Source of the DNA: a virus
Direction: 5' to 3' (one strand)
IMG/VR virus record: IMGVR_UViG_3300024265_000023
Span: 1 to 41,908 of that record
Length of the DNA: 41,908 nucleotides
In this document: one piece after another, positions 1-41,908 of the stretch
Numbering within the stretch: position 1 is the first letter of the stretch
How the letters are laid out: each line of letters starts with the position of its first letter
Position numbers and translations under genes: made by a program
The notes under the pieces: model-generated
Database searches by the model: none
Told to the model about the DNA's origin: nothing
What the model saw: the letters and a program-made list of their open reading frames with translations, nothing else

Positions 1-189
1 ATCACCAGATGAACCGATCTGAGCAGAATCACCAGATGAACCGATCTTAGCATAATAACCAGATGAACCGATCTTAGCAGAATCACCAGATGAACCGATC
101 TTAGCAGAATCACCAGATGAACCGATCTGAGCAGAATCACCAGATGAACCGATCTGAGCATAATCACCAGATGAACCGATCTGAGCATA
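1..189. repeat. Seven units of a 27-bp tandem repeat, atNaccagatgaaccgatctNagcaNa; same array as 41414-41908
   Basis: Direct reading shows perfect 27-nt periodicity, with only three biallelic positions per unit. Confidence 0.95.
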
Positions 190-540
190 ATTTTTTTCTT
201 GATCGTTTTGGAATTTATCTTTACATAGATCAATTAAAAATTTAACCATAGATTTAACGAACCCGCTTAAACCAAGTTTGATTCCTATCTTTATTTTTGT
301 GGTACATCTTTTTGAATCACCATCTTTTTGTTTGTCAATTTCTCCGACAGCCTCAACCAAATGGAATTCACTGTCATGGATGTTATAATAATTTAAGACG
401 TCAAACGGATCTTTGCAAAAATGAAAACCTGCTTTGCAAATAACAGCATTGTTTTCTTCGTAAGTTTTCCCTTCTTCGAATTTAAAACCATTACAAGTCA
501 TATCTTTGTTTAATGCCTTAAAACCCTTATTTTTTTCCAT
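1..540 (-). CDS. 5' part of a split repeat-protein gene. A globular N-terminal domain of about 117 aa (resembles the DUF7666 family, from memory) is followed by 9-aa tandem repeats. The gene runs off base 1 and resumes at 41908.
   Basis: ATG at 540-538 (complement) follows GGAG. Hand translation gives MEKNKGFKALNKDMTCNGFKFEEGKTYEENNAVICKAGFHFCKDPFDVLNYYNIHDSEFHLVEAVGEIDK...NYAQIGSSGDYAQIGSSGD, with no stop down to base 1. The frame is continuous with the window-end part. Confidence 0.75.
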   Translation of the reverse strand, partial: MEKNKGFKALNKDMTCNGFKFEEGKTYEENNAVICKAGFHFCKDPFDVLNYYNIHDSEFHLVEAVGEIDKQKDGDSKRCTTKIKIGIKLGLSGFVKSMVKFLIDLCKDKFQNDQEKNYAQIGSSGDYAQIGSSGDSAQIGSSGDSAKIGSSGDSAKIGSSGYYAKIGSSGDSAQIGSSGD

Positions 541-600
541 TGATTAACTCCTTTCTATAGTTTCATGATCAAGGATAATATAACTATGTGAATTAAAATT

Positions 601-723
601 TTATTCAATATCATCCTTTGCACACATCATATTTGTGACTGTAATCACAACTATACATACTAAATGCGTATATGCATAAAAACAAAACCAAAATTCACCG
701 CCTAATGCTTCTACAATAGTCAT
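601..723 (-). CDS. Small hydrophobic protein (40 aa), hypothetical
   Basis: Hand-found ORF, below the size cutoff of the ORF track. ATG at 723-721 follows GGAGAA. Sequence MTIVEALGGEFWFCFYAYTHLVCIVVITVTNMMCAKDDIE. Confidence 0.35.
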   Translation of the reverse strand: MTIVEALGGEFWFCFYAYTHLVCIVVITVTNMMCAKDDIE

Positions 724-763
724 CTTATTTTCTCCTTATAGTTTTATTATAATGTATAATGAA

Positions 764-1159
764 TCATTTATTTGGTTTTTTAAAACCTGATATTTCATGA
801 TATTGTTTTAACATTTCTGGCATGCTTTCGCCTGGGGAAAAACAGTATTCCAAGTCACTAAGGTTTAAATAAATTTCAGCGCACTTTTCACAATGGTAGT
901 GATTAGCTATTCTAATTGGGGGCTCTTCATTACAATCAGGATCAGCACCGATTATTCTTGCCTCAGTCTCATTATAAGGATATCTGTATCGGGCATGTTT
1001 AAGGCAAAGAGAATCAATGTCAATTAAGTTATTACAACTACAGCACCTTTTTCGCCTTGATGTTTTTAACTTCTCAAAGTCGGCGCCAGAATCTTCATAC
1101 CAATACGTCCAATCACCAAACTCAAAGTCATCTTCCATGTCGCATTCACATGATAACAT
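764..1159 (-). CDS. Cys-rich hypothetical protein (131 aa)
   Basis: ORF track. GGAG-type RBS upstream (ggagtaaataaaATG). Motifs CCSC...C and CEKC suggest zinc binding. Confidence 0.7.
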   Translation of the reverse strand: MLSCECDMEDDFEFGDWTYWYEDSGADFEKLKTSRRKRCCSCNNLIDIDSLCLKHARYRYPYNETEARIIGADPDCNEEPPIRIANHYHCEKCAEIYLNLSDLEYCFSPGESMPEMLKQYHEISGFKKPNK

Positions 1160-1211
1160 TTTATTTACTCCTTTCTCTATCTGGTGTCATTATAGTTAAT
1201 AATGTACTCGT

Positions 1212-1862
1212 TTAAAATAACTTTTTAAGGGTGTCCCCAATATATTCTGTATATGCCGGCGGTATTGCCTGGCACATTTCGTCCCGTGACATCCAGCCAA
1301 TATCCATTGCAATTGCCGCTTCATCACGATACAACATCCTGTGCTTTTTTGAATGCCCTCCATGGCCATATACACCAACAGCAGGCCCTTGATGAATACA
1401 TTTTGGCTGAATAACTGGAAAGGATGTTTCAAAAATTCTATGGCGTCTTAAATATCCACGATCTACACCCAACCCGAACATTGAACCACAAAGAACAACC
1501 CCATGATTTCCAAAAAGATCTGAATATTTATGAAGTGGAGACCCTTCCACATTTTCAATAATATATTGTTTTCCTAATTTTTTTAGTATTACCCTGGTTG
1601 GCTCTATAAGCATTGGATATATTTTCCCGGGGTGCATTGCTTTTAATTTTGAATAACCTTGGCATGGTGGGCTTGCGTGTATTACATCAAATAGATGTCC
1701 ATTTTGTTTAAGATACTCCAAAGCATCAGATTGGATAAACTCGTGTGGATTGTTATTCTGATTTTCAATATCAATGCCTGTCACCTCAAAACCTGCACGG
1801 GCATATCCTTCTCCAGCACCACCAGCTTTGCAAAAAAGGTCAAGAAGTTTTAGTTTTTTCAT
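1212..1862 (-). CDS. dcm: Short phage-type DNA (cytosine-5) methyltransferase
   Basis: Motif I DLFCKAGGAGEGY, motif IV SPPCQGYS, motif VI ENV, RRHRIF (motif VIII-like), QAIPPAY (motif X-like). Confidence 0.85.
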   Translation of the reverse strand: MKKLKLLDLFCKAGGAGEGYARAGFEVTGIDIENQNNNPHEFIQSDALEYLKQNGHLFDVIHASPPCQGYSKLKAMHPGKIYPMLIEPTRVILKKLGKQYIIENVEGSPLHKYSDLFGNHGVVLCGSMFGLGVDRGYLRRHRIFETSFPVIQPKCIHQGPAVGVYGHGGHSKKHRMLYRDEAAIAMDIGWMSRDEMCQAIPPAYTEYIGDTLKKLF

Positions 1863-1928
1863 ATTACCCTAAGTTCCTGTTTTTATTCAATCCGACTGTC
1901 CACATGATTATTCATAATGAATCCATAT

Positions 1929-2041
1929 AATGGCCCGGTTGAGGTGCGGGCTGTATTTGCCAGCTCCAACCGGATTGTTCTGCTGCGCTGTGCAATGTTT
2001 CACTCAACCGGGCCATTCATGCTGGAGCGCAGCGACAGCAT
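1929..2041 (-). ncRNA. GC-rich structured repeat element, copy A (113 nt), candidate cis-regulatory or processing RNA, or ncRNA
   Basis: Identical base for base to 2579-2691. A 15-bp perfect long-range helix (AATGGCCCGGTTGAG / CTCAACCGGGCCATT) forms in the minus sense. Intergenic; ends 66 nt before the methyltransferase ATG. The strand is assumed from the surrounding genes. Confidence 0.5.
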
Positions 2042-2088
2042 AACGAATTCACTCGCGTAGCGTAGCGAAGACGATGTGCAATGATTTA

Positions 2089-2232
2089 TTATGTGTTTAA
2101 TTCAGCAAGTCTTACTATTGCTGATTCCTTAGTATTCCATCTTTCATAAAACATATGGAAGAATAGAAACTTTTGATAAATCATGTAATACCATTCTCCG
2201 CCCATAATTTCATATCTTATATAATATTTCAT
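2089..2232 (-). CDS. Small hypothetical protein (47 aa)
   Basis: Hand-found ORF. ATG at 2232-2230 follows GAGG. Sequence MKYYIRYEIMGGEWYYMIYQKFLFFHMFYERWNTKESAIVRLAELNT. Confidence 0.35.
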   Translation of the reverse strand: MKYYIRYEIMGGEWYYMIYQKFLFFHMFYERWNTKESAIVRLAELNT

Positions 2233-2328
2233 TTTACCTCACATAATTATTAAATTCACCATTGCGCTTTTCATACCGCAACCGCCTTGTCTATGGCATC
2301 CCTGATAATGACGTAAATCAGTCATGGG

Positions 2329-2568
2329 TTAAAAGCAGTTATTACATCGCCAAGCGTTATGCCAATCTTTCGGGTCATATTCTTTGCTACAGGCAGAACA
2401 CCTTAACCCATTGATCTGCATTGCAGTATTGGACGGCCATTTATAAGAATAAACGCCTGGATTGCGTACAAAAGTTCTAAGTGTTCCGCATTTTTTACAC
2501 CAGTCGTTATCAGCAAATGGTAATATTCCAATCCATTCATGTTTACATTTACGTTCAATTTTTTTCAT
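2329..2568 (-). CDS. Cys-rich zinc-ribbon-like protein (79 aa)
   Basis: Start moved to MKKIERKCKHEW (ATG 2568) because GGAG lies 6 nt upstream and the longer version would read through the GC-rich repeat. Motifs CKKC and CSAC...CNNC. Confidence 0.7.
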   Translation of the reverse strand: MKKIERKCKHEWIGILPFADNDWCKKCGTLRTFVRNPGVYSYKWPSNTAMQINGLRCSACSKEYDPKDWHNAWRCNNCF

Positions 2569-2578
2569 AGTCCGCTCC

Positions 2579-2691
2579 AATGGCCCGGTTGAGGTGCGGG
2601 CTGTATTTGCCAGCTCCAACCGGATTGTTCTGCTGCGCTGTGCAATGTTTCACTCAACCGGGCCATTCATGCTGGAGCGCAGCGACAGCAT
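2579..2691 (-). ncRNA. GC-rich structured repeat element, copy B (113 nt)
   Basis: Identical to 1929-2041, offset exactly 650 bp. Its 3' end (minus sense) abuts the GGAG RBS of the gene at 2568. Confidence 0.5.
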
Positions 2692-2779
2692 GAATAAGGA
2701 GTTATGCAGTTCATGCGCGTATATAAGAGCACGCTCTTTTCTGAATCCGCATTAACCTTTTTTGTTAATATTTTTGGTG

Positions 2780-2974
2780 TCATGATTGCTTATAATGTTT
2801 GATTGCCAATATTTTTTTGCCAATAGGATCATCAAACTGATCAACCAGAAAACAATTAAAGAGATACAATAGCATCCCGAATATTAAAAAGTTCCATGGT
2901 GTAGGCCCCAAAAAAAGAATTCCTATTAAAGAATAAAGAAAAAGCAGGATGGTGATAATATTAATAATTTTCAT
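2780..2974 (-). CDS. Small membrane protein (64 aa, two hydrophobic segments)
   Basis: ORF track. Sequence MKIINIITILLFLYSLIGILFLG...FLIFGMLLYLF. Confidence 0.6.
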   Translation of the reverse strand: MKIINIITILLFLYSLIGILFLGPTPWNFLIFGMLLYLFNCFLVDQFDDPIGKKILAIKHYKQS

Positions 2975-2987
2975 ACGGTCCCCCAGG

Positions 2988-3362
2988 TTATTTTTCTTTT
3001 AAATAATCTTCAATTAATCCCATTGTTACGGCAGATGGTTCACGACTGTGTTTTTCTAAATGATGATGCAGTATATAGATCATTGTTTTTTTAGGATCAA
3101 TTGAGCATGAATATTCCGGAAGATTTTCAAAAACAACATCTAATGAATCTATCTTGAATTCATCATTACAATACTTAAATAATCTGGCCATAATAAATTT
3201 TTTAAAATCTTCCTTTAAAATATTTTTAAAGAATTTAGAGGAATATGTTACACACATGAAATTATCTTGATCTGATTTGCCAAAATTGCAATAAGGCTGA
3301 TCTTCTAAAAAATTGCAGTAATCAGCATAATTATTATTTTTTTGTATTGATTCATCGTCCAT
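2988..3362 (-). CDS. Hypothetical protein (124 aa)
   Basis: ORF track. Start moved to ATG 3362 (MDDESIQ), which has GGAG 7 nt upstream. Confidence 0.6.
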   Translation of the reverse strand: MDDESIQKNNNYADYCNFLEDQPYCNFGKSDQDNFMCVTYSSKFFKNILKEDFKKFIMARLFKYCNDEFKIDSLDVVFENLPEYSCSIDPKKTMIYILHHHLEKHSREPSAVTMGLIEDYLKEK

Positions 3363-3376
3363 TGTCGGTCTCCTTA

Positions 3377-4114
3377 TTATTTTCTGTAACTTTCCCAATT
3401 AAAGGCTAAAATAACCCCGCCTGCATCCCTTATTCTATCGAAAGCCCTTTCTCCCACATAGTCTTTAAACTCGTTTTCCATCAGGTTTGATATAACGACA
3501 TTGGGTTTATTGTTCCTATATCTTCTGTCTATTATATCAAATAACAAACCAAGGTCTTTCTGTGTATTTTCATATGCGCCTATCTCATCAATAACCAATA
3601 AATCATGGCTGCAGTAATCAAACATTATTTTTGCTTCGGATTTTTTTGATGTTTTGTTATAGGTTGATTTGATATTGCTCAACATTTCAAATGCTGTGGT
3701 ATAAAAGACATTCAGACCATCAAATAAAAGCCTATCCAATAAAGTGCATGATAAATGAGTCTTACCCGTACCAGGCTTTCCAAAAAGTGCAAGGGATGTT
3801 CCTCTCTTCATCATTTTGGGAAATTTTTTATAATATGTAAAAATTGTTTGGTAGATGTTTTCAGAGGAAGGAGAAACAGTTACATCAAAATCTTTGAAAT
3901 TTAATCTTGAAAACTTAACAGGAATATTTGATAAAGGTATCTTTTCAAGAAATCTAATATATTTTTTTTGATATACATCTTCTTTCTTTTTTTTAATAAT
4001 ATTCTCAGAACATATGGGGCAGGGTGGTTTTATTGATTTTACTTTTCCACGATAAATAAATGGTTCAGCCAAATATTTTCCATGATCATTGCATATGTAT
4101 TCTTTTTTAATCAT
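3377..4114 (-). CDS. DnaC/IstB-like AAA+ helicase-loader ATPase
   Basis: Walker A GKPGTGKTH, Walker B LLVIDEIG, N-terminal CPIC zinc motif. An alternative upstream ATG at 4138 lacks an RBS. Confidence 0.8.
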   Translation of the reverse strand: MIKKEYICNDHGKYLAEPFIYRGKVKSIKPPCPICSENIIKKKKEDVYQKKYIRFLEKIPLSNIPVKFSRLNFKDFDVTVSPSSENIYQTIFTYYKKFPKMMKRGTSLALFGKPGTGKTHLSCTLLDRLLFDGLNVFYTTAFEMLSNIKSTYNKTSKKSEAKIMFDYCSHDLLVIDEIGAYENTQKDLGLLFDIIDRRYRNNKPNVVISNLMENEFKDYVGERAFDRIRDAGGVILAFNWESYRK

Positions 4115-4811
4115 CTTTTGACCCTGCTTTGTCCTCATTCATCCATGGGATATCTTCAATTGGTGTACCAATATAAACATTATCTTTAAAATGATCAGCG
4201 CCATCTATTTTATTTCGAACTTTATTTTTTGATTTAAACCAAACACTTTGCATTTTTTGCTTCCAATTTGAAACTTGTTTTCCTGTTGAATCGTGCCAGT
4301 CGGCTACATCATAATAATTAAATGCTTTTACTGCTATTTCAGTTTTATAAGAATTTTCATGAAAGTATAAAATTACATCTTCTTTTTTAGGAGGAATGAA
4401 AACTTTTTTTGCTTTGTTTTTTTTAATACCCTTTCCCTTAACTTTACTTGGTTTGGGTGTAGTCTGTGGTGTAGTCTGTGGTGTAGTCTGTGGTGTAGTC
4501 TGTGGTGTAGTATCTAACCACCCAATAAATAACAAGCTGTATTCATTGGGTTTTATTCTATTACCAGATTTAACTTTTATTACCTTTTTTTTTGATAATT
4601 TTTTGATATTCTCAATAATTGTTTTACGGGCCAATCCCGTGCAGCAAGAAAGGGTTGTTAATCCTGGGAAGCATCTTTTTGTTTTTCTGTTATAAAATCT
4701 CATAAAAGCTATCAATAATAATTTTTCGGAACTTGATAAATAATCAAGATCAAAAATAAGATCTATTAATTGATAGATAGGGAATATTTCATTCCCATTC
4801 TTATCAATCAT
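4107..4811 (-). CDS. Replication initiation/organiser protein with an N-terminal winged-HTH, a (TTPQ)5 linker and a C-terminal DnaD-like region
   Basis: The N-terminus LSSSEKLLLIAFMRFYNRKTKRCFPGLTTLSCCTGLARKTIIENIKKL is typical of phage replication HTH proteins. The gene lies directly upstream of the DnaC-like loader. Confidence 0.65.
   Translation of the reverse strand: MIDKNGNEIFPIYQLIDLIFDLDYLSSSEKLLLIAFMRFYNRKTKRCFPGLTTLSCCTGLARKTIIENIKKLSKKKVIKVKSGNRIKPNEYSLLFIGWLDTTPQTTPQTTPQTTPQTTPKPSKVKGKGIKKNKAKKVFIPPKKEDVILYFHENSYKTEIAVKAFNYYDVADWHDSTGKQVSNWKQKMQSVWFKSKNKVRNKIDGADHFKDNVYIGTPIEDIPWMNEDKAGSKDD
4456..4515. repeat. 12-bp direct repeat ggtgtagtctgt, four perfect units plus one degenerate unit
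   Basis: Read directly. Encodes TTPQ repeats on the minus strand and is flanked by A/T runs. Confidence 0.9.
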
Positions 4812-4816
4812 TTTTA

Positions 4817-5014
4817 TTAAACCTTTTTAGATGGTTCTCTTATCGCTTCCCTTGGAACTCCAATTTCTTGAAGCATCCGAACACCTACAGGGTTAATTGT
4901 ATGTTTTCCAGTAATCCAGTTGGATAAGGTTACATTTGTAATCTTAAGCTTTTTTACAACATCATCCCTTGTCATACCAAGTAATCTAATTTCTTTTGCA
5001 AGTTGCCTTTCCAT
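4817..5014 (-). CDS. Cro/CI-type HTH transcriptional regulator (65 aa)
   Basis: Sequence MTRDDVVKKLKITNVTLSNWITGKHT is a helix-turn-helix pattern. It is the first gene of the leftward operon at the divergent promoter region. Confidence 0.75.
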   Translation of the reverse strand: MERQLAKEIRLLGMTRDDVVKKLKITNVTLSNWITGKHTINPVGVRMLQEIGVPREAIREPSKKV

Positions 5015-5051
5015 ATGGTTCCTCTTTGTTAAAATTATCGTTTTCTATATC

Positions 5052-5078
5052 AATATACTAACACATTCTTTATGTCAA
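5052..5078 (-). promoter_or_regulatory. Candidate leftward sigma70-like promoter
   Basis: Minus-strand TTGACA (5078-5073), a 15-nt spacer, then TATATT (5057-5052). The spacer is shorter than optimal. Confidence 0.3.
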
Positions 5079-5101
5079 CATTATTTATTATTTATTTTTA
5101 C

Positions 5102-5130
5102 TTGACAACCTACAATTGATTTAATATTGT
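5102..5130 (+). promoter_or_regulatory. Candidate rightward sigma70-like promoter
   Basis: TTGACA (5102-5107), a 17-nt spacer, then TATTGT (5125-5130). AAAGGAGA RBS and ATG at 5160 follow. Confidence 0.5.
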
Positions 5131-5159
5131 GAATTATAAATAACCGAAAAGGAGAACTC

Positions 5160-5651
5160 ATGGCACATGCAATAGACAATGCAGCAAGTGCTGCATATAG
5201 AAATCATAAGATAAATAAAATCAGCATGATCAATTTAATATCAGATAAAGAAAAAGAAGCTTTTTTGAAAAAAAACTGCTTTAAATGCAAGGCATTTGAT
5301 ATTAAAATCACAAAATTTGCCTGCATAACTTATCAACGAATGGCAATTACAGCAAAGACCTATGAACCTACTCATAAGTGCCTGGGTTGCAAAAGGTTTA
5401 ATAAAAAAATGATCGGCAAACTTGAAAAAAAGAAATGTTTGTTAGAAGTAGAATTTCCCGGCTATTGTTCAGGTACAAAGGTTTTTATAAGGCCTGTGAA
5501 GATGTCATTCGCTGCCTGGAACAATAAAGTTTGTTGCTCCTCAAAATGTACACTTACTTTGAGTAATTTTAAAACAGCGGGTTATAAAAATATAAATGAT
5601 GTTTCTGAGCGAAGAAGGGAAAGCTCAATGGTCGTTGATTTGAGGGTATAA
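5160..5651 (+). CDS. Cys-rich hypothetical protein (163 aa)
   Basis: ORF track. Strong RBS. Motifs CFKC and CLGC. Confidence 0.7.
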   Translation: MAHAIDNAASAAYRNHKINKISMINLISDKEKEAFLKKNCFKCKAFDIKITKFACITYQRMAITAKTYEPTHKCLGCKRFNKKMIGKLEKKKCLLEVEFPGYCSGTKVFIRPVKMSFAAWNNKVCCSSKCTLTLSNFKTAGYKNINDVSERRRESSMVVDLRV

Positions 5652-5653
5652 AT

Positions 5654-6187
5654 ATGAATCGATTTTCAATAATAGGCGAGATCATAGACGTTTCAGAACT
5701 CAGGTATGCCGGCCCAAAGAAAGCACCGGTTATAACAGCAAGGTTTAAAACCGGTTCCTCCATATTAAAAGTAACCTATTGGGGCAAGAAAGCTGAAAAT
5801 CTTGAATCAAGATATTCAACGCCTGGGATGTGCGTTTCAGTTGTCGGGTGGTTAGATATCAATACGTGGGAATATAACGATACTACATATGCAGAACTCA
5901 AAGGAACGGCTGACAAATCATATCCAATAGAAATGAATATTGAATTGATGTCACAGGTTGAAATAATAGGATCGATTGCCAAGAATTATGGTGCTGGCAA
6001 TTATTTGGTTAAATCAACCAGTGAGACAAAAGCTAAAAAATTCATCTGTCAATATATCCCTTTCCATTGTGATTATAATTTTGATCCTGGTCAGATCGTG
6101 CATGTAATGGGATCACTCAGGGTTGATAGGTGTCAATCTAATATAGCCAGGCAAACAGTTGAGGCTGCCCGGGTGATACAATTTTAA
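5654..6187 (+). CDS. SSB-like ssDNA-binding protein with two OB-fold-like halves and no acidic C-terminal tail
   Basis: MNRFSIIGEIIDVSELRYAG...VTYWGKKAENLESRYSTPGMCVSVVGWLDINTWE follows the canonical SSB N-terminal pattern. Confidence 0.55.
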   Translation: MNRFSIIGEIIDVSELRYAGPKKAPVITARFKTGSSILKVTYWGKKAENLESRYSTPGMCVSVVGWLDINTWEYNDTTYAELKGTADKSYPIEMNIELMSQVEIIGSIAKNYGAGNYLVKSTSETKAKKFICQYIPFHCDYNFDPGQIVHVMGSLRVDRCQSNIARQTVEAARVIQF

Positions 6188-6201
6188 GAGATGGATAATA
6201 T

Positions 6202-6585
6202 ATGAATACCACAAGAAGAAATTTTTTAAAAATATCTGGTGTATTAGCAATATTACCTGCACTTAGTAAAATAGACATAATATCAGAATTTTCTCATAAG
6301 ATTAAATATATCAAACCACAATCAAGCCCTTTTAAAAACATAAATGTAAGGTTTCTTGGTAGACGTAAAGTTTTCAATCATTCATGTGTAGATGAATCAA
6401 ATCAATATATAGCAGATGTATATAATCTCAGACGATCCGTTAAAGGTGAAATGATTGAATGTTATGCATTTTTGGATGCTGAATTGGTTGACCTTGTACC
6501 CGACAAAAAAAAGTTTATTAAATATGAGTTAGTTTCTTACGCTGAATCTATAAATATTGCAGTTAAAAATAGATTCGGGATTTAA
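6202..6585 (+). CDS. Small exported protein with a twin-arginine (Tat) signal
   Basis: N-terminus MNTTRRNFLKISGVLAILPALS. Confidence 0.65.
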   Translation: MNTTRRNFLKISGVLAILPALSKIDIISEFSHKIKYIKPQSSPFKNINVRFLGRRKVFNHSCVDESNQYIADVYNLRRSVKGEMIECYAFLDAELVDLVPDKKKFIKYELVSYAESINIAVKNRFGI

Positions 6586-6595
6586 TGGGGGAAAT

Positions 6596-6862
6596 ATGAT
6601 AGCAAAATTTCATAAATGGACCAAGTTTCCAATAAATGTTGGTGAACCCCTTTGTTTTAAATTTGATATTAATGGCCTTACAATTATCAGCAGACCTAAA
6701 AAAAACGAAGATCACAATTGTTTTGCAGCTGAGTTTATTAAATCAGACACCGTTCAATTATTAAAAGTACATAGTCCTATTGGTATTTATTTGGCTCATA
6801 ATTATATTGATCTGGACACACCATACGTCTGTTGTGCAAGTTGTGGGGCCAAATTAAAATAG
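6596..6862 (+). CDS. Hypothetical protein (88 aa)
   Basis: ORF track. Start moved to ATG 6596 behind GGGGGA. C-terminal CCASC motif. Confidence 0.55.
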   Translation: MIAKFHKWTKFPINVGEPLCFKFDINGLTIISRPKKNEDHNCFAAEFIKSDTVQLLKVHSPIGIYLAHNYIDLDTPYVCCASCGAKLK

Positions 6863-7104
6863 TTACATTACACTTAATAATGTATCTGTTTCTGGTTCAC
6901 TTATCAAAGAATATCCGTAAAATGAAAAATAAACGATTCTGGTCATGGGCAAAAGTAACGCATTCCTTGAAAAGATTTGATCCAGGCGCTGCAAAATACC
7001 GACATAAATATGACATGCTTTTTGGATACGGTAAATTTATACGGGTCCGGCGGTACAAGGGACCTGGGGGAGAGATCAGGAGAACGGTTGAAATTGAAAT
7101 TTAA
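6832..7104 (+). CDS. Basic hypothetical protein; start uncertain (ATG 6880 or 6922 also possible)
   Basis: ORF track only. No convincing RBS at any candidate start. Confidence 0.35.
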   Translation: MCKLWGQIKIVTLHLIMYLFLVHLSKNIRKMKNKRFWSWAKVTHSLKRFDPGAAKYRHKYDMLFGYGKFIRVRRYKGPGGEIRRTVEIEI

Positions 7105-7124
7105 ATAATTTTAAAGGAGTCCTC

Positions 7125-7250
7125 ATGACTTGCGATAAATGCGGAAAACAAATGAAGCTTAAAAATTATCGTGAATATGGTATCCACACTATTTATTATT
7201 GGAAATGCAAGCATTGTGGCCATGAGAAACAAACCACTGAATCTAAATAG
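7125..7250 (+). CDS. Zinc-ribbon mini-protein (41 aa)
   Basis: Hand-found ORF. AAAGGAG RBS. Sequence MTCDKCGKQM...WKCKHCGHEKQ has two CxxC pairs. Confidence 0.6.
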   Translation: MTCDKCGKQMKLKNYREYGIHTIYYWKCKHCGHEKQTTESK

Positions 7251-7293
7251 ATTCATGATTCAGCATAATGTAACCATTTAGGGAGAATATATC

Positions 7294-7440
7294 ATGAAAA
7301 AAATAAAAAAAGAAAAGTTTGTGCCTGAAAAATACATTATCAGATGCCCTGAATGCTGTGAAAAAAATAGTTTTTATAAGGACATACCCGGAAAATTTGA
7401 ATGCTGGGCCTGTGATACTGAGTTTGAAGTGGAGGAATAG
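7294..7440 (+). CDS. Zinc-ribbon mini-protein (48 aa)
   Basis: Hand-found ORF. GGGAGA RBS. Motifs CPECC and CWAC. Confidence 0.6.
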   Translation: MKKIKKEKFVPEKYIIRCPECCEKNSFYKDIPGKFECWACDTEFEVEE

Positions 7441-7446
7441 ATTAAT

Positions 7447-7617
7447 ATGCCTGACTTCCCATACATATGGTTTTGGATAAAAAAACTCCCCGGGCGAAAG
7501 AATCAACCTTGCCGGATCCTGATAAGATCCAGGAGGATGAATTCAGCTTTGATTGAGTTTGAAGATGGATTTAAAGTTATCAGCAGTAGGCATGCTGTAA
7601 GGAGAAGAAAACTATGA
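7447..7617 (+). CDS. Small basic protein (56 aa), translationally coupled to the Gp37/Gp68 gene
   Basis: Hand-found ORF, MPDFPYIWFWIKKLPGRKNQPCRILIRSRRMNSALIEFEDGFKVISSRHAVRRRKL. Its stop overlaps the next ATG (ATGA at 7614-7617). Confidence 0.55.
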   Translation: MPDFPYIWFWIKKLPGRKNQPCRILIRSRRMNSALIEFEDGFKVISSRHAVRRRKL

Positions 7618-8402
7618 GTACAAAAATTCAATGGTGTGATGAAACCATCAATCCAATAGTCGGGTGTACAAAGATAAGTGAAGGTTGTAAAAACTGTTAT
7701 GCTGAAAAAATGGCATGGCGATTGAAAAATATTGGTATTGAAAAATATCAAGAAGTTGTAAATAAAAATGGATGGACCGGAGAAATTGGAATTGATATTG
7801 ATGCCTTTGATAAACTTCCAAAATATAAATCCAAAAAGGTATTCGTTTGTTCTATGGGTGACATTTTTCATAAAAGGGTTACAGAAAGACAAATCAATCA
7901 AGTAATAGCGATGATGGTCCACCCCATGGGAGGCCTGAGCCACCACACATATATGTTATTGACAAAGCGGCTTGATAGGATACCAGAGTCTTCTCGTGAA
8001 AGATTTGCAGAGTGGAAAAATATTTGGCTCGGTGTAACCGTTGAAAATCAGAAAGCAGATGAACGTATTGAACAATTGCTAAAGGTTCCGGCTTCAATCC
8101 GTTTCCTTTCTATTGAGCCTATGATTGGGCCTATATCTCTTCGCTGGTTATCCGCCTGGCCAAAAGAAAAATATTCAGCTATGAAACCAGGATTCGATGG
8201 AACAAATCATCTTGACGGATTGCGGGAACTTGATTGGGTTATTTGTGGACCAGAAACCGGCCAGGGTAAAAGACCTTTTGAATATGATTGGGCAAGAGTT
8301 TTAAGAGATCAATGCAAAGAGGCCAGCGTCCCATTTTTTTTCAAAAAGCATGACGACCCTGAAACCCCATACGATTTAAGAATAATGGAGTTTCCAAAAT
8401 GA
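7614..8402 (+). CDS. Phage Gp37/Gp68 family protein (DUF5131)
   Basis: N-terminus [37 protein letters not shown] matches the three-Cys signature of this family. The size also fits. Confidence 0.8.
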   Translation: [262 protein letters not shown]

Positions 8403-8791
8403 AAACCCTTTATCTGCCCATTAAAAAAAAATGGTTTGACATGATCAAATCCGGTGATAAGACACAAGAATACCGTGAAATAAAAGATTTTTGGATGAGG
8501 CGGTTAATCTCTCTTAAAGATGATATGGAATACAGCGCCTGGGATGAATTCATCACTGATCTGAATCATCCATATAACAGACATTCCGGACCCGATGAAT
8601 GTTTAAATTATTTCGAGGCAAGATTCAAAGAATTTGATTCTGTTGAATTCAGGAATGGCTATGACAAAAAAGTTCCTTCATTAAAAAAAGAGTTAAGATA
8701 TATCGCTGTTGGTACTGGTAATAAAAGATGGGGTGCTGTATCCGGTAAGTTTTATTTTATTTTAGAATTGGGCAAAATAATGGTGTCATGA
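8399..8791 (+). CDS. ASCH/PUA-like domain protein
   Basis: LYLPIKKKWFDMIKSGDKTQEYREIKDFWMRRL resembles the ASCH N-terminal pattern. ATGA overlap with the upstream gene. Confidence 0.5.
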   Translation: MKTLYLPIKKKWFDMIKSGDKTQEYREIKDFWMRRLISLKDDMEYSAWDEFITDLNHPYNRHSGPDECLNYFEARFKEFDSVEFRNGYDKKVPSLKKELRYIAVGTGNKRWGAVSGKFYFILELGKIMVS

Positions 8792-8807
8792 TGGAAGATA
8801 ATAACAT

Positions 8808-9218
8808 ATGAGAAAAAGTTTCACCAAAAAAGAAAGGCAAAAGGTTTGGAAAAAACATAGAAGAAGATGCGCTTATTGTGGTTGTCTTCTTGAATTTAAA
8901 GATATGCAAGTTGATCATATTATCCCGTTCTATAAATATTCAGAAAAATATGATTGTATTATTATAAGATGTAAAAAATTTACTGATTATGGAATAAATG
9001 ATTTTGAAAATCTTAACCCTGCCTGCAGAGTTTGTAATAAATGGAAAAGTGCATTGAACCTTGAAGAGTTCAGGCATGAAATACAAATGCAGGTTTCCAG
9101 GTTGAATAAAAACTCAGCTGGTTATCGTATGGCTTTAAAATATAAATTAATAAAGCAAACATTAATTAAAGTCGAATTTTACTTTGAAATCCTGGCAATG
9201 ATTGAAAAAAATGATTGA
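8808..9218 (+). CDS. HNH endonuclease
   Basis: Motifs CAYCGC...VDHIIP...NLNPACRVCNKWKS. Confidence 0.85.
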   Translation: MRKSFTKKERQKVWKKHRRRCAYCGCLLEFKDMQVDHIIPFYKYSEKYDCIIIRCKKFTDYGINDFENLNPACRVCNKWKSALNLEEFRHEIQMQVSRLNKNSAGYRMALKYKLIKQTLIKVEFYFEILAMIEKND

Positions 9219-9239
9219 ATAAAAATATAGGAGTAACCG

Positions 9240-10121
9240 TTGACTGATCAAAATCAAGTAACCCTTCGACAATTCTCTGATGAATATCTCTCCTGGAGCA
9301 AGGGAGTCCACAGGAAGAATTCATATGATCTTGAAAAACAGGCATTTGGTAAATTCTTTTATTTTATACAAATATCAGGAAACGATACAAAAACCTTTCT
9401 ATTAAGCAGTGTAGGAACAAAAGTCATTGATCAGTTTATGGCTTATTTCCGGAATAAAGGCCTAAAGGCAACTTCTGTCAATGCATACTTCCGACATTTA
9501 AAGGCTGCTTTCTCAAAGGCAAAGGCCTGGGAGTACATTGAAGAGAATCCTTTCTTTATGATCAAACAATTACGGATTGAAAAGAAGGTGCCGGCATTCA
9601 TACCGCCTGAAGGGATCAAGGAGTTTATCAGTGAAATAAAAAACTTTGATCATAGAATGATGATCACCGGTTATCTTTCAACCGGCCGGCGCCGCGGGGA
9701 ATTGTTATATTTAAAATGGTCTGATATAGATTTTGAAAATAATCAGTACCGAGTTGAATCATCAATGGAATATACTGTAAAGAGTCACATGAGCAAAGAC
9801 TTCCCTATTAATGATATCTTTTTAGATGTATTAAAAACACTGGCCAAAAAATATGGTAAAGATTCAGGCCGGGTTTTCTGGAAATATCATTCACCAAATT
9901 CAGTTACAACTTTTGTTAAAAGGGAATTGATCAAGGGAGGCTATCCCAAATTAAAATTGCATGATCTAAGGCATACCTTTGCTTCGTGGTATTTAATGCG
10001 TCATGGCGATATAGGAGTTTTGCGGGAACTCATGGGGCATAAAAACATTGCAACGACAATGATTTATTCCCATCTTACGCAAGGTCATTTAGATACTGAA
10101 AATAATAAGATTCAATTTTAG
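9240..10121 (+). CDS. int: Tyrosine recombinase/integrase
   Basis: HDLRHTFASWYL...GHKNIATTMIYSHL (box II with catalytic Tyr) and RRRGELLYLKWSDI (box I Arg). TTG start behind AGGAG. Confidence 0.9.
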   Translation: MTDQNQVTLRQFSDEYLSWSKGVHRKNSYDLEKQAFGKFFYFIQISGNDTKTFLLSSVGTKVIDQFMAYFRNKGLKATSVNAYFRHLKAAFSKAKAWEYIEENPFFMIKQLRIEKKVPAFIPPEGIKEFISEIKNFDHRMMITGYLSTGRRRGELLYLKWSDIDFENNQYRVESSMEYTVKSHMSKDFPINDIFLDVLKTLAKKYGKDSGRVFWKYHSPNSVTTFVKRELIKGGYPKLKLHDLRHTFASWYLMRHGDIGVLRELMGHKNIATTMIYSHLTQGHLDTENNKIQF

Positions 10122-10239
10122 ATATGATTTTAATATATTGTTAGATTTTTCATGATCGCCCTTTACCTTTATTCGTTACGCTGTGAATGTCAACCTCATT
10201 TTTTAATGAATAAACTTAAACACCAATAAGCAGGTAATC

Positions 10240-12780
10240 TTAATTAATATTTATATCCCACACTTTCTGAGTTATTAAATCAGCACCATCAGCACATTCA
10301 CCAGTAACTTTCATAAGCACATCTGCTGTCATATCCTCAGTGCCTTGTGCGCTTGATTGCTGTCTAATAGCAGTCGCATTAAAACCAATACAAGTTATTC
10401 TTTGCTGTGAAGAACTATTCCTTTGAATAGTTACCTGTGCTGACCACTCATTAGTGTCATTATTCGCGGGATGAATAGAGAAAGTGTAAGATCCAAAATG
10501 AAAAATAATAGTTTTATTTCCGTTACTGTTTGTTATATCACCGGCAATCGTAACTTTGATCGTTTGTCCCACTCCAACAGTACCAGCTTTTATCGTTGTG
10601 GTTCTGAGGATATCTTCTCCGGTACCGGATGTTGAAACAGATCCTTGCACCCCACGCTGAGTCAAATCACCCGTATCAACAATATAAGTGGCAGCCTCAG
10701 AGTAATTGATACCTACTTCAACAGAGTTTCCAGCATTCGAATCAATTGTGATACCACGTGTAAGAACATTTGTTGCAGTTTTTCCACCTCTTACAAATGA
10801 GTTACCTCCGATAAAGCCTATATTATTGACACCACCTGTAATTAGGGTTCCTATCGCAGAAGCAAAAGCGGCTCCCTTGGAATCCGTCCATGGATCTGTT
10901 ATTACATTGCCCCTTACGCCGAAACCATAGTTATCATTAAATAATAAAATGCCATAGGTTCCACATTCTATTATCTGATTAGTTGAAAGATCAATTCCTT
11001 TGGTGTATTGAATTAAAATACCAGCACTGGATGATGAGTCTTCATCATTATACCCTCTTAAGAAATTCCCTTCTATTGACCCCGTAGCAAGACCAGAAGC
11101 ATAACCTACAAGCCGTATGCCCATTTCTGTTGTGCCCGCTGTGCTTCCACTGTCTGCGTTATTTCCTTTTATAAGGGTATCTATAGGCTCAAAAGTGGCG
11201 GCGGCTCCGTCAGTGCTTGTAGCAACATTTATAGCTCTTTGACCACCTTTTATAATGTTACCCTCAATAGAGGATCTATTTGTAGACCTAAAATCTATAG
11301 CAGTCCAAGGGAAAGTGTTGATAATATTTTTCGTTACATTTATATCCGACGATCTTGGATAGACACCTAAAGTATCAATATGCCTCGTTATTGTGATTCC
11401 ATAAGAAGCGTGGAACTCACCTGTCATATTAAAAATATTATTCTTATGAACACTACCTCTTTGCCCGCACCAATCAGAGAAACCAGCATAATTTATATTG
11501 CTAATAAAATTATTAACAACCTCATAATCTTGCACAAATTGATACCAAATCGCCCTACCACCAAAATTATCAATTATACAATTTCTAACATGCACGGTTG
11601 ATAAATAGTTAGACGAATCAGCACCGTGGGCGTGGATTGCATTCTCGCTATTAAAGAACGAGGCGTTTTGCAAACCTGACACTTTTATATTTTCAACAGT
11701 TACATTTGATGCCGTTATATCTAAACCTGTAGTGTTTGATGTCACTTGCCTTATTTCGGACACTTCACCATCCCCTGTAATGAAAAGAGATTTATCAATC
11801 AGTATAGGAGATGATATCTTATATTGAGCCAAACCACCTGAGATATGCAAATTCCCACCAATTATCAAAGAGGCAACAGCCGAGTTTATTGCTATTGTAT
11901 CATCAATTAAAGTCTCGTTATTATTAGCACCGAACCAATAAGGAATTGACTTTTTAAGTCCTTCAACAACAAGATTTTCGCCAAATATTTGATAATCACC
12001 TGCTATCAATGGTCCATTTATATTTAATATTTCAGGTCCACCACCGGCTACACCATCAATTTTCCCCCCTTGCGTTATCCATAATGTCAAAGTTGATGGA
12101 GTAGTTACCGTCACTCCGTCCGCTATAATTGTTAAAACTGGAATCTGCAAAATTGTTGGAGATGATCCAATTGCTGCAACCGCTGATGCCAAATCGTCGT
12201 AATTACCAATCCAATCTATTGTCGGAACCGAAACTGACCCAGCTGAAAAATTTTTAAATCCATCAAGCAAACTATTCCAGCCGATTACATTATTAACTGT
12301 TGGATTCGGTAAAGTATAATCAAAACCAGGGTCAATGATAGCAGGCGCTATGGGGGTTCTACTTAACAATGCCCTATTATCTCTACTTTGTAGGGTTGCC
12401 TTATCAAGCGCCGATTCATAGAGTTCAGCAGGCGTGGCTCTATTATTCTTTAAGTCAAGTTCCTGGGTTAAGGAGGTCAATCCGTCAATTGTAAGGGTTC
12501 CGTCGTCAGGGGCTGTATTTGCAACAACCTCAAAATTTATTATTGTATACCCTTCATCACCCAAAGCGTCCTGGACCCAATCTTCTTGGCTTCCGTCCAA
12601 ATCATTAATAAATGTTACCGTTAAATCCGATTCATCAATATAATCAAAAGTGATGGGGAAATTGGTTGTTAACCCATTTGCAGTATATTGTTTCGGGGGT
12701 TGAATCGTGTTTGTGATTGTGGCAAAAGCGATACCGGTGAATAGAAACAATGTCAAAATGACATATAATATTTTTTTCAT
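10240..12780 (-). CDS. Tail spike/fibre with a right-handed beta-helix-like repeat region and an N-terminal signal peptide
   Basis: 846 aa. MKKILYVILTLFLFTGIAFA signal. Repeated N/G-rich beta-helix-like turns (NVTVENIKVSG, VRNCIIDNFGG, NNFISNINYAG, GNIIKGG). Last gene of the tail module. Confidence 0.6.
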   Translation of the reverse strand: MKKILYVILTLFLFTGIAFATITNTIQPPKQYTANGLTTNFPITFDYIDESDLTVTFINDLDGSQEDWVQDALGDEGYTIINFEVVANTAPDDGTLTIDGLTSLTQELDLKNNRATPAELYESALDKATLQSRDNRALLSRTPIAPAIIDPGFDYTLPNPTVNNVIGWNSLLDGFKNFSAGSVSVPTIDWIGNYDDLASAVAAIGSSPTILQIPVLTIIADGVTVTTPSTLTLWITQGGKIDGVAGGGPEILNINGPLIAGDYQIFGENLVVEGLKKSIPYWFGANNNETLIDDTIAINSAVASLIIGGNLHISGGLAQYKISSPILIDKSLFITGDGEVSEIRQVTSNTTGLDITASNVTVENIKVSGLQNASFFNSENAIHAHGADSSNYLSTVHVRNCIIDNFGGRAIWYQFVQDYEVVNNFISNINYAGFSDWCGQRGSVHKNNIFNMTGEFHASYGITITRHIDTLGVYPRSSDINVTKNIINTFPWTAIDFRSTNRSSIEGNIIKGGQRAINVATSTDGAAATFEPIDTLIKGNNADSGSTAGTTEMGIRLVGYASGLATGSIEGNFLRGYNDEDSSSSAGILIQYTKGIDLSTNQIIECGTYGILLFNDNYGFGVRGNVITDPWTDSKGAAFASAIGTLITGGVNNIGFIGGNSFVRGGKTATNVLTRGITIDSNAGNSVEVGINYSEAATYIVDTGDLTQRGVQGSVSTSGTGEDILRTTTIKAGTVGVGQTIKVTIAGDITNSNGNKTIIFHFGSYTFSIHPANNDTNEWSAQVTIQRNSSSQQRITCIGFNATAIRQQSSAQGTEDMTADVLMKVTGECADGADLITQKVWDININ

Positions 12781-12795
12781 ATTCTCTCCCTGGTT

Positions 12796-13944
12796 TTATA
12801 AAAAATTATTGTCAACAAAAATCATATCATAGGCGCCTATCACCCCTACAGTTGCACTAACTTCATCACACACAATTATAATATCTGACTTTTCAGGTAT
12901 TGGTACTGGAACACCATAGCCATAAATCCAGAATTGACCCCCGTTTGCTATCACTTCCACTTGACCATTGACAGCATATATTCCCGTTGCACCATTATTC
13001 AATCTTGCCCGCCATGTGAATTGTGCCGAGGCGGGGGTAGCAGGATTACCACCGGAGCTTATCCCTACGTAGCCCTTTAGGAAAAGACCTGTCTTTCCAC
13101 TGGGAATAGTGAAATTAGCTTGTTGTGTGCGGCCGTCCCCAGCTGTAATGAATATACCGGCGTTTGTGGTGGCATCAACTTCAACGGAAATATTACCCTC
13201 ATTCATAGCTGATGCACCGGCATGCAATACTGTACCACGATATAATCTTACGAATCCTGTCGATATCGCAACATCAGTTTGTCCATTGAGGATAATTGTC
13301 TCAGTTGCAACGGTCCAGGTTAAACCTGAAGCCGTCAAGCCTTCAATATTTATAACACCAGCACCGGTATCCCCGCTTGATGCAATTCTATAAGTATCGC
13401 CTGATTCATTCGGCTTAGATGTTAAAGATTTATGGGCTACAGTGGACCCGGTTGTCATTGTGGTATGGGTAAGCTCAGTTTCAGAAGTTACTACTTTCAC
13501 GGTTCCAAATTCTCCATTGGTGTCATTTATGACAATATCACCAACCGCCACCCCGTCCGATACAAATGTGGCACCGGAGTCAACCAATGTTGTTAAACTT
13601 CCACCTGTTGCCGTCCCAGAACTTACGAGGGACCCGACATCATCAACATCAGTTGAAACGGCTTCAACAGTCTGGTTTGTTGTAAAATAAAAATCATATA
13701 TCCCGCCGCCGCCCCAAACATCTTCCGGATCGGTTGCAACTTCGACAACAGGATTATGACCATATTTATTTATATGTGAATACCCGGGGATTTGACCAAG
13801 GGCAACCCTCAATAAAAAATCTGCCTGGAAGGAATTGGCGGTTGACCGCAGCCCACCGCTATTAATTGCTATGCCTTCAGCAAACGAAAAGCTGACAGAC
13901 ATAAATAAAATAAAAAAGGATAATAAAAGTTTTTTAATAATCAT
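12796..13944 (-). CDS. Tail-module protein (382 aa) with an N-terminal signal peptide
   Basis: MIIKKLLLSFFILFMSVSFSFA signal. G/T/S-rich beta-type composition. ATGA overlap with the upstream giant gene. Confidence 0.5.
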   Translation of the reverse strand: MIIKKLLLSFFILFMSVSFSFAEGIAINSGGLRSTANSFQADFLLRVALGQIPGYSHINKYGHNPVVEVATDPEDVWGGGGIYDFYFTTNQTVEAVSTDVDDVGSLVSSGTATGGSLTTLVDSGATFVSDGVAVGDIVINDTNGEFGTVKVVTSETELTHTTMTTGSTVAHKSLTSKPNESGDTYRIASSGDTGAGVINIEGLTASGLTWTVATETIILNGQTDVAISTGFVRLYRGTVLHAGASAMNEGNISVEVDATTNAGIFITAGDGRTQQANFTIPSGKTGLFLKGYVGISSGGNPATPASAQFTWRARLNNGATGIYAVNGQVEVIANGGQFWIYGYGVPVPIPEKSDIIIVCDEVSATVGVIGAYDMIFVDNNFL

Positions 13945-16900
13945 CGTTTTTTCCTTATTTTAGGATTTCTTACCAGGACATTTATTGCCGTTCCGTCACC
14001 GTTTTCATATTGTTCAATACCTTGATCAATTTCTCTAATTATTTTAGGGAATGGTGTTCTGACCCCATAAGCCAACATTTCCAGCAATGCAAGTAAAGAC
14101 CTTTCAAGTTTTTCATCATCATCAAGATCTTCTATCCACTTTATTGTATCATTTATTAATTTAATGGCCAGTTTAGAACCGATCAATACAGGAGAATCAA
14201 AGGGATCCCTCTGGAAACCCTTAAATATTCCGGCCACGGCCCCGGCAAACTCCCTGATCAGGAATATCCCTATAAACTGATATGTGATGACGTCCAATAC
14301 AACATCTTCCGGATCTGGTTCTTCTCCCCACATTAAAGCAAACATCAGATTCATCATAATTGGAGGCGCTACCTGCTCCATGGTGACTATTGAAGTATAT
14401 CTTGCAAAACTTATTGATCCATTTTTCCATGCATTATAATGATATCTCTGCCTGGCTCCCATCTTTGCCGTGAAAGTTGAAAATAAAGTAAAGAATCGAT
14501 GCCAACCTTTTCGGCTTCTCTGTAGATGGTTCAAGTCTATTTCCTGTGAAGAAGGCTGGCTATTCCTGATCTGTGAGTCTGCATACCTAACAGCCTTGGC
14601 CATGTCACCATTATTTATCTTCATTCCCTTCTGATATGCACCCTGCCAGGATGGAAAAACCGTAGCAAAGTCCATTGCCCGGATGAACATAAACATTGCA
14701 TTTTGAACATCATCCCATGTCTGACCTCTAAAACTTTTTTTCCCGGGCTTGATCAAACCAATATTCCTTCTCAGATCCCGGTCAACATTATCAGATCGTG
14801 TTCTCATAAATGGACTTGCTGCCCTCATTCCATTATATGCGTCCCATGGGGAAACAAGAACCTTACCAATTCCACGCATATACCAGAAAACACCATTTGC
14901 TGAATTGCCATCACCAACATCATTAAGGAAACCAAAAATTGAAAATGGTTGTTTTAATGCTACTGACCTGCTTAATCCAAGAGTGTATGATGTTGCTCTC
15001 TGGGCTTCCCTTAAAGCTATGGTATCCATATGTTCAAGTCTGATGGCGTTCGGCCTTGCAATCTCAGCGAGTGCCGGCCGCATCATTTCATAAAGCGCCT
15101 GGCCTTCTGCTTTTTCCACCGCATCCTGATATTGTTCACTTCTGATTATTTTATTTACATCATTAACAGCTTCCGAATGGGTGATATATCTGATTGAAGT
15201 ATTTACATGGGTAAAAAGAACATTCAAATCAAGTTTCACAGGAAGAGAAACCTTACCTGTTGCCCTGGACTGCAGCATACCATTCTTAGGATTTGCCGGC
15301 TGAAACATTGCCTCTGATGAATTCATGAAGTCTTCTTTTTCTGTCCATTCTCCAATCTGAGTACTCAACGACCTATCAAAAAGAATTGGATAATACCCAC
15401 CTTTTAATTTGAGACCGGTTGGAGTTATAAACTCTTCAGCTTCAACCTTTTTTTGATGAAAATCATTTATCCTGAAAAAAGCAGCGTCCAGCTGTGGCCA
15501 CAACGAATTAACAATATCCCAAATCTCTTGAACATTCTTCCAGTCTTGTTCATTTAAAATACTTGTCAGGGCATCAACATCATTATTAGTTATCAAATAT
15601 CCACCGGTTATTCTTTGCAGGTTCTGACTGTTGCCCCTATTTAATGCAATGGCCAAAATTCTTTCAAATGTCCAGAATCTTTCTTTCCCCCTTTTCATGT
15701 TTTCAGGGACCGGAACACCGGTATCAACAATTCTTTTTGGAAAATCGTTTACTCTTTTTGAAAAATATTCAGCAATAGGATTTAATTTATCAGAGAATTC
15801 CTGAACAAGATCAATAAATTCATTATCTGCATCAAATAGCCTGTTGTTTATAGCCTCTTCGTTCGGCCCGATCTTGCCCTTTATGCTCACAAAACCGTCA
15901 AGCCTACGGGAAATAAATGGTAAAGACTCCTGGGTTGCAAAAAATCTCCTGGTTGCCGTTGTTAATTTTTCAAGGATAGAATCTTCAGGAAAAATTTTCT
16001 TTGTTCTTTTTCTTGCTCTCATCGGCTGAACGAGCTCAGTGACTTTTTCCTGAACTAAAGTTTTACCATCTGACAATCGATCCTTTTTAACTCTGCGGCC
16101 TCTTTTTTCAAAATATCTAATAAGGTCATCAAGCTCAGTGAATTGATCCACTGTTAAATTTTTATAATTTGTTTCAAAAACATCAAGCATAAACATATCT
16201 GAATATGTTGGGACCATCTCCCACATTTCAATATCAACACCTTCAGTAAGTTTTGCAAAAAATTCGCCAATGGCCGGACGATCTTGATCAAGTACAAGAT
16301 TTCTCTTGGTTAATCCAAACCTTTGCATAACCCTGACGGCCTGCTGTTTATATTCATTCTTAATGGTCTTTGACTTAATTATCCTGGAAGATCTTTTTAT
16401 AAGTTGCTCAACTAATTTCCTCTGCTTGATTGATAATCCGGATAACTCATAATTTAATCTGACCTTTTCGTTTGCTTCTGATGCTTCACCAAACTTGCCC
16501 TGCTGTGCTTTCTTCCGTTCAATTCTTGAATATTTTTTTAATGATGCAAGGTAACTATTAGTTCTAATGGCTTTTTTGATCTGATAATCAGCAAATAATT
16601 TTTTAGCAAAAATCTTAAATGTTTTCGCAGGTGCCACATCAGTAACACCCCTGTTTTCATACTTTGCCATGATGGAAAGGAATTCACCATATTCCTTTGT
16701 GCCGATCAAATAATCATTCGGCTGAAACTTCTCATCATTCTCCATCTGCTGTCTTTGAACATAATTATCAATGAATGCCTGCATTGGAACAACACTTGCC
16801 AGATCTTCAACCATGGCATCAACGGTATCATAACCAAAATCAAGTGCAGCTTCAGGAAGGTTTTGACCGTCTTTTCTTACAACTCTGGGCACTGTCTTTG

Positions 16901-19900
16901 GAATTTTATCTATGTTTTCTTTACCATAAATATAATCCATCTGCTGTTTGTTCAGGCCTTTGCCTTTGGACATCGCCAATAATTTTTGATATTCAGGCCG
17001 TTTTAATGCTATTTCCCGGCCTTTCTCTTTCCAGGCTTTACGCTTAGACCGATTATCTTTATTTCTATCCTTCACAAGTTGCTGTTCAGCCTTGAATATC
17101 GCATCTTTAAGAAGACGCTTCATGAATTCCCGATCTTCAGGAACAATCCCCAGGGAATCCATGGTTGCCTTTGAAGGCATTTCCATCTGATTTTCCTGAA
17201 CAGCAAGATCTGTTTCAACCTCAGCAACAAGCATCCTGTCAAATACTTGTCTGATTTCGTCATTCAATTCAACATCAAGGGCATTTATGGATTTGTAGAC
17301 AGAAAGAAGCCATTTCCTAAATCGTTCAAACGAATTTTCAAGATCTTTAGATGGGGCCTTTCCTTCAAATAGGTAAGCTTCAAATCCCCGGGCAAACTTT
17401 TCCTGCTGTTCTGTTGTAAAAGATTCCTGACCCTTTTCAAATCCGAGCCATTCTTTAATGGTATTATTATCATTGATGAATTGTTCCGATGCGGTTCCGA
17501 TATCAACCACGGATTGCATTTCATTAAGGAATAGGTGCCCTGTCTCATGGAGAAGGGTTGAAAGATCTGCTTTGCCTTTGAATATGGTGATTATGTTTTC
17601 TTCAGGGGTGATGGTGATGGCGCCTTTTACTTTTTTTTCTTTTTCTTGCCGGAAGATATTTGGATCAGTCGGATCAAATGTGCCTATATTTTCTGAAGCT
17701 GATTTAATTTGTTCCGGATTAAAAGCAACATAAGTAATCTGATCATCATCAACTAACTTTAATCCATCAAAACCTCTACCTATAAGCTCATCTATGCCAA
17801 ACTTATCATATTCTTTCCAACCAGCTGGATTTTGTATAGAAATGAAAGCGTCAACAATAACACCCTTACCCTGTGCGCCAACTTCTCCCCCTTCTATTTT
17901 TGACTTGTCGTTTGTAAACCAAAAAGTTCCACCAATACTCCTTTCTGGATCAAACGCTTCGAATCTCTCTGCCGTGCCATGAAAGACTACCTCTGGATTA
18001 CCTTCATCGTCAACGACCTTGGAATCTTTAAAGAAGGCTTTGAATTCTTCTGTCTCTGGTTGTATTGGTTCAGCTTGGAATAAATCAAATGGTTCAACTA
18101 TTTTTCCTAATTCACTTTCAGAAAGATCAGTCTCAAGAACCTCAATTTCCTGATCCTCATTTGCCTCAAATGTTCCTTCAAGACCACGAAATGTCACAAC
18201 ACCATCATCAACACTTTCAATCTCATAGACATCCCAACCACTTGCGCCCTTACCACTAAGAATAGTAACCTTGCTGCCCTGTTCAATATCAATGGCTTTT
18301 ATATTAACATAGTTTCCTGCAGGCGGTTCTTCAGCCTCAAACTCTTCTTCCTCTTGAATTCTTGCCTCTATTTCAGGAATAACGCCGGTTACACCCCTTT
18401 TCAAAGCGTCTGGCTGAGTTCTTAACACTTCAAGAAGATCTTCATCCTGCTGAAGCCATCCTTCTCTCTTTAACTGCTCTTCAGCCAAGTCAATAGGGAA
18501 ACCGCCTTTTTTAAAAAGAAACTTTGCACCAACCGATAAGCTTTTCACCTCCCCCTTAAAATTTAAAGGAGCAATTCCACCAAATTGTTTTATTCTACCT
18601 CTTAATGTTGTAACGCCTGGACGTGGTTTTTTTCTTGGAGCCGGGATAAACTCAGAACCTTTTTCAAAGGCTTCCAGGGCTTGACCTCTTAATCTTATTC
18701 GTGAAACAGTATCAACCCTATTCTGTCCCTCAAGCGCCAACCTTTCAGAAAATCTTTCAATCAATGTCCCGAACTCTTCAACCTGTTCAGGAATAACACC
18801 TGCAGCCGCCGCCTCATCTTTTATCCTTGTGAGCTCAGTCTGAAACCCCGTTTCATCCTCAATGGCATCACTGAACCTATCCGCGATATCAGCAAGACTG
18901 CCTTCAATATCAATTTCGTCAACTTGCCTTTGACTCATTGCCCCGGGCGCCTGCTTTAAATCATCAATGATAAAATTTCTTTCCTCTGGTGATAACCTGG
19001 CATGGACCTTACTCATCGTAACTGGTATGTCATGGCCTGAACTAATTTCTTCAATAGCTTCTTCAGGATCCACCCCAAGTTTTTCCATGATCTCCGTCAC
19101 GACTTCCGGGTTTTCCTGAAAAAGAACCTGAGCCCCATCAGAAGAAATAAAACCGGTTTCGCCAAGGCCAAGGATATTTAAAAACTTTTCAGAGTTCTCC
19201 GGGGATCGCTCTTTTGTTTTTGAATTATCCATGGCAGTGCCAACCCTGGAATGAAGGTCTTTAAAGTCTGCAGCATTCTTCTTATTGGTTTCAAAGTCTT
19301 CAATTTCTTTTTTTTGGGAAACAAAAGCAGTGCCCCCGCCAAGGATAAATGCCCCGGGGATAACATCAATGTTCCGTGCCCCTTCAATAACCTGATCAAT
19401 TATTTCCTGGGGAGTGTCCTCTTCTGCCAGGGCTTTTATCAAGGCTTGTGTCGGTTCTTCTGCCCATTCAGTGGCAGCCTCAACCCCACCTTTTACAAAG
19501 GACCTGAATATTCTTGATTTTAAATTTTTGACAGGGGTTTTATCAAGGATAGCATCAAGACCAATCCTGTTCAGGTATGCAGACACACCACCAAAGGAAA
19601 TGGCAGCATTCAAGGCAGTTACCCGACTAACCTCTTTTTCTTCCATCATTTCATTAAAAAGAGCAGTTCCTTCCTGAAGACCACCAACCAAACCGGCAAC
19701 CGCTGTTGATCCACCTGTTGCATAAGCTGTTGCAAATATCGGAATCATAGAAGAAAGAGCATCCCCTGTATTCTGGATTAACCATTCAGGGTTTGCAAGA
19801 AGCTGAGGGTTATCAATGAGTCTGAGACCTTTGATATCTTCGGACAATCCAAGATTAAAGCCTAAGAACTCATCATCACCCTGCAGGACTTGCCCCTGTG

Positions 19901-20603
19901 CTTTCGCTTCTCTCAGTGACCAATCTTGAAGCCATTCAAACAGGCCTCCTTTCTCAAGACCTGTTAAATTCTCAATAGCCTGGGCGCCTTCAGCAAGAAC
20001 ACCAGCGCTGAATGCCGTGGCATTGGTACCGGCCCTGCCAAGTGTGTAGGCTGCCCGGGGGAGAAATCTTGCAATAGCCTTACCGGCATTAACTATTGTT
20101 TCATCAAAAGTGGGGGATCTCGTTATCCCTTCATCTGATATTGAAAGAACATCCTGAACAACCGGACCATCTTCAATCTTTTGGATCCCTGAATAATATT
20201 CATTCTCAACATTTGATAATCCTTCGTGATCATCCCGGCTGATTGAAGTGTTGCCGGGACTGCCAAGGAATTCAGTTGTTGCAGGATTATTAATACTCAA
20301 ATCATTGAAATCAGGTTCTTCAGCTCTTTTTTTGTAAGACTGTTCATTTTCCCTGACAACCTGCCTGGGGATGCCAAGCTGATTTGATACTTTTTGACCT
20401 TCAGCCTCTTTATCAGGATTTAAATTTGTGGTTGCGTTATAACTTGCCCGGGCATTGTCTTTGTTGATATCAAAGCCGATTGTTTTGGAAAAAGATTCAA
20501 AGGGAATATCTTGGTACTCTTTTTTCCATAATCCCTCTGCAAGTTCCCTGTCTGTAAGATCTGAATATTCTGGATACCGTTCTCTTATTTGGGTAATATT
20601 CAT
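13941..20603 (-). CDS. Giant polyvalent (probably ejected or internal virion) protein, 2220 aa, with an ART-like domain and an HExxH metallopeptidase domain
   Basis: Uninterrupted ORF. VVFHGTAERFEAF...GGTFWFTND...YVAFNPEQIKSA (about 17679-18032). LLHETGHLFLNEM (HExxH at 17535-17549) followed by EKFARGFEAYLFEGKAPS. Hydrophobic C-terminal segments. Confidence 0.6.
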   Translation of the reverse strand: MNITQIRERYPEYSDLTDRELAEGLWKKEYQDIPFESFSKTIGFDINKDNARASYNATTNLNPDKEAEGQKVSNQLGIPRQVVRENEQSYKKRAEEPDFNDLSINNPATTEFLGSPGNTSISRDDHEGLSNVENEYYSGIQKIEDGPVVQDVLSISDEGITRSPTFDETIVNAGKAIARFLPRAAYTLGRAGTNATAFSAGVLAEGAQAIENLTGLEKGGLFEWLQDWSLREAKAQGQVLQGDDEFLGFNLGLSEDIKGLRLIDNPQLLANPEWLIQNTGDALSSMIPIFATAYATGGSTAVAGLVGGLQEGTALFNEMMEEKEVSRVTALNAAISFGGVSAYLNRIGLDAILDKTPVKNLKSRIFRSFVKGGVEAATEWAEEPTQALIKALAEEDTPQEIIDQVIEGARNIDVIPGAFILGGGTAFVSQKKEIEDFETNKKNAADFKDLHSRVGTAMDNSKTKERSPENSEKFLNILGLGETGFISSDGAQVLFQENPEVVTEIMEKLGVDPEEAIEEISSGHDIPVTMSKVHARLSPEERNFIIDDLKQAPGAMSQRQVDEIDIEGSLADIADRFSDAIEDETGFQTELTRIKDEAAAAGVIPEQVEEFGTLIERFSERLALEGQNRVDTVSRIRLRGQALEAFEKGSEFIPAPRKKPRPGVTTLRGRIKQFGGIAPLNFKGEVKSLSVGAKFLFKKGGFPIDLAEEQLKREGWLQQDEDLLEVLRTQPDALKRGVTGVIPEIEARIQEEEEFEAEEPPAGNYVNIKAIDIEQGSKVTILSGKGASGWDVYEIESVDDGVVTFRGLEGTFEANEDQEIEVLETDLSESELGKIVEPFDLFQAEPIQPETEEFKAFFKDSKVVDDEGNPEVVFHGTAERFEAFDPERSIGGTFWFTNDKSKIEGGEVGAQGKGVIVDAFISIQNPAGWKEYDKFGIDELIGRGFDGLKLVDDDQITYVAFNPEQIKSASENIGTFDPTDPNIFRQEKEKKVKGAITITPEENIITIFKGKADLSTLLHETGHLFLNEMQSVVDIGTASEQFINDNNTIKEWLGFEKGQESFTTEQQEKFARGFEAYLFEGKAPSKDLENSFERFRKWLLSVYKSINALDVELNDEIRQVFDRMLVAEVETDLAVQENQMEMPSKATMDSLGIVPEDREFMKRLLKDAIFKAEQQLVKDRNKDNRSKRKAWKEKGREIALKRPEYQKLLAMSKGKGLNKQQMDYIYGKENIDKIPKTVPRVVRKDGQNLPEAALDFGYDTVDAMVEDLASVVPMQAFIDNYVQRQQMENDEKFQPNDYLIGTKEYGEFLSIMAKYENRGVTDVAPAKTFKIFAKKLFADYQIKKAIRTNSYLASLKKYSRIERKKAQQGKFGEASEANEKVRLNYELSGLSIKQRKLVEQLIKRSSRIIKSKTIKNEYKQQAVRVMQRFGLTKRNLVLDQDRPAIGEFFAKLTEGVDIEMWEMVPTYSDMFMLDVFETNYKNLTVDQFTELDDLIRYFEKRGRRVKKDRLSDGKTLVQEKVTELVQPMRARKRTKKIFPEDSILEKLTTATRRFFATQESLPFISRRLDGFVSIKGKIGPNEEAINNRLFDADNEFIDLVQEFSDKLNPIAEYFSKRVNDFPKRIVDTGVPVPENMKRGKERFWTFERILAIALNRGNSQNLQRITGGYLITNNDVDALTSILNEQDWKNVQEIWDIVNSLWPQLDAAFFRINDFHQKKVEAEEFITPTGLKLKGGYYPILFDRSLSTQIGEWTEKEDFMNSSEAMFQPANPKNGMLQSRATGKVSLPVKLDLNVLFTHVNTSIRYITHSEAVNDVNKIIRSEQYQDAVEKAEGQALYEMMRPALAEIARPNAIRLEHMDTIALREAQRATSYTLGLSRSVALKQPFSIFGFLNDVGDGNSANGVFWYMRGIGKVLVSPWDAYNGMRAASPFMRTRSDNVDRDLRRNIGLIKPGKKSFRGQTWDDVQNAMFMFIRAMDFATVFPSWQGAYQKGMKINNGDMAKAVRYADSQIRNSQPSSQEIDLNHLQRSRKGWHRFFTLFSTFTAKMGARQRYHYNAWKNGSISFARYTSIVTMEQVAPPIMMNLMFALMWGEEPDPEDVVLDVITYQFIGIFLIREFAGAVAGIFKGFQRDPFDSPVLIGSKLAIKLINDTIKWIEDLDDDEKLERSLLALLEMLAYGVRTPFPKIIREIDQGIEQYENGDGTAINVLVRNPKIRKKR

Positions 20604-22225
20604 TATTTACCTATCAATTTGCGGATACCAAGAGAATCCGTCTTGACTTTCTTGATACCTGTTCTTGGTAAAATAATTGTTCCATCAGGTCCGAGCTCAC
20701 CTGGTTCTTCAACTTCTCCTATTTCATCAAAGCCACCTGCAACACCTTTTCTGATTGCCAGGGCCCTGGTAGATTTAAGATCAAAGAAAGCAAATCCACC
20801 ATCAGGGGTAACGCCTTCAGCCTGAAACCATTCATCTGACCATTTTTTATAATCGTCAGTGGTAGCCTTCTTTCCTGGTTCAAGCTGCTGTTTTAAATAA
20901 TTCCAATATGTTCCATAAGCTTCCGGCCTTTCTTCCGGTTTTCGCTCTGTAAAGAATTTAAACCATCTGTCGGCATCGGCCTTGCTCATGCCTCCAATGT
21001 TCCCACCATTTTTTGAATATCTTAAAACCTCTTCCATATCTGATTGAGAAAGGAAGGGTTGATATGTCCGGATTAATTCAGCGTCAGATATTGGTGCATC
21101 CTGTTGCAATCCAAGATCAATTCTTTTCTGAGCATCAATAAATTGATTAAAATCTGTTTTAACCGGTTTTGCTGTTTCCGGATAATAATAATTTGAAAGC
21201 CTTATCAATTCTTTTCTTGTTGCAGGATCTCTGGTTTTATCGACAAGCCTCAAGAATTCAGTTTTTGTCCCGCCTGAACGAAATATATCAACCGCGGAGT
21301 TTGTAATATCATCATTCTGTTGCCGCTTCTTATGGTCTGCAATTCGTTTATTATCCTGCTGATAGGTCCTAACCCTTGAAAGAGTTGCATCCCTTACATC
21401 TGAATCAGTTATGCCCCTTGCTTCTTTGAGTTGTTCCCCTTCTCCCTGGACAGTGGCCATTATCCTATCAGATTCAGTCTGTGATTTTTCAACAACATCC
21501 TGTTTATCAACAAGATCTTTCAATGGTAAATAAGCGCCCTTTAATTCATCCTTTGAACTTTCAAGCAATTCACTGGCTTTATCCACATTCCCATTTTCAG
21601 CCATCATCTTAATTCTTAATGATCGAATTGATGCAATCTCTTTTTGCTCGGCTTCTGTCGTATCAAGTCCTGGGAAAGTCGTTTCAAAGGAAAGCCTCAA
21701 TCCATTCTCAACATCTTCCATCTTTGAATCATTATTAAAGAAAAACATGGTATCGGCCTGTGCGTTTGATATCTCTCCCTGGTGGACACTCAAGGAATAA
21801 GCATTTGCCTGGGTTGCCTCATGTGCTGACAGGCTGTCAAGATCGCTTTCTTTTCTTCTGTCTGATAATACCCTGAAACCATTTTGTTGATCTATATTAT
21901 CAAGATCATCCGATATTTCAGAAACATTTTCATCATACCAGGTATTATATTGCTGTTGTACTGAATTGACTCCGATTGCATCATTGCCTTTTAAAGAATT
22001 CAGCCGGCCGTATTCTTGCCTGGCCCTTTCCCGGAAATCATTAAATGCTGATTTTGTTCTAGTTTGATCATGCTGTACGATAATGTTGTTTGCAGTTTCA
22101 CGGAATACAACAGATGCTTCCTGGGTTGCACCTTCTATTGCTGCACCGGTCTGCTGAGATTGACGACCCAAAGATGGCGTGGTTATCGTACTGGTTCTTT
22201 TAGGAACTTGTATTTTTGCTGCCAT
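20603..22225 (-). CDS. Internal virion/tail-associated protein (540 aa), function unknown
   Basis: ORF track. TAATG overlap with the giant gene. Charged, helix-rich composition. Confidence 0.5.
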   Translation of the reverse strand: MAAKIQVPKRTSTITTPSLGRQSQQTGAAIEGATQEASVVFRETANNIIVQHDQTRTKSAFNDFRERARQEYGRLNSLKGNDAIGVNSVQQQYNTWYDENVSEISDDLDNIDQQNGFRVLSDRRKESDLDSLSAHEATQANAYSLSVHQGEISNAQADTMFFFNNDSKMEDVENGLRLSFETTFPGLDTTEAEQKEIASIRSLRIKMMAENGNVDKASELLESSKDELKGAYLPLKDLVDKQDVVEKSQTESDRIMATVQGEGEQLKEARGITDSDVRDATLSRVRTYQQDNKRIADHKKRQQNDDITNSAVDIFRSGGTKTEFLRLVDKTRDPATRKELIRLSNYYYPETAKPVKTDFNQFIDAQKRIDLGLQQDAPISDAELIRTYQPFLSQSDMEEVLRYSKNGGNIGGMSKADADRWFKFFTERKPEERPEAYGTYWNYLKQQLEPGKKATTDDYKKWSDEWFQAEGVTPDGGFAFFDLKSTRALAIRKGVAGGFDEIGEVEEPGELGPDGTIILPRTGIKKVKTDSLGIRKLIGK

Positions 22226-22742
22226 TTGAAGAGTCCCTTTTTTTAAATATGGAAAAACCTTTTGATTCTGGAAGTTTTGATAATGCAGTCAATATCTTTG
22301 TTCCGGTTGCACCCCTTGATTCAAGGCTTTCAAGCTCAAACGCCTGGGCTTCAAAGCTTGTTCTTAACTTTTCAATGCCACCGCTTACTCTAATGACTGC
22401 AGATTCCTGGGCAAATGTGGTTATGATATCCCGTTCAATATCAAAGTTTGTTTCAGAGGCAACAGAGAAACCGGAAGCCCCTGATATAGCCCGGGCATTT
22501 CCTAAAACCCTGGATTCTTCTTCATCAAGTATTTTAAGCTGTTGATCTATCTTTAAATCAATGAACTGGCCTTCATATCTTGCCATGACAGCGTTGTGAT
22601 CTGATATTGCCCTGTCCAGCTTACCGGCTTCAAAGATACTCACGATAGAACCAAGATCAGCAACAATGCTTGCATAGCCTGATATAGTTGAAAGATTTTT
22701 TGATAAATTACTGCCAGGTGTAAATTTATGTCCCTTTGGCAT
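22200..22742 (-). CDS. Virion-module protein (180 aa), function unknown
   Basis: ORF track. Lies between tail genes. Confidence 0.5.
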   Translation of the reverse strand: MPKGHKFTPGSNLSKNLSTISGYASIVADLGSIVSIFEAGKLDRAISDHNAVMARYEGQFIDLKIDQQLKILDEEESRVLGNARAISGASGFSVASETNFDIERDIITTFAQESAVIRVSGGIEKLRTSFEAQAFELESLESRGATGTKILTALSKLPESKGFSIFKKRDSSNGSKNTSS

Positions 22743-22747
22743 TATTG

Positions 22748-25009
22748 TTATTCCCCCTCAAAATCCATAGTTAAAGAAAGAACTGTTAAGGGCAATGGTT
22801 GATCCTGCCTGATATAAACTGAAGGGTCCCTAGAGTATTCCCCATCAAAAGATATATCATGCGTGAACCCATCAAATAAATCACCTGCCAGGCCCAATGG
22901 CACCTGATCTGAGATAAAGTCGTAATCAGAAAGATTATCTTCATTCGGACCGGTCTTCATACCAAGGGTTTTATAAAGCTGGACAATTATATTTGTGATT
23001 CTCATATTCTCTGCGAAATTATCACCACCTTGATTCTGAACATATGGAGGCAATGTCCTGATTTGTGAAAAATAGAACAGCCCGGCATGAACAACACTCG
23101 CGCCTGAATCAAGTGTTATCTGACTATTTTCAACAGTCTTTTCAGCAACCGGCGCCCCGTCTGCAAGGATTGTCAATTCTTCACCTTCAAGATGAGCCAG
23201 GCCTGTTAAAACTGTTTGATTCAGTGCTGATGTTGCGGATTCAATTTGTTTGTATTCCACAAAGGAAACCGGAGTTCCACCATCGGTCAATTCAAATGTA
23301 TTGGCAGCAGCATTGGCCACCGTTAAAGTTTCACCATTTAAAGTTTGAAAATCCTCTTCACCTGAGATATCAAGATCAATTGATCTGAAAGTTACCACAT
23401 CACCATTACTGTAAGGATGCCCCGTAAAATTGACAATTCCAGGGTCAGTATGATCAATAGATTCAATATCAAGCCTGTTATCGAGAGAAAGACCACTATC
23501 AACATAAAAAGCGTCGAGAGTATCATCGCCTTTAAATATATCATGAATCTTTTCAATATATCTTACCTCTGAGCTATCAATCGTTCTTTTGATGGAAAGC
23601 CATACCTCATCCTGTGTGGAACCCGGGATTGATGCAACAGATTCAACAATACCATCGCCACCTATTTCATGCCGGTGCCATCCAAAAACTTCATGCTCTG
23701 GGTAATATGTCAGGCCCAATAAAAACCCATCATCCCGGACACACCATAAAATTTTATATGGTTCTCTTTGGAATGATAGCTGTGTTATCGTGTTGGTCCT
23801 GGTTAAGTGTTCTGCAAGGACTGTCAGGTCTTCACCTTCAAGCCTGTCAGCAGTGAAAGAATGGATCAACTCCCTTAAAACTTTATTTTGTCTTTGAAGA
23901 TAAAGAAGAGTGCCGCCAATAGGCTCCGGGAATACGTCGCTTGTTCCATTGAAAGATCCGGGCACGGCCTGCTTACTCAATGCTGTGATAGGACCGTCAC
24001 CGGAAGAACTTGTCAACCAGTATTCTGATCCTGTTGTTCCAACAATGAATTTCCTGGTTGAATCAATCCACTGGATAGCATTCGCCTGCTTTGCTGCAAT
24101 ATCAAGATTCAAGGCATCATCAGCAACTAATGGAGAAGAAACACCGTGATCATTATAAATTCCAACCTTTGAACCCCACAACCGCATGGGGAAAGAAGGG
24201 CTTGATGCCCACCACAACCTTTCATTATCAAAAGTCAGGGTTGACGGAAAGTCATTTGCTCCCCATTCTGCCGGCTCAGCTGTAAAAGAAATATCAGCAA
24301 GAGCCCACGAGGTATCGCCTGATCTTGTCAACGTAGCAGGCGCATGATCTGAATGAGCAATGTAAATGACATCATTAATAGATGCAAGATCAATATCAAA
24401 TAATTCTGATTCAATGTATGTGGTGGTTACCTGGAAGGGTTTATCTGATATCCCGCCACTGATATAAGTTGTGAATCCAATTCCATTAATGCCTGATAAT
24501 TCAAAGTCAGCACCTGATACATTTGCAACTGTATATTCCTGTTCATTGAGTTCGGTCATTCCCAAAACACCGGAAATCCTGACAACCTCACCATTCACAA
24601 AAGTATTTGTTGCCGTTATGACAACCGGGTTTGTTTTTGACGCTCCGGTGACAGTGGCAGTCTTTTCAATTATCTGGCCGCCATCCTTATAAAACCTGAT
24701 ATAATTATTACCCCATTCCAGGATATAGGCCTGGACCTTGGAATATTCATATCCATAAAGCCTTACTTCTTTGCTGTGATCTTTTACCCGGGCAATAAAC
24801 TCTGTACCGTCACGTCTGGAAGCCGGACCATGGGGAAGGGCAGTGAAATTATAAAGTTCTTTGACACCATTGGCGTATTTTTCAAGCCTTGGCCGGCCGT
24901 ATATTTGCTCGGATAATTCCCCGGCATTAAACGATGTCTGGGTAACAGCAAAAAGAAAGGATGGTATTAATAAGGAAAGGACTATTAAAAACGAAAGTAT
25001 TTTTTTCAT
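22748..25009 (-). CDS. Putative tail tubular/nozzle protein (gp12-like by size and position) with an N-terminal signal-like segment
   Basis: 753 aa from ATG 25009, which overlaps the upstream stop (ATGA). MKKILSFLIVLSLLIPSFLFA, then TSFNAGELSEQIYGRPRLEKYANG, which from memory resembles podovirus tail proteins. Confidence 0.45.
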   Translation of the reverse strand: MKKILSFLIVLSLLIPSFLFAVTQTSFNAGELSEQIYGRPRLEKYANGVKELYNFTALPHGPASRRDGTEFIARVKDHSKEVRLYGYEYSKVQAYILEWGNNYIRFYKDGGQIIEKTATVTGASKTNPVVITATNTFVNGEVVRISGVLGMTELNEQEYTVANVSGADFELSGINGIGFTTYISGGISDKPFQVTTTYIESELFDIDLASINDVIYIAHSDHAPATLTRSGDTSWALADISFTAEPAEWGANDFPSTLTFDNERLWWASSPSFPMRLWGSKVGIYNDHGVSSPLVADDALNLDIAAKQANAIQWIDSTRKFIVGTTGSEYWLTSSSGDGPITALSKQAVPGSFNGTSDVFPEPIGGTLLYLQRQNKVLRELIHSFTADRLEGEDLTVLAEHLTRTNTITQLSFQREPYKILWCVRDDGFLLGLTYYPEHEVFGWHRHEIGGDGIVESVASIPGSTQDEVWLSIKRTIDSSEVRYIEKIHDIFKGDDTLDAFYVDSGLSLDNRLDIESIDHTDPGIVNFTGHPYSNGDVVTFRSIDLDISGEEDFQTLNGETLTVANAAANTFELTDGGTPVSFVEYKQIESATSALNQTVLTGLAHLEGEELTILADGAPVAEKTVENSQITLDSGASVVHAGLFYFSQIRTLPPYVQNQGGDNFAENMRITNIIVQLYKTLGMKTGPNEDNLSDYDFISDQVPLGLAGDLFDGFTHDISFDGEYSRDPSVYIRQDQPLPLTVLSLTMDFEGE

Positions 25010-25617
25010 GTTGATTGTGTCCCTATTATCCTGCTTTGCAACCAAGTATCATTTTCATCCGTGTGGGCACCCTTCTCTGTCTCTGTTGGGTTGCTCTCTT
25101 CTGCATCAAGACCCTTCGATTCCTCAAGAGTCAGTAGATAAATTTGATACCAATCTACAACTTTGGTCCCTTTCTTCGCTAATGGAACCTGCCATTTTGA
25201 TCTAAGCCTTGCAACAACAACGTTCTGAAACCATTCAGGCCACTTTGTGGTATCAACAATCCTTCTGATATACTCAATCTTGACAGTTTCTTGGTTTATA
25301 AAAAGGCTGTTATCCCTGATTTCATAATTAGTCCCGATAGACTTTTCAGTCTCTTCTTTAGACATTTTAATGTAATCAGAAGGAAGGGCAAATTTAAATT
25401 CCCATTTAGGATCAATAATATCATCTGACTCCAGGGCAAGGGATGCCCAATGCTTTGCAAATCCCCAATTAAACTTCCCAAGAAGCCTGTCACGGTTGCT
25501 ATCCCAATAATCTTGAGCAAGCTTTGCTTCTTTTGATGTCTGATTATCAAAATCCGACACTGGCTGGCCGCCAAGATCTCTAAAAGCAATAGTTGCTATT
25601 TCGTTTTTACTTGCCAT
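25006..25617 (-). CDS. Putative tail adaptor/tubular protein A-like (203 aa)
   Basis: Size and position directly upstream of the 753-aa gene. The N-terminus IATIAFRDLGGQPVSDFDNQTSKEAKLAQDYWDSNRDRLLGKFNWGFA resembles that family from memory. Confidence 0.4.
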   Translation of the reverse strand: MASKNEIATIAFRDLGGQPVSDFDNQTSKEAKLAQDYWDSNRDRLLGKFNWGFAKHWASLALESDDIIDPKWEFKFALPSDYIKMSKEETEKSIGTNYEIRDNSLFINQETVKIEYIRRIVDTTKWPEWFQNVVVARLRSKWQVPLAKKGTKVVDWYQIYLLTLEESKGLDAEESNPTETEKGAHTDENDTWLQSRIIGTQST

Positions 25618-25647
25618 GGTATCTCACCTCATACAATAGCAGAAGGG

Positions 25648-26226
25648 TTAAATGGTTTCAGCTTTTAAAATCTCTTGTACCTGAACTTCCTTTGTCTTGC
25701 CCTGGTATGAAACTCCAAATAGTTTTGTTAACTCACCTTGCTTGACTTTGTCAATTTCATCAGGTGTCCATTCAGACAATGGTTTTTGTTCTGCACCTTC
25801 GACGGTTGTTTCGTCCTGGGCAGTATTTATTCCATCAAGATCATCAGGATCACTTGTACCGGTATCAACAGTTTCAACAGTTTCAACAGGATCAACAAGA
25901 GTCTTGGGTTTTGGGGTAGTCTTGGTCTTTTTCTGACCCTTCTTTTTAAGCTTCAGTTCCAAGGCAAATGCTTCTTTGCGGCCGGTGGTATCTTCATCAA
26001 GATCAATACCATATTTCTCTTTAATATCTTTGATGATCTTCACAGTAGGTCGAGGGTCATCACCGGCAACCGTTATTTTGATTTCCTTGGGCATTGTAAA
26101 CGGCTTGCCTTTAGTATCAGCAAAATGTTTATTGGGCTTGTGCCCGGATATAAGGGGCATCCCAACCTTGTAAAGATGATTTTGAGTATAACACTCTCTT
26201 ATACACACATAATTTGTATAATCCAT
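25648..26226 (-). CDS. Hypothetical virion-module protein (192 aa) with a K/T/P-rich and acidic linker
   Basis: ORF track. Confidence 0.5.
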   Translation of the reverse strand: MDYTNYVCIRECYTQNHLYKVGMPLISGHKPNKHFADTKGKPFTMPKEIKITVAGDDPRPTVKIIKDIKEKYGIDLDEDTTGRKEAFALELKLKKKGQKKTKTTPKPKTLVDPVETVETVDTGTSDPDDLDGINTAQDETTVEGAEQKPLSEWTPDEIDKVKQGELTKLFGVSYQGKTKEVQVQEILKAETI

Positions 26227-26237
26227 AATTTCTCCTT

Positions 26238-26708
26238 TTAAAGTTTATTCCAGTTTTTTGTTAAAAAAATAACAATGCCCTTTCCGGGATCATAATCAGG
26301 ATATATCTTTTTAAATTCCATCCTGGCTTTTTTATATGATTTATCACTGATTACCGGCAAGCATTTAGACATAAATAAAAGAGCAAGTGAAGGCGCTCTT
26401 GATTTTCCCTGGTTGCAATGGATAAAAATTTTCTGGCCTGAAGCATAATGTTTCTTTGAAAATTTCAGGAATTCAACAAATATTTCTAATTTAAATAACG
26501 GAATGGGGGGATCAATGATATTTAAATATAAATCATTATCCTCTTCCAGGAAAAGATAATCAGTATCCTCTTTGTCTAAATTTCCCGTGTATCCAACAGC
26601 TTCCTGATGGCATGGAATTTTACATGCATGAATAACTGCCATTTCAGGTGTGCCATCCTGGCATTCTCCATCATCGGATATATAGATATTTGTATATACT
26701 TTTTCCAA
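26238..26708 (-). CDS. Cys-based protein tyrosine/dual-specificity phosphatase
   Basis: Signature HCNQGKSRAP (C-X5-R, 26391-26420). Candidate acid-loop Asp in NIIDPP about 30 aa upstream. TTG start behind AGGAGG. Confidence 0.7.
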   Translation of the reverse strand: MEKVYTNIYISDDGECQDGTPEMAVIHACKIPCHQEAVGYTGNLDKEDTDYLFLEEDNDLYLNIIDPPIPLFKLEIFVEFLKFSKKHYASGQKIFIHCNQGKSRAPSLALLFMSKCLPVISDKSYKKARMEFKKIYPDYDPGKGIVIFLTKNWNKL

Positions 26709-26757
26709 ATTCCTCCTTTTTTATTTAAAATACATTCAACTTAATACAATAAAAAGA

Positions 26758-29136
26758 TTAATTTCCGATCCTTAAAATACCGTTGCGGATTAAGTCACCC
26801 GGCTGACAACCGATGCATAGTATTTGAGGCATACGAGATTTCAATTCATATGCCCCCATATCCAGTGCATCTCCATATTTTGATAAAACATCACCACTGG
26901 CATCTGTGATAACATTACCATTTAAATCTGTGACTGCGCTTGAATAAGGTGTTGAGCCATTTGGCGTACCAACATCTCTTGCCGAGGATAATTTTGTTAA
27001 ATTGAAATTAGATTTATCATCAACCGCAGTATATGCCCTGCGTTCACTATGCCCATCACCACTTGTTGTTTCTGTGCTAAGTGGTTCATACCAATCCCAA
27101 AAGTCCCTTTGACTACCAACTTTTAGACCCTTGTTTTCATAGAGCTTAAAAATATCATGTACTGTCTCAGCGGCTTCCTGCTCAGCAATCTCATCTATTA
27201 CGTATCCATGGTACATAATATTGTAGGCTCCACCTATTGTGGCAACGTAGCTCGCCTTACCATTTGCTTCTGATTCGGGAATTCCTGAAATAGATGAAAA
27301 CTCTATACCAAACCGATTTAAATCATATAGATAAATACCGCTATCATCAGGCATATATCCGTTTTTCCCTCTAGCAGTAAAATAACCCGCTTCTTTTTCT
27401 GCATCAAGAACATCATCGTCGATACAATTATACGGACCCACAAATGAAACAACTTCATATGGTTCACCAATAATAGCTTCGATAATATCTTCCAAGGAAT
27501 CCTTGCCGTACTTAAGCTCGAACCAAAGGTATTCCGTTTTATCTACATCTAAATCAAGTGAACCTGATCCTGCAATATTTGTATTAATATCGGTAAGCAC
27601 TATTGCGCCGGTTTGCCCATTAATACTATTCTCCGTTCTGGGTGTCGCTGTTGCTGTCCAATCAGCTAATGCCGAAATATCCGCGGCAAGCTCGATACCA
27701 GTTTTAAATTCAAAGCTGCCACCGATCACGAGATTTATAGCCGGGTAAGTTCCTCCCCCTTGACCAGAAGAACGCCCAAGGGTGATTGTGCCATTCCAGT
27801 CTGTATAATCTTTGTAAATGCCATTCCAATCAGGACTCCCACCGTTAGTGGTATCCGCACTAATTAATACACTAAGGCTTTCTCCACTATTGTTTGTTAA
27901 GTTCATCATCCCGGTTATATCAGTTAAACAGGAATGTGCGTAAGCATGGCTACCGATATCATGACCATCTTCTATCACTTCGACGATTTTTGATTCATAT
28001 GTAGCATTAGCAATTTCAATCCATTTATATGTATCAATAGCCCATGTAAAATGCCATCCTCGGTCATCACATTGGTCTTGTAAAAACTGGAAACCTTCGG
28101 TTTCTTCTACCGAATATGCGTCATCCATTGTGAGTGTGATATATCCAGTTCTGGGTAATTGTTTTAGATAGGCATAGGACTCGACGGTGTTAGTCGGAGT
28201 AATTTCAGTGTCCCACGAAGTATCACCGCTTAAACGGGTGTAAACAACATTGTAAGATGCGGTTACATTTGAACATGCACCATAAACACTTTGTCGCCCC
28301 TGACCTTCGTTTAAACCAATCCCAAAAAAAATATTGTTTGAAATTGTACTGTTTGAAGCATGGGCAAAATTTATGCCATACCATGTCGTTCCTGAAATTA
28401 TATTGTTATAAAAATTAGTCGTATTGTTTGTGTTAGAATCAGTTATATAATATCCATTTGAAAGATAATTAGATGAGGGCCTCATCTCGTTATAATAAAT
28501 TTCAAAATCTGAATCACCTATTGATACGCTTGCATCAGAAGAACCTGTTCCTTTTATTCCAGCAAATATATTGTATCTAAGAACCCCCGAAGAATTTGCA
28601 AGTGCTAAACTTTTTTCCTGGTTATCTTTAAAAATACACCACTCAACTATTGCCCCTGTTGTGGTAGAAATCAGAACAGCCTGAGCTGTTGATGTCGAAT
28701 TTCGAACCGTTAAATATTTGAGATTAAACCCTGTTTTGCCAATCGAATATATCCACCGACCGCTTGCGGCTCCGTCGTTCAGATCCACAATAGTATTAAT
28801 AGGATTGTCCGTACCACCCTGAACAGTTATATTGTCTGATTTTACCCCATTATAACTAATTCCACCATCAGACCACAGCCACGCTCCGGGTTGAATTTGA
28901 ATGATATCGCCAGCAGATGTTGCAGCATTGATAGCTCCATCAATTGTATCATATACAGTTGCAGATCCGCTGCCGCATTCGCGTGTTATGGGGTCGTAAT
29001 CAGTATCAGATGGGGTGGAACAGGAAGAGCTGTGCCCCAATGCAGCCTTGTCCGCATAGTAAGTAGCACACCAAACCTGCGGAACCAGGAAAAAGAAAAC
29101 CAGCAGGATTGATATCATTTGTTTAAATATTTTCAT
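26758..29136 (-). CDS. Tail spike with a signal peptide, a beta-helix repeat region and a CE4 (NodB-type) polysaccharide deacetylase-like domain
   Basis: MKIFKQMISILLVFFFLVPQVWC signal. Beta-helix-like repeats (YNIFAG, YNNIISG, SNNIFFG). ITLTMDDA plus GHDIGSHAYAH (27934-28131) match NodB motifs 1 and 2. Confidence 0.55.
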   Translation of the reverse strand: MKIFKQMISILLVFFFLVPQVWCATYYADKAALGHSSSCSTPSDTDYDPITRECGSGSATVYDTIDGAINAATSAGDIIQIQPGAWLWSDGGISYNGVKSDNITVQGGTDNPINTIVDLNDGAASGRWIYSIGKTGFNLKYLTVRNSTSTAQAVLISTTTGAIVEWCIFKDNQEKSLALANSSGVLRYNIFAGIKGTGSSDASVSIGDSDFEIYYNEMRPSSNYLSNGYYITDSNTNNTTNFYNNIISGTTWYGINFAHASNSTISNNIFFGIGLNEGQGRQSVYGACSNVTASYNVVYTRLSGDTSWDTEITPTNTVESYAYLKQLPRTGYITLTMDDAYSVEETEGFQFLQDQCDDRGWHFTWAIDTYKWIEIANATYESKIVEVIEDGHDIGSHAYAHSCLTDITGMMNLTNNSGESLSVLISADTTNGGSPDWNGIYKDYTDWNGTITLGRSSGQGGGTYPAINLVIGGSFEFKTGIELAADISALADWTATATPRTENSINGQTGAIVLTDINTNIAGSGSLDLDVDKTEYLWFELKYGKDSLEDIIEAIIGEPYEVVSFVGPYNCIDDDVLDAEKEAGYFTARGKNGYMPDDSGIYLYDLNRFGIEFSSISGIPESEANGKASYVATIGGAYNIMYHGYVIDEIAEQEAAETVHDIFKLYENKGLKVGSQRDFWDWYEPLSTETTSGDGHSERRAYTAVDDKSNFNLTKLSSARDVGTPNGSTPYSSAVTDLNGNVITDASGDVLSKYGDALDMGAYELKSRMPQILCIGCQPGDLIRNGILRIGN

Positions 29137-29178
29137 GAATCTTTATCCTCAATAAAGTTGAACAGAGGACCTTTTATA

Positions 29179-29583
29179 TTACCTCAAACCAAGAATAGCA
29201 ATTTTTTGAGAAACCTCGGCCTTGATAAAACAAATAACTTCGCCGGCTTCTTTTCCCATTGCAATTTCTATACCGGATACATAAAAGAAGTCTCCGTCAA
29301 TACCTGTCTTTGATATCTGAAATTCAACAACATTATCAATATGAGTATAATCTGATGCAGTCCCATTATGTACCTGAATAGCTATGTGCCTCAAGTTCTC
29401 AATGGTACTTGGTATTGATATTGCCTGCCACGCTCCCGTTGTTGAAATGTGTGCAATTGTTTCTATTGCAGTCCCTTCAACCGTGTCATTTGTACGCTGG
29501 ATAGCATATGCAGATGCTATAAGAACTAATAACGCAAATGCAATTACAAACAATGCATTAAATTTTTTTGTCAAAAGTTTCAT
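29179..29583 (-). CDS. Small protein with a signal peptide or membrane anchor (134 aa)
   Basis: N-terminus MKLLTKKFNALFVIAFALLVLIASAYA. Confidence 0.55.
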   Translation of the reverse strand: MKLLTKKFNALFVIAFALLVLIASAYAIQRTNDTVEGTAIETIAHISTTGAWQAISIPSTIENLRHIAIQVHNGTASDYTHIDNVVEFQISKTGIDGDFFYVSGIEIAMGKEAGEVICFIKAEVSQKIAILGLR

Positions 29584-29633
29584 AATAATTCCTTATAAAA
29601 ACATATAAGTCAGGCGTAAAACAATAACGCCAC

Positions 29634-29662
29634 AAATAAAAGGTATCCAACTATAAGATACC
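29634..29662 (-). terminator. Weak rho-independent terminator candidate
   Basis: Minus sense: GGTATC-ttatagttg-GATACC followed by TTTTATTT, 19 nt after the stop at 29681. Confidence 0.35.
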
Positions 29663-29680
29663 AATTTTTAACCAATTGTT

Positions 29681-30460
29681 TCATTTTAACACCTTCATAG
29701 CAGGCTTGGCAGCCTCATGATAAGTTTGACATCCTGTATAAAAAGGTTTGCCATCATTAAACCTGAGACAAGTCATATCACCGCGATCCCATGCAAACTC
29801 AAGCCATTTCCTGAATACATGATTGATTAAATACTTTGGCTGTTTCGGATTCCCCTTGACTCTATCAACAGCGGAATAGATCTTTTTTTCCATATTTTTT
29901 GCAAGGGGAGGCTGTTCATATTCCTTGGTCGGCCCAAGTTTAATTTCAAACTCAGTGCAGTACCTTTTCAGGATAACAACAATATCAGGATTAATTTTAT
30001 CAATGGCATCCCTAACTTGACGATACCGCTTCAACCCGTCTGTTTTGCTGTTGCAATAGAAATAACCGCCATATGAGTAGGTGACATATGGTCTTTCTTC
30101 AATGCCACATTTGCAAAACCGGTCCTTGTATTCAAACCCTTTTACAAATTCGTATTGCCATTCAAGCAGCTTGAACAGTTCTTCAACTGTATTGAGTTTA
30201 ACAACGACTTTCCAGCAATCAAGGCAGGCAGTCGGAACAAAATTGCAGTGATCAAAAATAGCCCGGTAAAGATCGCATGTCCTGTCAGGGTCAGGGTTTG
30301 TGTAACACCATTTCCTGTTAGGATCAATTGCATGCCTGGCTGTTATTTTCTTTGATTGGCAATCAATAATCCATCCCGCTTTAAAAAGGGATTGAGCAAA
30401 TTCAATGATATCGAATCTTACAAGGGTATCAAGTTTGATACTGTCAAGGAATACACCCAT
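29681..30460 (-). CDS. Cys-rich hypothetical protein (259 aa) inside the head-tail module
   Basis: ORF track. At least 12 Cys, including CLDC and CKC. Confidence 0.6.
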   Translation of the reverse strand: MGVFLDSIKLDTLVRFDIIEFAQSLFKAGWIIDCQSKKITARHAIDPNRKWCYTNPDPDRTCDLYRAIFDHCNFVPTACLDCWKVVVKLNTVEELFKLLEWQYEFVKGFEYKDRFCKCGIEERPYVTYSYGGYFYCNSKTDGLKRYRQVRDAIDKINPDIVVILKRYCTEFEIKLGPTKEYEQPPLAKNMEKKIYSAVDRVKGNPKQPKYLINHVFRKWLEFAWDRGDMTCLRFNDGKPFYTGCQTYHEAAKPAMKVLK

Positions 30461-30637
30461 TTAAACCACCGTCAACGTTACAGTGTTTGATGATGTGAGA
30501 GTATCAGAATCTTTTGGAATAAAGATCTCCCCAAGGATACCATTTGTACCGACAACCTCATAACGATTATAAATATCCTCCCTGATCACTTTTTTCTTTG
30601 CTCTCTTTTTAGTGACGTCATCCGTTAAATTTGCCAT
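30461..30637 (-). CDS. Small hypothetical protein (58 aa)
   Basis: Hand-found ORF. GGGAG RBS. Sequence MANLTDDVTKKRAKKKVIREDIYNRYEVVGTNGILGEIFIPKDSDTLTSSNTVTLTVV. Its stop abuts the next ATG. Confidence 0.5.
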   Translation of the reverse strand: MANLTDDVTKKRAKKKVIREDIYNRYEVVGTNGILGEIFIPKDSDTLTSSNTVTLTVV

Positions 30638-30645
30638 CTTTAATC

Positions 30646-30682
30646 TCCCGGGCTATATATCCCCCGGGAAAGCCCCGGGGGA
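30646..30682 (-). terminator. GC-only hairpin downstream of the capsid/cement genes; attenuator or mRNA-stabiliser candidate
   Basis: CCCCCGGG (30661-30668), a 5-nt loop, then CCCGGGGG (30674-30681). There is no clean U tract on the minus strand. Confidence 0.3.
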
Positions 30683-30712
30683 TGGTTAATTATTATTATT
30701 TAAAATTAAAGC

Positions 30713-31159
30713 TTATCCAGGCACTTCGTTATCAAGACCGATCCATGAATCGATCTTTGATGCGGAGATAGCCGCGGCACCACTGTAAATCACGCCGGTA
30801 TATCTCAGAACTTCAAACCCGGTTGGCAATCTGATTGCGAACTTTGTGCCGGCTACTGTTGTGGCTGGAATAACAATTGATGCCTTTGTTGTTCCGCCTG
30901 AAGAGATGGAAGCATCAGCCGCCTTTGTTACCAGGCTTGCAGTCATAATCCCACCAGCACCGACAAGCGCAACATTCACATTTACATTCCACATAGAATC
31001 GCCAAGTTCTGGTGATTTTGCATCATCCCACCCGTCCAGCTGGCCGGTACCAAGATCAATGATATTTGTGGAAACAACGGTTGTTAAGGTTGAAGATGAG
31101 CTTGCGATTACTATTGACTGAGCATCGCTAAGTTCAAGCCCTGCATCTAAAACTGTCAT
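30713..31159 (-). CDS. Putative capsid decoration/cement protein (Bbp16-like, from memory)
   Basis: 148 aa immediately after the capsid gene. Beta-rich A/G/S/T/V composition. LRYTGVIYSGAAAISASKIDSWIG resembles that family's C-terminus. Confidence 0.4.
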   Translation of the reverse strand: MTVLDAGLELSDAQSIVIASSSSTLTTVVSTNIIDLGTGQLDGWDDAKSPELGDSMWNVNVNVALVGAGGIMTASLVTKAADASISSGGTTKASIVIPATTVAGTKFAIRLPTGFEVLRYTGVIYSGAAAISASKIDSWIGLDNEVPG

Positions 31160-31223
31160 GATATTTTACCTCTCTCTTATTAATTAAAACCAAACGATTT
31201 AAAAAAATATTAAAAACCGGTTA

Positions 31224-32192
31224 TCAAGTCAGGGCAGCTTCAGTATCAATAATCTTATCAACCTGTCTGATTGGCACCATGTTAAACATCATGACATTGC
31301 CGCCACCGTCAAGACCGTCACCCTTTGAGAAATTTACATTGGACTTGTCTTTGAGTCTGATCTGCATCTGGCTCATGATGGTTTCATTGACATAGATTCT
31401 ACGCCCGGGACCCTTGGTCATCCTGTTGAGAAGGATAATCAGATTGTCCTCATCAAAGATGTTGGTTGATCCTGATGTTTCAATGTTGGCAATACGGCCA
31501 ATGGATTTTTGATTTTTGACTGTGAAACCTGCATCCCATACAAACTGATCAACATATGCTCTGAAAGGATTTCCATCAGAATCCTTGACAGTTTCAATAC
31601 CAAGATCATTATGCTGCAACCCAACTTTTGAGTTTTTCGGAAAGAGCATGTGAGCCCTATCAATAGCCCAATCAACTACAAAAATTGAAGTAAGATCAGA
31701 ACCGGTCCCGCCTTCATTAATCACATTATCTGAAGCGGCGATACTTGCCAGCCTGGGAGCAATACCTGTAAACTGCTCAGGGGTTGTGATGGTATTGCTG
31801 TATATAATTGAGGAAGCCATTGTTTTACCAAGGCCCCGCACAAAAGCCATTGCTTCATCGTTCCTAGCCTGTTTTGGATTCGGGAAAGCATCAATAAGCT
31901 TAATATCATTTTCTGACCAGGATTCAAGGATACCGATTGTATCTGTGATTGCAACAGTCTCACCCTTTTCAAAGGTTGAACCTTTATTCAGCTTTCTAAA
32001 AGCTCCTGAAGGTTCTTTCACCCACCGGGTGCCCTTGTTGGAAAAGGTGTCATTCGCTTCCCGCCAGATTGCATCTTCAATAATCTGGTTTTCTTCCATA
32101 AGAGCGTCAACAATAGCGTTCATGCTTCCATCAGGAGCTTTCCGAATTGCCACTTCATCAAGTCTTAAACCGTTTGTTGTAAGAGTCGTCAT
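31224..32192 (-). CDS. Major capsid protein
   Basis: 322 aa from ATG 32192 (GGGAGA RBS). Follows the scaffold-like gene and precedes the cement-like gene. Confidence 0.7.
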   Translation of the reverse strand: MTTLTTNGLRLDEVAIRKAPDGSMNAIVDALMEENQIIEDAIWREANDTFSNKGTRWVKEPSGAFRKLNKGSTFEKGETVAITDTIGILESWSENDIKLIDAFPNPKQARNDEAMAFVRGLGKTMASSIIYSNTITTPEQFTGIAPRLASIAASDNVINEGGTGSDLTSIFVVDWAIDRAHMLFPKNSKVGLQHNDLGIETVKDSDGNPFRAYVDQFVWDAGFTVKNQKSIGRIANIETSGSTNIFDEDNLIILLNRMTKGPGRRIYVNETIMSQMQIRLKDKSNVNFSKGDGLDGGGNVMMFNMVPIRQVDKIIDTEAALT

Positions 32193-32220
32193 ATTTATTT
32201 CTCCCAATTATGCAGGGGAG

Positions 32221-32910
32221 TTACTTCTTTCCATCCATTGATGGGAAACTAAGCATTTTCTTGCCATCCTCACCAAGGTTTTCTTTACTTGAAAAGAGTC
32301 CGTCACCGCCTGCGTTAAGTTTACCTTCGCTTATTGCGGCACCGAGCTTGCTCATCATACCGAAAAATTGATCATTATTGGAAATTGGATCATCTTTGAG
32401 CCCTTCAACTTCAAAAGCAACCATAGCTTTCAATGAGTTCTCAACTGCAGCGTCATATCCTGAGCCTAAAGATTCCTTTCTCCTGGAAATTGTTTCTTCG
32501 CCGACTTTGTTCTGACTTTCGGCAAAGGTTTTATTCCCGTCAATGATGGAATCAGTCATGAAACCCATGATCTTTGAATACTGATCAGGTTGCAATCCAA
32601 TTTCAAGGGAAAGATCCTTGAACTTGTTGGATCCTTCATCACCAAACTTGATACCATTAGGATTGTTCTCCTCATGGAAAGCATGCTCTGAAGGTATTTC
32701 ATATTTGTATCCATCAACATTTTCCGGTAATACTGGTTGCGATGCCTTTAAATCAACGTAACTCTGTGCAAGACCGTCAAGGTTTTCGAATCCCGAAAGA
32801 CTCTCATTCTCTTTTAAATCAGCACCTTGAATTCCGTCAAGAAAAGATGTCTGCTGACCGCCATCACCGGCACCGGTGTTACCCTGGCCGTTTCCGTCGC
32901 CTTCACTCAT
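32221..32910 (-). CDS. Scaffolding protein
   Basis: 229 aa, acidic and G/D/E-rich low complexity. Lies between portal and capsid. Confidence 0.6.
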   Translation of the reverse strand: MSEGDGNGQGNTGAGDGGQQTSFLDGIQGADLKENESLSGFENLDGLAQSYVDLKASQPVLPENVDGYKYEIPSEHAFHEENNPNGIKFGDEGSNKFKDLSLEIGLQPDQYSKIMGFMTDSIIDGNKTFAESQNKVGEETISRRKESLGSGYDAAVENSLKAMVAFEVEGLKDDPISNNDQFFGMMSKLGAAISEGKLNAGGDGLFSSKENLGEDGKKMLSFPSMDGKK

Positions 32911-33247
32911 CTGATTTCTCCCGTGTGTGTAATTTTTTTGCCGTGATTAGCCTTTCTAAAATATATTCAAGACCAAGCATATCAATGAAAAGATTTCCTA
33001 TTTCTCGTTTACCTTCTTTTGCATATGCGCTGGCATTAATTTGTTCAAAATCCCTGAAGACATACATTTCATGCATCAAGAAGAAAAGAACCCGGGCGCC
33101 CTCTGGGGTGCCAAAGGTGTCTTTTAAATCCATGATGCGCTTTTCAAATTCAAGCTTCATCAATTCTTCTTGGGCATCAGTCCTCTTTTTGTTATCTTCC
33201 ATGAAGACTGGGTCACCATTATCATATTTATATACTTCTTCGGTCAT
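32903..33247 (-). CDS. Conserved head-module protein (114 aa)
   Basis: ORF track. Overlaps the portal stop. The TPEGARVLFFLMHEMYV pattern is recalled from BPP-1-like phages. Confidence 0.5.
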   Translation of the reverse strand: MTEEVYKYDNGDPVFMEDNKKRTDAQEELMKLEFEKRIMDLKDTFGTPEGARVLFFLMHEMYVFRDFEQINASAYAKEGKREIGNLFIDMLGLEYILERLITAKKLHTREKSDE

Positions 33248-34938
33248 TATTGAACATTCTCCGCTATTGCATCAAGGGCAGTTCCTTCACCAACCTTGGC
33301 CTGACCTAAGTTTTTAGCGCCTGCCGTGGCTTCAAGTAATTGCTGTTGTTCGGCCTGTTTCTGATCTGCAAGCCTGAAAGCGTCCAGGATTACCCGGGCA
33401 TCCTCCGGGGATCTTGTCATTTCAACAGGGGCATTGATCGCGTCTGCATGCATTGAAAGCATTGTTAAAAAGTCCGTACTTGCAAAGGCTGACTGAGGAT
33501 CTAACCCTGCCACCCGTTCAACCATCGACATCTGACTATTGATACTTCTTGAAGCAAGAGCCTGGGCAGCCTGGGCAAGTGCGCTGTCATAATGTATTTT
33601 TATCTGGGCATTCTCAAGTTCTGCAGGGGGATCAGGAAGAAGACCACCAAAACCAAGAGACTTTAAAAAGTTATCTCTTCTCTGGATGATATTAAATGTT
33701 CTTTCCATTAATGGATCAAACAATTCTGTTATTTGCCGCCGGACAACCGGGCCCAAGACTAAAAGCTTTTCACCCTGCCGTTCAAGCAGTTCCGGAATAG
33801 TGATCTGCTTTGTTGTCTGAGTTATAAGAAAGAACAGATCATTGTAAAATATTTTTTCTATAAATTGCTGCATTTTCTCTATCTTGAATTCAAGATCTTT
33901 CCACCTGATATCAACCTTGAATAATGGTGCAACAACTTTGCCCATGTCATCACCAGGAATATAATTTGAAGCCCCGGGGATCAAGGATAAAACACCTTTG
34001 TATTTTGAATTGATGGCCATTGGTGGGGTATTTGTTTGATGAAGCCCTTTGACAGAACCTTTTTCAAACTCCTGAAGCATTTTAACTTTGCCAAGTGCAA
34101 GCAATCCAGGACCGAACCCATACGAAATATCTCCAACAGCTGACCACCGTGGAGCGGCAAAAGGTTTTTCATGATATCCACTGTCAAAAAGTTGTTTTGA
34201 ATCCTCAGTCGGTTCATACCATATATTACGATATGGGAAATCTTTCGGGAAGGGGGACCCTTCAATAAACTTTTCATTCGGCATTATAAATTGAACAGTA
34301 TCAAAATATTGATGTGGAGTAAGCTTTGAAGCTTTTTGAACCTGGTCTGAACATCGTTCAAAGGTAAACTTTTGAACCATTTCCCGGGCTGTCATCTTTG
34401 GAGTCCTGACTGTAGTGTCAACGAATCCATCGGCACCATTGGCAATCCTGTATTGACCTGCTGTCGTCAGTCTATAATTTACCATCAATTGATTGTGTTC
34501 CTCAGCAAGGACTGAAGCCGTTCCAAATCCTGATTCTTCTTCAATGGCAGTCTGGACAACCTGATAAAAGTTTGAATTATCAAAGACGTCATACATTAAA
34601 TTTTCAACTGCTGACAGATAAGTCCTTACAGGCCCGAACCTTTCAAGGGATTTATCCATCAAACCTATTCCGAACCATCGCGTAGTTGAATCAGCAAGAC
34701 CGCCCTGCATCATTGCAGCTGCGATAGATGCCGCCCTTGTTGCAGTCGGATCAAGGATATTATTAAACCTGCCCAAGATATTTCTAACGTCCTGATCTCT
34801 TCTGCCTTCAAGATATTGACCCCGGGCAGGCAGGATATAATCAGAGATATCTTTAAACACTGGCTCAAACAGATTGAAATTTGTATCCAATTCAGTGAGC
34901 AAACTATTTAATTTTGTATTCCCTGTTAATTCAGCCAT
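33247..34938 (-). CDS. Portal protein
   Basis: 563 aa in the terminase-to-scaffold interval. Call is based on size and synteny; no motif was verifiable by eye. Confidence 0.65.
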   Translation of the reverse strand: MAELTGNTKLNSLLTELDTNFNLFEPVFKDISDYILPARGQYLEGRRDQDVRNILGRFNNILDPTATRAASIAAAMMQGGLADSTTRWFGIGLMDKSLERFGPVRTYLSAVENLMYDVFDNSNFYQVVQTAIEEESGFGTASVLAEEHNQLMVNYRLTTAGQYRIANGADGFVDTTVRTPKMTAREMVQKFTFERCSDQVQKASKLTPHQYFDTVQFIMPNEKFIEGSPFPKDFPYRNIWYEPTEDSKQLFDSGYHEKPFAAPRWSAVGDISYGFGPGLLALGKVKMLQEFEKGSVKGLHQTNTPPMAINSKYKGVLSLIPGASNYIPGDDMGKVVAPLFKVDIRWKDLEFKIEKMQQFIEKIFYNDLFFLITQTTKQITIPELLERQGEKLLVLGPVVRRQITELFDPLMERTFNIIQRRDNFLKSLGFGGLLPDPPAELENAQIKIHYDSALAQAAQALASRSINSQMSMVERVAGLDPQSAFASTDFLTMLSMHADAINAPVEMTRSPEDARVILDAFRLADQKQAEQQQLLEATAGAKNLGQAKVGEGTALDAIAENVQ

Positions 34939-34941
34939 GGT

Positions 34942-35250
34942 TTATCCTAATTTCTTCTTTCTGATATCAGTATCCTGTCTAAGACCAAATGCGTCTGCGG
35001 CAAACGTGGAAGGGCGGCCACCGGCTTCAATGGCTTTTTTTCTCTCATCAACCTTCTTGGCAGCCGCTGCTGTTGCGTCACTCTCTGCCTTTCTTGCAGC
35101 CTCAAGCTGTGAAGCGGTTTGATCTTCCTTTTTTTTGAACTGGGCTTCAGCAGACTTCCTGGTTTTTCTTTGTTCTATAGCACTAACAGCAGCTGCCCCA
35201 CCACTAATTACCAACCCTATAACTACTAATGATACAGGATCAATTCCCAT
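34942..35250 (-). CDS. Small protein with an N-terminal transmembrane helix and an A/K/E-rich coiled region
   Basis: Sequence MGIDPVSLVVIGLVISGGAAAVSAI... Confidence 0.5.
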   Translation of the reverse strand: MGIDPVSLVVIGLVISGGAAAVSAIEQRKTRKSAEAQFKKKEDQTASQLEAARKAESDATAAAAKKVDERKKAIEAGGRPSTFAADAFGLRQDTDIRKKKLG

Positions 35251-35251
35251 G

Positions 35252-35608
35252 TTATACCTCCATGTAAGAAATTTTCATTATAACCGGTTCATTGAATCCA
35301 AACAATTTAACAAATCTATCCCAGATAGAACCGCTTTCAAAATTGTTCATGGTTGAAATTTTCTTAATATTCCTTGATGCAAGCATTCTCTTTATTAATT
35401 CCCAATCCCTTAAAGCCGCCTTCATTGTTGATGGTCTAAAATTATTATTGAACTTAAAATGAACTATTGCGGTATCAATTGCAATGGCATAAGCAAGATA
35501 ACCATAAACACATTTATTATGAACAACCCTGAAAAAAACATACTTGTCAGGCTCACAAAGGTTTTCAAACCCTGGATTATTTTTAATTTTAATTATCAAA
35601 GATATCAT
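35252..35608 (-). CDS. Hypothetical protein (118 aa)
   Basis: ORF track. Overlaps the TerL stop by 20 nt. Confidence 0.5.
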   Translation of the reverse strand: MISLIIKIKNNPGFENLCEPDKYVFFRVVHNKCVYGYLAYAIAIDTAIVHFKFNNNFRPSTMKAALRDWELIKRMLASRNIKKISTMNNFESGSIWDRFVKLFGFNEPVIMKISYMEV

Positions 35609-37142
35609 ACTCCGTTATCGCAAAGGCCTGCTGACTAGGTTGCCTTGCACCTTCATTAAATTGATCATAAAGCGTATGGGATTGAGGTTGTGCCAGGATA
35701 TGCCGACTCTTTTTCACTACAGGATGAGCAAATGTTAAACCTAAAGACATTAAGCAATCAGGAGAGGCAAGCCCCCTGCCCTTCATATCCTCTGCCCTTT
35801 CAAGTTGCATTTGCTCTGCTGGATTAAAGAAATACTCCGGGCCTGTTATATCATCCCTTAATTCATTGTCATCAGGGATAGCCCCACCATTGGTAAGCCA
35901 ATTTTTTACACCGCCAACCATTTCAATACGTTTATTAAAATAAGTCTGTTTATCATCTGATGATCCACCGAACCAGATACCGGTTACATAATCTTCGTAT
36001 CCCCACCCAATAAGAAGATCATAAATAGCAGCACCTGTATTGCCCATATCAAGGAAAACTTGATCAGGCAACCAATCTTTAATTATTTGTGCGATCAATC
36101 CTGCAACAGTCAAAGAGTCAAGTTTTGCAAGCTTAGTTAATCCATAACTTGCAAGACCCTGCCTTTTAATAAAGACGGTCTTATCATCACCGAACCTGGC
36201 AATATCAACCCCAAGTATTTTAGGCATTGAAATATATTGAGATGGATGGATAACCTTTCCCATTGCAGCCTCAACAATATCAGTACCAATAAACTGCTTT
36301 GTGCCGGCTGAAGGTTCTTGACCAAGAATACGGACTTTAACAAAATCAGAATCAATGCCATAGAATTCAATTTGATCTTTGATAAGTTCTTTATCTGTTC
36401 TCTTTGATGTACGGGCATCAATTTCGTATGTGATCCAGAACTTACGCCTTTTCTTGAAACATTCTGAAAAGCGGCCGGTTGCCTGGGTAGGATTACCAAA
36501 GACAATCCATAATTTCAAGCCATTGGGCTCAGTCATGGCACCCTCGGTAACTTCCCATATCCCATCAAAGATCTGACTTGCCTCATCAAACTTCATCATC
36601 AAATATTTTTCATGGGTGCCGGCAAAGGCCTGGGTATTATGCTTTGACCATGGGATTGCCTGAGTATACCAAGTATTGGGCCTGCCTTTAAAAATTAACT
36701 TTGTTGCCGTCCAGGTGAACCAATGGGCATTGATAAGAAGTTCTTTCCACTTTGCATTCTCACGCCATGTTTTTGTTCTGAGTTGGGTATCAGTATTTGC
36801 AGTCGTGATACATTGCGGATCAGGATGGCAGGATGCAAACCAATGATCAAGCCATGCCATTAAAGCTGATTTGCCGATCCCGTGGCCGGACCTGACTGCA
36901 AGCCATATCCTGCCGTTCTTTATCTCAATCCGGACACCATTGTTCATAACCCATCCATGGGTCAGGGCGTGCCCGATATCTTTTAGAACCTTAGTTTGCC
37001 ATTCATCCGGACCGGTTTCATTTTCAAGGGGAGTCCCGGGCTCACCCCAGGGATAAGCGAACATGACAAAGCCATAAGGATCACGGACAAATCCGCATAT
37101 GTCCTTTTGTAGTTGGGCTTCTATGTCAATGGCTGCTGTCAT
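35589..37142 (-). CDS. terL: Terminase large subunit
   Basis: Walker A-like SGHGIGKS and Walker B MMKFDEAS. Start placed at ATG 37142 (AAGGAG RBS) because a terminator hairpin occupies the upstream extension. Confidence 0.85.
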   Translation of the reverse strand: MTAAIDIEAQLQKDICGFVRDPYGFVMFAYPWGEPGTPLENETGPDEWQTKVLKDIGHALTHGWVMNNGVRIEIKNGRIWLAVRSGHGIGKSALMAWLDHWFASCHPDPQCITTANTDTQLRTKTWRENAKWKELLINAHWFTWTATKLIFKGRPNTWYTQAIPWSKHNTQAFAGTHEKYLMMKFDEASQIFDGIWEVTEGAMTEPNGLKLWIVFGNPTQATGRFSECFKKRRKFWITYEIDARTSKRTDKELIKDQIEFYGIDSDFVKVRILGQEPSAGTKQFIGTDIVEAAMGKVIHPSQYISMPKILGVDIARFGDDKTVFIKRQGLASYGLTKLAKLDSLTVAGLIAQIIKDWLPDQVFLDMGNTGAAIYDLLIGWGYEDYVTGIWFGGSSDDKQTYFNKRIEMVGGVKNWLTNGGAIPDDNELRDDITGPEYFFNPAEQMQLERAEDMKGRGLASPDCLMSLGLTFAHPVVKKSRHILAQPQSHTLYDQFNEGARQPSQQAFAITEYDIFDN

Positions 37143-37160
37143 AATCTCCTTGTCGGGCAT

Positions 37161-37202
37161 AAAAAAAGAGGCATTGTGATGATGTGGCACCACATTGCCT
37201 CT
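37161..37202 (-). terminator. Rho-independent terminator directly upstream of terL
   Basis: Minus sense: AGAGGCAATGTG, a 12-nt loop, CACAATGCCTCT (one mismatch), then TTTTTT. Confidence 0.6.
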
Positions 37203-37276
37203 TTTAATATCTTGCGCAGGCGTTGCTCCGTCGAACTTGGCCCGGACCCTTTATTTATTATTACATATTTAGCCTA

Positions 37277-37621
37277 TCACATCCCCTGATAACAAGCCAT
37301 ATTAAGTCTTGCTATTAAATCAACAACATCGTCTTTTTCATATATTGCAAAAAGTTGATCAAATTTATAAAGACCATCCCTTTCTTCGCAATTGAAATAA
37401 AGTTTTATAGACTCACCCTTTTCAGCAAGTTCACATTTATTTGCAAAATCATCAGAACCTTCATCTTTTATATTACCTATTAAATCATGGTACCTAAAAT
37501 CGTCTAAATCTTTGATTGATTCTGTTTTTATCGAAAAACCATGGAAGCAATGAGGTTCATACTTTGAAAATAAAGTCCCATCAGGAAGATCAAGAAATGT
37601 TTTTAAATTAACTATTTTCAT
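37277..37621 (-). CDS. Hypothetical protein (114 aa)
   Basis: ORF track. ATGA-type overlap with the upstream gene. Confidence 0.55.
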   Translation of the reverse strand: MKIVNLKTFLDLPDGTLFSKYEPHCFHGFSIKTESIKDLDDFRYHDLIGNIKDEGSDDFANKCELAEKGESIKLYFNCEERDGLYKFDQLFAIYEKDDVVDLIARLNMACYQGM

Positions 37622-37800
37622 TTAACAAGCTCCGGAGCCTTCTTAAATATCCCCGCAATTGCTTTAATGATATTCACGACATCATCACCGCCGAGAGTGC
37701 CAATGGAAACAGTCACAGTAAAAAAAATCATTATCAAAGCAAATATAAGGATAATACCGATTATGATAAACCGTCTTGTTTTTGGTTCAAACATTGCCAC
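37618..37800 (-). CDS. Small membrane protein (60 aa)
   Basis: Hydrophobic core RRFIIIGIILIFALIMIFFTVTV. GTG or ATG start. Confidence 0.5.
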   Translation of the reverse strand: MAMFEPKTRRFIIIGIILIFALIMIFFTVTVSIGTLGGDDVVNIIKAIAGIFKKAPELVK

Positions 37801-37812
37801 AATTCACCGCCT

Positions 37813-38184
37813 TTATTCTGAACACTGGTAAAGAGTTTTCTTCCGGTCTTTCTTGATAAATTTCTTGGGCTCAATATTCATTGATCCCATTATCAAATAC
37901 ATATTTTCCTGAAGATTATCAATTCTATCAATAGCATCTGCCGTTATTCCTGATTCTCTTTCTATGATATTATGTATTGACCTTCGCCTTTCAAGACATA
38001 CTGGATTTGAAACCAAATTCAAACCACCTTTTTCTTCAAACATGATATTATTCTGATTTTTATCTGATCTTTCAATCCTTTTTATTTTGTATCTTAATCC
38101 TGCCCATATAACAGTGATAGATGTTATCCATCCAATCAATATCAACCCTGTTTTTATGTCAATAGCAACAAAAGATCCCATCAT
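37813..38184 (-). CDS. Membrane-anchored protein (123 aa)
   Basis: N-terminal transmembrane segment GLILIGWITSITVIWAGL. Confidence 0.5.
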   Translation of the reverse strand: MMGSFVAIDIKTGLILIGWITSITVIWAGLRYKIKRIERSDKNQNNIMFEEKGGLNLVSNPVCLERRRSIHNIIERESGITADAIDRIDNLQENMYLIMGSMNIEPKKFIKKDRKKTLYQCSE

Positions 38185-38744
38185 TTATTCCTCTTGTGAG
38201 CTTCTACCAACCTAGCCCCAAGATCAGCCAGGTTTGTGATTTCAATTTTCTGATCTGCATACATTCCCTTTACCTTGAAAGCCATGTCCAGTGATCTTCT
38301 TTGGATTTCATTGGCTTCCATATTAACACCAAGTACGGTTTGATATTCTGTGTATTTATCACCCTGAGCATTCAGCTTTTCATTCTCTGTTTTCGCAATG
38401 ACAATGCAGTTAACGGGGATTTCATCGTCTGTTAATTCGCCTTTGATGGTAATAAGTTTGGTTTCTTTGATATCCAGGAGAGAAAGAAGTTTTATTTTAA
38501 GTGAATTTTCACTCAATCCATTCTCATCAAGCCACTGATTTATCCTTTCACTTAGCTTCCTGTAGTTCTGACAGCCTATTGACGTAAAGCAGTTATCATC
38601 CTTGCAATTATAGCGGGCAACCCGGGAAGATTCAGTTTTATTCAGGAATGTTTTTTGATTTTCTTCATCAAGATAGGCCCTTAACCAGGGGAGTAATTTT
38701 CCAGTTAGGCCATGGAAGATTGATTTTGTTTTCTCTTGTCCCAT
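38181..38744 (-). CDS. Candidate terminase small subunit (Terminase_2-like)
   Basis: FLNKTESSRVARYNCKD...CQNYRKLSERINQWL and C-terminal RRSLDMAFKVKGMYAD resemble the family pattern from memory. Confidence 0.45.
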   Translation of the reverse strand: MGQEKTKSIFHGLTGKLLPWLRAYLDEENQKTFLNKTESSRVARYNCKDDNCFTSIGCQNYRKLSERINQWLDENGLSENSLKIKLLSLLDIKETKLITIKGELTDDEIPVNCIVIAKTENEKLNAQGDKYTEYQTVLGVNMEANEIQRRSLDMAFKVKGMYADQKIEITNLADLGARLVEAHKRNK

Positions 38745-38819
38745 AAACCACTCGTAAAAAATTAAATAATGCCTTATGGTATTTTATATTTTTTTGGATT
38801 GCAAGTATTTTTTATTTGT

Positions 38820-39584
38820 TCAAACTAACTTCCTCCAAATATTTTGGATACCAACAATATCATGATCCTTTATCCCATCAGTACCAAGTTCACCAAAATC
38901 ATAAACACGGCCTTTTACACGGTCTTTGAATCTTTCCCACCAGGATATATCATGATGCAAATTACCGGGTTCATCGAGATAATTGAGATTGATATGTTTT
39001 ACATGGCCATAACCCATAAATCGAGTAGGAACCCTGCAAACAATATCATTGTTATTGATCACATGATAAATATTGTGGCCATGTATAGTTCCAAATTTAT
39101 CAGCTGCTTCTTTGCTCATGCTTCTGGGCGGTTCAACAGGAATACAAAGATGGTTTGCATCTGGAAGAAGAAAACACCGTCTTGAAAAATAAAGTTCTGC
39201 AACAGCTGCACCTTGGGAATGCCCTGTAAAAATAATTTGCTTTCCGGATATGATATTTTTTAATAACGAGCTTGAAATTGCATGAATAACAGACATGGTA
39301 TCTTTCCAAAAACCTGCATGGACTTTTCCCCATGGACCTTGAACAAATGAACAATTTAGATTTGTTATCCAATCATTAAAACTGTCAAACTGAGTTCCCC
39401 TGGCAGTTACCCATGTCCTGATATCATCTTCACAAATAAAAACTTGTGTGTCAGTTTCTTTATTTTCAATCCATGTAAAATTATCAGCCTGCCCCTGAAT
39501 AGCTTTTTCAATATCGGCATGTTCTTGATATGCCAGTGCTGAAAAATCTATAGCTTTCATGATTGTCTCTTTCATACTATCCAC
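38820..39584 (-). CDS. Class-3 lipase/alpha-beta hydrolase
   Basis: Nucleophile elbow FTGHSQGAAVA (GxSxG). NNDIVCRVP (Asp motif). GYGHV. Confidence 0.7.
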   Translation of the reverse strand: MDSMKETIMKAIDFSALAYQEHADIEKAIQGQADNFTWIENKETDTQVFICEDDIRTWVTARGTQFDSFNDWITNLNCSFVQGPWGKVHAGFWKDTMSVIHAISSSLLKNIISGKQIIFTGHSQGAAVAELYFSRRCFLLPDANHLCIPVEPPRSMSKEAADKFGTIHGHNIYHVINNNDIVCRVPTRFMGYGHVKHINLNYLDEPGNLHHDISWWERFKDRVKGRVYDFGELGTDGIKDHDIVGIQNIWRKLV

Positions 39585-39967
39585 CTCGCCTTGTTTTGTC
39601 TAACATCTAAATGATTTCTATTCCAATACAACCCGAGACCGTATTTATCAGGATATTTTTTATCTAAAATTTTATGGATCAATTCAGAGGAGACCTGTTT
39701 GCCTGTCTCAGTTATAAAAATTTTATAGTCGGCTGCAATAGAGTCCGGGTGGGTTGAATCCTTGTACCCTTTCTCGTGTCCGTTCCAGTATGGGCAGCGG
39801 TTACCGGATTTAATAACAATATAAACATCTTCAACAATAAGCAGCCTAATTAATTCAGCCTCAAGACAGGAGAAGATGGTTATAAGCTCATAATCAATTG
39901 TATTCAGACCACATCCACAATTACATTCAAATTCTGACCGGTTGAAGTTTTTGTTTAAATCACCCAT
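39572..39967 (-). CDS. Peptidase M15A-type endolysin
   Basis: FNRSEFECNCGCG, SGNRCPYWN...STHPDSIAADY and NHLDVR supply the H-D-H zinc ligand pattern. Confidence 0.75.
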   Translation of the reverse strand: MGDLNKNFNRSEFECNCGCGLNTIDYELITIFSCLEAELIRLLIVEDVYIVIKSGNRCPYWNGHEKGYKDSTHPDSIAADYKIFITETGKQVSSELIHKILDKKYPDKYGLGLYWNRNHLDVRQNKARWIV

Positions 39968-40064
39968 TGCAAAATCCTTTCTATATTTATGGTTTCATTA
40001 TTTGTAATCATGACACCGTTAATATTTAATTCACTTGTGCGTAGCCATCAAGTGCAATGGCTTA

Positions 40065-40199
40065 TTATTTTTCGTGTTTATTGTTTACACATATGTAAGA
40101 AATAATTGCTATTATGCCAATAACAAACATTGAGTTTACTATTGCACCTAAGCCATGAGATATCGCTTGAGCAATTAACTTAGCTGATTCTATTTCCAT
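40065..40199 (-). CDS. Small single-pass membrane protein (44 aa); holin candidate by position
   Basis: ATG 40199 behind GGAGA. Sequence MEIESAKLIAQAISHGLGAIVNSMFVIGIIAIISYICVNNKHEK. The longer version would read through GC-rich repeat copy C. Confidence 0.45.
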   Translation of the reverse strand: MEIESAKLIAQAISHGLGAIVNSMFVIGIIAIISYICVNNKHEK

Positions 40200-40221
40200 T
40201 TTAAATTCTCCTTGTAGAAAA

Positions 40222-40299
40222 ATAATGGCCCGGTTGAGGTGCGGGCTGTATTTGCCAGCTCCAACCGGATTGTTCTGCTGCGCTGTGCAATGTTTCACT
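40222..40299 (-). ncRNA. GC-rich structured repeat element, copy C (truncated, 76-78 nt)
   Basis: Identical to 1927-2004. Lacks the distal arm of the 15-bp helix. Ends 11 nt before the GGAGA RBS of the gene at 40199. Confidence 0.5.
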
Positions 40300-40450
40300 G
40301 ATAACTCTAATAATTCCGGGTGGCAGTCTGGGGATCTATGTATACTCGAACAGCCAACCCAAAACCAATATAACCACCACCCAAACAATCCATTCCATAA
40401 AACCCCCTTATGTCATTATCGTTAGTAATGAATCTATTTTATTGGCGGTT

Positions 40451-40984
40451 TTATACCGCATCACATTCTATCAGATATTTGTGAAACTTTTCATTCCAGA
40501 TTGCATCAACCAAGGCATTGTGTTCTCCTTTTGGTTCCGGGTATTTAGCTTTTGGGAAAATAGGTTCATCCGCTAACTGTTTTAAGTCTCTGCAATACAT
40601 GGGCCAACCCTTTGGCAAGTCAATCATTGATCCGAACAACCAACAAAATACAACCCAATCATAATCAGCGTAATATCCCCAAAATTCAGGCTCATCATCG
40701 CCTATAAAAGTTAGGAGAGAATCTCTAATAAGATCCAATGTTCCAAAAACTTCGTAAATTTTAATTCCAAGATGTGCATTACACCACCCTTTACCGCAAT
40801 CAACTTTTTTGTACCATCTGAGTTTTGCAATAACATTTTCCATCACCCAATCAGAAGCCTTGCGTTCATCAAAACAGGTTGACTCTGCATAAAATGTCCG
40901 GCCATCTTCGCACTTGATACCGATTGAAATTAAATCAATTGTGTTTGGTGCTTCGATAAATTCTGTGTCAATGTAGTATTTCAT
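40451..40984 (-). CDS. DEDDh 3'-5' exonuclease (Rv2179c-like)
   Basis: MKYYIDTEFIE (Exo I), YADYDW (Exo II-like), HNALVDA (Exo III). Start moved to ATG 40984 behind AAGGAG. Confidence 0.75.
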   Translation of the reverse strand: MKYYIDTEFIEAPNTIDLISIGIKCEDGRTFYAESTCFDERKASDWVMENVIAKLRWYKKVDCGKGWCNAHLGIKIYEVFGTLDLIRDSLLTFIGDDEPEFWGYYADYDWVVFCWLFGSMIDLPKGWPMYCRDLKQLADEPIFPKAKYPEPKGEHNALVDAIWNEKFHKYLIECDAV

Positions 40985-41182
40985 ATTAATGCTCCTTTTT
41001 TTGACCGGACCCCTTGTCTTTAAAGGGACCCGCCGTTTTTTTCCACTCAAAAAACTGATTTTTCTGTCAGAAATTTGACATACTATATTTTTCGTTTAAA
41101 AAGTGTCTCACCCAATATTTTCCCTTGATACACTTTTTCTTTAAAAATGGTGTCATGATATATGATAATGTATTCATTTTAA

Positions 41183-41908
41183 TTATTTTATTGCAACAAA
41201 ATCTCCATTCTTCAGTTTATAAAGGGTATCCTCTTTCAAAACTTCACCATCAATTATGGCCGATTTTACACAAAAAGGAATATATCTTTCTTTGGTATCA
41301 TCATATTTCCATTCAGCAAGAGTTATCCAATTTCCTTTTTTAGCTTTTATTTTTGAATCAAAGCCAATCGATGCACAAACACTATCAAGGCCTTCAACTT
41401 CGATATGAGCAGAATCACCAGATGAACCGATCTTAGCAGAATAACCAGATGAACCGATCTTAGCAGAATCACCAGATGAACCGATCTGAGCATAATCACC
41501 AGATGAACCGATCTGAGCATAATAACCAGATGAACCGATCTGAGCAGAATCACCAGATGAACCGATCTGAGCAGAATCACCAGATGAACCGATCTTAGCA
41601 GAATCACCAGATGAACCGATCTTAGCATAATCACCAGATGAACCGATCTTAGCAGAATCACCAGATGAACCGATCTTAGCATAATCACCAGATGAACCGA
41701 TCTTAGCAGAATCACCAGATGAACCGATCTGAGCAGAATCACCAGATGAACCGATCTTAGCATAATAACCAGATGAACCGATCTTAGCAGAATCACCAGA
41801 TGAACCGATCTGAGCAGAATCACCAGATGAACCGATCTTAGCATAATAACCAGATGAACCGATCTTAGCAGAATCACCAGATGAACCGATCTTAGCAGAA
41901 TCACCAGA
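41183..41908 (-). CDS. 3' part of the split repeat-protein gene: 9-aa repeats plus a 76-aa C-terminal domain
   Basis: Hand translation in the SAQIGSSGD frame continues as ...SAHIEVEGLDSVCASIGFDSKIKAKKGNWITLAEWKYDDTKERYIPFCVKSAIIDGEVLKEDTLYKLKNGDFVAIK, ending at TAA (41185-41183). Confidence 0.75.
   Translation of the reverse strand, partial: SGDSAKIGSSGDSAKIGSSGYYAKIGSSGDSAQIGSSGDSAKIGSSGYYAKIGSSGDSAQIGSSGDSAKIGSSGDYAKIGSSGDSAKIGSSGDYAKIGSSGDSAKIGSSGDSAQIGSSGDSAQIGSSGYYAQIGSSGDYAQIGSSGDSAKIGSSGYSAKIGSSGDSAHIEVEGLDSVCASIGFDSKIKAKKGNWITLAEWKYDDTKERYIPFCVKSAIIDGEVLKEDTLYKLKNGDFVAIK
41414..41908. repeat. 18 units plus 9 bp of the 27-bp tandem repeat
   Basis: Direct reading. The unit is atNaccagatgaaccgatctNagcaNa. 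Confidence 0.95.

Follow-up and report, generated by a model that had tools for sequence, protein, structure and literature searches.

Does a GC-rich, hairpin-forming sequence that recurs between the genes of an AT-rich phage genome act as a structured RNA, as a DNA site, or as a patch of homology at which genes are exchanged? The question is raised by a locus in a 41,908-nt stretch of viral DNA (IMG/VR virus record IMGVR_UViG_3300024265_000023), the whole of which we refer to as the window. A preliminary description had reported a GC-rich element in two identical 113-nt copies, each upstream of a minus-strand gene, and had considered several roles for it, among them an attenuator- or riboswitch-like switch and a recombination hotspot.

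A GC-rich intergenic element in three copies

Base-by-base comparison within the window bore out the core of that description: the two 113-nt copies (A and B; Table 1) match exactly, the element is richer in G+C than the window (57.5% versus 38.5%), and the distances given to the downstream start codons, 10 nt with a GGAG in one case and 66 nt in the other, are correct. The account of a duplicated element holds for these two copies but missed a third, copy C, whose 78 nt are 100% identical to positions 1927–2004. In gene sense, copy C comprises the 3′ two-thirds of the element and has the same 3′ end as copies A and B; missing from it are the 5′ hairpin, the 24-nt tail and all but 2 nt of the arm that forms the 5′ side of the long helix. 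All three copies are intergenic, lie in the same orientation (gene sense) 10–66 nt upstream of a start codon within one co-directional gene array, and together span approximately 3.8 kb of a single transcription direction on the circular phage. Since the identical arrangement of repeats is found in independent assemblies (L059, L077 and also L060), an assembly artefact is ruled out; a Logan contig (L061) ends inside the repeat. The feature is real, and larger than first noted.

The element contains a perfect 15-bp inverted repeat with arms AATGGCCCGGTTGAG and CTCAACCGGGCCATT, separated by 59 nt as previously stated. No longer perfect inverted repeat occurs locally anywhere in the window, and the arms exceed the maximum of 13 bp that was reached in 30 block shuffles. 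The inner GCTG-GCAAATA-CAGC hairpin is present as well, as is the 8-bp complementarity between GCTGCGCT and AGCGCAGC, although the latter is not significant by itself (rough chance expectation of ~0.1 in 113 nt). A further segment, CCGGTTGGAG, could compete for one of the arms and is considered below. Finally, the motif CCGGTTG(G)AG occurs three times in each full copy, twice as a direct repeat and once inverted, and has no exact match elsewhere in the window. CCGG itself is over-represented genome-wide (171 occurrences observed versus 56 expected), so the element is not special in this respect, and we rejected the idea of a restriction-site decoy or cluster of methyltransferase targets.

The phage is circular and ~41.4 kb long, and its assembly in the window wraps around, with a 27-nt tandem repeat within a DUF7666 gene common to both ends. 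The phage encodes a tyrosine integrase, and its relatives show a T7-type portal and GP7/Bbp16-type structural genes; it is temperate and podovirus-like. From a divergent early control region near 4.8–5.2 kb, the minus-strand array runs through genes for a Cro-like HTH protein, a replication initiator, a DnaC-like loader, a 124-aa ORF and a 64-aa membrane ORF, and then through copy B, a 79-aa zinc-ribbon-like ORF, a 47-aa ORF, copy A and a C5 DNA methyltransferase. After the methyltransferase come a 131-aa ORF, a repeat protein, an RNase H-like exonuclease, copy C, a 44-aa membrane ORF and an M15 endolysin, followed by the packaging and virion genes.

Table 1. Coordinates of the three copies of the element and of neighbouring features (positions are those of the window)
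Feature	Position	Strand	Remarks
Copy A, 113 nt	1929..2041	−	66 nt upstream of the C5-methyltransferase ATG (1862)
Copy A, parts in gene sense	5′ hairpin 2041–2019, then 15-bp helix arms 2017–2003 and 1943–1929
15-bp arms, copy A	1929–1943/2003–2017
Copy B, identical to A	2579..2691	−	10 nt (GGAGCGGACT) before the ATG at 2568 of the 79-aa zinc-ribbon-like ORF
15-bp arms, copy B	2579–2593/2653–2667
Copy C, 5′-truncated in gene sense, 78 nt	40222..40299	−	22 nt before the ATG (40199) of the 44-aa membrane ORF
Segment between direct repeats B and A, 537 bp	2042..2578	−
79-aa ORF	2329–2568	−	5.8 billion proteins searched, no homologue; not called as a gene in any record
47-aa ORF	2089–2232	−	Singleton cluster
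RTTGCAC...GTGAAY hairpin	2047–2082		In the 537-bp segment
Spacer, copy A to methyltransferase ATG	1863..1928	−	54 nt are 91% identical to the spacer before the L080 methyltransferase
RBS spacer ATTATTTTTCTACAAGGAGAATTTAAA after copy C	40200..40226	−	With the ATG, 83% over 30 nt versus the spacer before a different L080 gene

The threefold CCGGTTG(G)AG motif, the symmetry of the structure on both strands and the replication genes just upstream would suit a protein-binding module acting at the DNA level, be it an operator, an accessory site for a recombinase or for replication, or a single-strand hairpin signal. Such a module is nevertheless improbable, since a single dimer would hardly span the 59 nt between the arms, a search for a candidate binding protein gave none, and the element is missing from the diverged relative L080, which has homologous replication proteins. 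Moreover, four 12-nt iterons inside the initiator gene (4456–4515) make a better origin candidate than the element, which was rejected as a replication origin on this ground.

Predicted folding and regulatory readings

Folding of both strands, which had been suggested as a check, yielded stable structures in each case: the RNA of the gene-sense strand is predicted to fold with −48.7 kcal/mol (z −3.5) and that of the opposite strand with −52.9 kcal/mol (z −4.0), while the element as single-stranded DNA reaches a z of −3.2. Because both strands and single-stranded DNA fold well, folding separates neither the strands from each other nor RNA from DNA. The signal is essentially that of the inverted repeat together with a 6-bp 5′ hairpin. 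In copies A and B, the long helix consists of 15 bp, a mismatch and then 2 bp more, and encloses a branched loop of 55–59 nt; the 15-bp helix dominates the predicted ensemble, and the helix survives when the entire intergenic regions are folded. Whether folded alone or in context, copy C is predicted to be no more stable than shuffled sequence (z about −1.2).

These predictions bear on the main rival to the explanation that we favour below. The element could be a cis-acting mRNA hairpin of 15–17 bp, serving as an RNase III-type site, as a 3′ stabiliser of the upstream cistron or as a translational insulator before the RBS. Consistent with this, all copies are intergenic, in gene sense and end 10–66 nt before a start codon, the stable helix persists in whole-intergenic folds, and in the minimum free energy structure of copy B the CUCC immediately 5′ of the element pairs with the GGAG RBS immediately 3′ of it. 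However, this SD pairing is seen in copy B only, copy C has no helix and resembles its shuffles, and the opposite strand folds even better, as is the case for any inverted repeat. The hairpin is also absent from L080 despite the same operon layout, it has no Rfam match, and the element is known from one clonal strain. We consider a cis-acting hairpin doubtful on balance, although it deserves more weight than the other alternatives. The sequence by itself speaks neither for nor against an RNase III site, a translational operator or a stand-alone ncRNA, three of the roles listed in the preliminary description.

The preliminary description had recognised no known tRNA, ribozyme or riboswitch in the element, and our searches agree: ARAGORN found no tRNA or tmRNA genes (0 genes), and no Rfam family matched the whole window at gathering thresholds. 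When the threshold was relaxed to E≤10 for positions 1880–2100, the sole result was a chance miRNA match (14.5 bits versus a 66-bit cutoff). In consensus scans, none of the three copies showed an intrinsic terminator in the form of a stem with a U-tract behind it, and no sigma-70-type promoter was found inside them on either strand; the latter scan covers sigma-70 sites only, which may not suit the promoters of the host.

It was the competing segment CCGGTTGGAG that had prompted the comparison with attenuators and riboswitches. The segment is indeed there, it can pair with the 3′ arm over 8 bp including one G-U, and this arm abuts the RBS of the 79-aa ORF. The regulatory interpretation, on the other hand, finds no support: there is no expression platform, given the lack of a U-tract terminator and of SD sequestration that is consistent across the copies, the ensemble is dominated by the 15-bp helix, and the genes that follow the three copies have no relation to one another. 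With no homologue, no Rfam match and no conservation beyond one strain, we regard a switch of this kind as very improbable.

Other structured elements were considered and rejected. An attC site of an integron is an imperfect palindrome with the inverse core RYYYAAC at its 5′ end and the core GTTRRRY at its 3′ end; the arms of the element read GTTGAG...CTCAAC on both strands, which is the opposite order. No repeat-like unit or array was found that would suggest a mimic of CRISPR repeats (Racr), and there is no reverse transcriptase among the ORFs screened, which argues against a retron.

Coding potential and searches for homologues

The element is noncoding in gene sense. Read in this sense, its frames either contain stops or do not join up with those of the genes downstream, no ORF across it has ever been called by gene callers, and none of ten ORFs in or across the repeat regions (0/10) is recorded among 15 billion predicted proteins. 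For the sole fully open plus-strand frame, a search of 1.84 billion representatives gave no real homologue, its one match being an artefact of a repetitive protein.

A BLASTN search for homologues had likewise been proposed, and with either the region or the 113 nt as query it found none in GenBank phages and PLSDB beyond one chance match of 37 nt. Five exact-pattern scans of IMG/VR with 15–24-mers tiling the element gave chance matches only, mostly in one unrelated gut-phage gene with a common 17-mer. A core-hairpin pattern matched five distinct loci in JGI metagenome contigs, about the number expected by chance for a GC-rich pattern, and all of these are GC-rich coding sequence except one (L074); an arm-gap-arm pattern matched a single Stenotrophomonas palindrome in GTDB genomes, which is consistent with chance. 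Since the IMG/VR, JGI and GTDB scans require exact words, and the JGI metagenome set did not return the window's own contig, absence from these collections does not amount to proof. A covariance model combining the element with its structure (R1) gave no matches (0) over all related loci.

These searches also speak to the possibility that the element is a small non-autonomous mobile palindrome inserting into AT-rich spacers, analogous to MITEs, REPs, Rickettsia palindromic elements or mitochondrial GC clusters. The perfect 15-bp inverted repeats are of terminal type, the GC-rich composition is foreign to the genome, exact copies are present only in AT-rich intergenic spacers, and the 3′ end is precise and common to all copies while the 5′ extent varies. 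Yet the repeated sequence continues for 24 nt beyond one arm, copy C breaks off within an arm, the flanks carry no target-site duplication, 19 window ORFs compared with Pfam gave no transposase-like match, and no further copies beyond chance were found in IMG/VR, GenBank phages, PLSDB, JGI metagenome contigs or GTDB. As the copies are not bounded by the arms, are not accompanied by a target duplication and have no counterparts elsewhere, a MITE-like element is disfavoured, and we consider it unlikely.

By exact-protein look-up, the phage was located in four samples, with all copies identical: JGI 3300028610, which is the source of the window, JGI 3300009788, ENA ERZ27251120 and SRR5210996. Over 7.8 kb, all four substitutions between the window and L059 fall within the 27-nt tandem array; apart from these, the two differ only in how many units of the 27-nt and 12-nt tandem repeats they carry. 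The four samples therefore represent one clonal strain and add no evolutionary information, and no single-copy variant, in the form of a deletion or of a pre-insertion state, was found among them. As to more distant relatives, the DnaC-like protein has none in IMG/VR, the TerL homologues L062–L067 (60–76% identity; 48–53% GC) come without the element, and homologues of the methyltransferase are widespread but uninformative, the best others having ≤80% identity.

Mosaic junctions at the 3′ end of the element

The nearest diverged relative is L080, whose TerL falls in the same 90% cluster, whose late genes are 74–89% identical at the nucleotide level and whose early region is syntenic, with homologous replication proteins and the same operon layout. 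Neither sensitive blastn nor the covariance model detected a copy of the element in L080, in which the syntenic gaps are AT-rich and measure 41 and 60 nt.

From the 64-aa gene to the endolysin, every gene differs between the window phage and L080; even the methyltransferases, with only 25% amino acid identity, are non-orthologous. Short intergenic linkers are nevertheless conserved between the two phages. This applies to the spacers downstream of copies A and C (Table 1) and to a motif upstream of copy C, which is 82% identical over 51 nt. Short linkers that stay conserved while the genes between them differ are what exchange of cassettes at gene boundaries leaves behind.

The 3′ end of the element coincides with such boundaries. 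At copy A, homology to L080 resumes 13 nt past the GGGCC at the 3′ end of the element, and at copy C it already includes the final 5 nt of the element, the junction having ATTAT microhomology. In both of the testable cases, copies A and C, the 3′ end thus marks the point at which sequence peculiar to the window gives way to sequence shared with L080. That the copies match exactly, and that their GC content exceeds that of the genome by 19 points, argues for recent gain and spread, although with one diverged relative only, parsimony does not separate a gain in this lineage from a loss in L080.

A proposed role in recombination at cassette boundaries

The explanation that we favour, with a confidence that falls just short of even, is that the element is a lineage-specific, recently duplicated intergenic repeat at the boundaries of accessory cassettes in the early ('nin-like') and pre-lysis region, where it would provide portable homology for recombination. 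Accordingly worded, the element is probably a by-product and substrate of modular recombination rather than a conserved regulatory RNA. That recombination took place at the element itself we infer from sequence comparison. Supporting this explanation, the direct repeats A and B bracket ORFs that have no homologue or form a singleton cluster; the element and the ORFs enclosed by its copies are orphans alike. Against it stand the low number of copies, three, and the failure to detect the promoter and terminator that make PeSLs (see below) self-contained cassettes. The precise common 3′ end by the RBS and the uniform orientation would be equally expected of a cis-acting RNA element.

Acting as a portable patch of homology, a resident copy could recombine with a copy on incoming or circularised DNA and thereby insert the 537-bp ORFan segment, which would yield the repeat-segment-repeat order now seen at 2691–1929. 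Since this topology is the product expected when a circle with one copy integrates into a resident copy, reversible loss is predicted: recombination between A and B, which now place 113 nt of homology at each side of the ORFan cassette, would release the segment again as a 650-bp circle. Copy C may have arisen in a one-sided event, homologous on its 3′ side and illegitimate or microhomology-mediated on its 5′ side. As a hairpin or cruciform, the 15-bp GC-rich inverted repeat would be very stable, and such a structure may promote breaks and the exchange of strands. Transcription of the operon would place the same hairpin in the polycistronic mRNA, where a secondary effect on processing or stability is possible; we infer such an effect of the RNA, like the recombination mechanism, from the features described above.

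Were the element instead the first member of an undescribed class, it could be either a selfish palindrome, GC-rich and carried by phages, that moves from one intergenic spacer to another while its 3′ end stays fixed and its 5′ end is truncated to varying extents, or a cis-acting RNA hairpin that insulates or processes cistrons newly added to a long operon. We consider this unlikely. A new cis-element, with a case based on one strain, would be at hand if the hairpin did serve to process or insulate RNA.

Recombination at cassette boundaries, if it is indeed at work here, makes a specific prediction, namely the existence of the 650-bp circle and of a deletion variant with one copy. Taken with the AT-rich linkers conserved in L080, it would show a temperate podovirus-like phage swapping accessory genes while keeping its operon intact.

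Comparison with known systems

Several known systems share part of these properties. The RNase III sites of T7 (R0.3–R18.5) are hairpins of roughly 20 bp with an internal loop, conserved among T7-like phages, at which cleavage has been demonstrated; a site of this type would call for a duplex of about two helical turns in each copy. Like them, the element consists of repeated, related intergenic hairpins located just upstream of the next cistron on the polycistronic mRNA of a podovirus. In contrast to the T7 sites, its helix of 15–17 bp surrounds a branched loop of 55–59 nt, one copy has no helix, and there is no conservation. The SAS/ESAS repeats of Cluster K mycobacteriophages are 13 bp long and contain the RBS; there are more than ten copies of them, conserved throughout the cluster. 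They too directly precede the RBS or start codon of several genes, and some have inverted repeats; the element differs in that it is 113 nt long, excludes the RBS and is present in three copies in one strain.

With MITEs, REPs, Rickettsia palindromic elements and mitochondrial GC clusters, the element has in common that it is a small GC-rich palindromic repeat in the spacers of an AT-rich genome. Unlike these, it is not bounded by inverted repeats and shows no target duplication, and no copies were found outside this phage. According to the modular-evolution model of lambdoid phages, short conserved boundary or linker sequences lie between modules, and homologous exchange at these joins unrelated genes. 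The window phage and L080 similarly share short gene-boundary sequences between unrelated genes. Here, however, the conserved sequences are AT-rich motifs and RBS spacers, whereas the GC-rich element is lineage-specific.

The closest parallel is with the PeSLs of T4-type phages, each of which combines a strong sigma-70-like early promoter (−35/−10, with an AT-rich upstream region) with a stem-loop that acts as a terminator; PeSLs mediate ORFan shuffling and mini-circle formation in these phages (PMC2839356). Their copies number in the tens, and related phages have them in common (Arbiol et al. 2010, PMC2839356; Comeau et al. 2014, PMC4122927). Among the roles originally put forward for the element, a recombination hotspot of the PeSL kind is the one that fits the context best: direct repeats bracket ORFans, L080 is without the element and the ends fall at mosaic junctions. 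As is typical of PeSLs, the element is a repeated intergenic G+C-rich stem-loop flanking ORFans in the plastic part of the genome. PeSLs bound indels between close relatives; here, the 3′ ends of copies A and C meet mosaic junctions in the comparison with one relative, L080, which has no copy. The direct-repeat topology would permit excision of the cassette as a mini-circle. Unlike a PeSL, the element has neither a sigma-70-like promoter nor a detected terminator, it is present in three copies in one strain and absent from L080, and its carrier is a 41-kb temperate podovirus-like phage rather than a T4-like myovirus. Given that scans detected neither a sigma-70-like promoter nor a terminator, that there are three copies and that the element is not conserved in L080, the element is not a PeSL, though PeSL-like in behaviour. 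It belongs with the repeated intergenic stem-loop linkers that flank phage ORFan cassettes and, should recombination at cassette boundaries be the correct explanation, it would provide a clean, small example of repeat-bracketed ORFan cassettes outside T4-like phages.

Gene replacement and repeated intergenic sequences

The C5 methyltransferases of the window phage and of its nearest diverged relative, L080, are non-orthologous, with 25% amino acid identity (window 1212-1862 versus L080 3124-3780), while the 54-nt spacer upstream of both genes is 91% identical. Here one gene has clearly been replaced by another while the adjoining linker was conserved.

An AT-rich intergenic motif, approximately ATTCATTAT-N6-8-AT(C/A)ATGACAC, is repeated ahead of many genes, contains -10-like hexamers and is kept in both phages. 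The sequence ATCATGACAC, with at most one mismatch, occurs 9 times versus 3.2 expected. Candidate roles for the motif are those of a promoter or operator of the phage, or of a linker for recombination.

A second intergenic hairpin family, RTTGCAC-N(10-26)-GTGAAY, lies immediately 3′ of small-gene stop codons in both phages, and its outermost pair covaries, being A:T in the window and G:C in L080. One copy is located 5 nt upstream of copy A of the 113-nt GC-rich hairpin element. The two arms in reverse order, as GTGAAAC-ATTGCAC, are found in the element itself, precisely at the start of its truncated copy C.

A match to the core hairpin of the element was found at the end of L074, a 44% GC bacterial-like metagenome contig that terminates directly after a 424-aa gene. 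Its terminal sequence runs from CCGGTTGGAG through a 23-nt stretch, which holds an inner hairpin (CGGC-TAA-GCCG), to CTCAACCGGGCCGTT; this agrees with the core hairpin in stem sequences and layout, with the contig break falling exactly there, and the overall match count of the search that gave it is compatible with chance.

Location of repeated sequences and open reading frames
Feature	Location	Strand or orientation	Remarks
AT-rich motif, window	2767-2797, 1184-1213, 8776-8802, 41143-41179, 40412-40440	gene sense	
AT-rich motif, window	39996-40026	opposite to gene sense	
AT-rich motif, L080	2315-2355, 3064-3123, 4191-4241, 4754-4799, 5917-6020, 6402-6440, 6720-6843, 7832-7988		
RTTGCAC...GTGAAY hairpin, window	2047-2082, 40029-40058	-	
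RTTGCAC...GTGAAY hairpin, L080	7062-7085, 7345-7378	+	
Core-hairpin match, L074	2202-2249		JGI Ga0315543_1034888, contig end
79-aa ORF	2329-2568	-	GGAG RBS, 6-nt spacer; three CxxC pairs and one CxH
Single 2220-aa ORF	13941-20603	-	between tail and structural genes; 16% of genome
27-nt tandem repeat ATCACCAGATGAACCGATCT[G/T]AGCA[G/T]A	1-198 and 41387-41908		within minus-strand DUF7666 gene
12-nt tandem repeat GGTGTAGTCTGT	4456-4515		4 copies, within replication-initiator gene; encodes TTPQ repeats

Coding content and word usage

The 79-aa ORF, the RBS of which was rated good, was left uncalled by the gene callers in every source assembly and had no homologue among 5.8 billion proteins. Intein-like insertions (LAGLIDADG_3 and the Hint-domain family PF13403) split the TerL homologues of related phages, P0003 (L062 10001-12559) and P0010, whereas the window TerL (35589-37193) is uninterrupted.

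Across the whole window, CCGG (171 observed versus 56 expected), CCWGG (105 versus 35) and GATC (222 versus 145) are over-represented and CGCG is depleted (13 versus 56), a bias that may be connected with the C5 methyltransferase of the phage or with restriction systems of the host.

Tandem repeats and genome circularity

Since the 27-nt tandem repeat is present at both ends, the window represents the wrap-around of a circular genome. Its copy number varies among samples, the DUF7666 gene product being 229 aa in L059, an independent assembly of the same clonal strain. The 12-nt repeat is likewise polymorphic, with 2 copies fewer in L059 than in the window. Positioned inside the replication-initiator gene, the 12-nt repeats are candidate origin iterons, comparable to those in the lambda O gene.

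What the first reader, a model, noticed from the sequence alone, without database searches (positions are those of the whole stretch)
10240..29583. Sec-type signal peptides on five proteins of the tail module
Five proteins begin with a K-rich n-region, a hydrophobic core of 15 to 20 residues and an AxA-like site. They are 846 aa (MKKILYVILTLFLFTGIAFA), 382 aa (MIIKKLLLSFFILFMSVSFSFA), 753 aa (MKKILSFLIVLSLLIPSFLFA), 792 aa (MKIFKQMISILLVFFFLVPQVWC) and 134 aa (MKLLTKKFNALFVIAFALLVLIASAYA). Tailed-phage virions assemble in the cytoplasm, so export signals on spikes, fibres and a nozzle-like protein are unexpected. One explanation is that these segments are uncleaved membrane anchors that stage tail assembly at the membrane. 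Another is that some of these proteins are secreted free enzymes, for example depolymerases acting ahead of lysis. A third is that this phage group uses a hydrophobic N-terminal helix as a structural plug-in.
Basis: partly seen in the sequence, partly recalled or inferred. Interest (0 to 1): 0.65.

Follow-up and report, generated by a model that had tools for sequence, protein, structure and literature searches.

The report
Export signals on phage tail proteins
A temperate T7-like phage, and a few unrelated relatives, put classical bacterial secretion signals on the outer parts of the tail (nozzle, fibres, spikes) but not on the inner parts, which suggests those outer parts are made outside the cytoplasm, something not described for tailed phages.

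Summary
All five minus-strand genes start at an ATG with a Shine-Dalgarno site or an ATGA stop/start overlap. Each encodes an n-h-c signal-peptide-like N-terminus. Two are core virion parts by homology to a solved tail (PDB 8ck1): the nozzle (753 aa) and a T7-type fibre (846 aa). In both, homology begins just after the hydrophobic segment.

About 250 nozzle homologues start directly at the conserved motif. Only three or four lineages carry the roughly 20-residue extension. In one pair of nozzles 72% identical, it is a clean 20-codon insertion.

Within a genome the trait is concerted. In loci with a signal-bearing nozzle, 13 of 41 other large ORFs have a signal. In loci without one, 3 of 554 do (p = 5e-14). 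The pattern is nested: fibres alone, or nozzle plus fibres, never the adaptor or internal proteins.

The segments diverge faster than the mature parts and vary in length, as cleavable signal peptides do.

Best reading (about 0.4): genuine Sec signals send the distal tail to the periplasm, and it joins filled heads once the holin breaches the inner membrane. Export and cleavage are untested. The host is unknown. I found no precedent in the literature.

The parts
10240..12780 (-). Tail fibre/spike, 846 aa: signal-like N-terminus, T7 gp17-type N-terminal adaptor domain, right-handed beta-helix
   Evidence: phrog_1640 tail protein, E 2.4e-12, residues 22-129. Pfam Beta_helix, and weak Phage_T7_tail from residue 24. 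PDB 8ck1 tail fibre, E 1.4e-8, query residues 29-143 against chain residues 9-128. Homologues P0123-P0126 keep the signal plus adaptor domain but have swapped C-termini.
12721..12780 (-). Signal-like segment of the fibre: MKKILYVILTLFLFTGIAFA | TITNT
   Evidence: GGGAGAG RBS 4 nt upstream of the ATG. Conserved in P0123 and P0124. Replaced by a different 26-aa signal in P0125 and P0126.
12796..13944 (-). Fibre-like jelly-roll protein, 382 aa (phrog_8198 family, function unknown)
   Evidence: phrog_8198, E 5e-26. 3982 representative homologues. AF2 model with pLDDT 88: N-terminal helix 2-16, disordered linker, beta domains. C-terminal half matches cyanomyovirus proteins annotated 'tail fiber' or 'virion structural protein'.
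13879..13944 (-). Signal-like segment of the 382-aa protein: MIIKKLLLSFFILFMSVSFSFA | EGIAI
   Evidence: ATGA overlap with the stop of the 2220-aa gene, AAGGA RBS. 20 of the 150 best family representatives also carry a signal-like N-terminus. Relatives L093, L094 and L096 keep a signal of different sequence and length.
22748..25009 (-). Tail nozzle (tail tubular protein B), 753 aa
   Evidence: phrog_376, E 2.6e-160. PDB 8ck1_A 'Tail Nozzle', E 6.8e-81, with homology from query residue 23 to chain residue 13. 201 cultured-phage records match, and all 30 listed alignments start at query residues 21-26.
24947..25009 (-). Signal-like segment of the nozzle: MKKILSFLIVLSLLIPSFLFA | VTQTSFNAGELS
   Evidence: ATGA overlap with the adaptor gene's stop. 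No alternative in-frame start exists. The 85%-identical relative has conservative hydrophobic replacements in the h-region and synonymous changes across IPSFLFA-VTQTS. Cleavage would regenerate the canonical N-terminus seen in about 250 homologues.
26758..29136 (-). Beta-helix plus CE4 polysaccharide deacetylase, 792 aa; spike-like or free enzyme
   Evidence: Pfam Polysacc_deac_1, 28.5 bits against a cutoff of 23.1, and weak Beta_helix. The only homologue, P0122 (1070 aa, in another phage's structural module), has a 340-aa N-terminal domain instead of a signal. The gene is absent from relative L005 and so belongs to an inserted cassette.
29068..29136 (-). Signal-like segment of the 792-aa protein: MKIFKQMISILLVFFFLVPQVWC | ATYYAD
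   Evidence: GAGGA RBS. Flagged by the heuristic.
29179..29583 (-). Small protein, 134 aa: long N-terminal hydrophobic helix plus an 8-strand beta-sandwich; function unknown
   Evidence: No Pfam or PHROG hit. AF2 single-sequence model, pLDDT 69, helix 3-34 then beta strands. No significant fold match. A homologue exists in L005.
29503..29583 (-). Signal-like (or signal-anchor) segment of the 134-aa protein: MKLLTKKFNALFVIAFALLVLIASAYA | IQRTN
   Evidence: AAGGA RBS. The L005 homologue has an unrelated 30-aa signal (MIIPLAINKNRNLIFLLLSCFVLSTTLAFA). Identity is 17% in the signal and 74% in the mature part.
25006..25617 (-). Tail adaptor (tail tubular protein A), 203 aa; no signal (contrast)
   Evidence: phrog_394, E 1.5e-30. 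Starts MASKNEIATIAF. The adaptors in L001, L096 and L097 also lack a signal.
13941..22742 (-). Internal/ejection proteins (180, 540 and 2220 aa); no signals (contrast)
   Evidence: phrog_418 internal virion protein, and phrog_10475. LPD22 and ART-PolyVal domains in the 2220-aa protein. N-termini are hydrophilic.
39572..39967 (-). Endolysin (Peptidase_M15_3), 131 aa, with no signal or SAR domain; implies a canonical large-hole holin
   Evidence: Pfam PF08291, E 8e-7. phrog_894. Sequence. Candidate single-TM holins lie at 37618-37800 and 37813-38184.

Best explanation
The five N-termini are genuine, translated and selected Sec-type (SPase I-like) signal peptides. They were added as discrete N-terminal extensions of about 20 residues to the distal, host-contacting parts of a T7-like tail: the nozzle, the T7-type fibre, a jelly-roll fibre-like protein, a beta-helix/deacetylase enzyme and a small beta-sandwich protein. 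This step I regard as well supported.

Inferred mechanism: late in infection these proteins are targeted to SecYEG, translocated, and most likely cleaved. The distal tail then folds, and perhaps pre-assembles, in the periplasm. Capsid, portal, adaptor and ejection proteins assemble and package DNA in the cytoplasm. The two halves would meet only when the holin opens large lesions in the inner membrane, or at lysis. The nozzle would then dock on the adaptor and the fibres on the nozzle-adaptor junction. This resembles head-tail joining in long-tailed phages and in-vitro tail complementation in T3/T7 (from my own knowledge, not checked here).

Possible pay-offs (speculative): a periplasmic folding environment for secreted-type beta-helix and jelly-roll proteins; enzymatic stripping or modification of envelope glycans from within before release; or keeping complete, ejection-competent virions from forming inside the cell.
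For: 1. Real starts. Each gene has an ATG with an RBS or ATGA coupling, and the nozzle has no alternative in-frame start. JGI calls the same starts.

2. Signal-peptide anatomy. Each has a K-rich n-region, an h-core, and a c-region with a helix breaker and small residues at -3 and -1. Flanking charges predict N-in/C-out. The first six mature residues have a mean net charge of -0.39 over 23 signal-bearing tail proteins, whereas 54% of plain nozzles have K or R in residues 2-6.

3. The extension sits exactly in front of the canonical N-terminus. Homology to the solved nozzle and fibre of 8ck1 starts at residues 23 and 29. In plain nozzles the conserved motif lies 8-11 residues from the start in 73 of 76 loci. 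P0104 (with signal) and P0111 (without) are 72% identical and differ by a clean 20-codon insertion after the Met.

4. The segments evolve like signal peptides. They diverge faster than the mature parts, vary in length, and change conservatively within the hydrophobic class, with synonymous changes around the cleavage site.

5. The trait is recurrent and concerted. The window clade comprises the window, L093/L176 and L005+L094. The L001 clade is independent. In the IMG/VR phages L096 and L097 the nozzle, T7-like fibre, spikes and 382-family protein all carry signals, while the adaptor and gp14-like protein do not. In loci with a signal-bearing nozzle, 13 of 41 other ORFs of at least 200 aa are signal-like, against 3 of 554 in loci without one (Fisher p = 5e-14).

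6. The pattern is nested and matches assembly order. Fibres alone carry the signal in L175 and L031, or nozzle plus fibres do. The adaptor, portal, capsid and ejection proteins never do.

7. The endolysin has no signal or SAR domain. A large-hole holin that merges the two compartments is therefore expected.
Against: - Export and cleavage are not shown. SignalP and DeepTMHMM were not available, and my predictor is a home-made heuristic.
- No tailed phage is known to assemble any tail part outside the cytoplasm. DNA-filled heads would have to stay sealed by the adaptor alone until lysis.
- The time between holin triggering and dispersal is short.
- The proposed benefits are weak. Cysteines are not enriched in the nozzle (1 Cys) or the 382-aa protein (1 Cys); only the 792-aa protein has 10.
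- The h-region of the 134-aa protein is long (about 21 residues), so it may be an uncleaved anchor.
- The host is unknown, so its envelope and Sec specificity are unknown.
- The lineages in the Fisher test are not phylogenetically independent; effectively there are 3 or 4 lineages.
Confidence: 0.4

Rival explanations
1. Dual fate. The signals are real but only part of each protein pool is exported. The exported fraction acts as free periplasmic or envelope-associated enzymes or receptor-binding decoys, for receptor destruction, superinfection exclusion or easier release. The fraction that folds or oligomerises in the cytoplasm before Sec engagement builds virions in the normal way.
For: The 792-aa beta-helix/CE4 deacetylase has a signal where its only homologue has a virion-type N-terminal domain, so a free enzyme is plausible. 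It lies in an inserted, moron-like cassette that is absent from L005. Within the 382-aa family three forms coexist: plain, signal-bearing, and with a long N-terminal domain. That suggests the module is used in more than one location. Fibres alone carry the signal in L175 and L031.
Against: A signal on the nozzle has no obvious use as a decoy or enzyme, yet it recurs in 3-4 lineages and is conserved. The h-regions are strongly hydrophobic (mean Kyte-Doolittle 2.3-3.2). From general knowledge, such signals favour co-translational SRP targeting and near-complete export. Virion assembly would then depend on leakage.
Confidence: 0.2
2. Retained hydrophobic N-termini. The segments are not cleaved. 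They act as membrane anchors that concentrate distal tail parts at the inner membrane during assembly. Alternatively, they stay in the virion around the nozzle-adaptor junction, where nozzle and fibre N-termini converge, and work as membrane-active peptides or a hydrophobic collar during adsorption and penetration.
For: All the signal-bearing proteins are those whose N-termini would converge at the tail hub in T7-type tails (fibre adaptor domain and nozzle N-terminus). The uncharged stretches are long for Gram-negative signal peptides (16-21 residues). AF2 models a continuous helix over residues 3-34 of the 134-aa protein. From general knowledge, membrane-associated assembly has a precedent in T4 prohead initiation on the inner membrane, and membrane-active tail peptides have one in the phi29 tail knob.
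Against: Rapid sequence turnover and length variation of 15-30 residues do not fit a fixed structural element. The -3/-1 small residues, the helix breakers and the neutral or acidic early mature region are features of cleavage and translocation that an anchor does not need. The positive-inside rule puts the bulk of each protein in the periplasm, not the cytoplasm. Nozzles 72% identical work with or without the segment.
Confidence: 0.2
3. Artefact. The starts are mis-called, or the hydrophobic K/I/L/F-rich N-termini arise by chance in an AT-rich genome, and the real proteins begin downstream.
For: The window is AT-rich (GC about 38%), which favours K, I, L and F codons. No proteomic data exist.
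Against: The nozzle has no in-frame alternative start before its conserved motif. Every ATG has an RBS or translational coupling. Purifying selection is visible in the segment. Relatives of the same GC lack the extension. L096 and L097 show the trait at 45-46% GC. The trait is concerted within genomes.
Confidence: 0.03

Closest known systems
Sec/SPase I signal peptides on tailed-phage accessory proteins (for example the T4 antiholin RI, whose cleavable signal is described in PMC8385771, listed; also spanins and lysogenic-conversion lipoproteins)
   Same: The same n-h-c architecture is used by a tailed phage to send its own proteins across the inner membrane. The window also encodes a Tat-signal protein at 6202-6585.
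   Different: Those proteins are lysis regulators or envelope effectors, not virion parts. Here the signal sits on the nozzle and the fibre adaptor domain, which must end up attached to a capsid that is filled in the cytoplasm.
Filamentous phage (Inoviridae) coat proteins pIII and pVIII
   Same: Virion structural proteins are made with cleavable Sec signals and wait in or at the inner membrane until assembly (general knowledge; see PMC4823517, listed).
   Different: Inoviruses assemble by extrusion through the envelope and have no capsid, portal or terminase. The window is a complete tailed phage with terminase, portal, HK97-type capsid, T7-like tail and a holin-endolysin lysis cassette.
T7/T3-type podovirus tail (gp11 adaptor, gp12 nozzle, gp17 fibre); solved relative: Carin-1 tail, PDB 8ck1
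   Same: Gene order and homology match for the adaptor, nozzle, gp14-like protein and large ejection proteins, and for a fibre with the T7 N-terminal adaptor domain.
   Different: The canonical proteins start directly at the conserved N-terminus and assemble in the cytoplasm. Here the nozzle and fibres carry a pre-sequence of about 20 residues.
SAR (signal-anchor-release) endolysins
   Same: An N-terminal hydrophobic segment is used by a phage protein for Sec-dependent membrane insertion.
   Different: From general knowledge, SAR domains are weakly hydrophobic and rich in Gly, Ala and Ser, and are released rather than cleaved. These h-regions are strongly hydrophobic and rich in L, I and F (Kyte-Doolittle 2.3-3.2), and end in an SPase I-type site. 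The window's endolysin has no such domain.

Membership tests
Sec-type (SPase I) cleavable signal peptide | Short, positively charged n-region | tested here: met
   MKK, MIIKK, MKK, MKIFK and MKLLTKK give net +2 to +3.
Sec-type (SPase I) cleavable signal peptide | Hydrophobic h-region with no charged residues | tested here: met
   Uncharged runs of 12-16 residues with mean Kyte-Doolittle 2.3-3.2. The total uncharged stretch of 16-21 residues is at the long end of the usual range.
Sec-type (SPase I) cleavable signal peptide | c-region with small residues at -3 and -1, a helix breaker at -4 to -6, and no Pro at +1 | tested here: met
   TGIAFA|T, SVSFSFA|E, PSFLFA|V, PQVWC|A and ASAYA|I. The same small-aromatic-small pattern occurs in relatives: AFG|T, LFA|G, CFA|T, GFS|A and CYA|S. 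In the nozzle and the fibre the site coincides with the canonical N-terminus as defined by homology, which is not a circular test.
Sec-type (SPase I) cleavable signal peptide | Score from a trained predictor (SignalP, DeepTMHMM, Phobius) | not testable with these tools
   No such predictor was available. A home-made heuristic was used instead.
Sec-type (SPase I) cleavable signal peptide | Demonstrated translocation and cleavage | not testable with these tools
   This needs PhoA or Bla fusions, N-terminal proteomics or cell fractionation.
Lipoprotein (SPase II) signal peptide | Lipobox [LVI][ASTVI][GAS]C with an invariant Cys at +1 | tested here: not met
   None of the five has a canonical lipobox. 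Where relatives have a Cys, it is not conserved between homologues (for example L097 MALAC|N against L096 MALIG|N, or AFC|G against VFG|G).
Tat signal peptide | Twin-arginine motif S/T-R-R-x-F-L-K | tested here: not met
   The motif is absent from all five proteins. It is present in a different protein at 6202-6585 (TRRNFLK; Pfam TAT_signal, E 4e-4, just below the curated cutoff).
T7-like tail nozzle (tail tubular protein B / gp12-type) | Full-length homology to nozzle proteins, including one solved in a virion | tested here: met
   phrog_376, E 2.6e-160. 8ck1_A 'Tail Nozzle', E 6.8e-81. 799 homologues at E no greater than 1e-20.
T7 gp17-type tail fibre | N-terminal adaptor domain homologous to T7-type fibres | tested here: met
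   phrog_1640, E 2.4e-12. 8ck1 tail fibre, E 1.4e-8 over residues 29-143. The Pfam Phage_T7_tail hit is weak (16 bits, below its cutoff of 25).
CE4 polysaccharide deacetylase (792-aa protein) | Pfam Polysacc_deac_1 domain above the gathering score | tested here: met
   28.5 bits against a cutoff of 23.1, covering residues 330-408, which is only part of the profile. Catalytic residues were not checked.

The most novel reading that the evidence does not exclude
A subset of T7-like podophages has split virion morphogenesis across the inner membrane. The distal tail (nozzle plus fibres and spikes) is exported by Sec, matures in the periplasm, and is joined to cytoplasmic DNA-filled heads bearing the adaptor only after the holin breaches the membrane. 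The compartment boundary always falls at a late step of the assembly pathway: fibres alone, or nozzle plus fibres. This would be the first case of extracytoplasmic assembly of part of a tailed-phage virion. It appears to have arisen several times.
Probability: 0.3. Interest if true: 0.9.

Novelty: new variant of a known kind. Interest (0 to 1): 0.75.

Why it matters
Textbook tailed-phage assembly is entirely cytoplasmic. If the nozzle and fibres really pass through Sec, three things follow.
- Head-tail completion would be coupled to the lysis programme.
- Tail enzymes could act on the envelope from inside before release.
- Virion parts would fold in an oxidising, chaperone-rich compartment.

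All of this is testable with simple fusions and N-terminal proteomics once a host is found.

There are practical consequences too. Annotation pipelines that treat a signal peptide as evidence against a structural role would mislabel these proteins. Heterologous expression of such fibres or depolymerases would need the pre-sequence removed or a periplasmic route. The on/off pairs found here (P0104 and P0111; the window and L091) give ready-made material for experiments.

Tried and rejected
- **Alternative starts.** I read the DNA at all five starts. The nozzle has no downstream in-frame start before its conserved motif.
- **Compositional artefact.** Relatives of the same GC lack the extension, and phages at 45% GC have it.
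- **Host identification.** An 80-locus scan of bacterial genomes with a nozzle profile found only distant prophages (at most 42% identity; Maridesulfovibrio, Proteus, many Alphaproteobacteria), none with the extension. There are no tRNAs and no megablast match to cultured phages. The host stays unknown. Strong Shine-Dalgarno sites argue against a Bacteroidota-type host for the window, although L113 looks Bacteroidota-like.
- **Disulfide or oxidative-folding rationale.** Cysteine counts do not support it for the nozzle or the 382-aa protein.
- **Lipoprotein signals.** Rejected: there is no conserved Cys.
- **Homology between the small signal-bearing proteins upstream of the adaptor gene** (window 134 aa against L001 228 aa). 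None beyond the signal itself.
- **Fold assignment.** The 382-aa model (pLDDT 88) has no meaningful PDB match and hits only uncharacterised phage proteins in BFVD. The 134-aa model has no significant match.
- **Phage-encoded export or peptidase genes.** None found by Pfam or PHROGs.
- **Literature.** Four full-text searches on signal peptides in tail proteins, plus one for the PDB code 8CK1, returned no report of signal peptides on nozzle or fibre proteins.
- **Other clusters of signal-like ORFs.** Clusters of signal-like ORFs in L131-L134 turned out to be small non-structural proteins of a different phage group. They are not counted as instances of this trait.
- **A correction to my own reading.** I first took L175 to have no signal-bearing tail protein. 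Its fibre ORF actually starts 384 nt upstream of the JGI call, with AGGAGG plus ATG and a clear signal.

Full report
**What the window is.** The 41.9-kb window is a whole contig; the same phage was assembled at 41.85-43.9 kb in other samples. It is a temperate podovirus.
- The plus-strand block carries SSB, DUF5131, an HNH endonuclease and a tyrosine integrase. A methyltransferase, a replication initiator and a DnaC-like loader lie on the minus strand near the left end.
- The long minus-strand block carries terminase, portal, a GP7-type capsid protein, the adaptor (tail tubular protein A, 203 aa) and the nozzle (tail tubular protein B, 753 aa). It continues with a gp14-like protein (180 aa), a 540-aa protein, a 2220-aa polyvalent ejection protein, a 382-aa protein and an 846-aa fibre.
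- A lysis cassette lies further along the minus strand, at 37.6-40 kb.

The five quoted N-termini are exact. Each gene starts at an ATG preceded by GGGAGAG, AAGGA or GAGGA, or at an ATGA stop/start overlap. JGI's independent gene calls give the same five lengths. In the nozzle there is no in-frame ATG, GTG or TTG between the ATG and the conserved motif QTSFNAGELS, so the hydrophobic segment has to be translated.

Each segment has the full signal-peptide anatomy. There is a K-rich n-region, an L/I/F-rich h-core, and a c-region with a P, G, S or T helix breaker. Small residues occupy -3 and -1 (AFA|T, SFA|E, LFA|V, VWC|A, AYA|I), followed by a neutral or acidic start of the mature part. These judgements rest on a home-made heuristic and on inspection. 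SignalP was not available.

**What the proteins are.**
- The 753-aa protein is the tail nozzle: phrog_376 at E 2.6e-160, and the solved 'Tail Nozzle' of PDB 8ck1 (the Carin-1 phage tail) at E 6.8e-81.
- The 846-aa protein has the T7-type fibre adaptor domain followed by a beta-helix: phrog_1640, and the 8ck1 tail fibre at E 1.4e-8.
- In both, homology to the solved virion proteins begins just after the hydrophobic segment (query residue 23 to chain residue 13; query residue 29 to chain residue 9).
- The 382-aa protein belongs to a very large uncharacterised phage family, phrog_8198, with 3982 representative sequences. A confident AF2 model (pLDDT 88) shows an N-terminal helix, a disordered linker and jelly-roll-like domains. 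It has no solved relative. Its C-terminal half matches cyanomyovirus proteins annotated as tail fibre or virion structural protein.
- The 792-aa protein is a beta-helix plus CE4 deacetylase. Its only homologue, in the structural module of another phage, has a 340-aa N-terminal domain where the window protein has the signal.
- The 134-aa protein has no known family. A modest model shows a long helix plus a beta-sandwich, and no significant fold match was found.

**The extension is an add-on that most relatives lack.** Of 120 nozzle homologues from the protein database, all but three begin 'M, then 2-9 residues, then FNAGELSP'. The exceptions are the window, an 85%-identical relative (P0002) and an unrelated-lineage protein (P0104). 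None of the prophage nozzles whose N-terminus could be read, among the 80 bacterial loci, has the extension. Nor does any of 76 IMG/VR nozzles. In 73 of those 76 the conserved motif lies 8-11 residues from the start, against 25-33 in the signal-bearing forms.

P0104 (with signal) and P0111 (without) are 72% identical. At the DNA level they differ by a clean 20-codon insertion right after the start codon. Predicted cleavage would regenerate the canonical N-terminus in every case.

**The extension evolves like a signal peptide.** Between the window and its relatives, the segments are usually far less conserved than the mature parts.

| Protein | Signal identity | Mature-part identity |
|---|---|---|
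| 134 aa | 17% | 74% |
| 382 aa | 41% | 66-77% |
| Fibre (vs P0125, P0126) | 19% | 57-58% |
| Nozzle | 62% | 85% |

The segments also vary in length from about 15 to 30 residues. In the nozzle the replacements are all hydrophobic-for-hydrophobic, while the c-region and the cleavage neighbourhood show synonymous changes. This argues for translation and for selection on physico-chemistry. It argues against a fixed structural helix.

**The trait is concerted within genomes and recurs across lineages.**
- Window clade. The trait is seen in the window, in L093/L176 (nozzle P0277, 380-aa protein, fibre P0123), and in L005+L094. In L005+L094 it is on the nozzle, a 139-aa protein, a 381-aa protein, the fibre and an extra 92-aa protein.
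- Nearest plain relatives. L091 and L089 (nozzles 53-54% identical, syntenic) have no signal-bearing proteins in the region held. They also lack the 134-aa and 792-aa genes.
- L001-L004. This independent lineage has signals on the nozzle and on a 228-aa fibre-like protein.
- L096 and L097. These two IMG/VR phages (GC 45-46%) are the clearest cases. The nozzle, a T7-type fibre or spikes (PHROG tail spike or virion structural hits), the 382-family protein and small neighbouring proteins all carry signals. The adaptor and the gp14-like protein do not.
- L095. Its 382-family protein is 67% identical to the window's but plain, and its other fibre-like proteins are plain too.

The counts bear this out. 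In loci with a signal-bearing nozzle, 13 of 41 other ORFs of at least 200 aa are signal-like. In 83 loci with a plain nozzle, 3 of 554 are (Fisher p = 5e-14). The lineages are not independent; there are effectively three or four.

**The pattern is nested.** Where only some tail proteins carry the signal, they are the fibres and not the nozzle. In L175 the fibre really starts at an AGGAGG-ATG 384 nt upstream of the JGI call, with MFKRYLFLILFLILSTSCWA, and the nozzle is plain. In L031 two fibre-like proteins carry signals and the nozzle is plain. The adaptor, portal, capsid and ejection proteins never carry one. The signal-bearing set is therefore always a terminal segment of the T7-type assembly order: portal, adaptor, nozzle, fibres. 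Within the 382-aa family, 20 of the 150 best representatives carry signal-like N-termini in several sequence styles.

**How it most likely works.** One step is close to shown: these are translated, selected, Sec-type pre-sequences added to the distal tail proteins. The rest is inferred. The K-rich N-flank and the neutral or acidic C-flank predict an N-in/C-out topology, so the bulk of each protein would be translocated. The site geometry suggests SPase I cleavage.

Capsid, portal, adaptor and ejection proteins have no signal. The simplest consistent scheme is therefore that the distal tail matures in the periplasm and meets the filled, adaptor-capped heads when the inner membrane is breached. 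The window's endolysin (M15 peptidase) has no signal or SAR domain. From general knowledge of lysis systems, that implies a large-hole holin that merges the two compartments. I give this scheme about 0.4.

The rivals are partial export with free-enzyme or decoy roles (0.2), retained hydrophobic anchors or membrane-active N-termini (0.2), and artefact (0.03). The remaining probability is unassigned. A benefit through disulfide formation is not supported by cysteine counts except for the 792-aa enzyme.

**Comparison with what is known.** Tailed phages are known to use Sec signals on lysis regulators and envelope effectors, for example T4 RI (PMC8385771, listed). Filamentous phages use them on coat proteins. 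SAR endolysins use weak signal anchors. Four full-text searches found no report of signals on a nozzle or a fibre adaptor domain. I file the finding as a new variant of a known kind: Sec signals on phage proteins. If export is confirmed, the implied assembly pathway would be categorically new.

**Limits.** There is no trained signal-peptide predictor, no proteomics, no cultured representative and no host assignment. Virion membership of the 792-aa and 134-aa proteins is unproven. The statistics rest on a heuristic and on related lineages.

Noticed in passing
window 6202-6585 (+): A 127-aa protein begins MNTTRRNFLKISGVLAILPALS, a twin-arginine (Tat) signal (Pfam TAT_signal, E 4e-4, just below its cutoff). 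The phage appears to use a second export route for a non-structural protein of unknown function.
   Followed up: partly
window 41401-41908: A 27-nt unit (CGATCTTAGCAGAATCACCAGATGAAC) is repeated 18.8 times at 94% identity and runs to the end of the contig. It creates a spurious repetitive ORF at 41347-41904. It could be iterons, a terminal repeat or an assembly edge.
   Followed up: partly
window 26238-29136 (-): The 792-aa beta-helix/deacetylase and a 156-aa protein with weak dual-specificity-phosphatase hits lie together between the 134-aa and 192-aa genes. Relative L005 lacks both, so they form an inserted cassette. L176 has the 156-aa gene and a 243-aa partial gene at the contig edge in the position of the 792-aa homologue.
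   Followed up: partly
window 38820-39967 (-): A class-3 lipase (Pfam Lipase_3, E 1.6e-15) overlaps the M15 endolysin gene. No recognisable spanin pair was seen. The lipase may be the outer-membrane or lipid-disrupting step of lysis.
   Followed up: no
window 13941-20603 (-): The 2220-aa ejection protein is a polyvalent protein with LPD22 and ART-PolyVal domains (JGI precomputed Pfam) and an HETGH metalloprotease-like motif. Homologues in relatives range from 2016 to more than 2800 aa.
   Followed up: no
window 29610-29684 (-): A 24-codon ORF (MKQLVKNWYLIVGYLLFVALLFYA) lies just upstream of the 134-aa gene and encodes a single hydrophobic helix. It is unannotated, and its coding status is unknown.
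   Followed up: no
window 29681-30460 (-): A 259-aa protein with 12 cysteines (4.6%) lies between the capsid region and the tail genes. It is conserved in the plain relative L091 (257 aa) and has no family hit.
   Followed up: no
L175 1450-5229 (+): The public gene call starts this fibre at 1834 and places a 135-aa gene on the opposite strand. The ORF actually starts at 1450 with AGGAGG plus ATG and a clear signal peptide, so the antisense call is probably spurious.
   Followed up: yes
L131-L134, roughly the first 3.5 kb of each locus (+): A different marine phage group carries a tight cluster of four to six small (114-289 aa) signal-peptide proteins next to non-structural genes. This secreted-protein moron cluster is unrelated to the tail trait.
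   Followed up: partly
BK067786.1 20118-20573 (hit H45): The C-terminal jelly-roll domain of the 382-aa family also matches ORF33 of a Nitrosopumilaceae spindle-shaped archaeal virus (31% identity, E 1e-7). The receptor-binding-type domain may be shared between bacterial and archaeal viruses.
   Followed up: no
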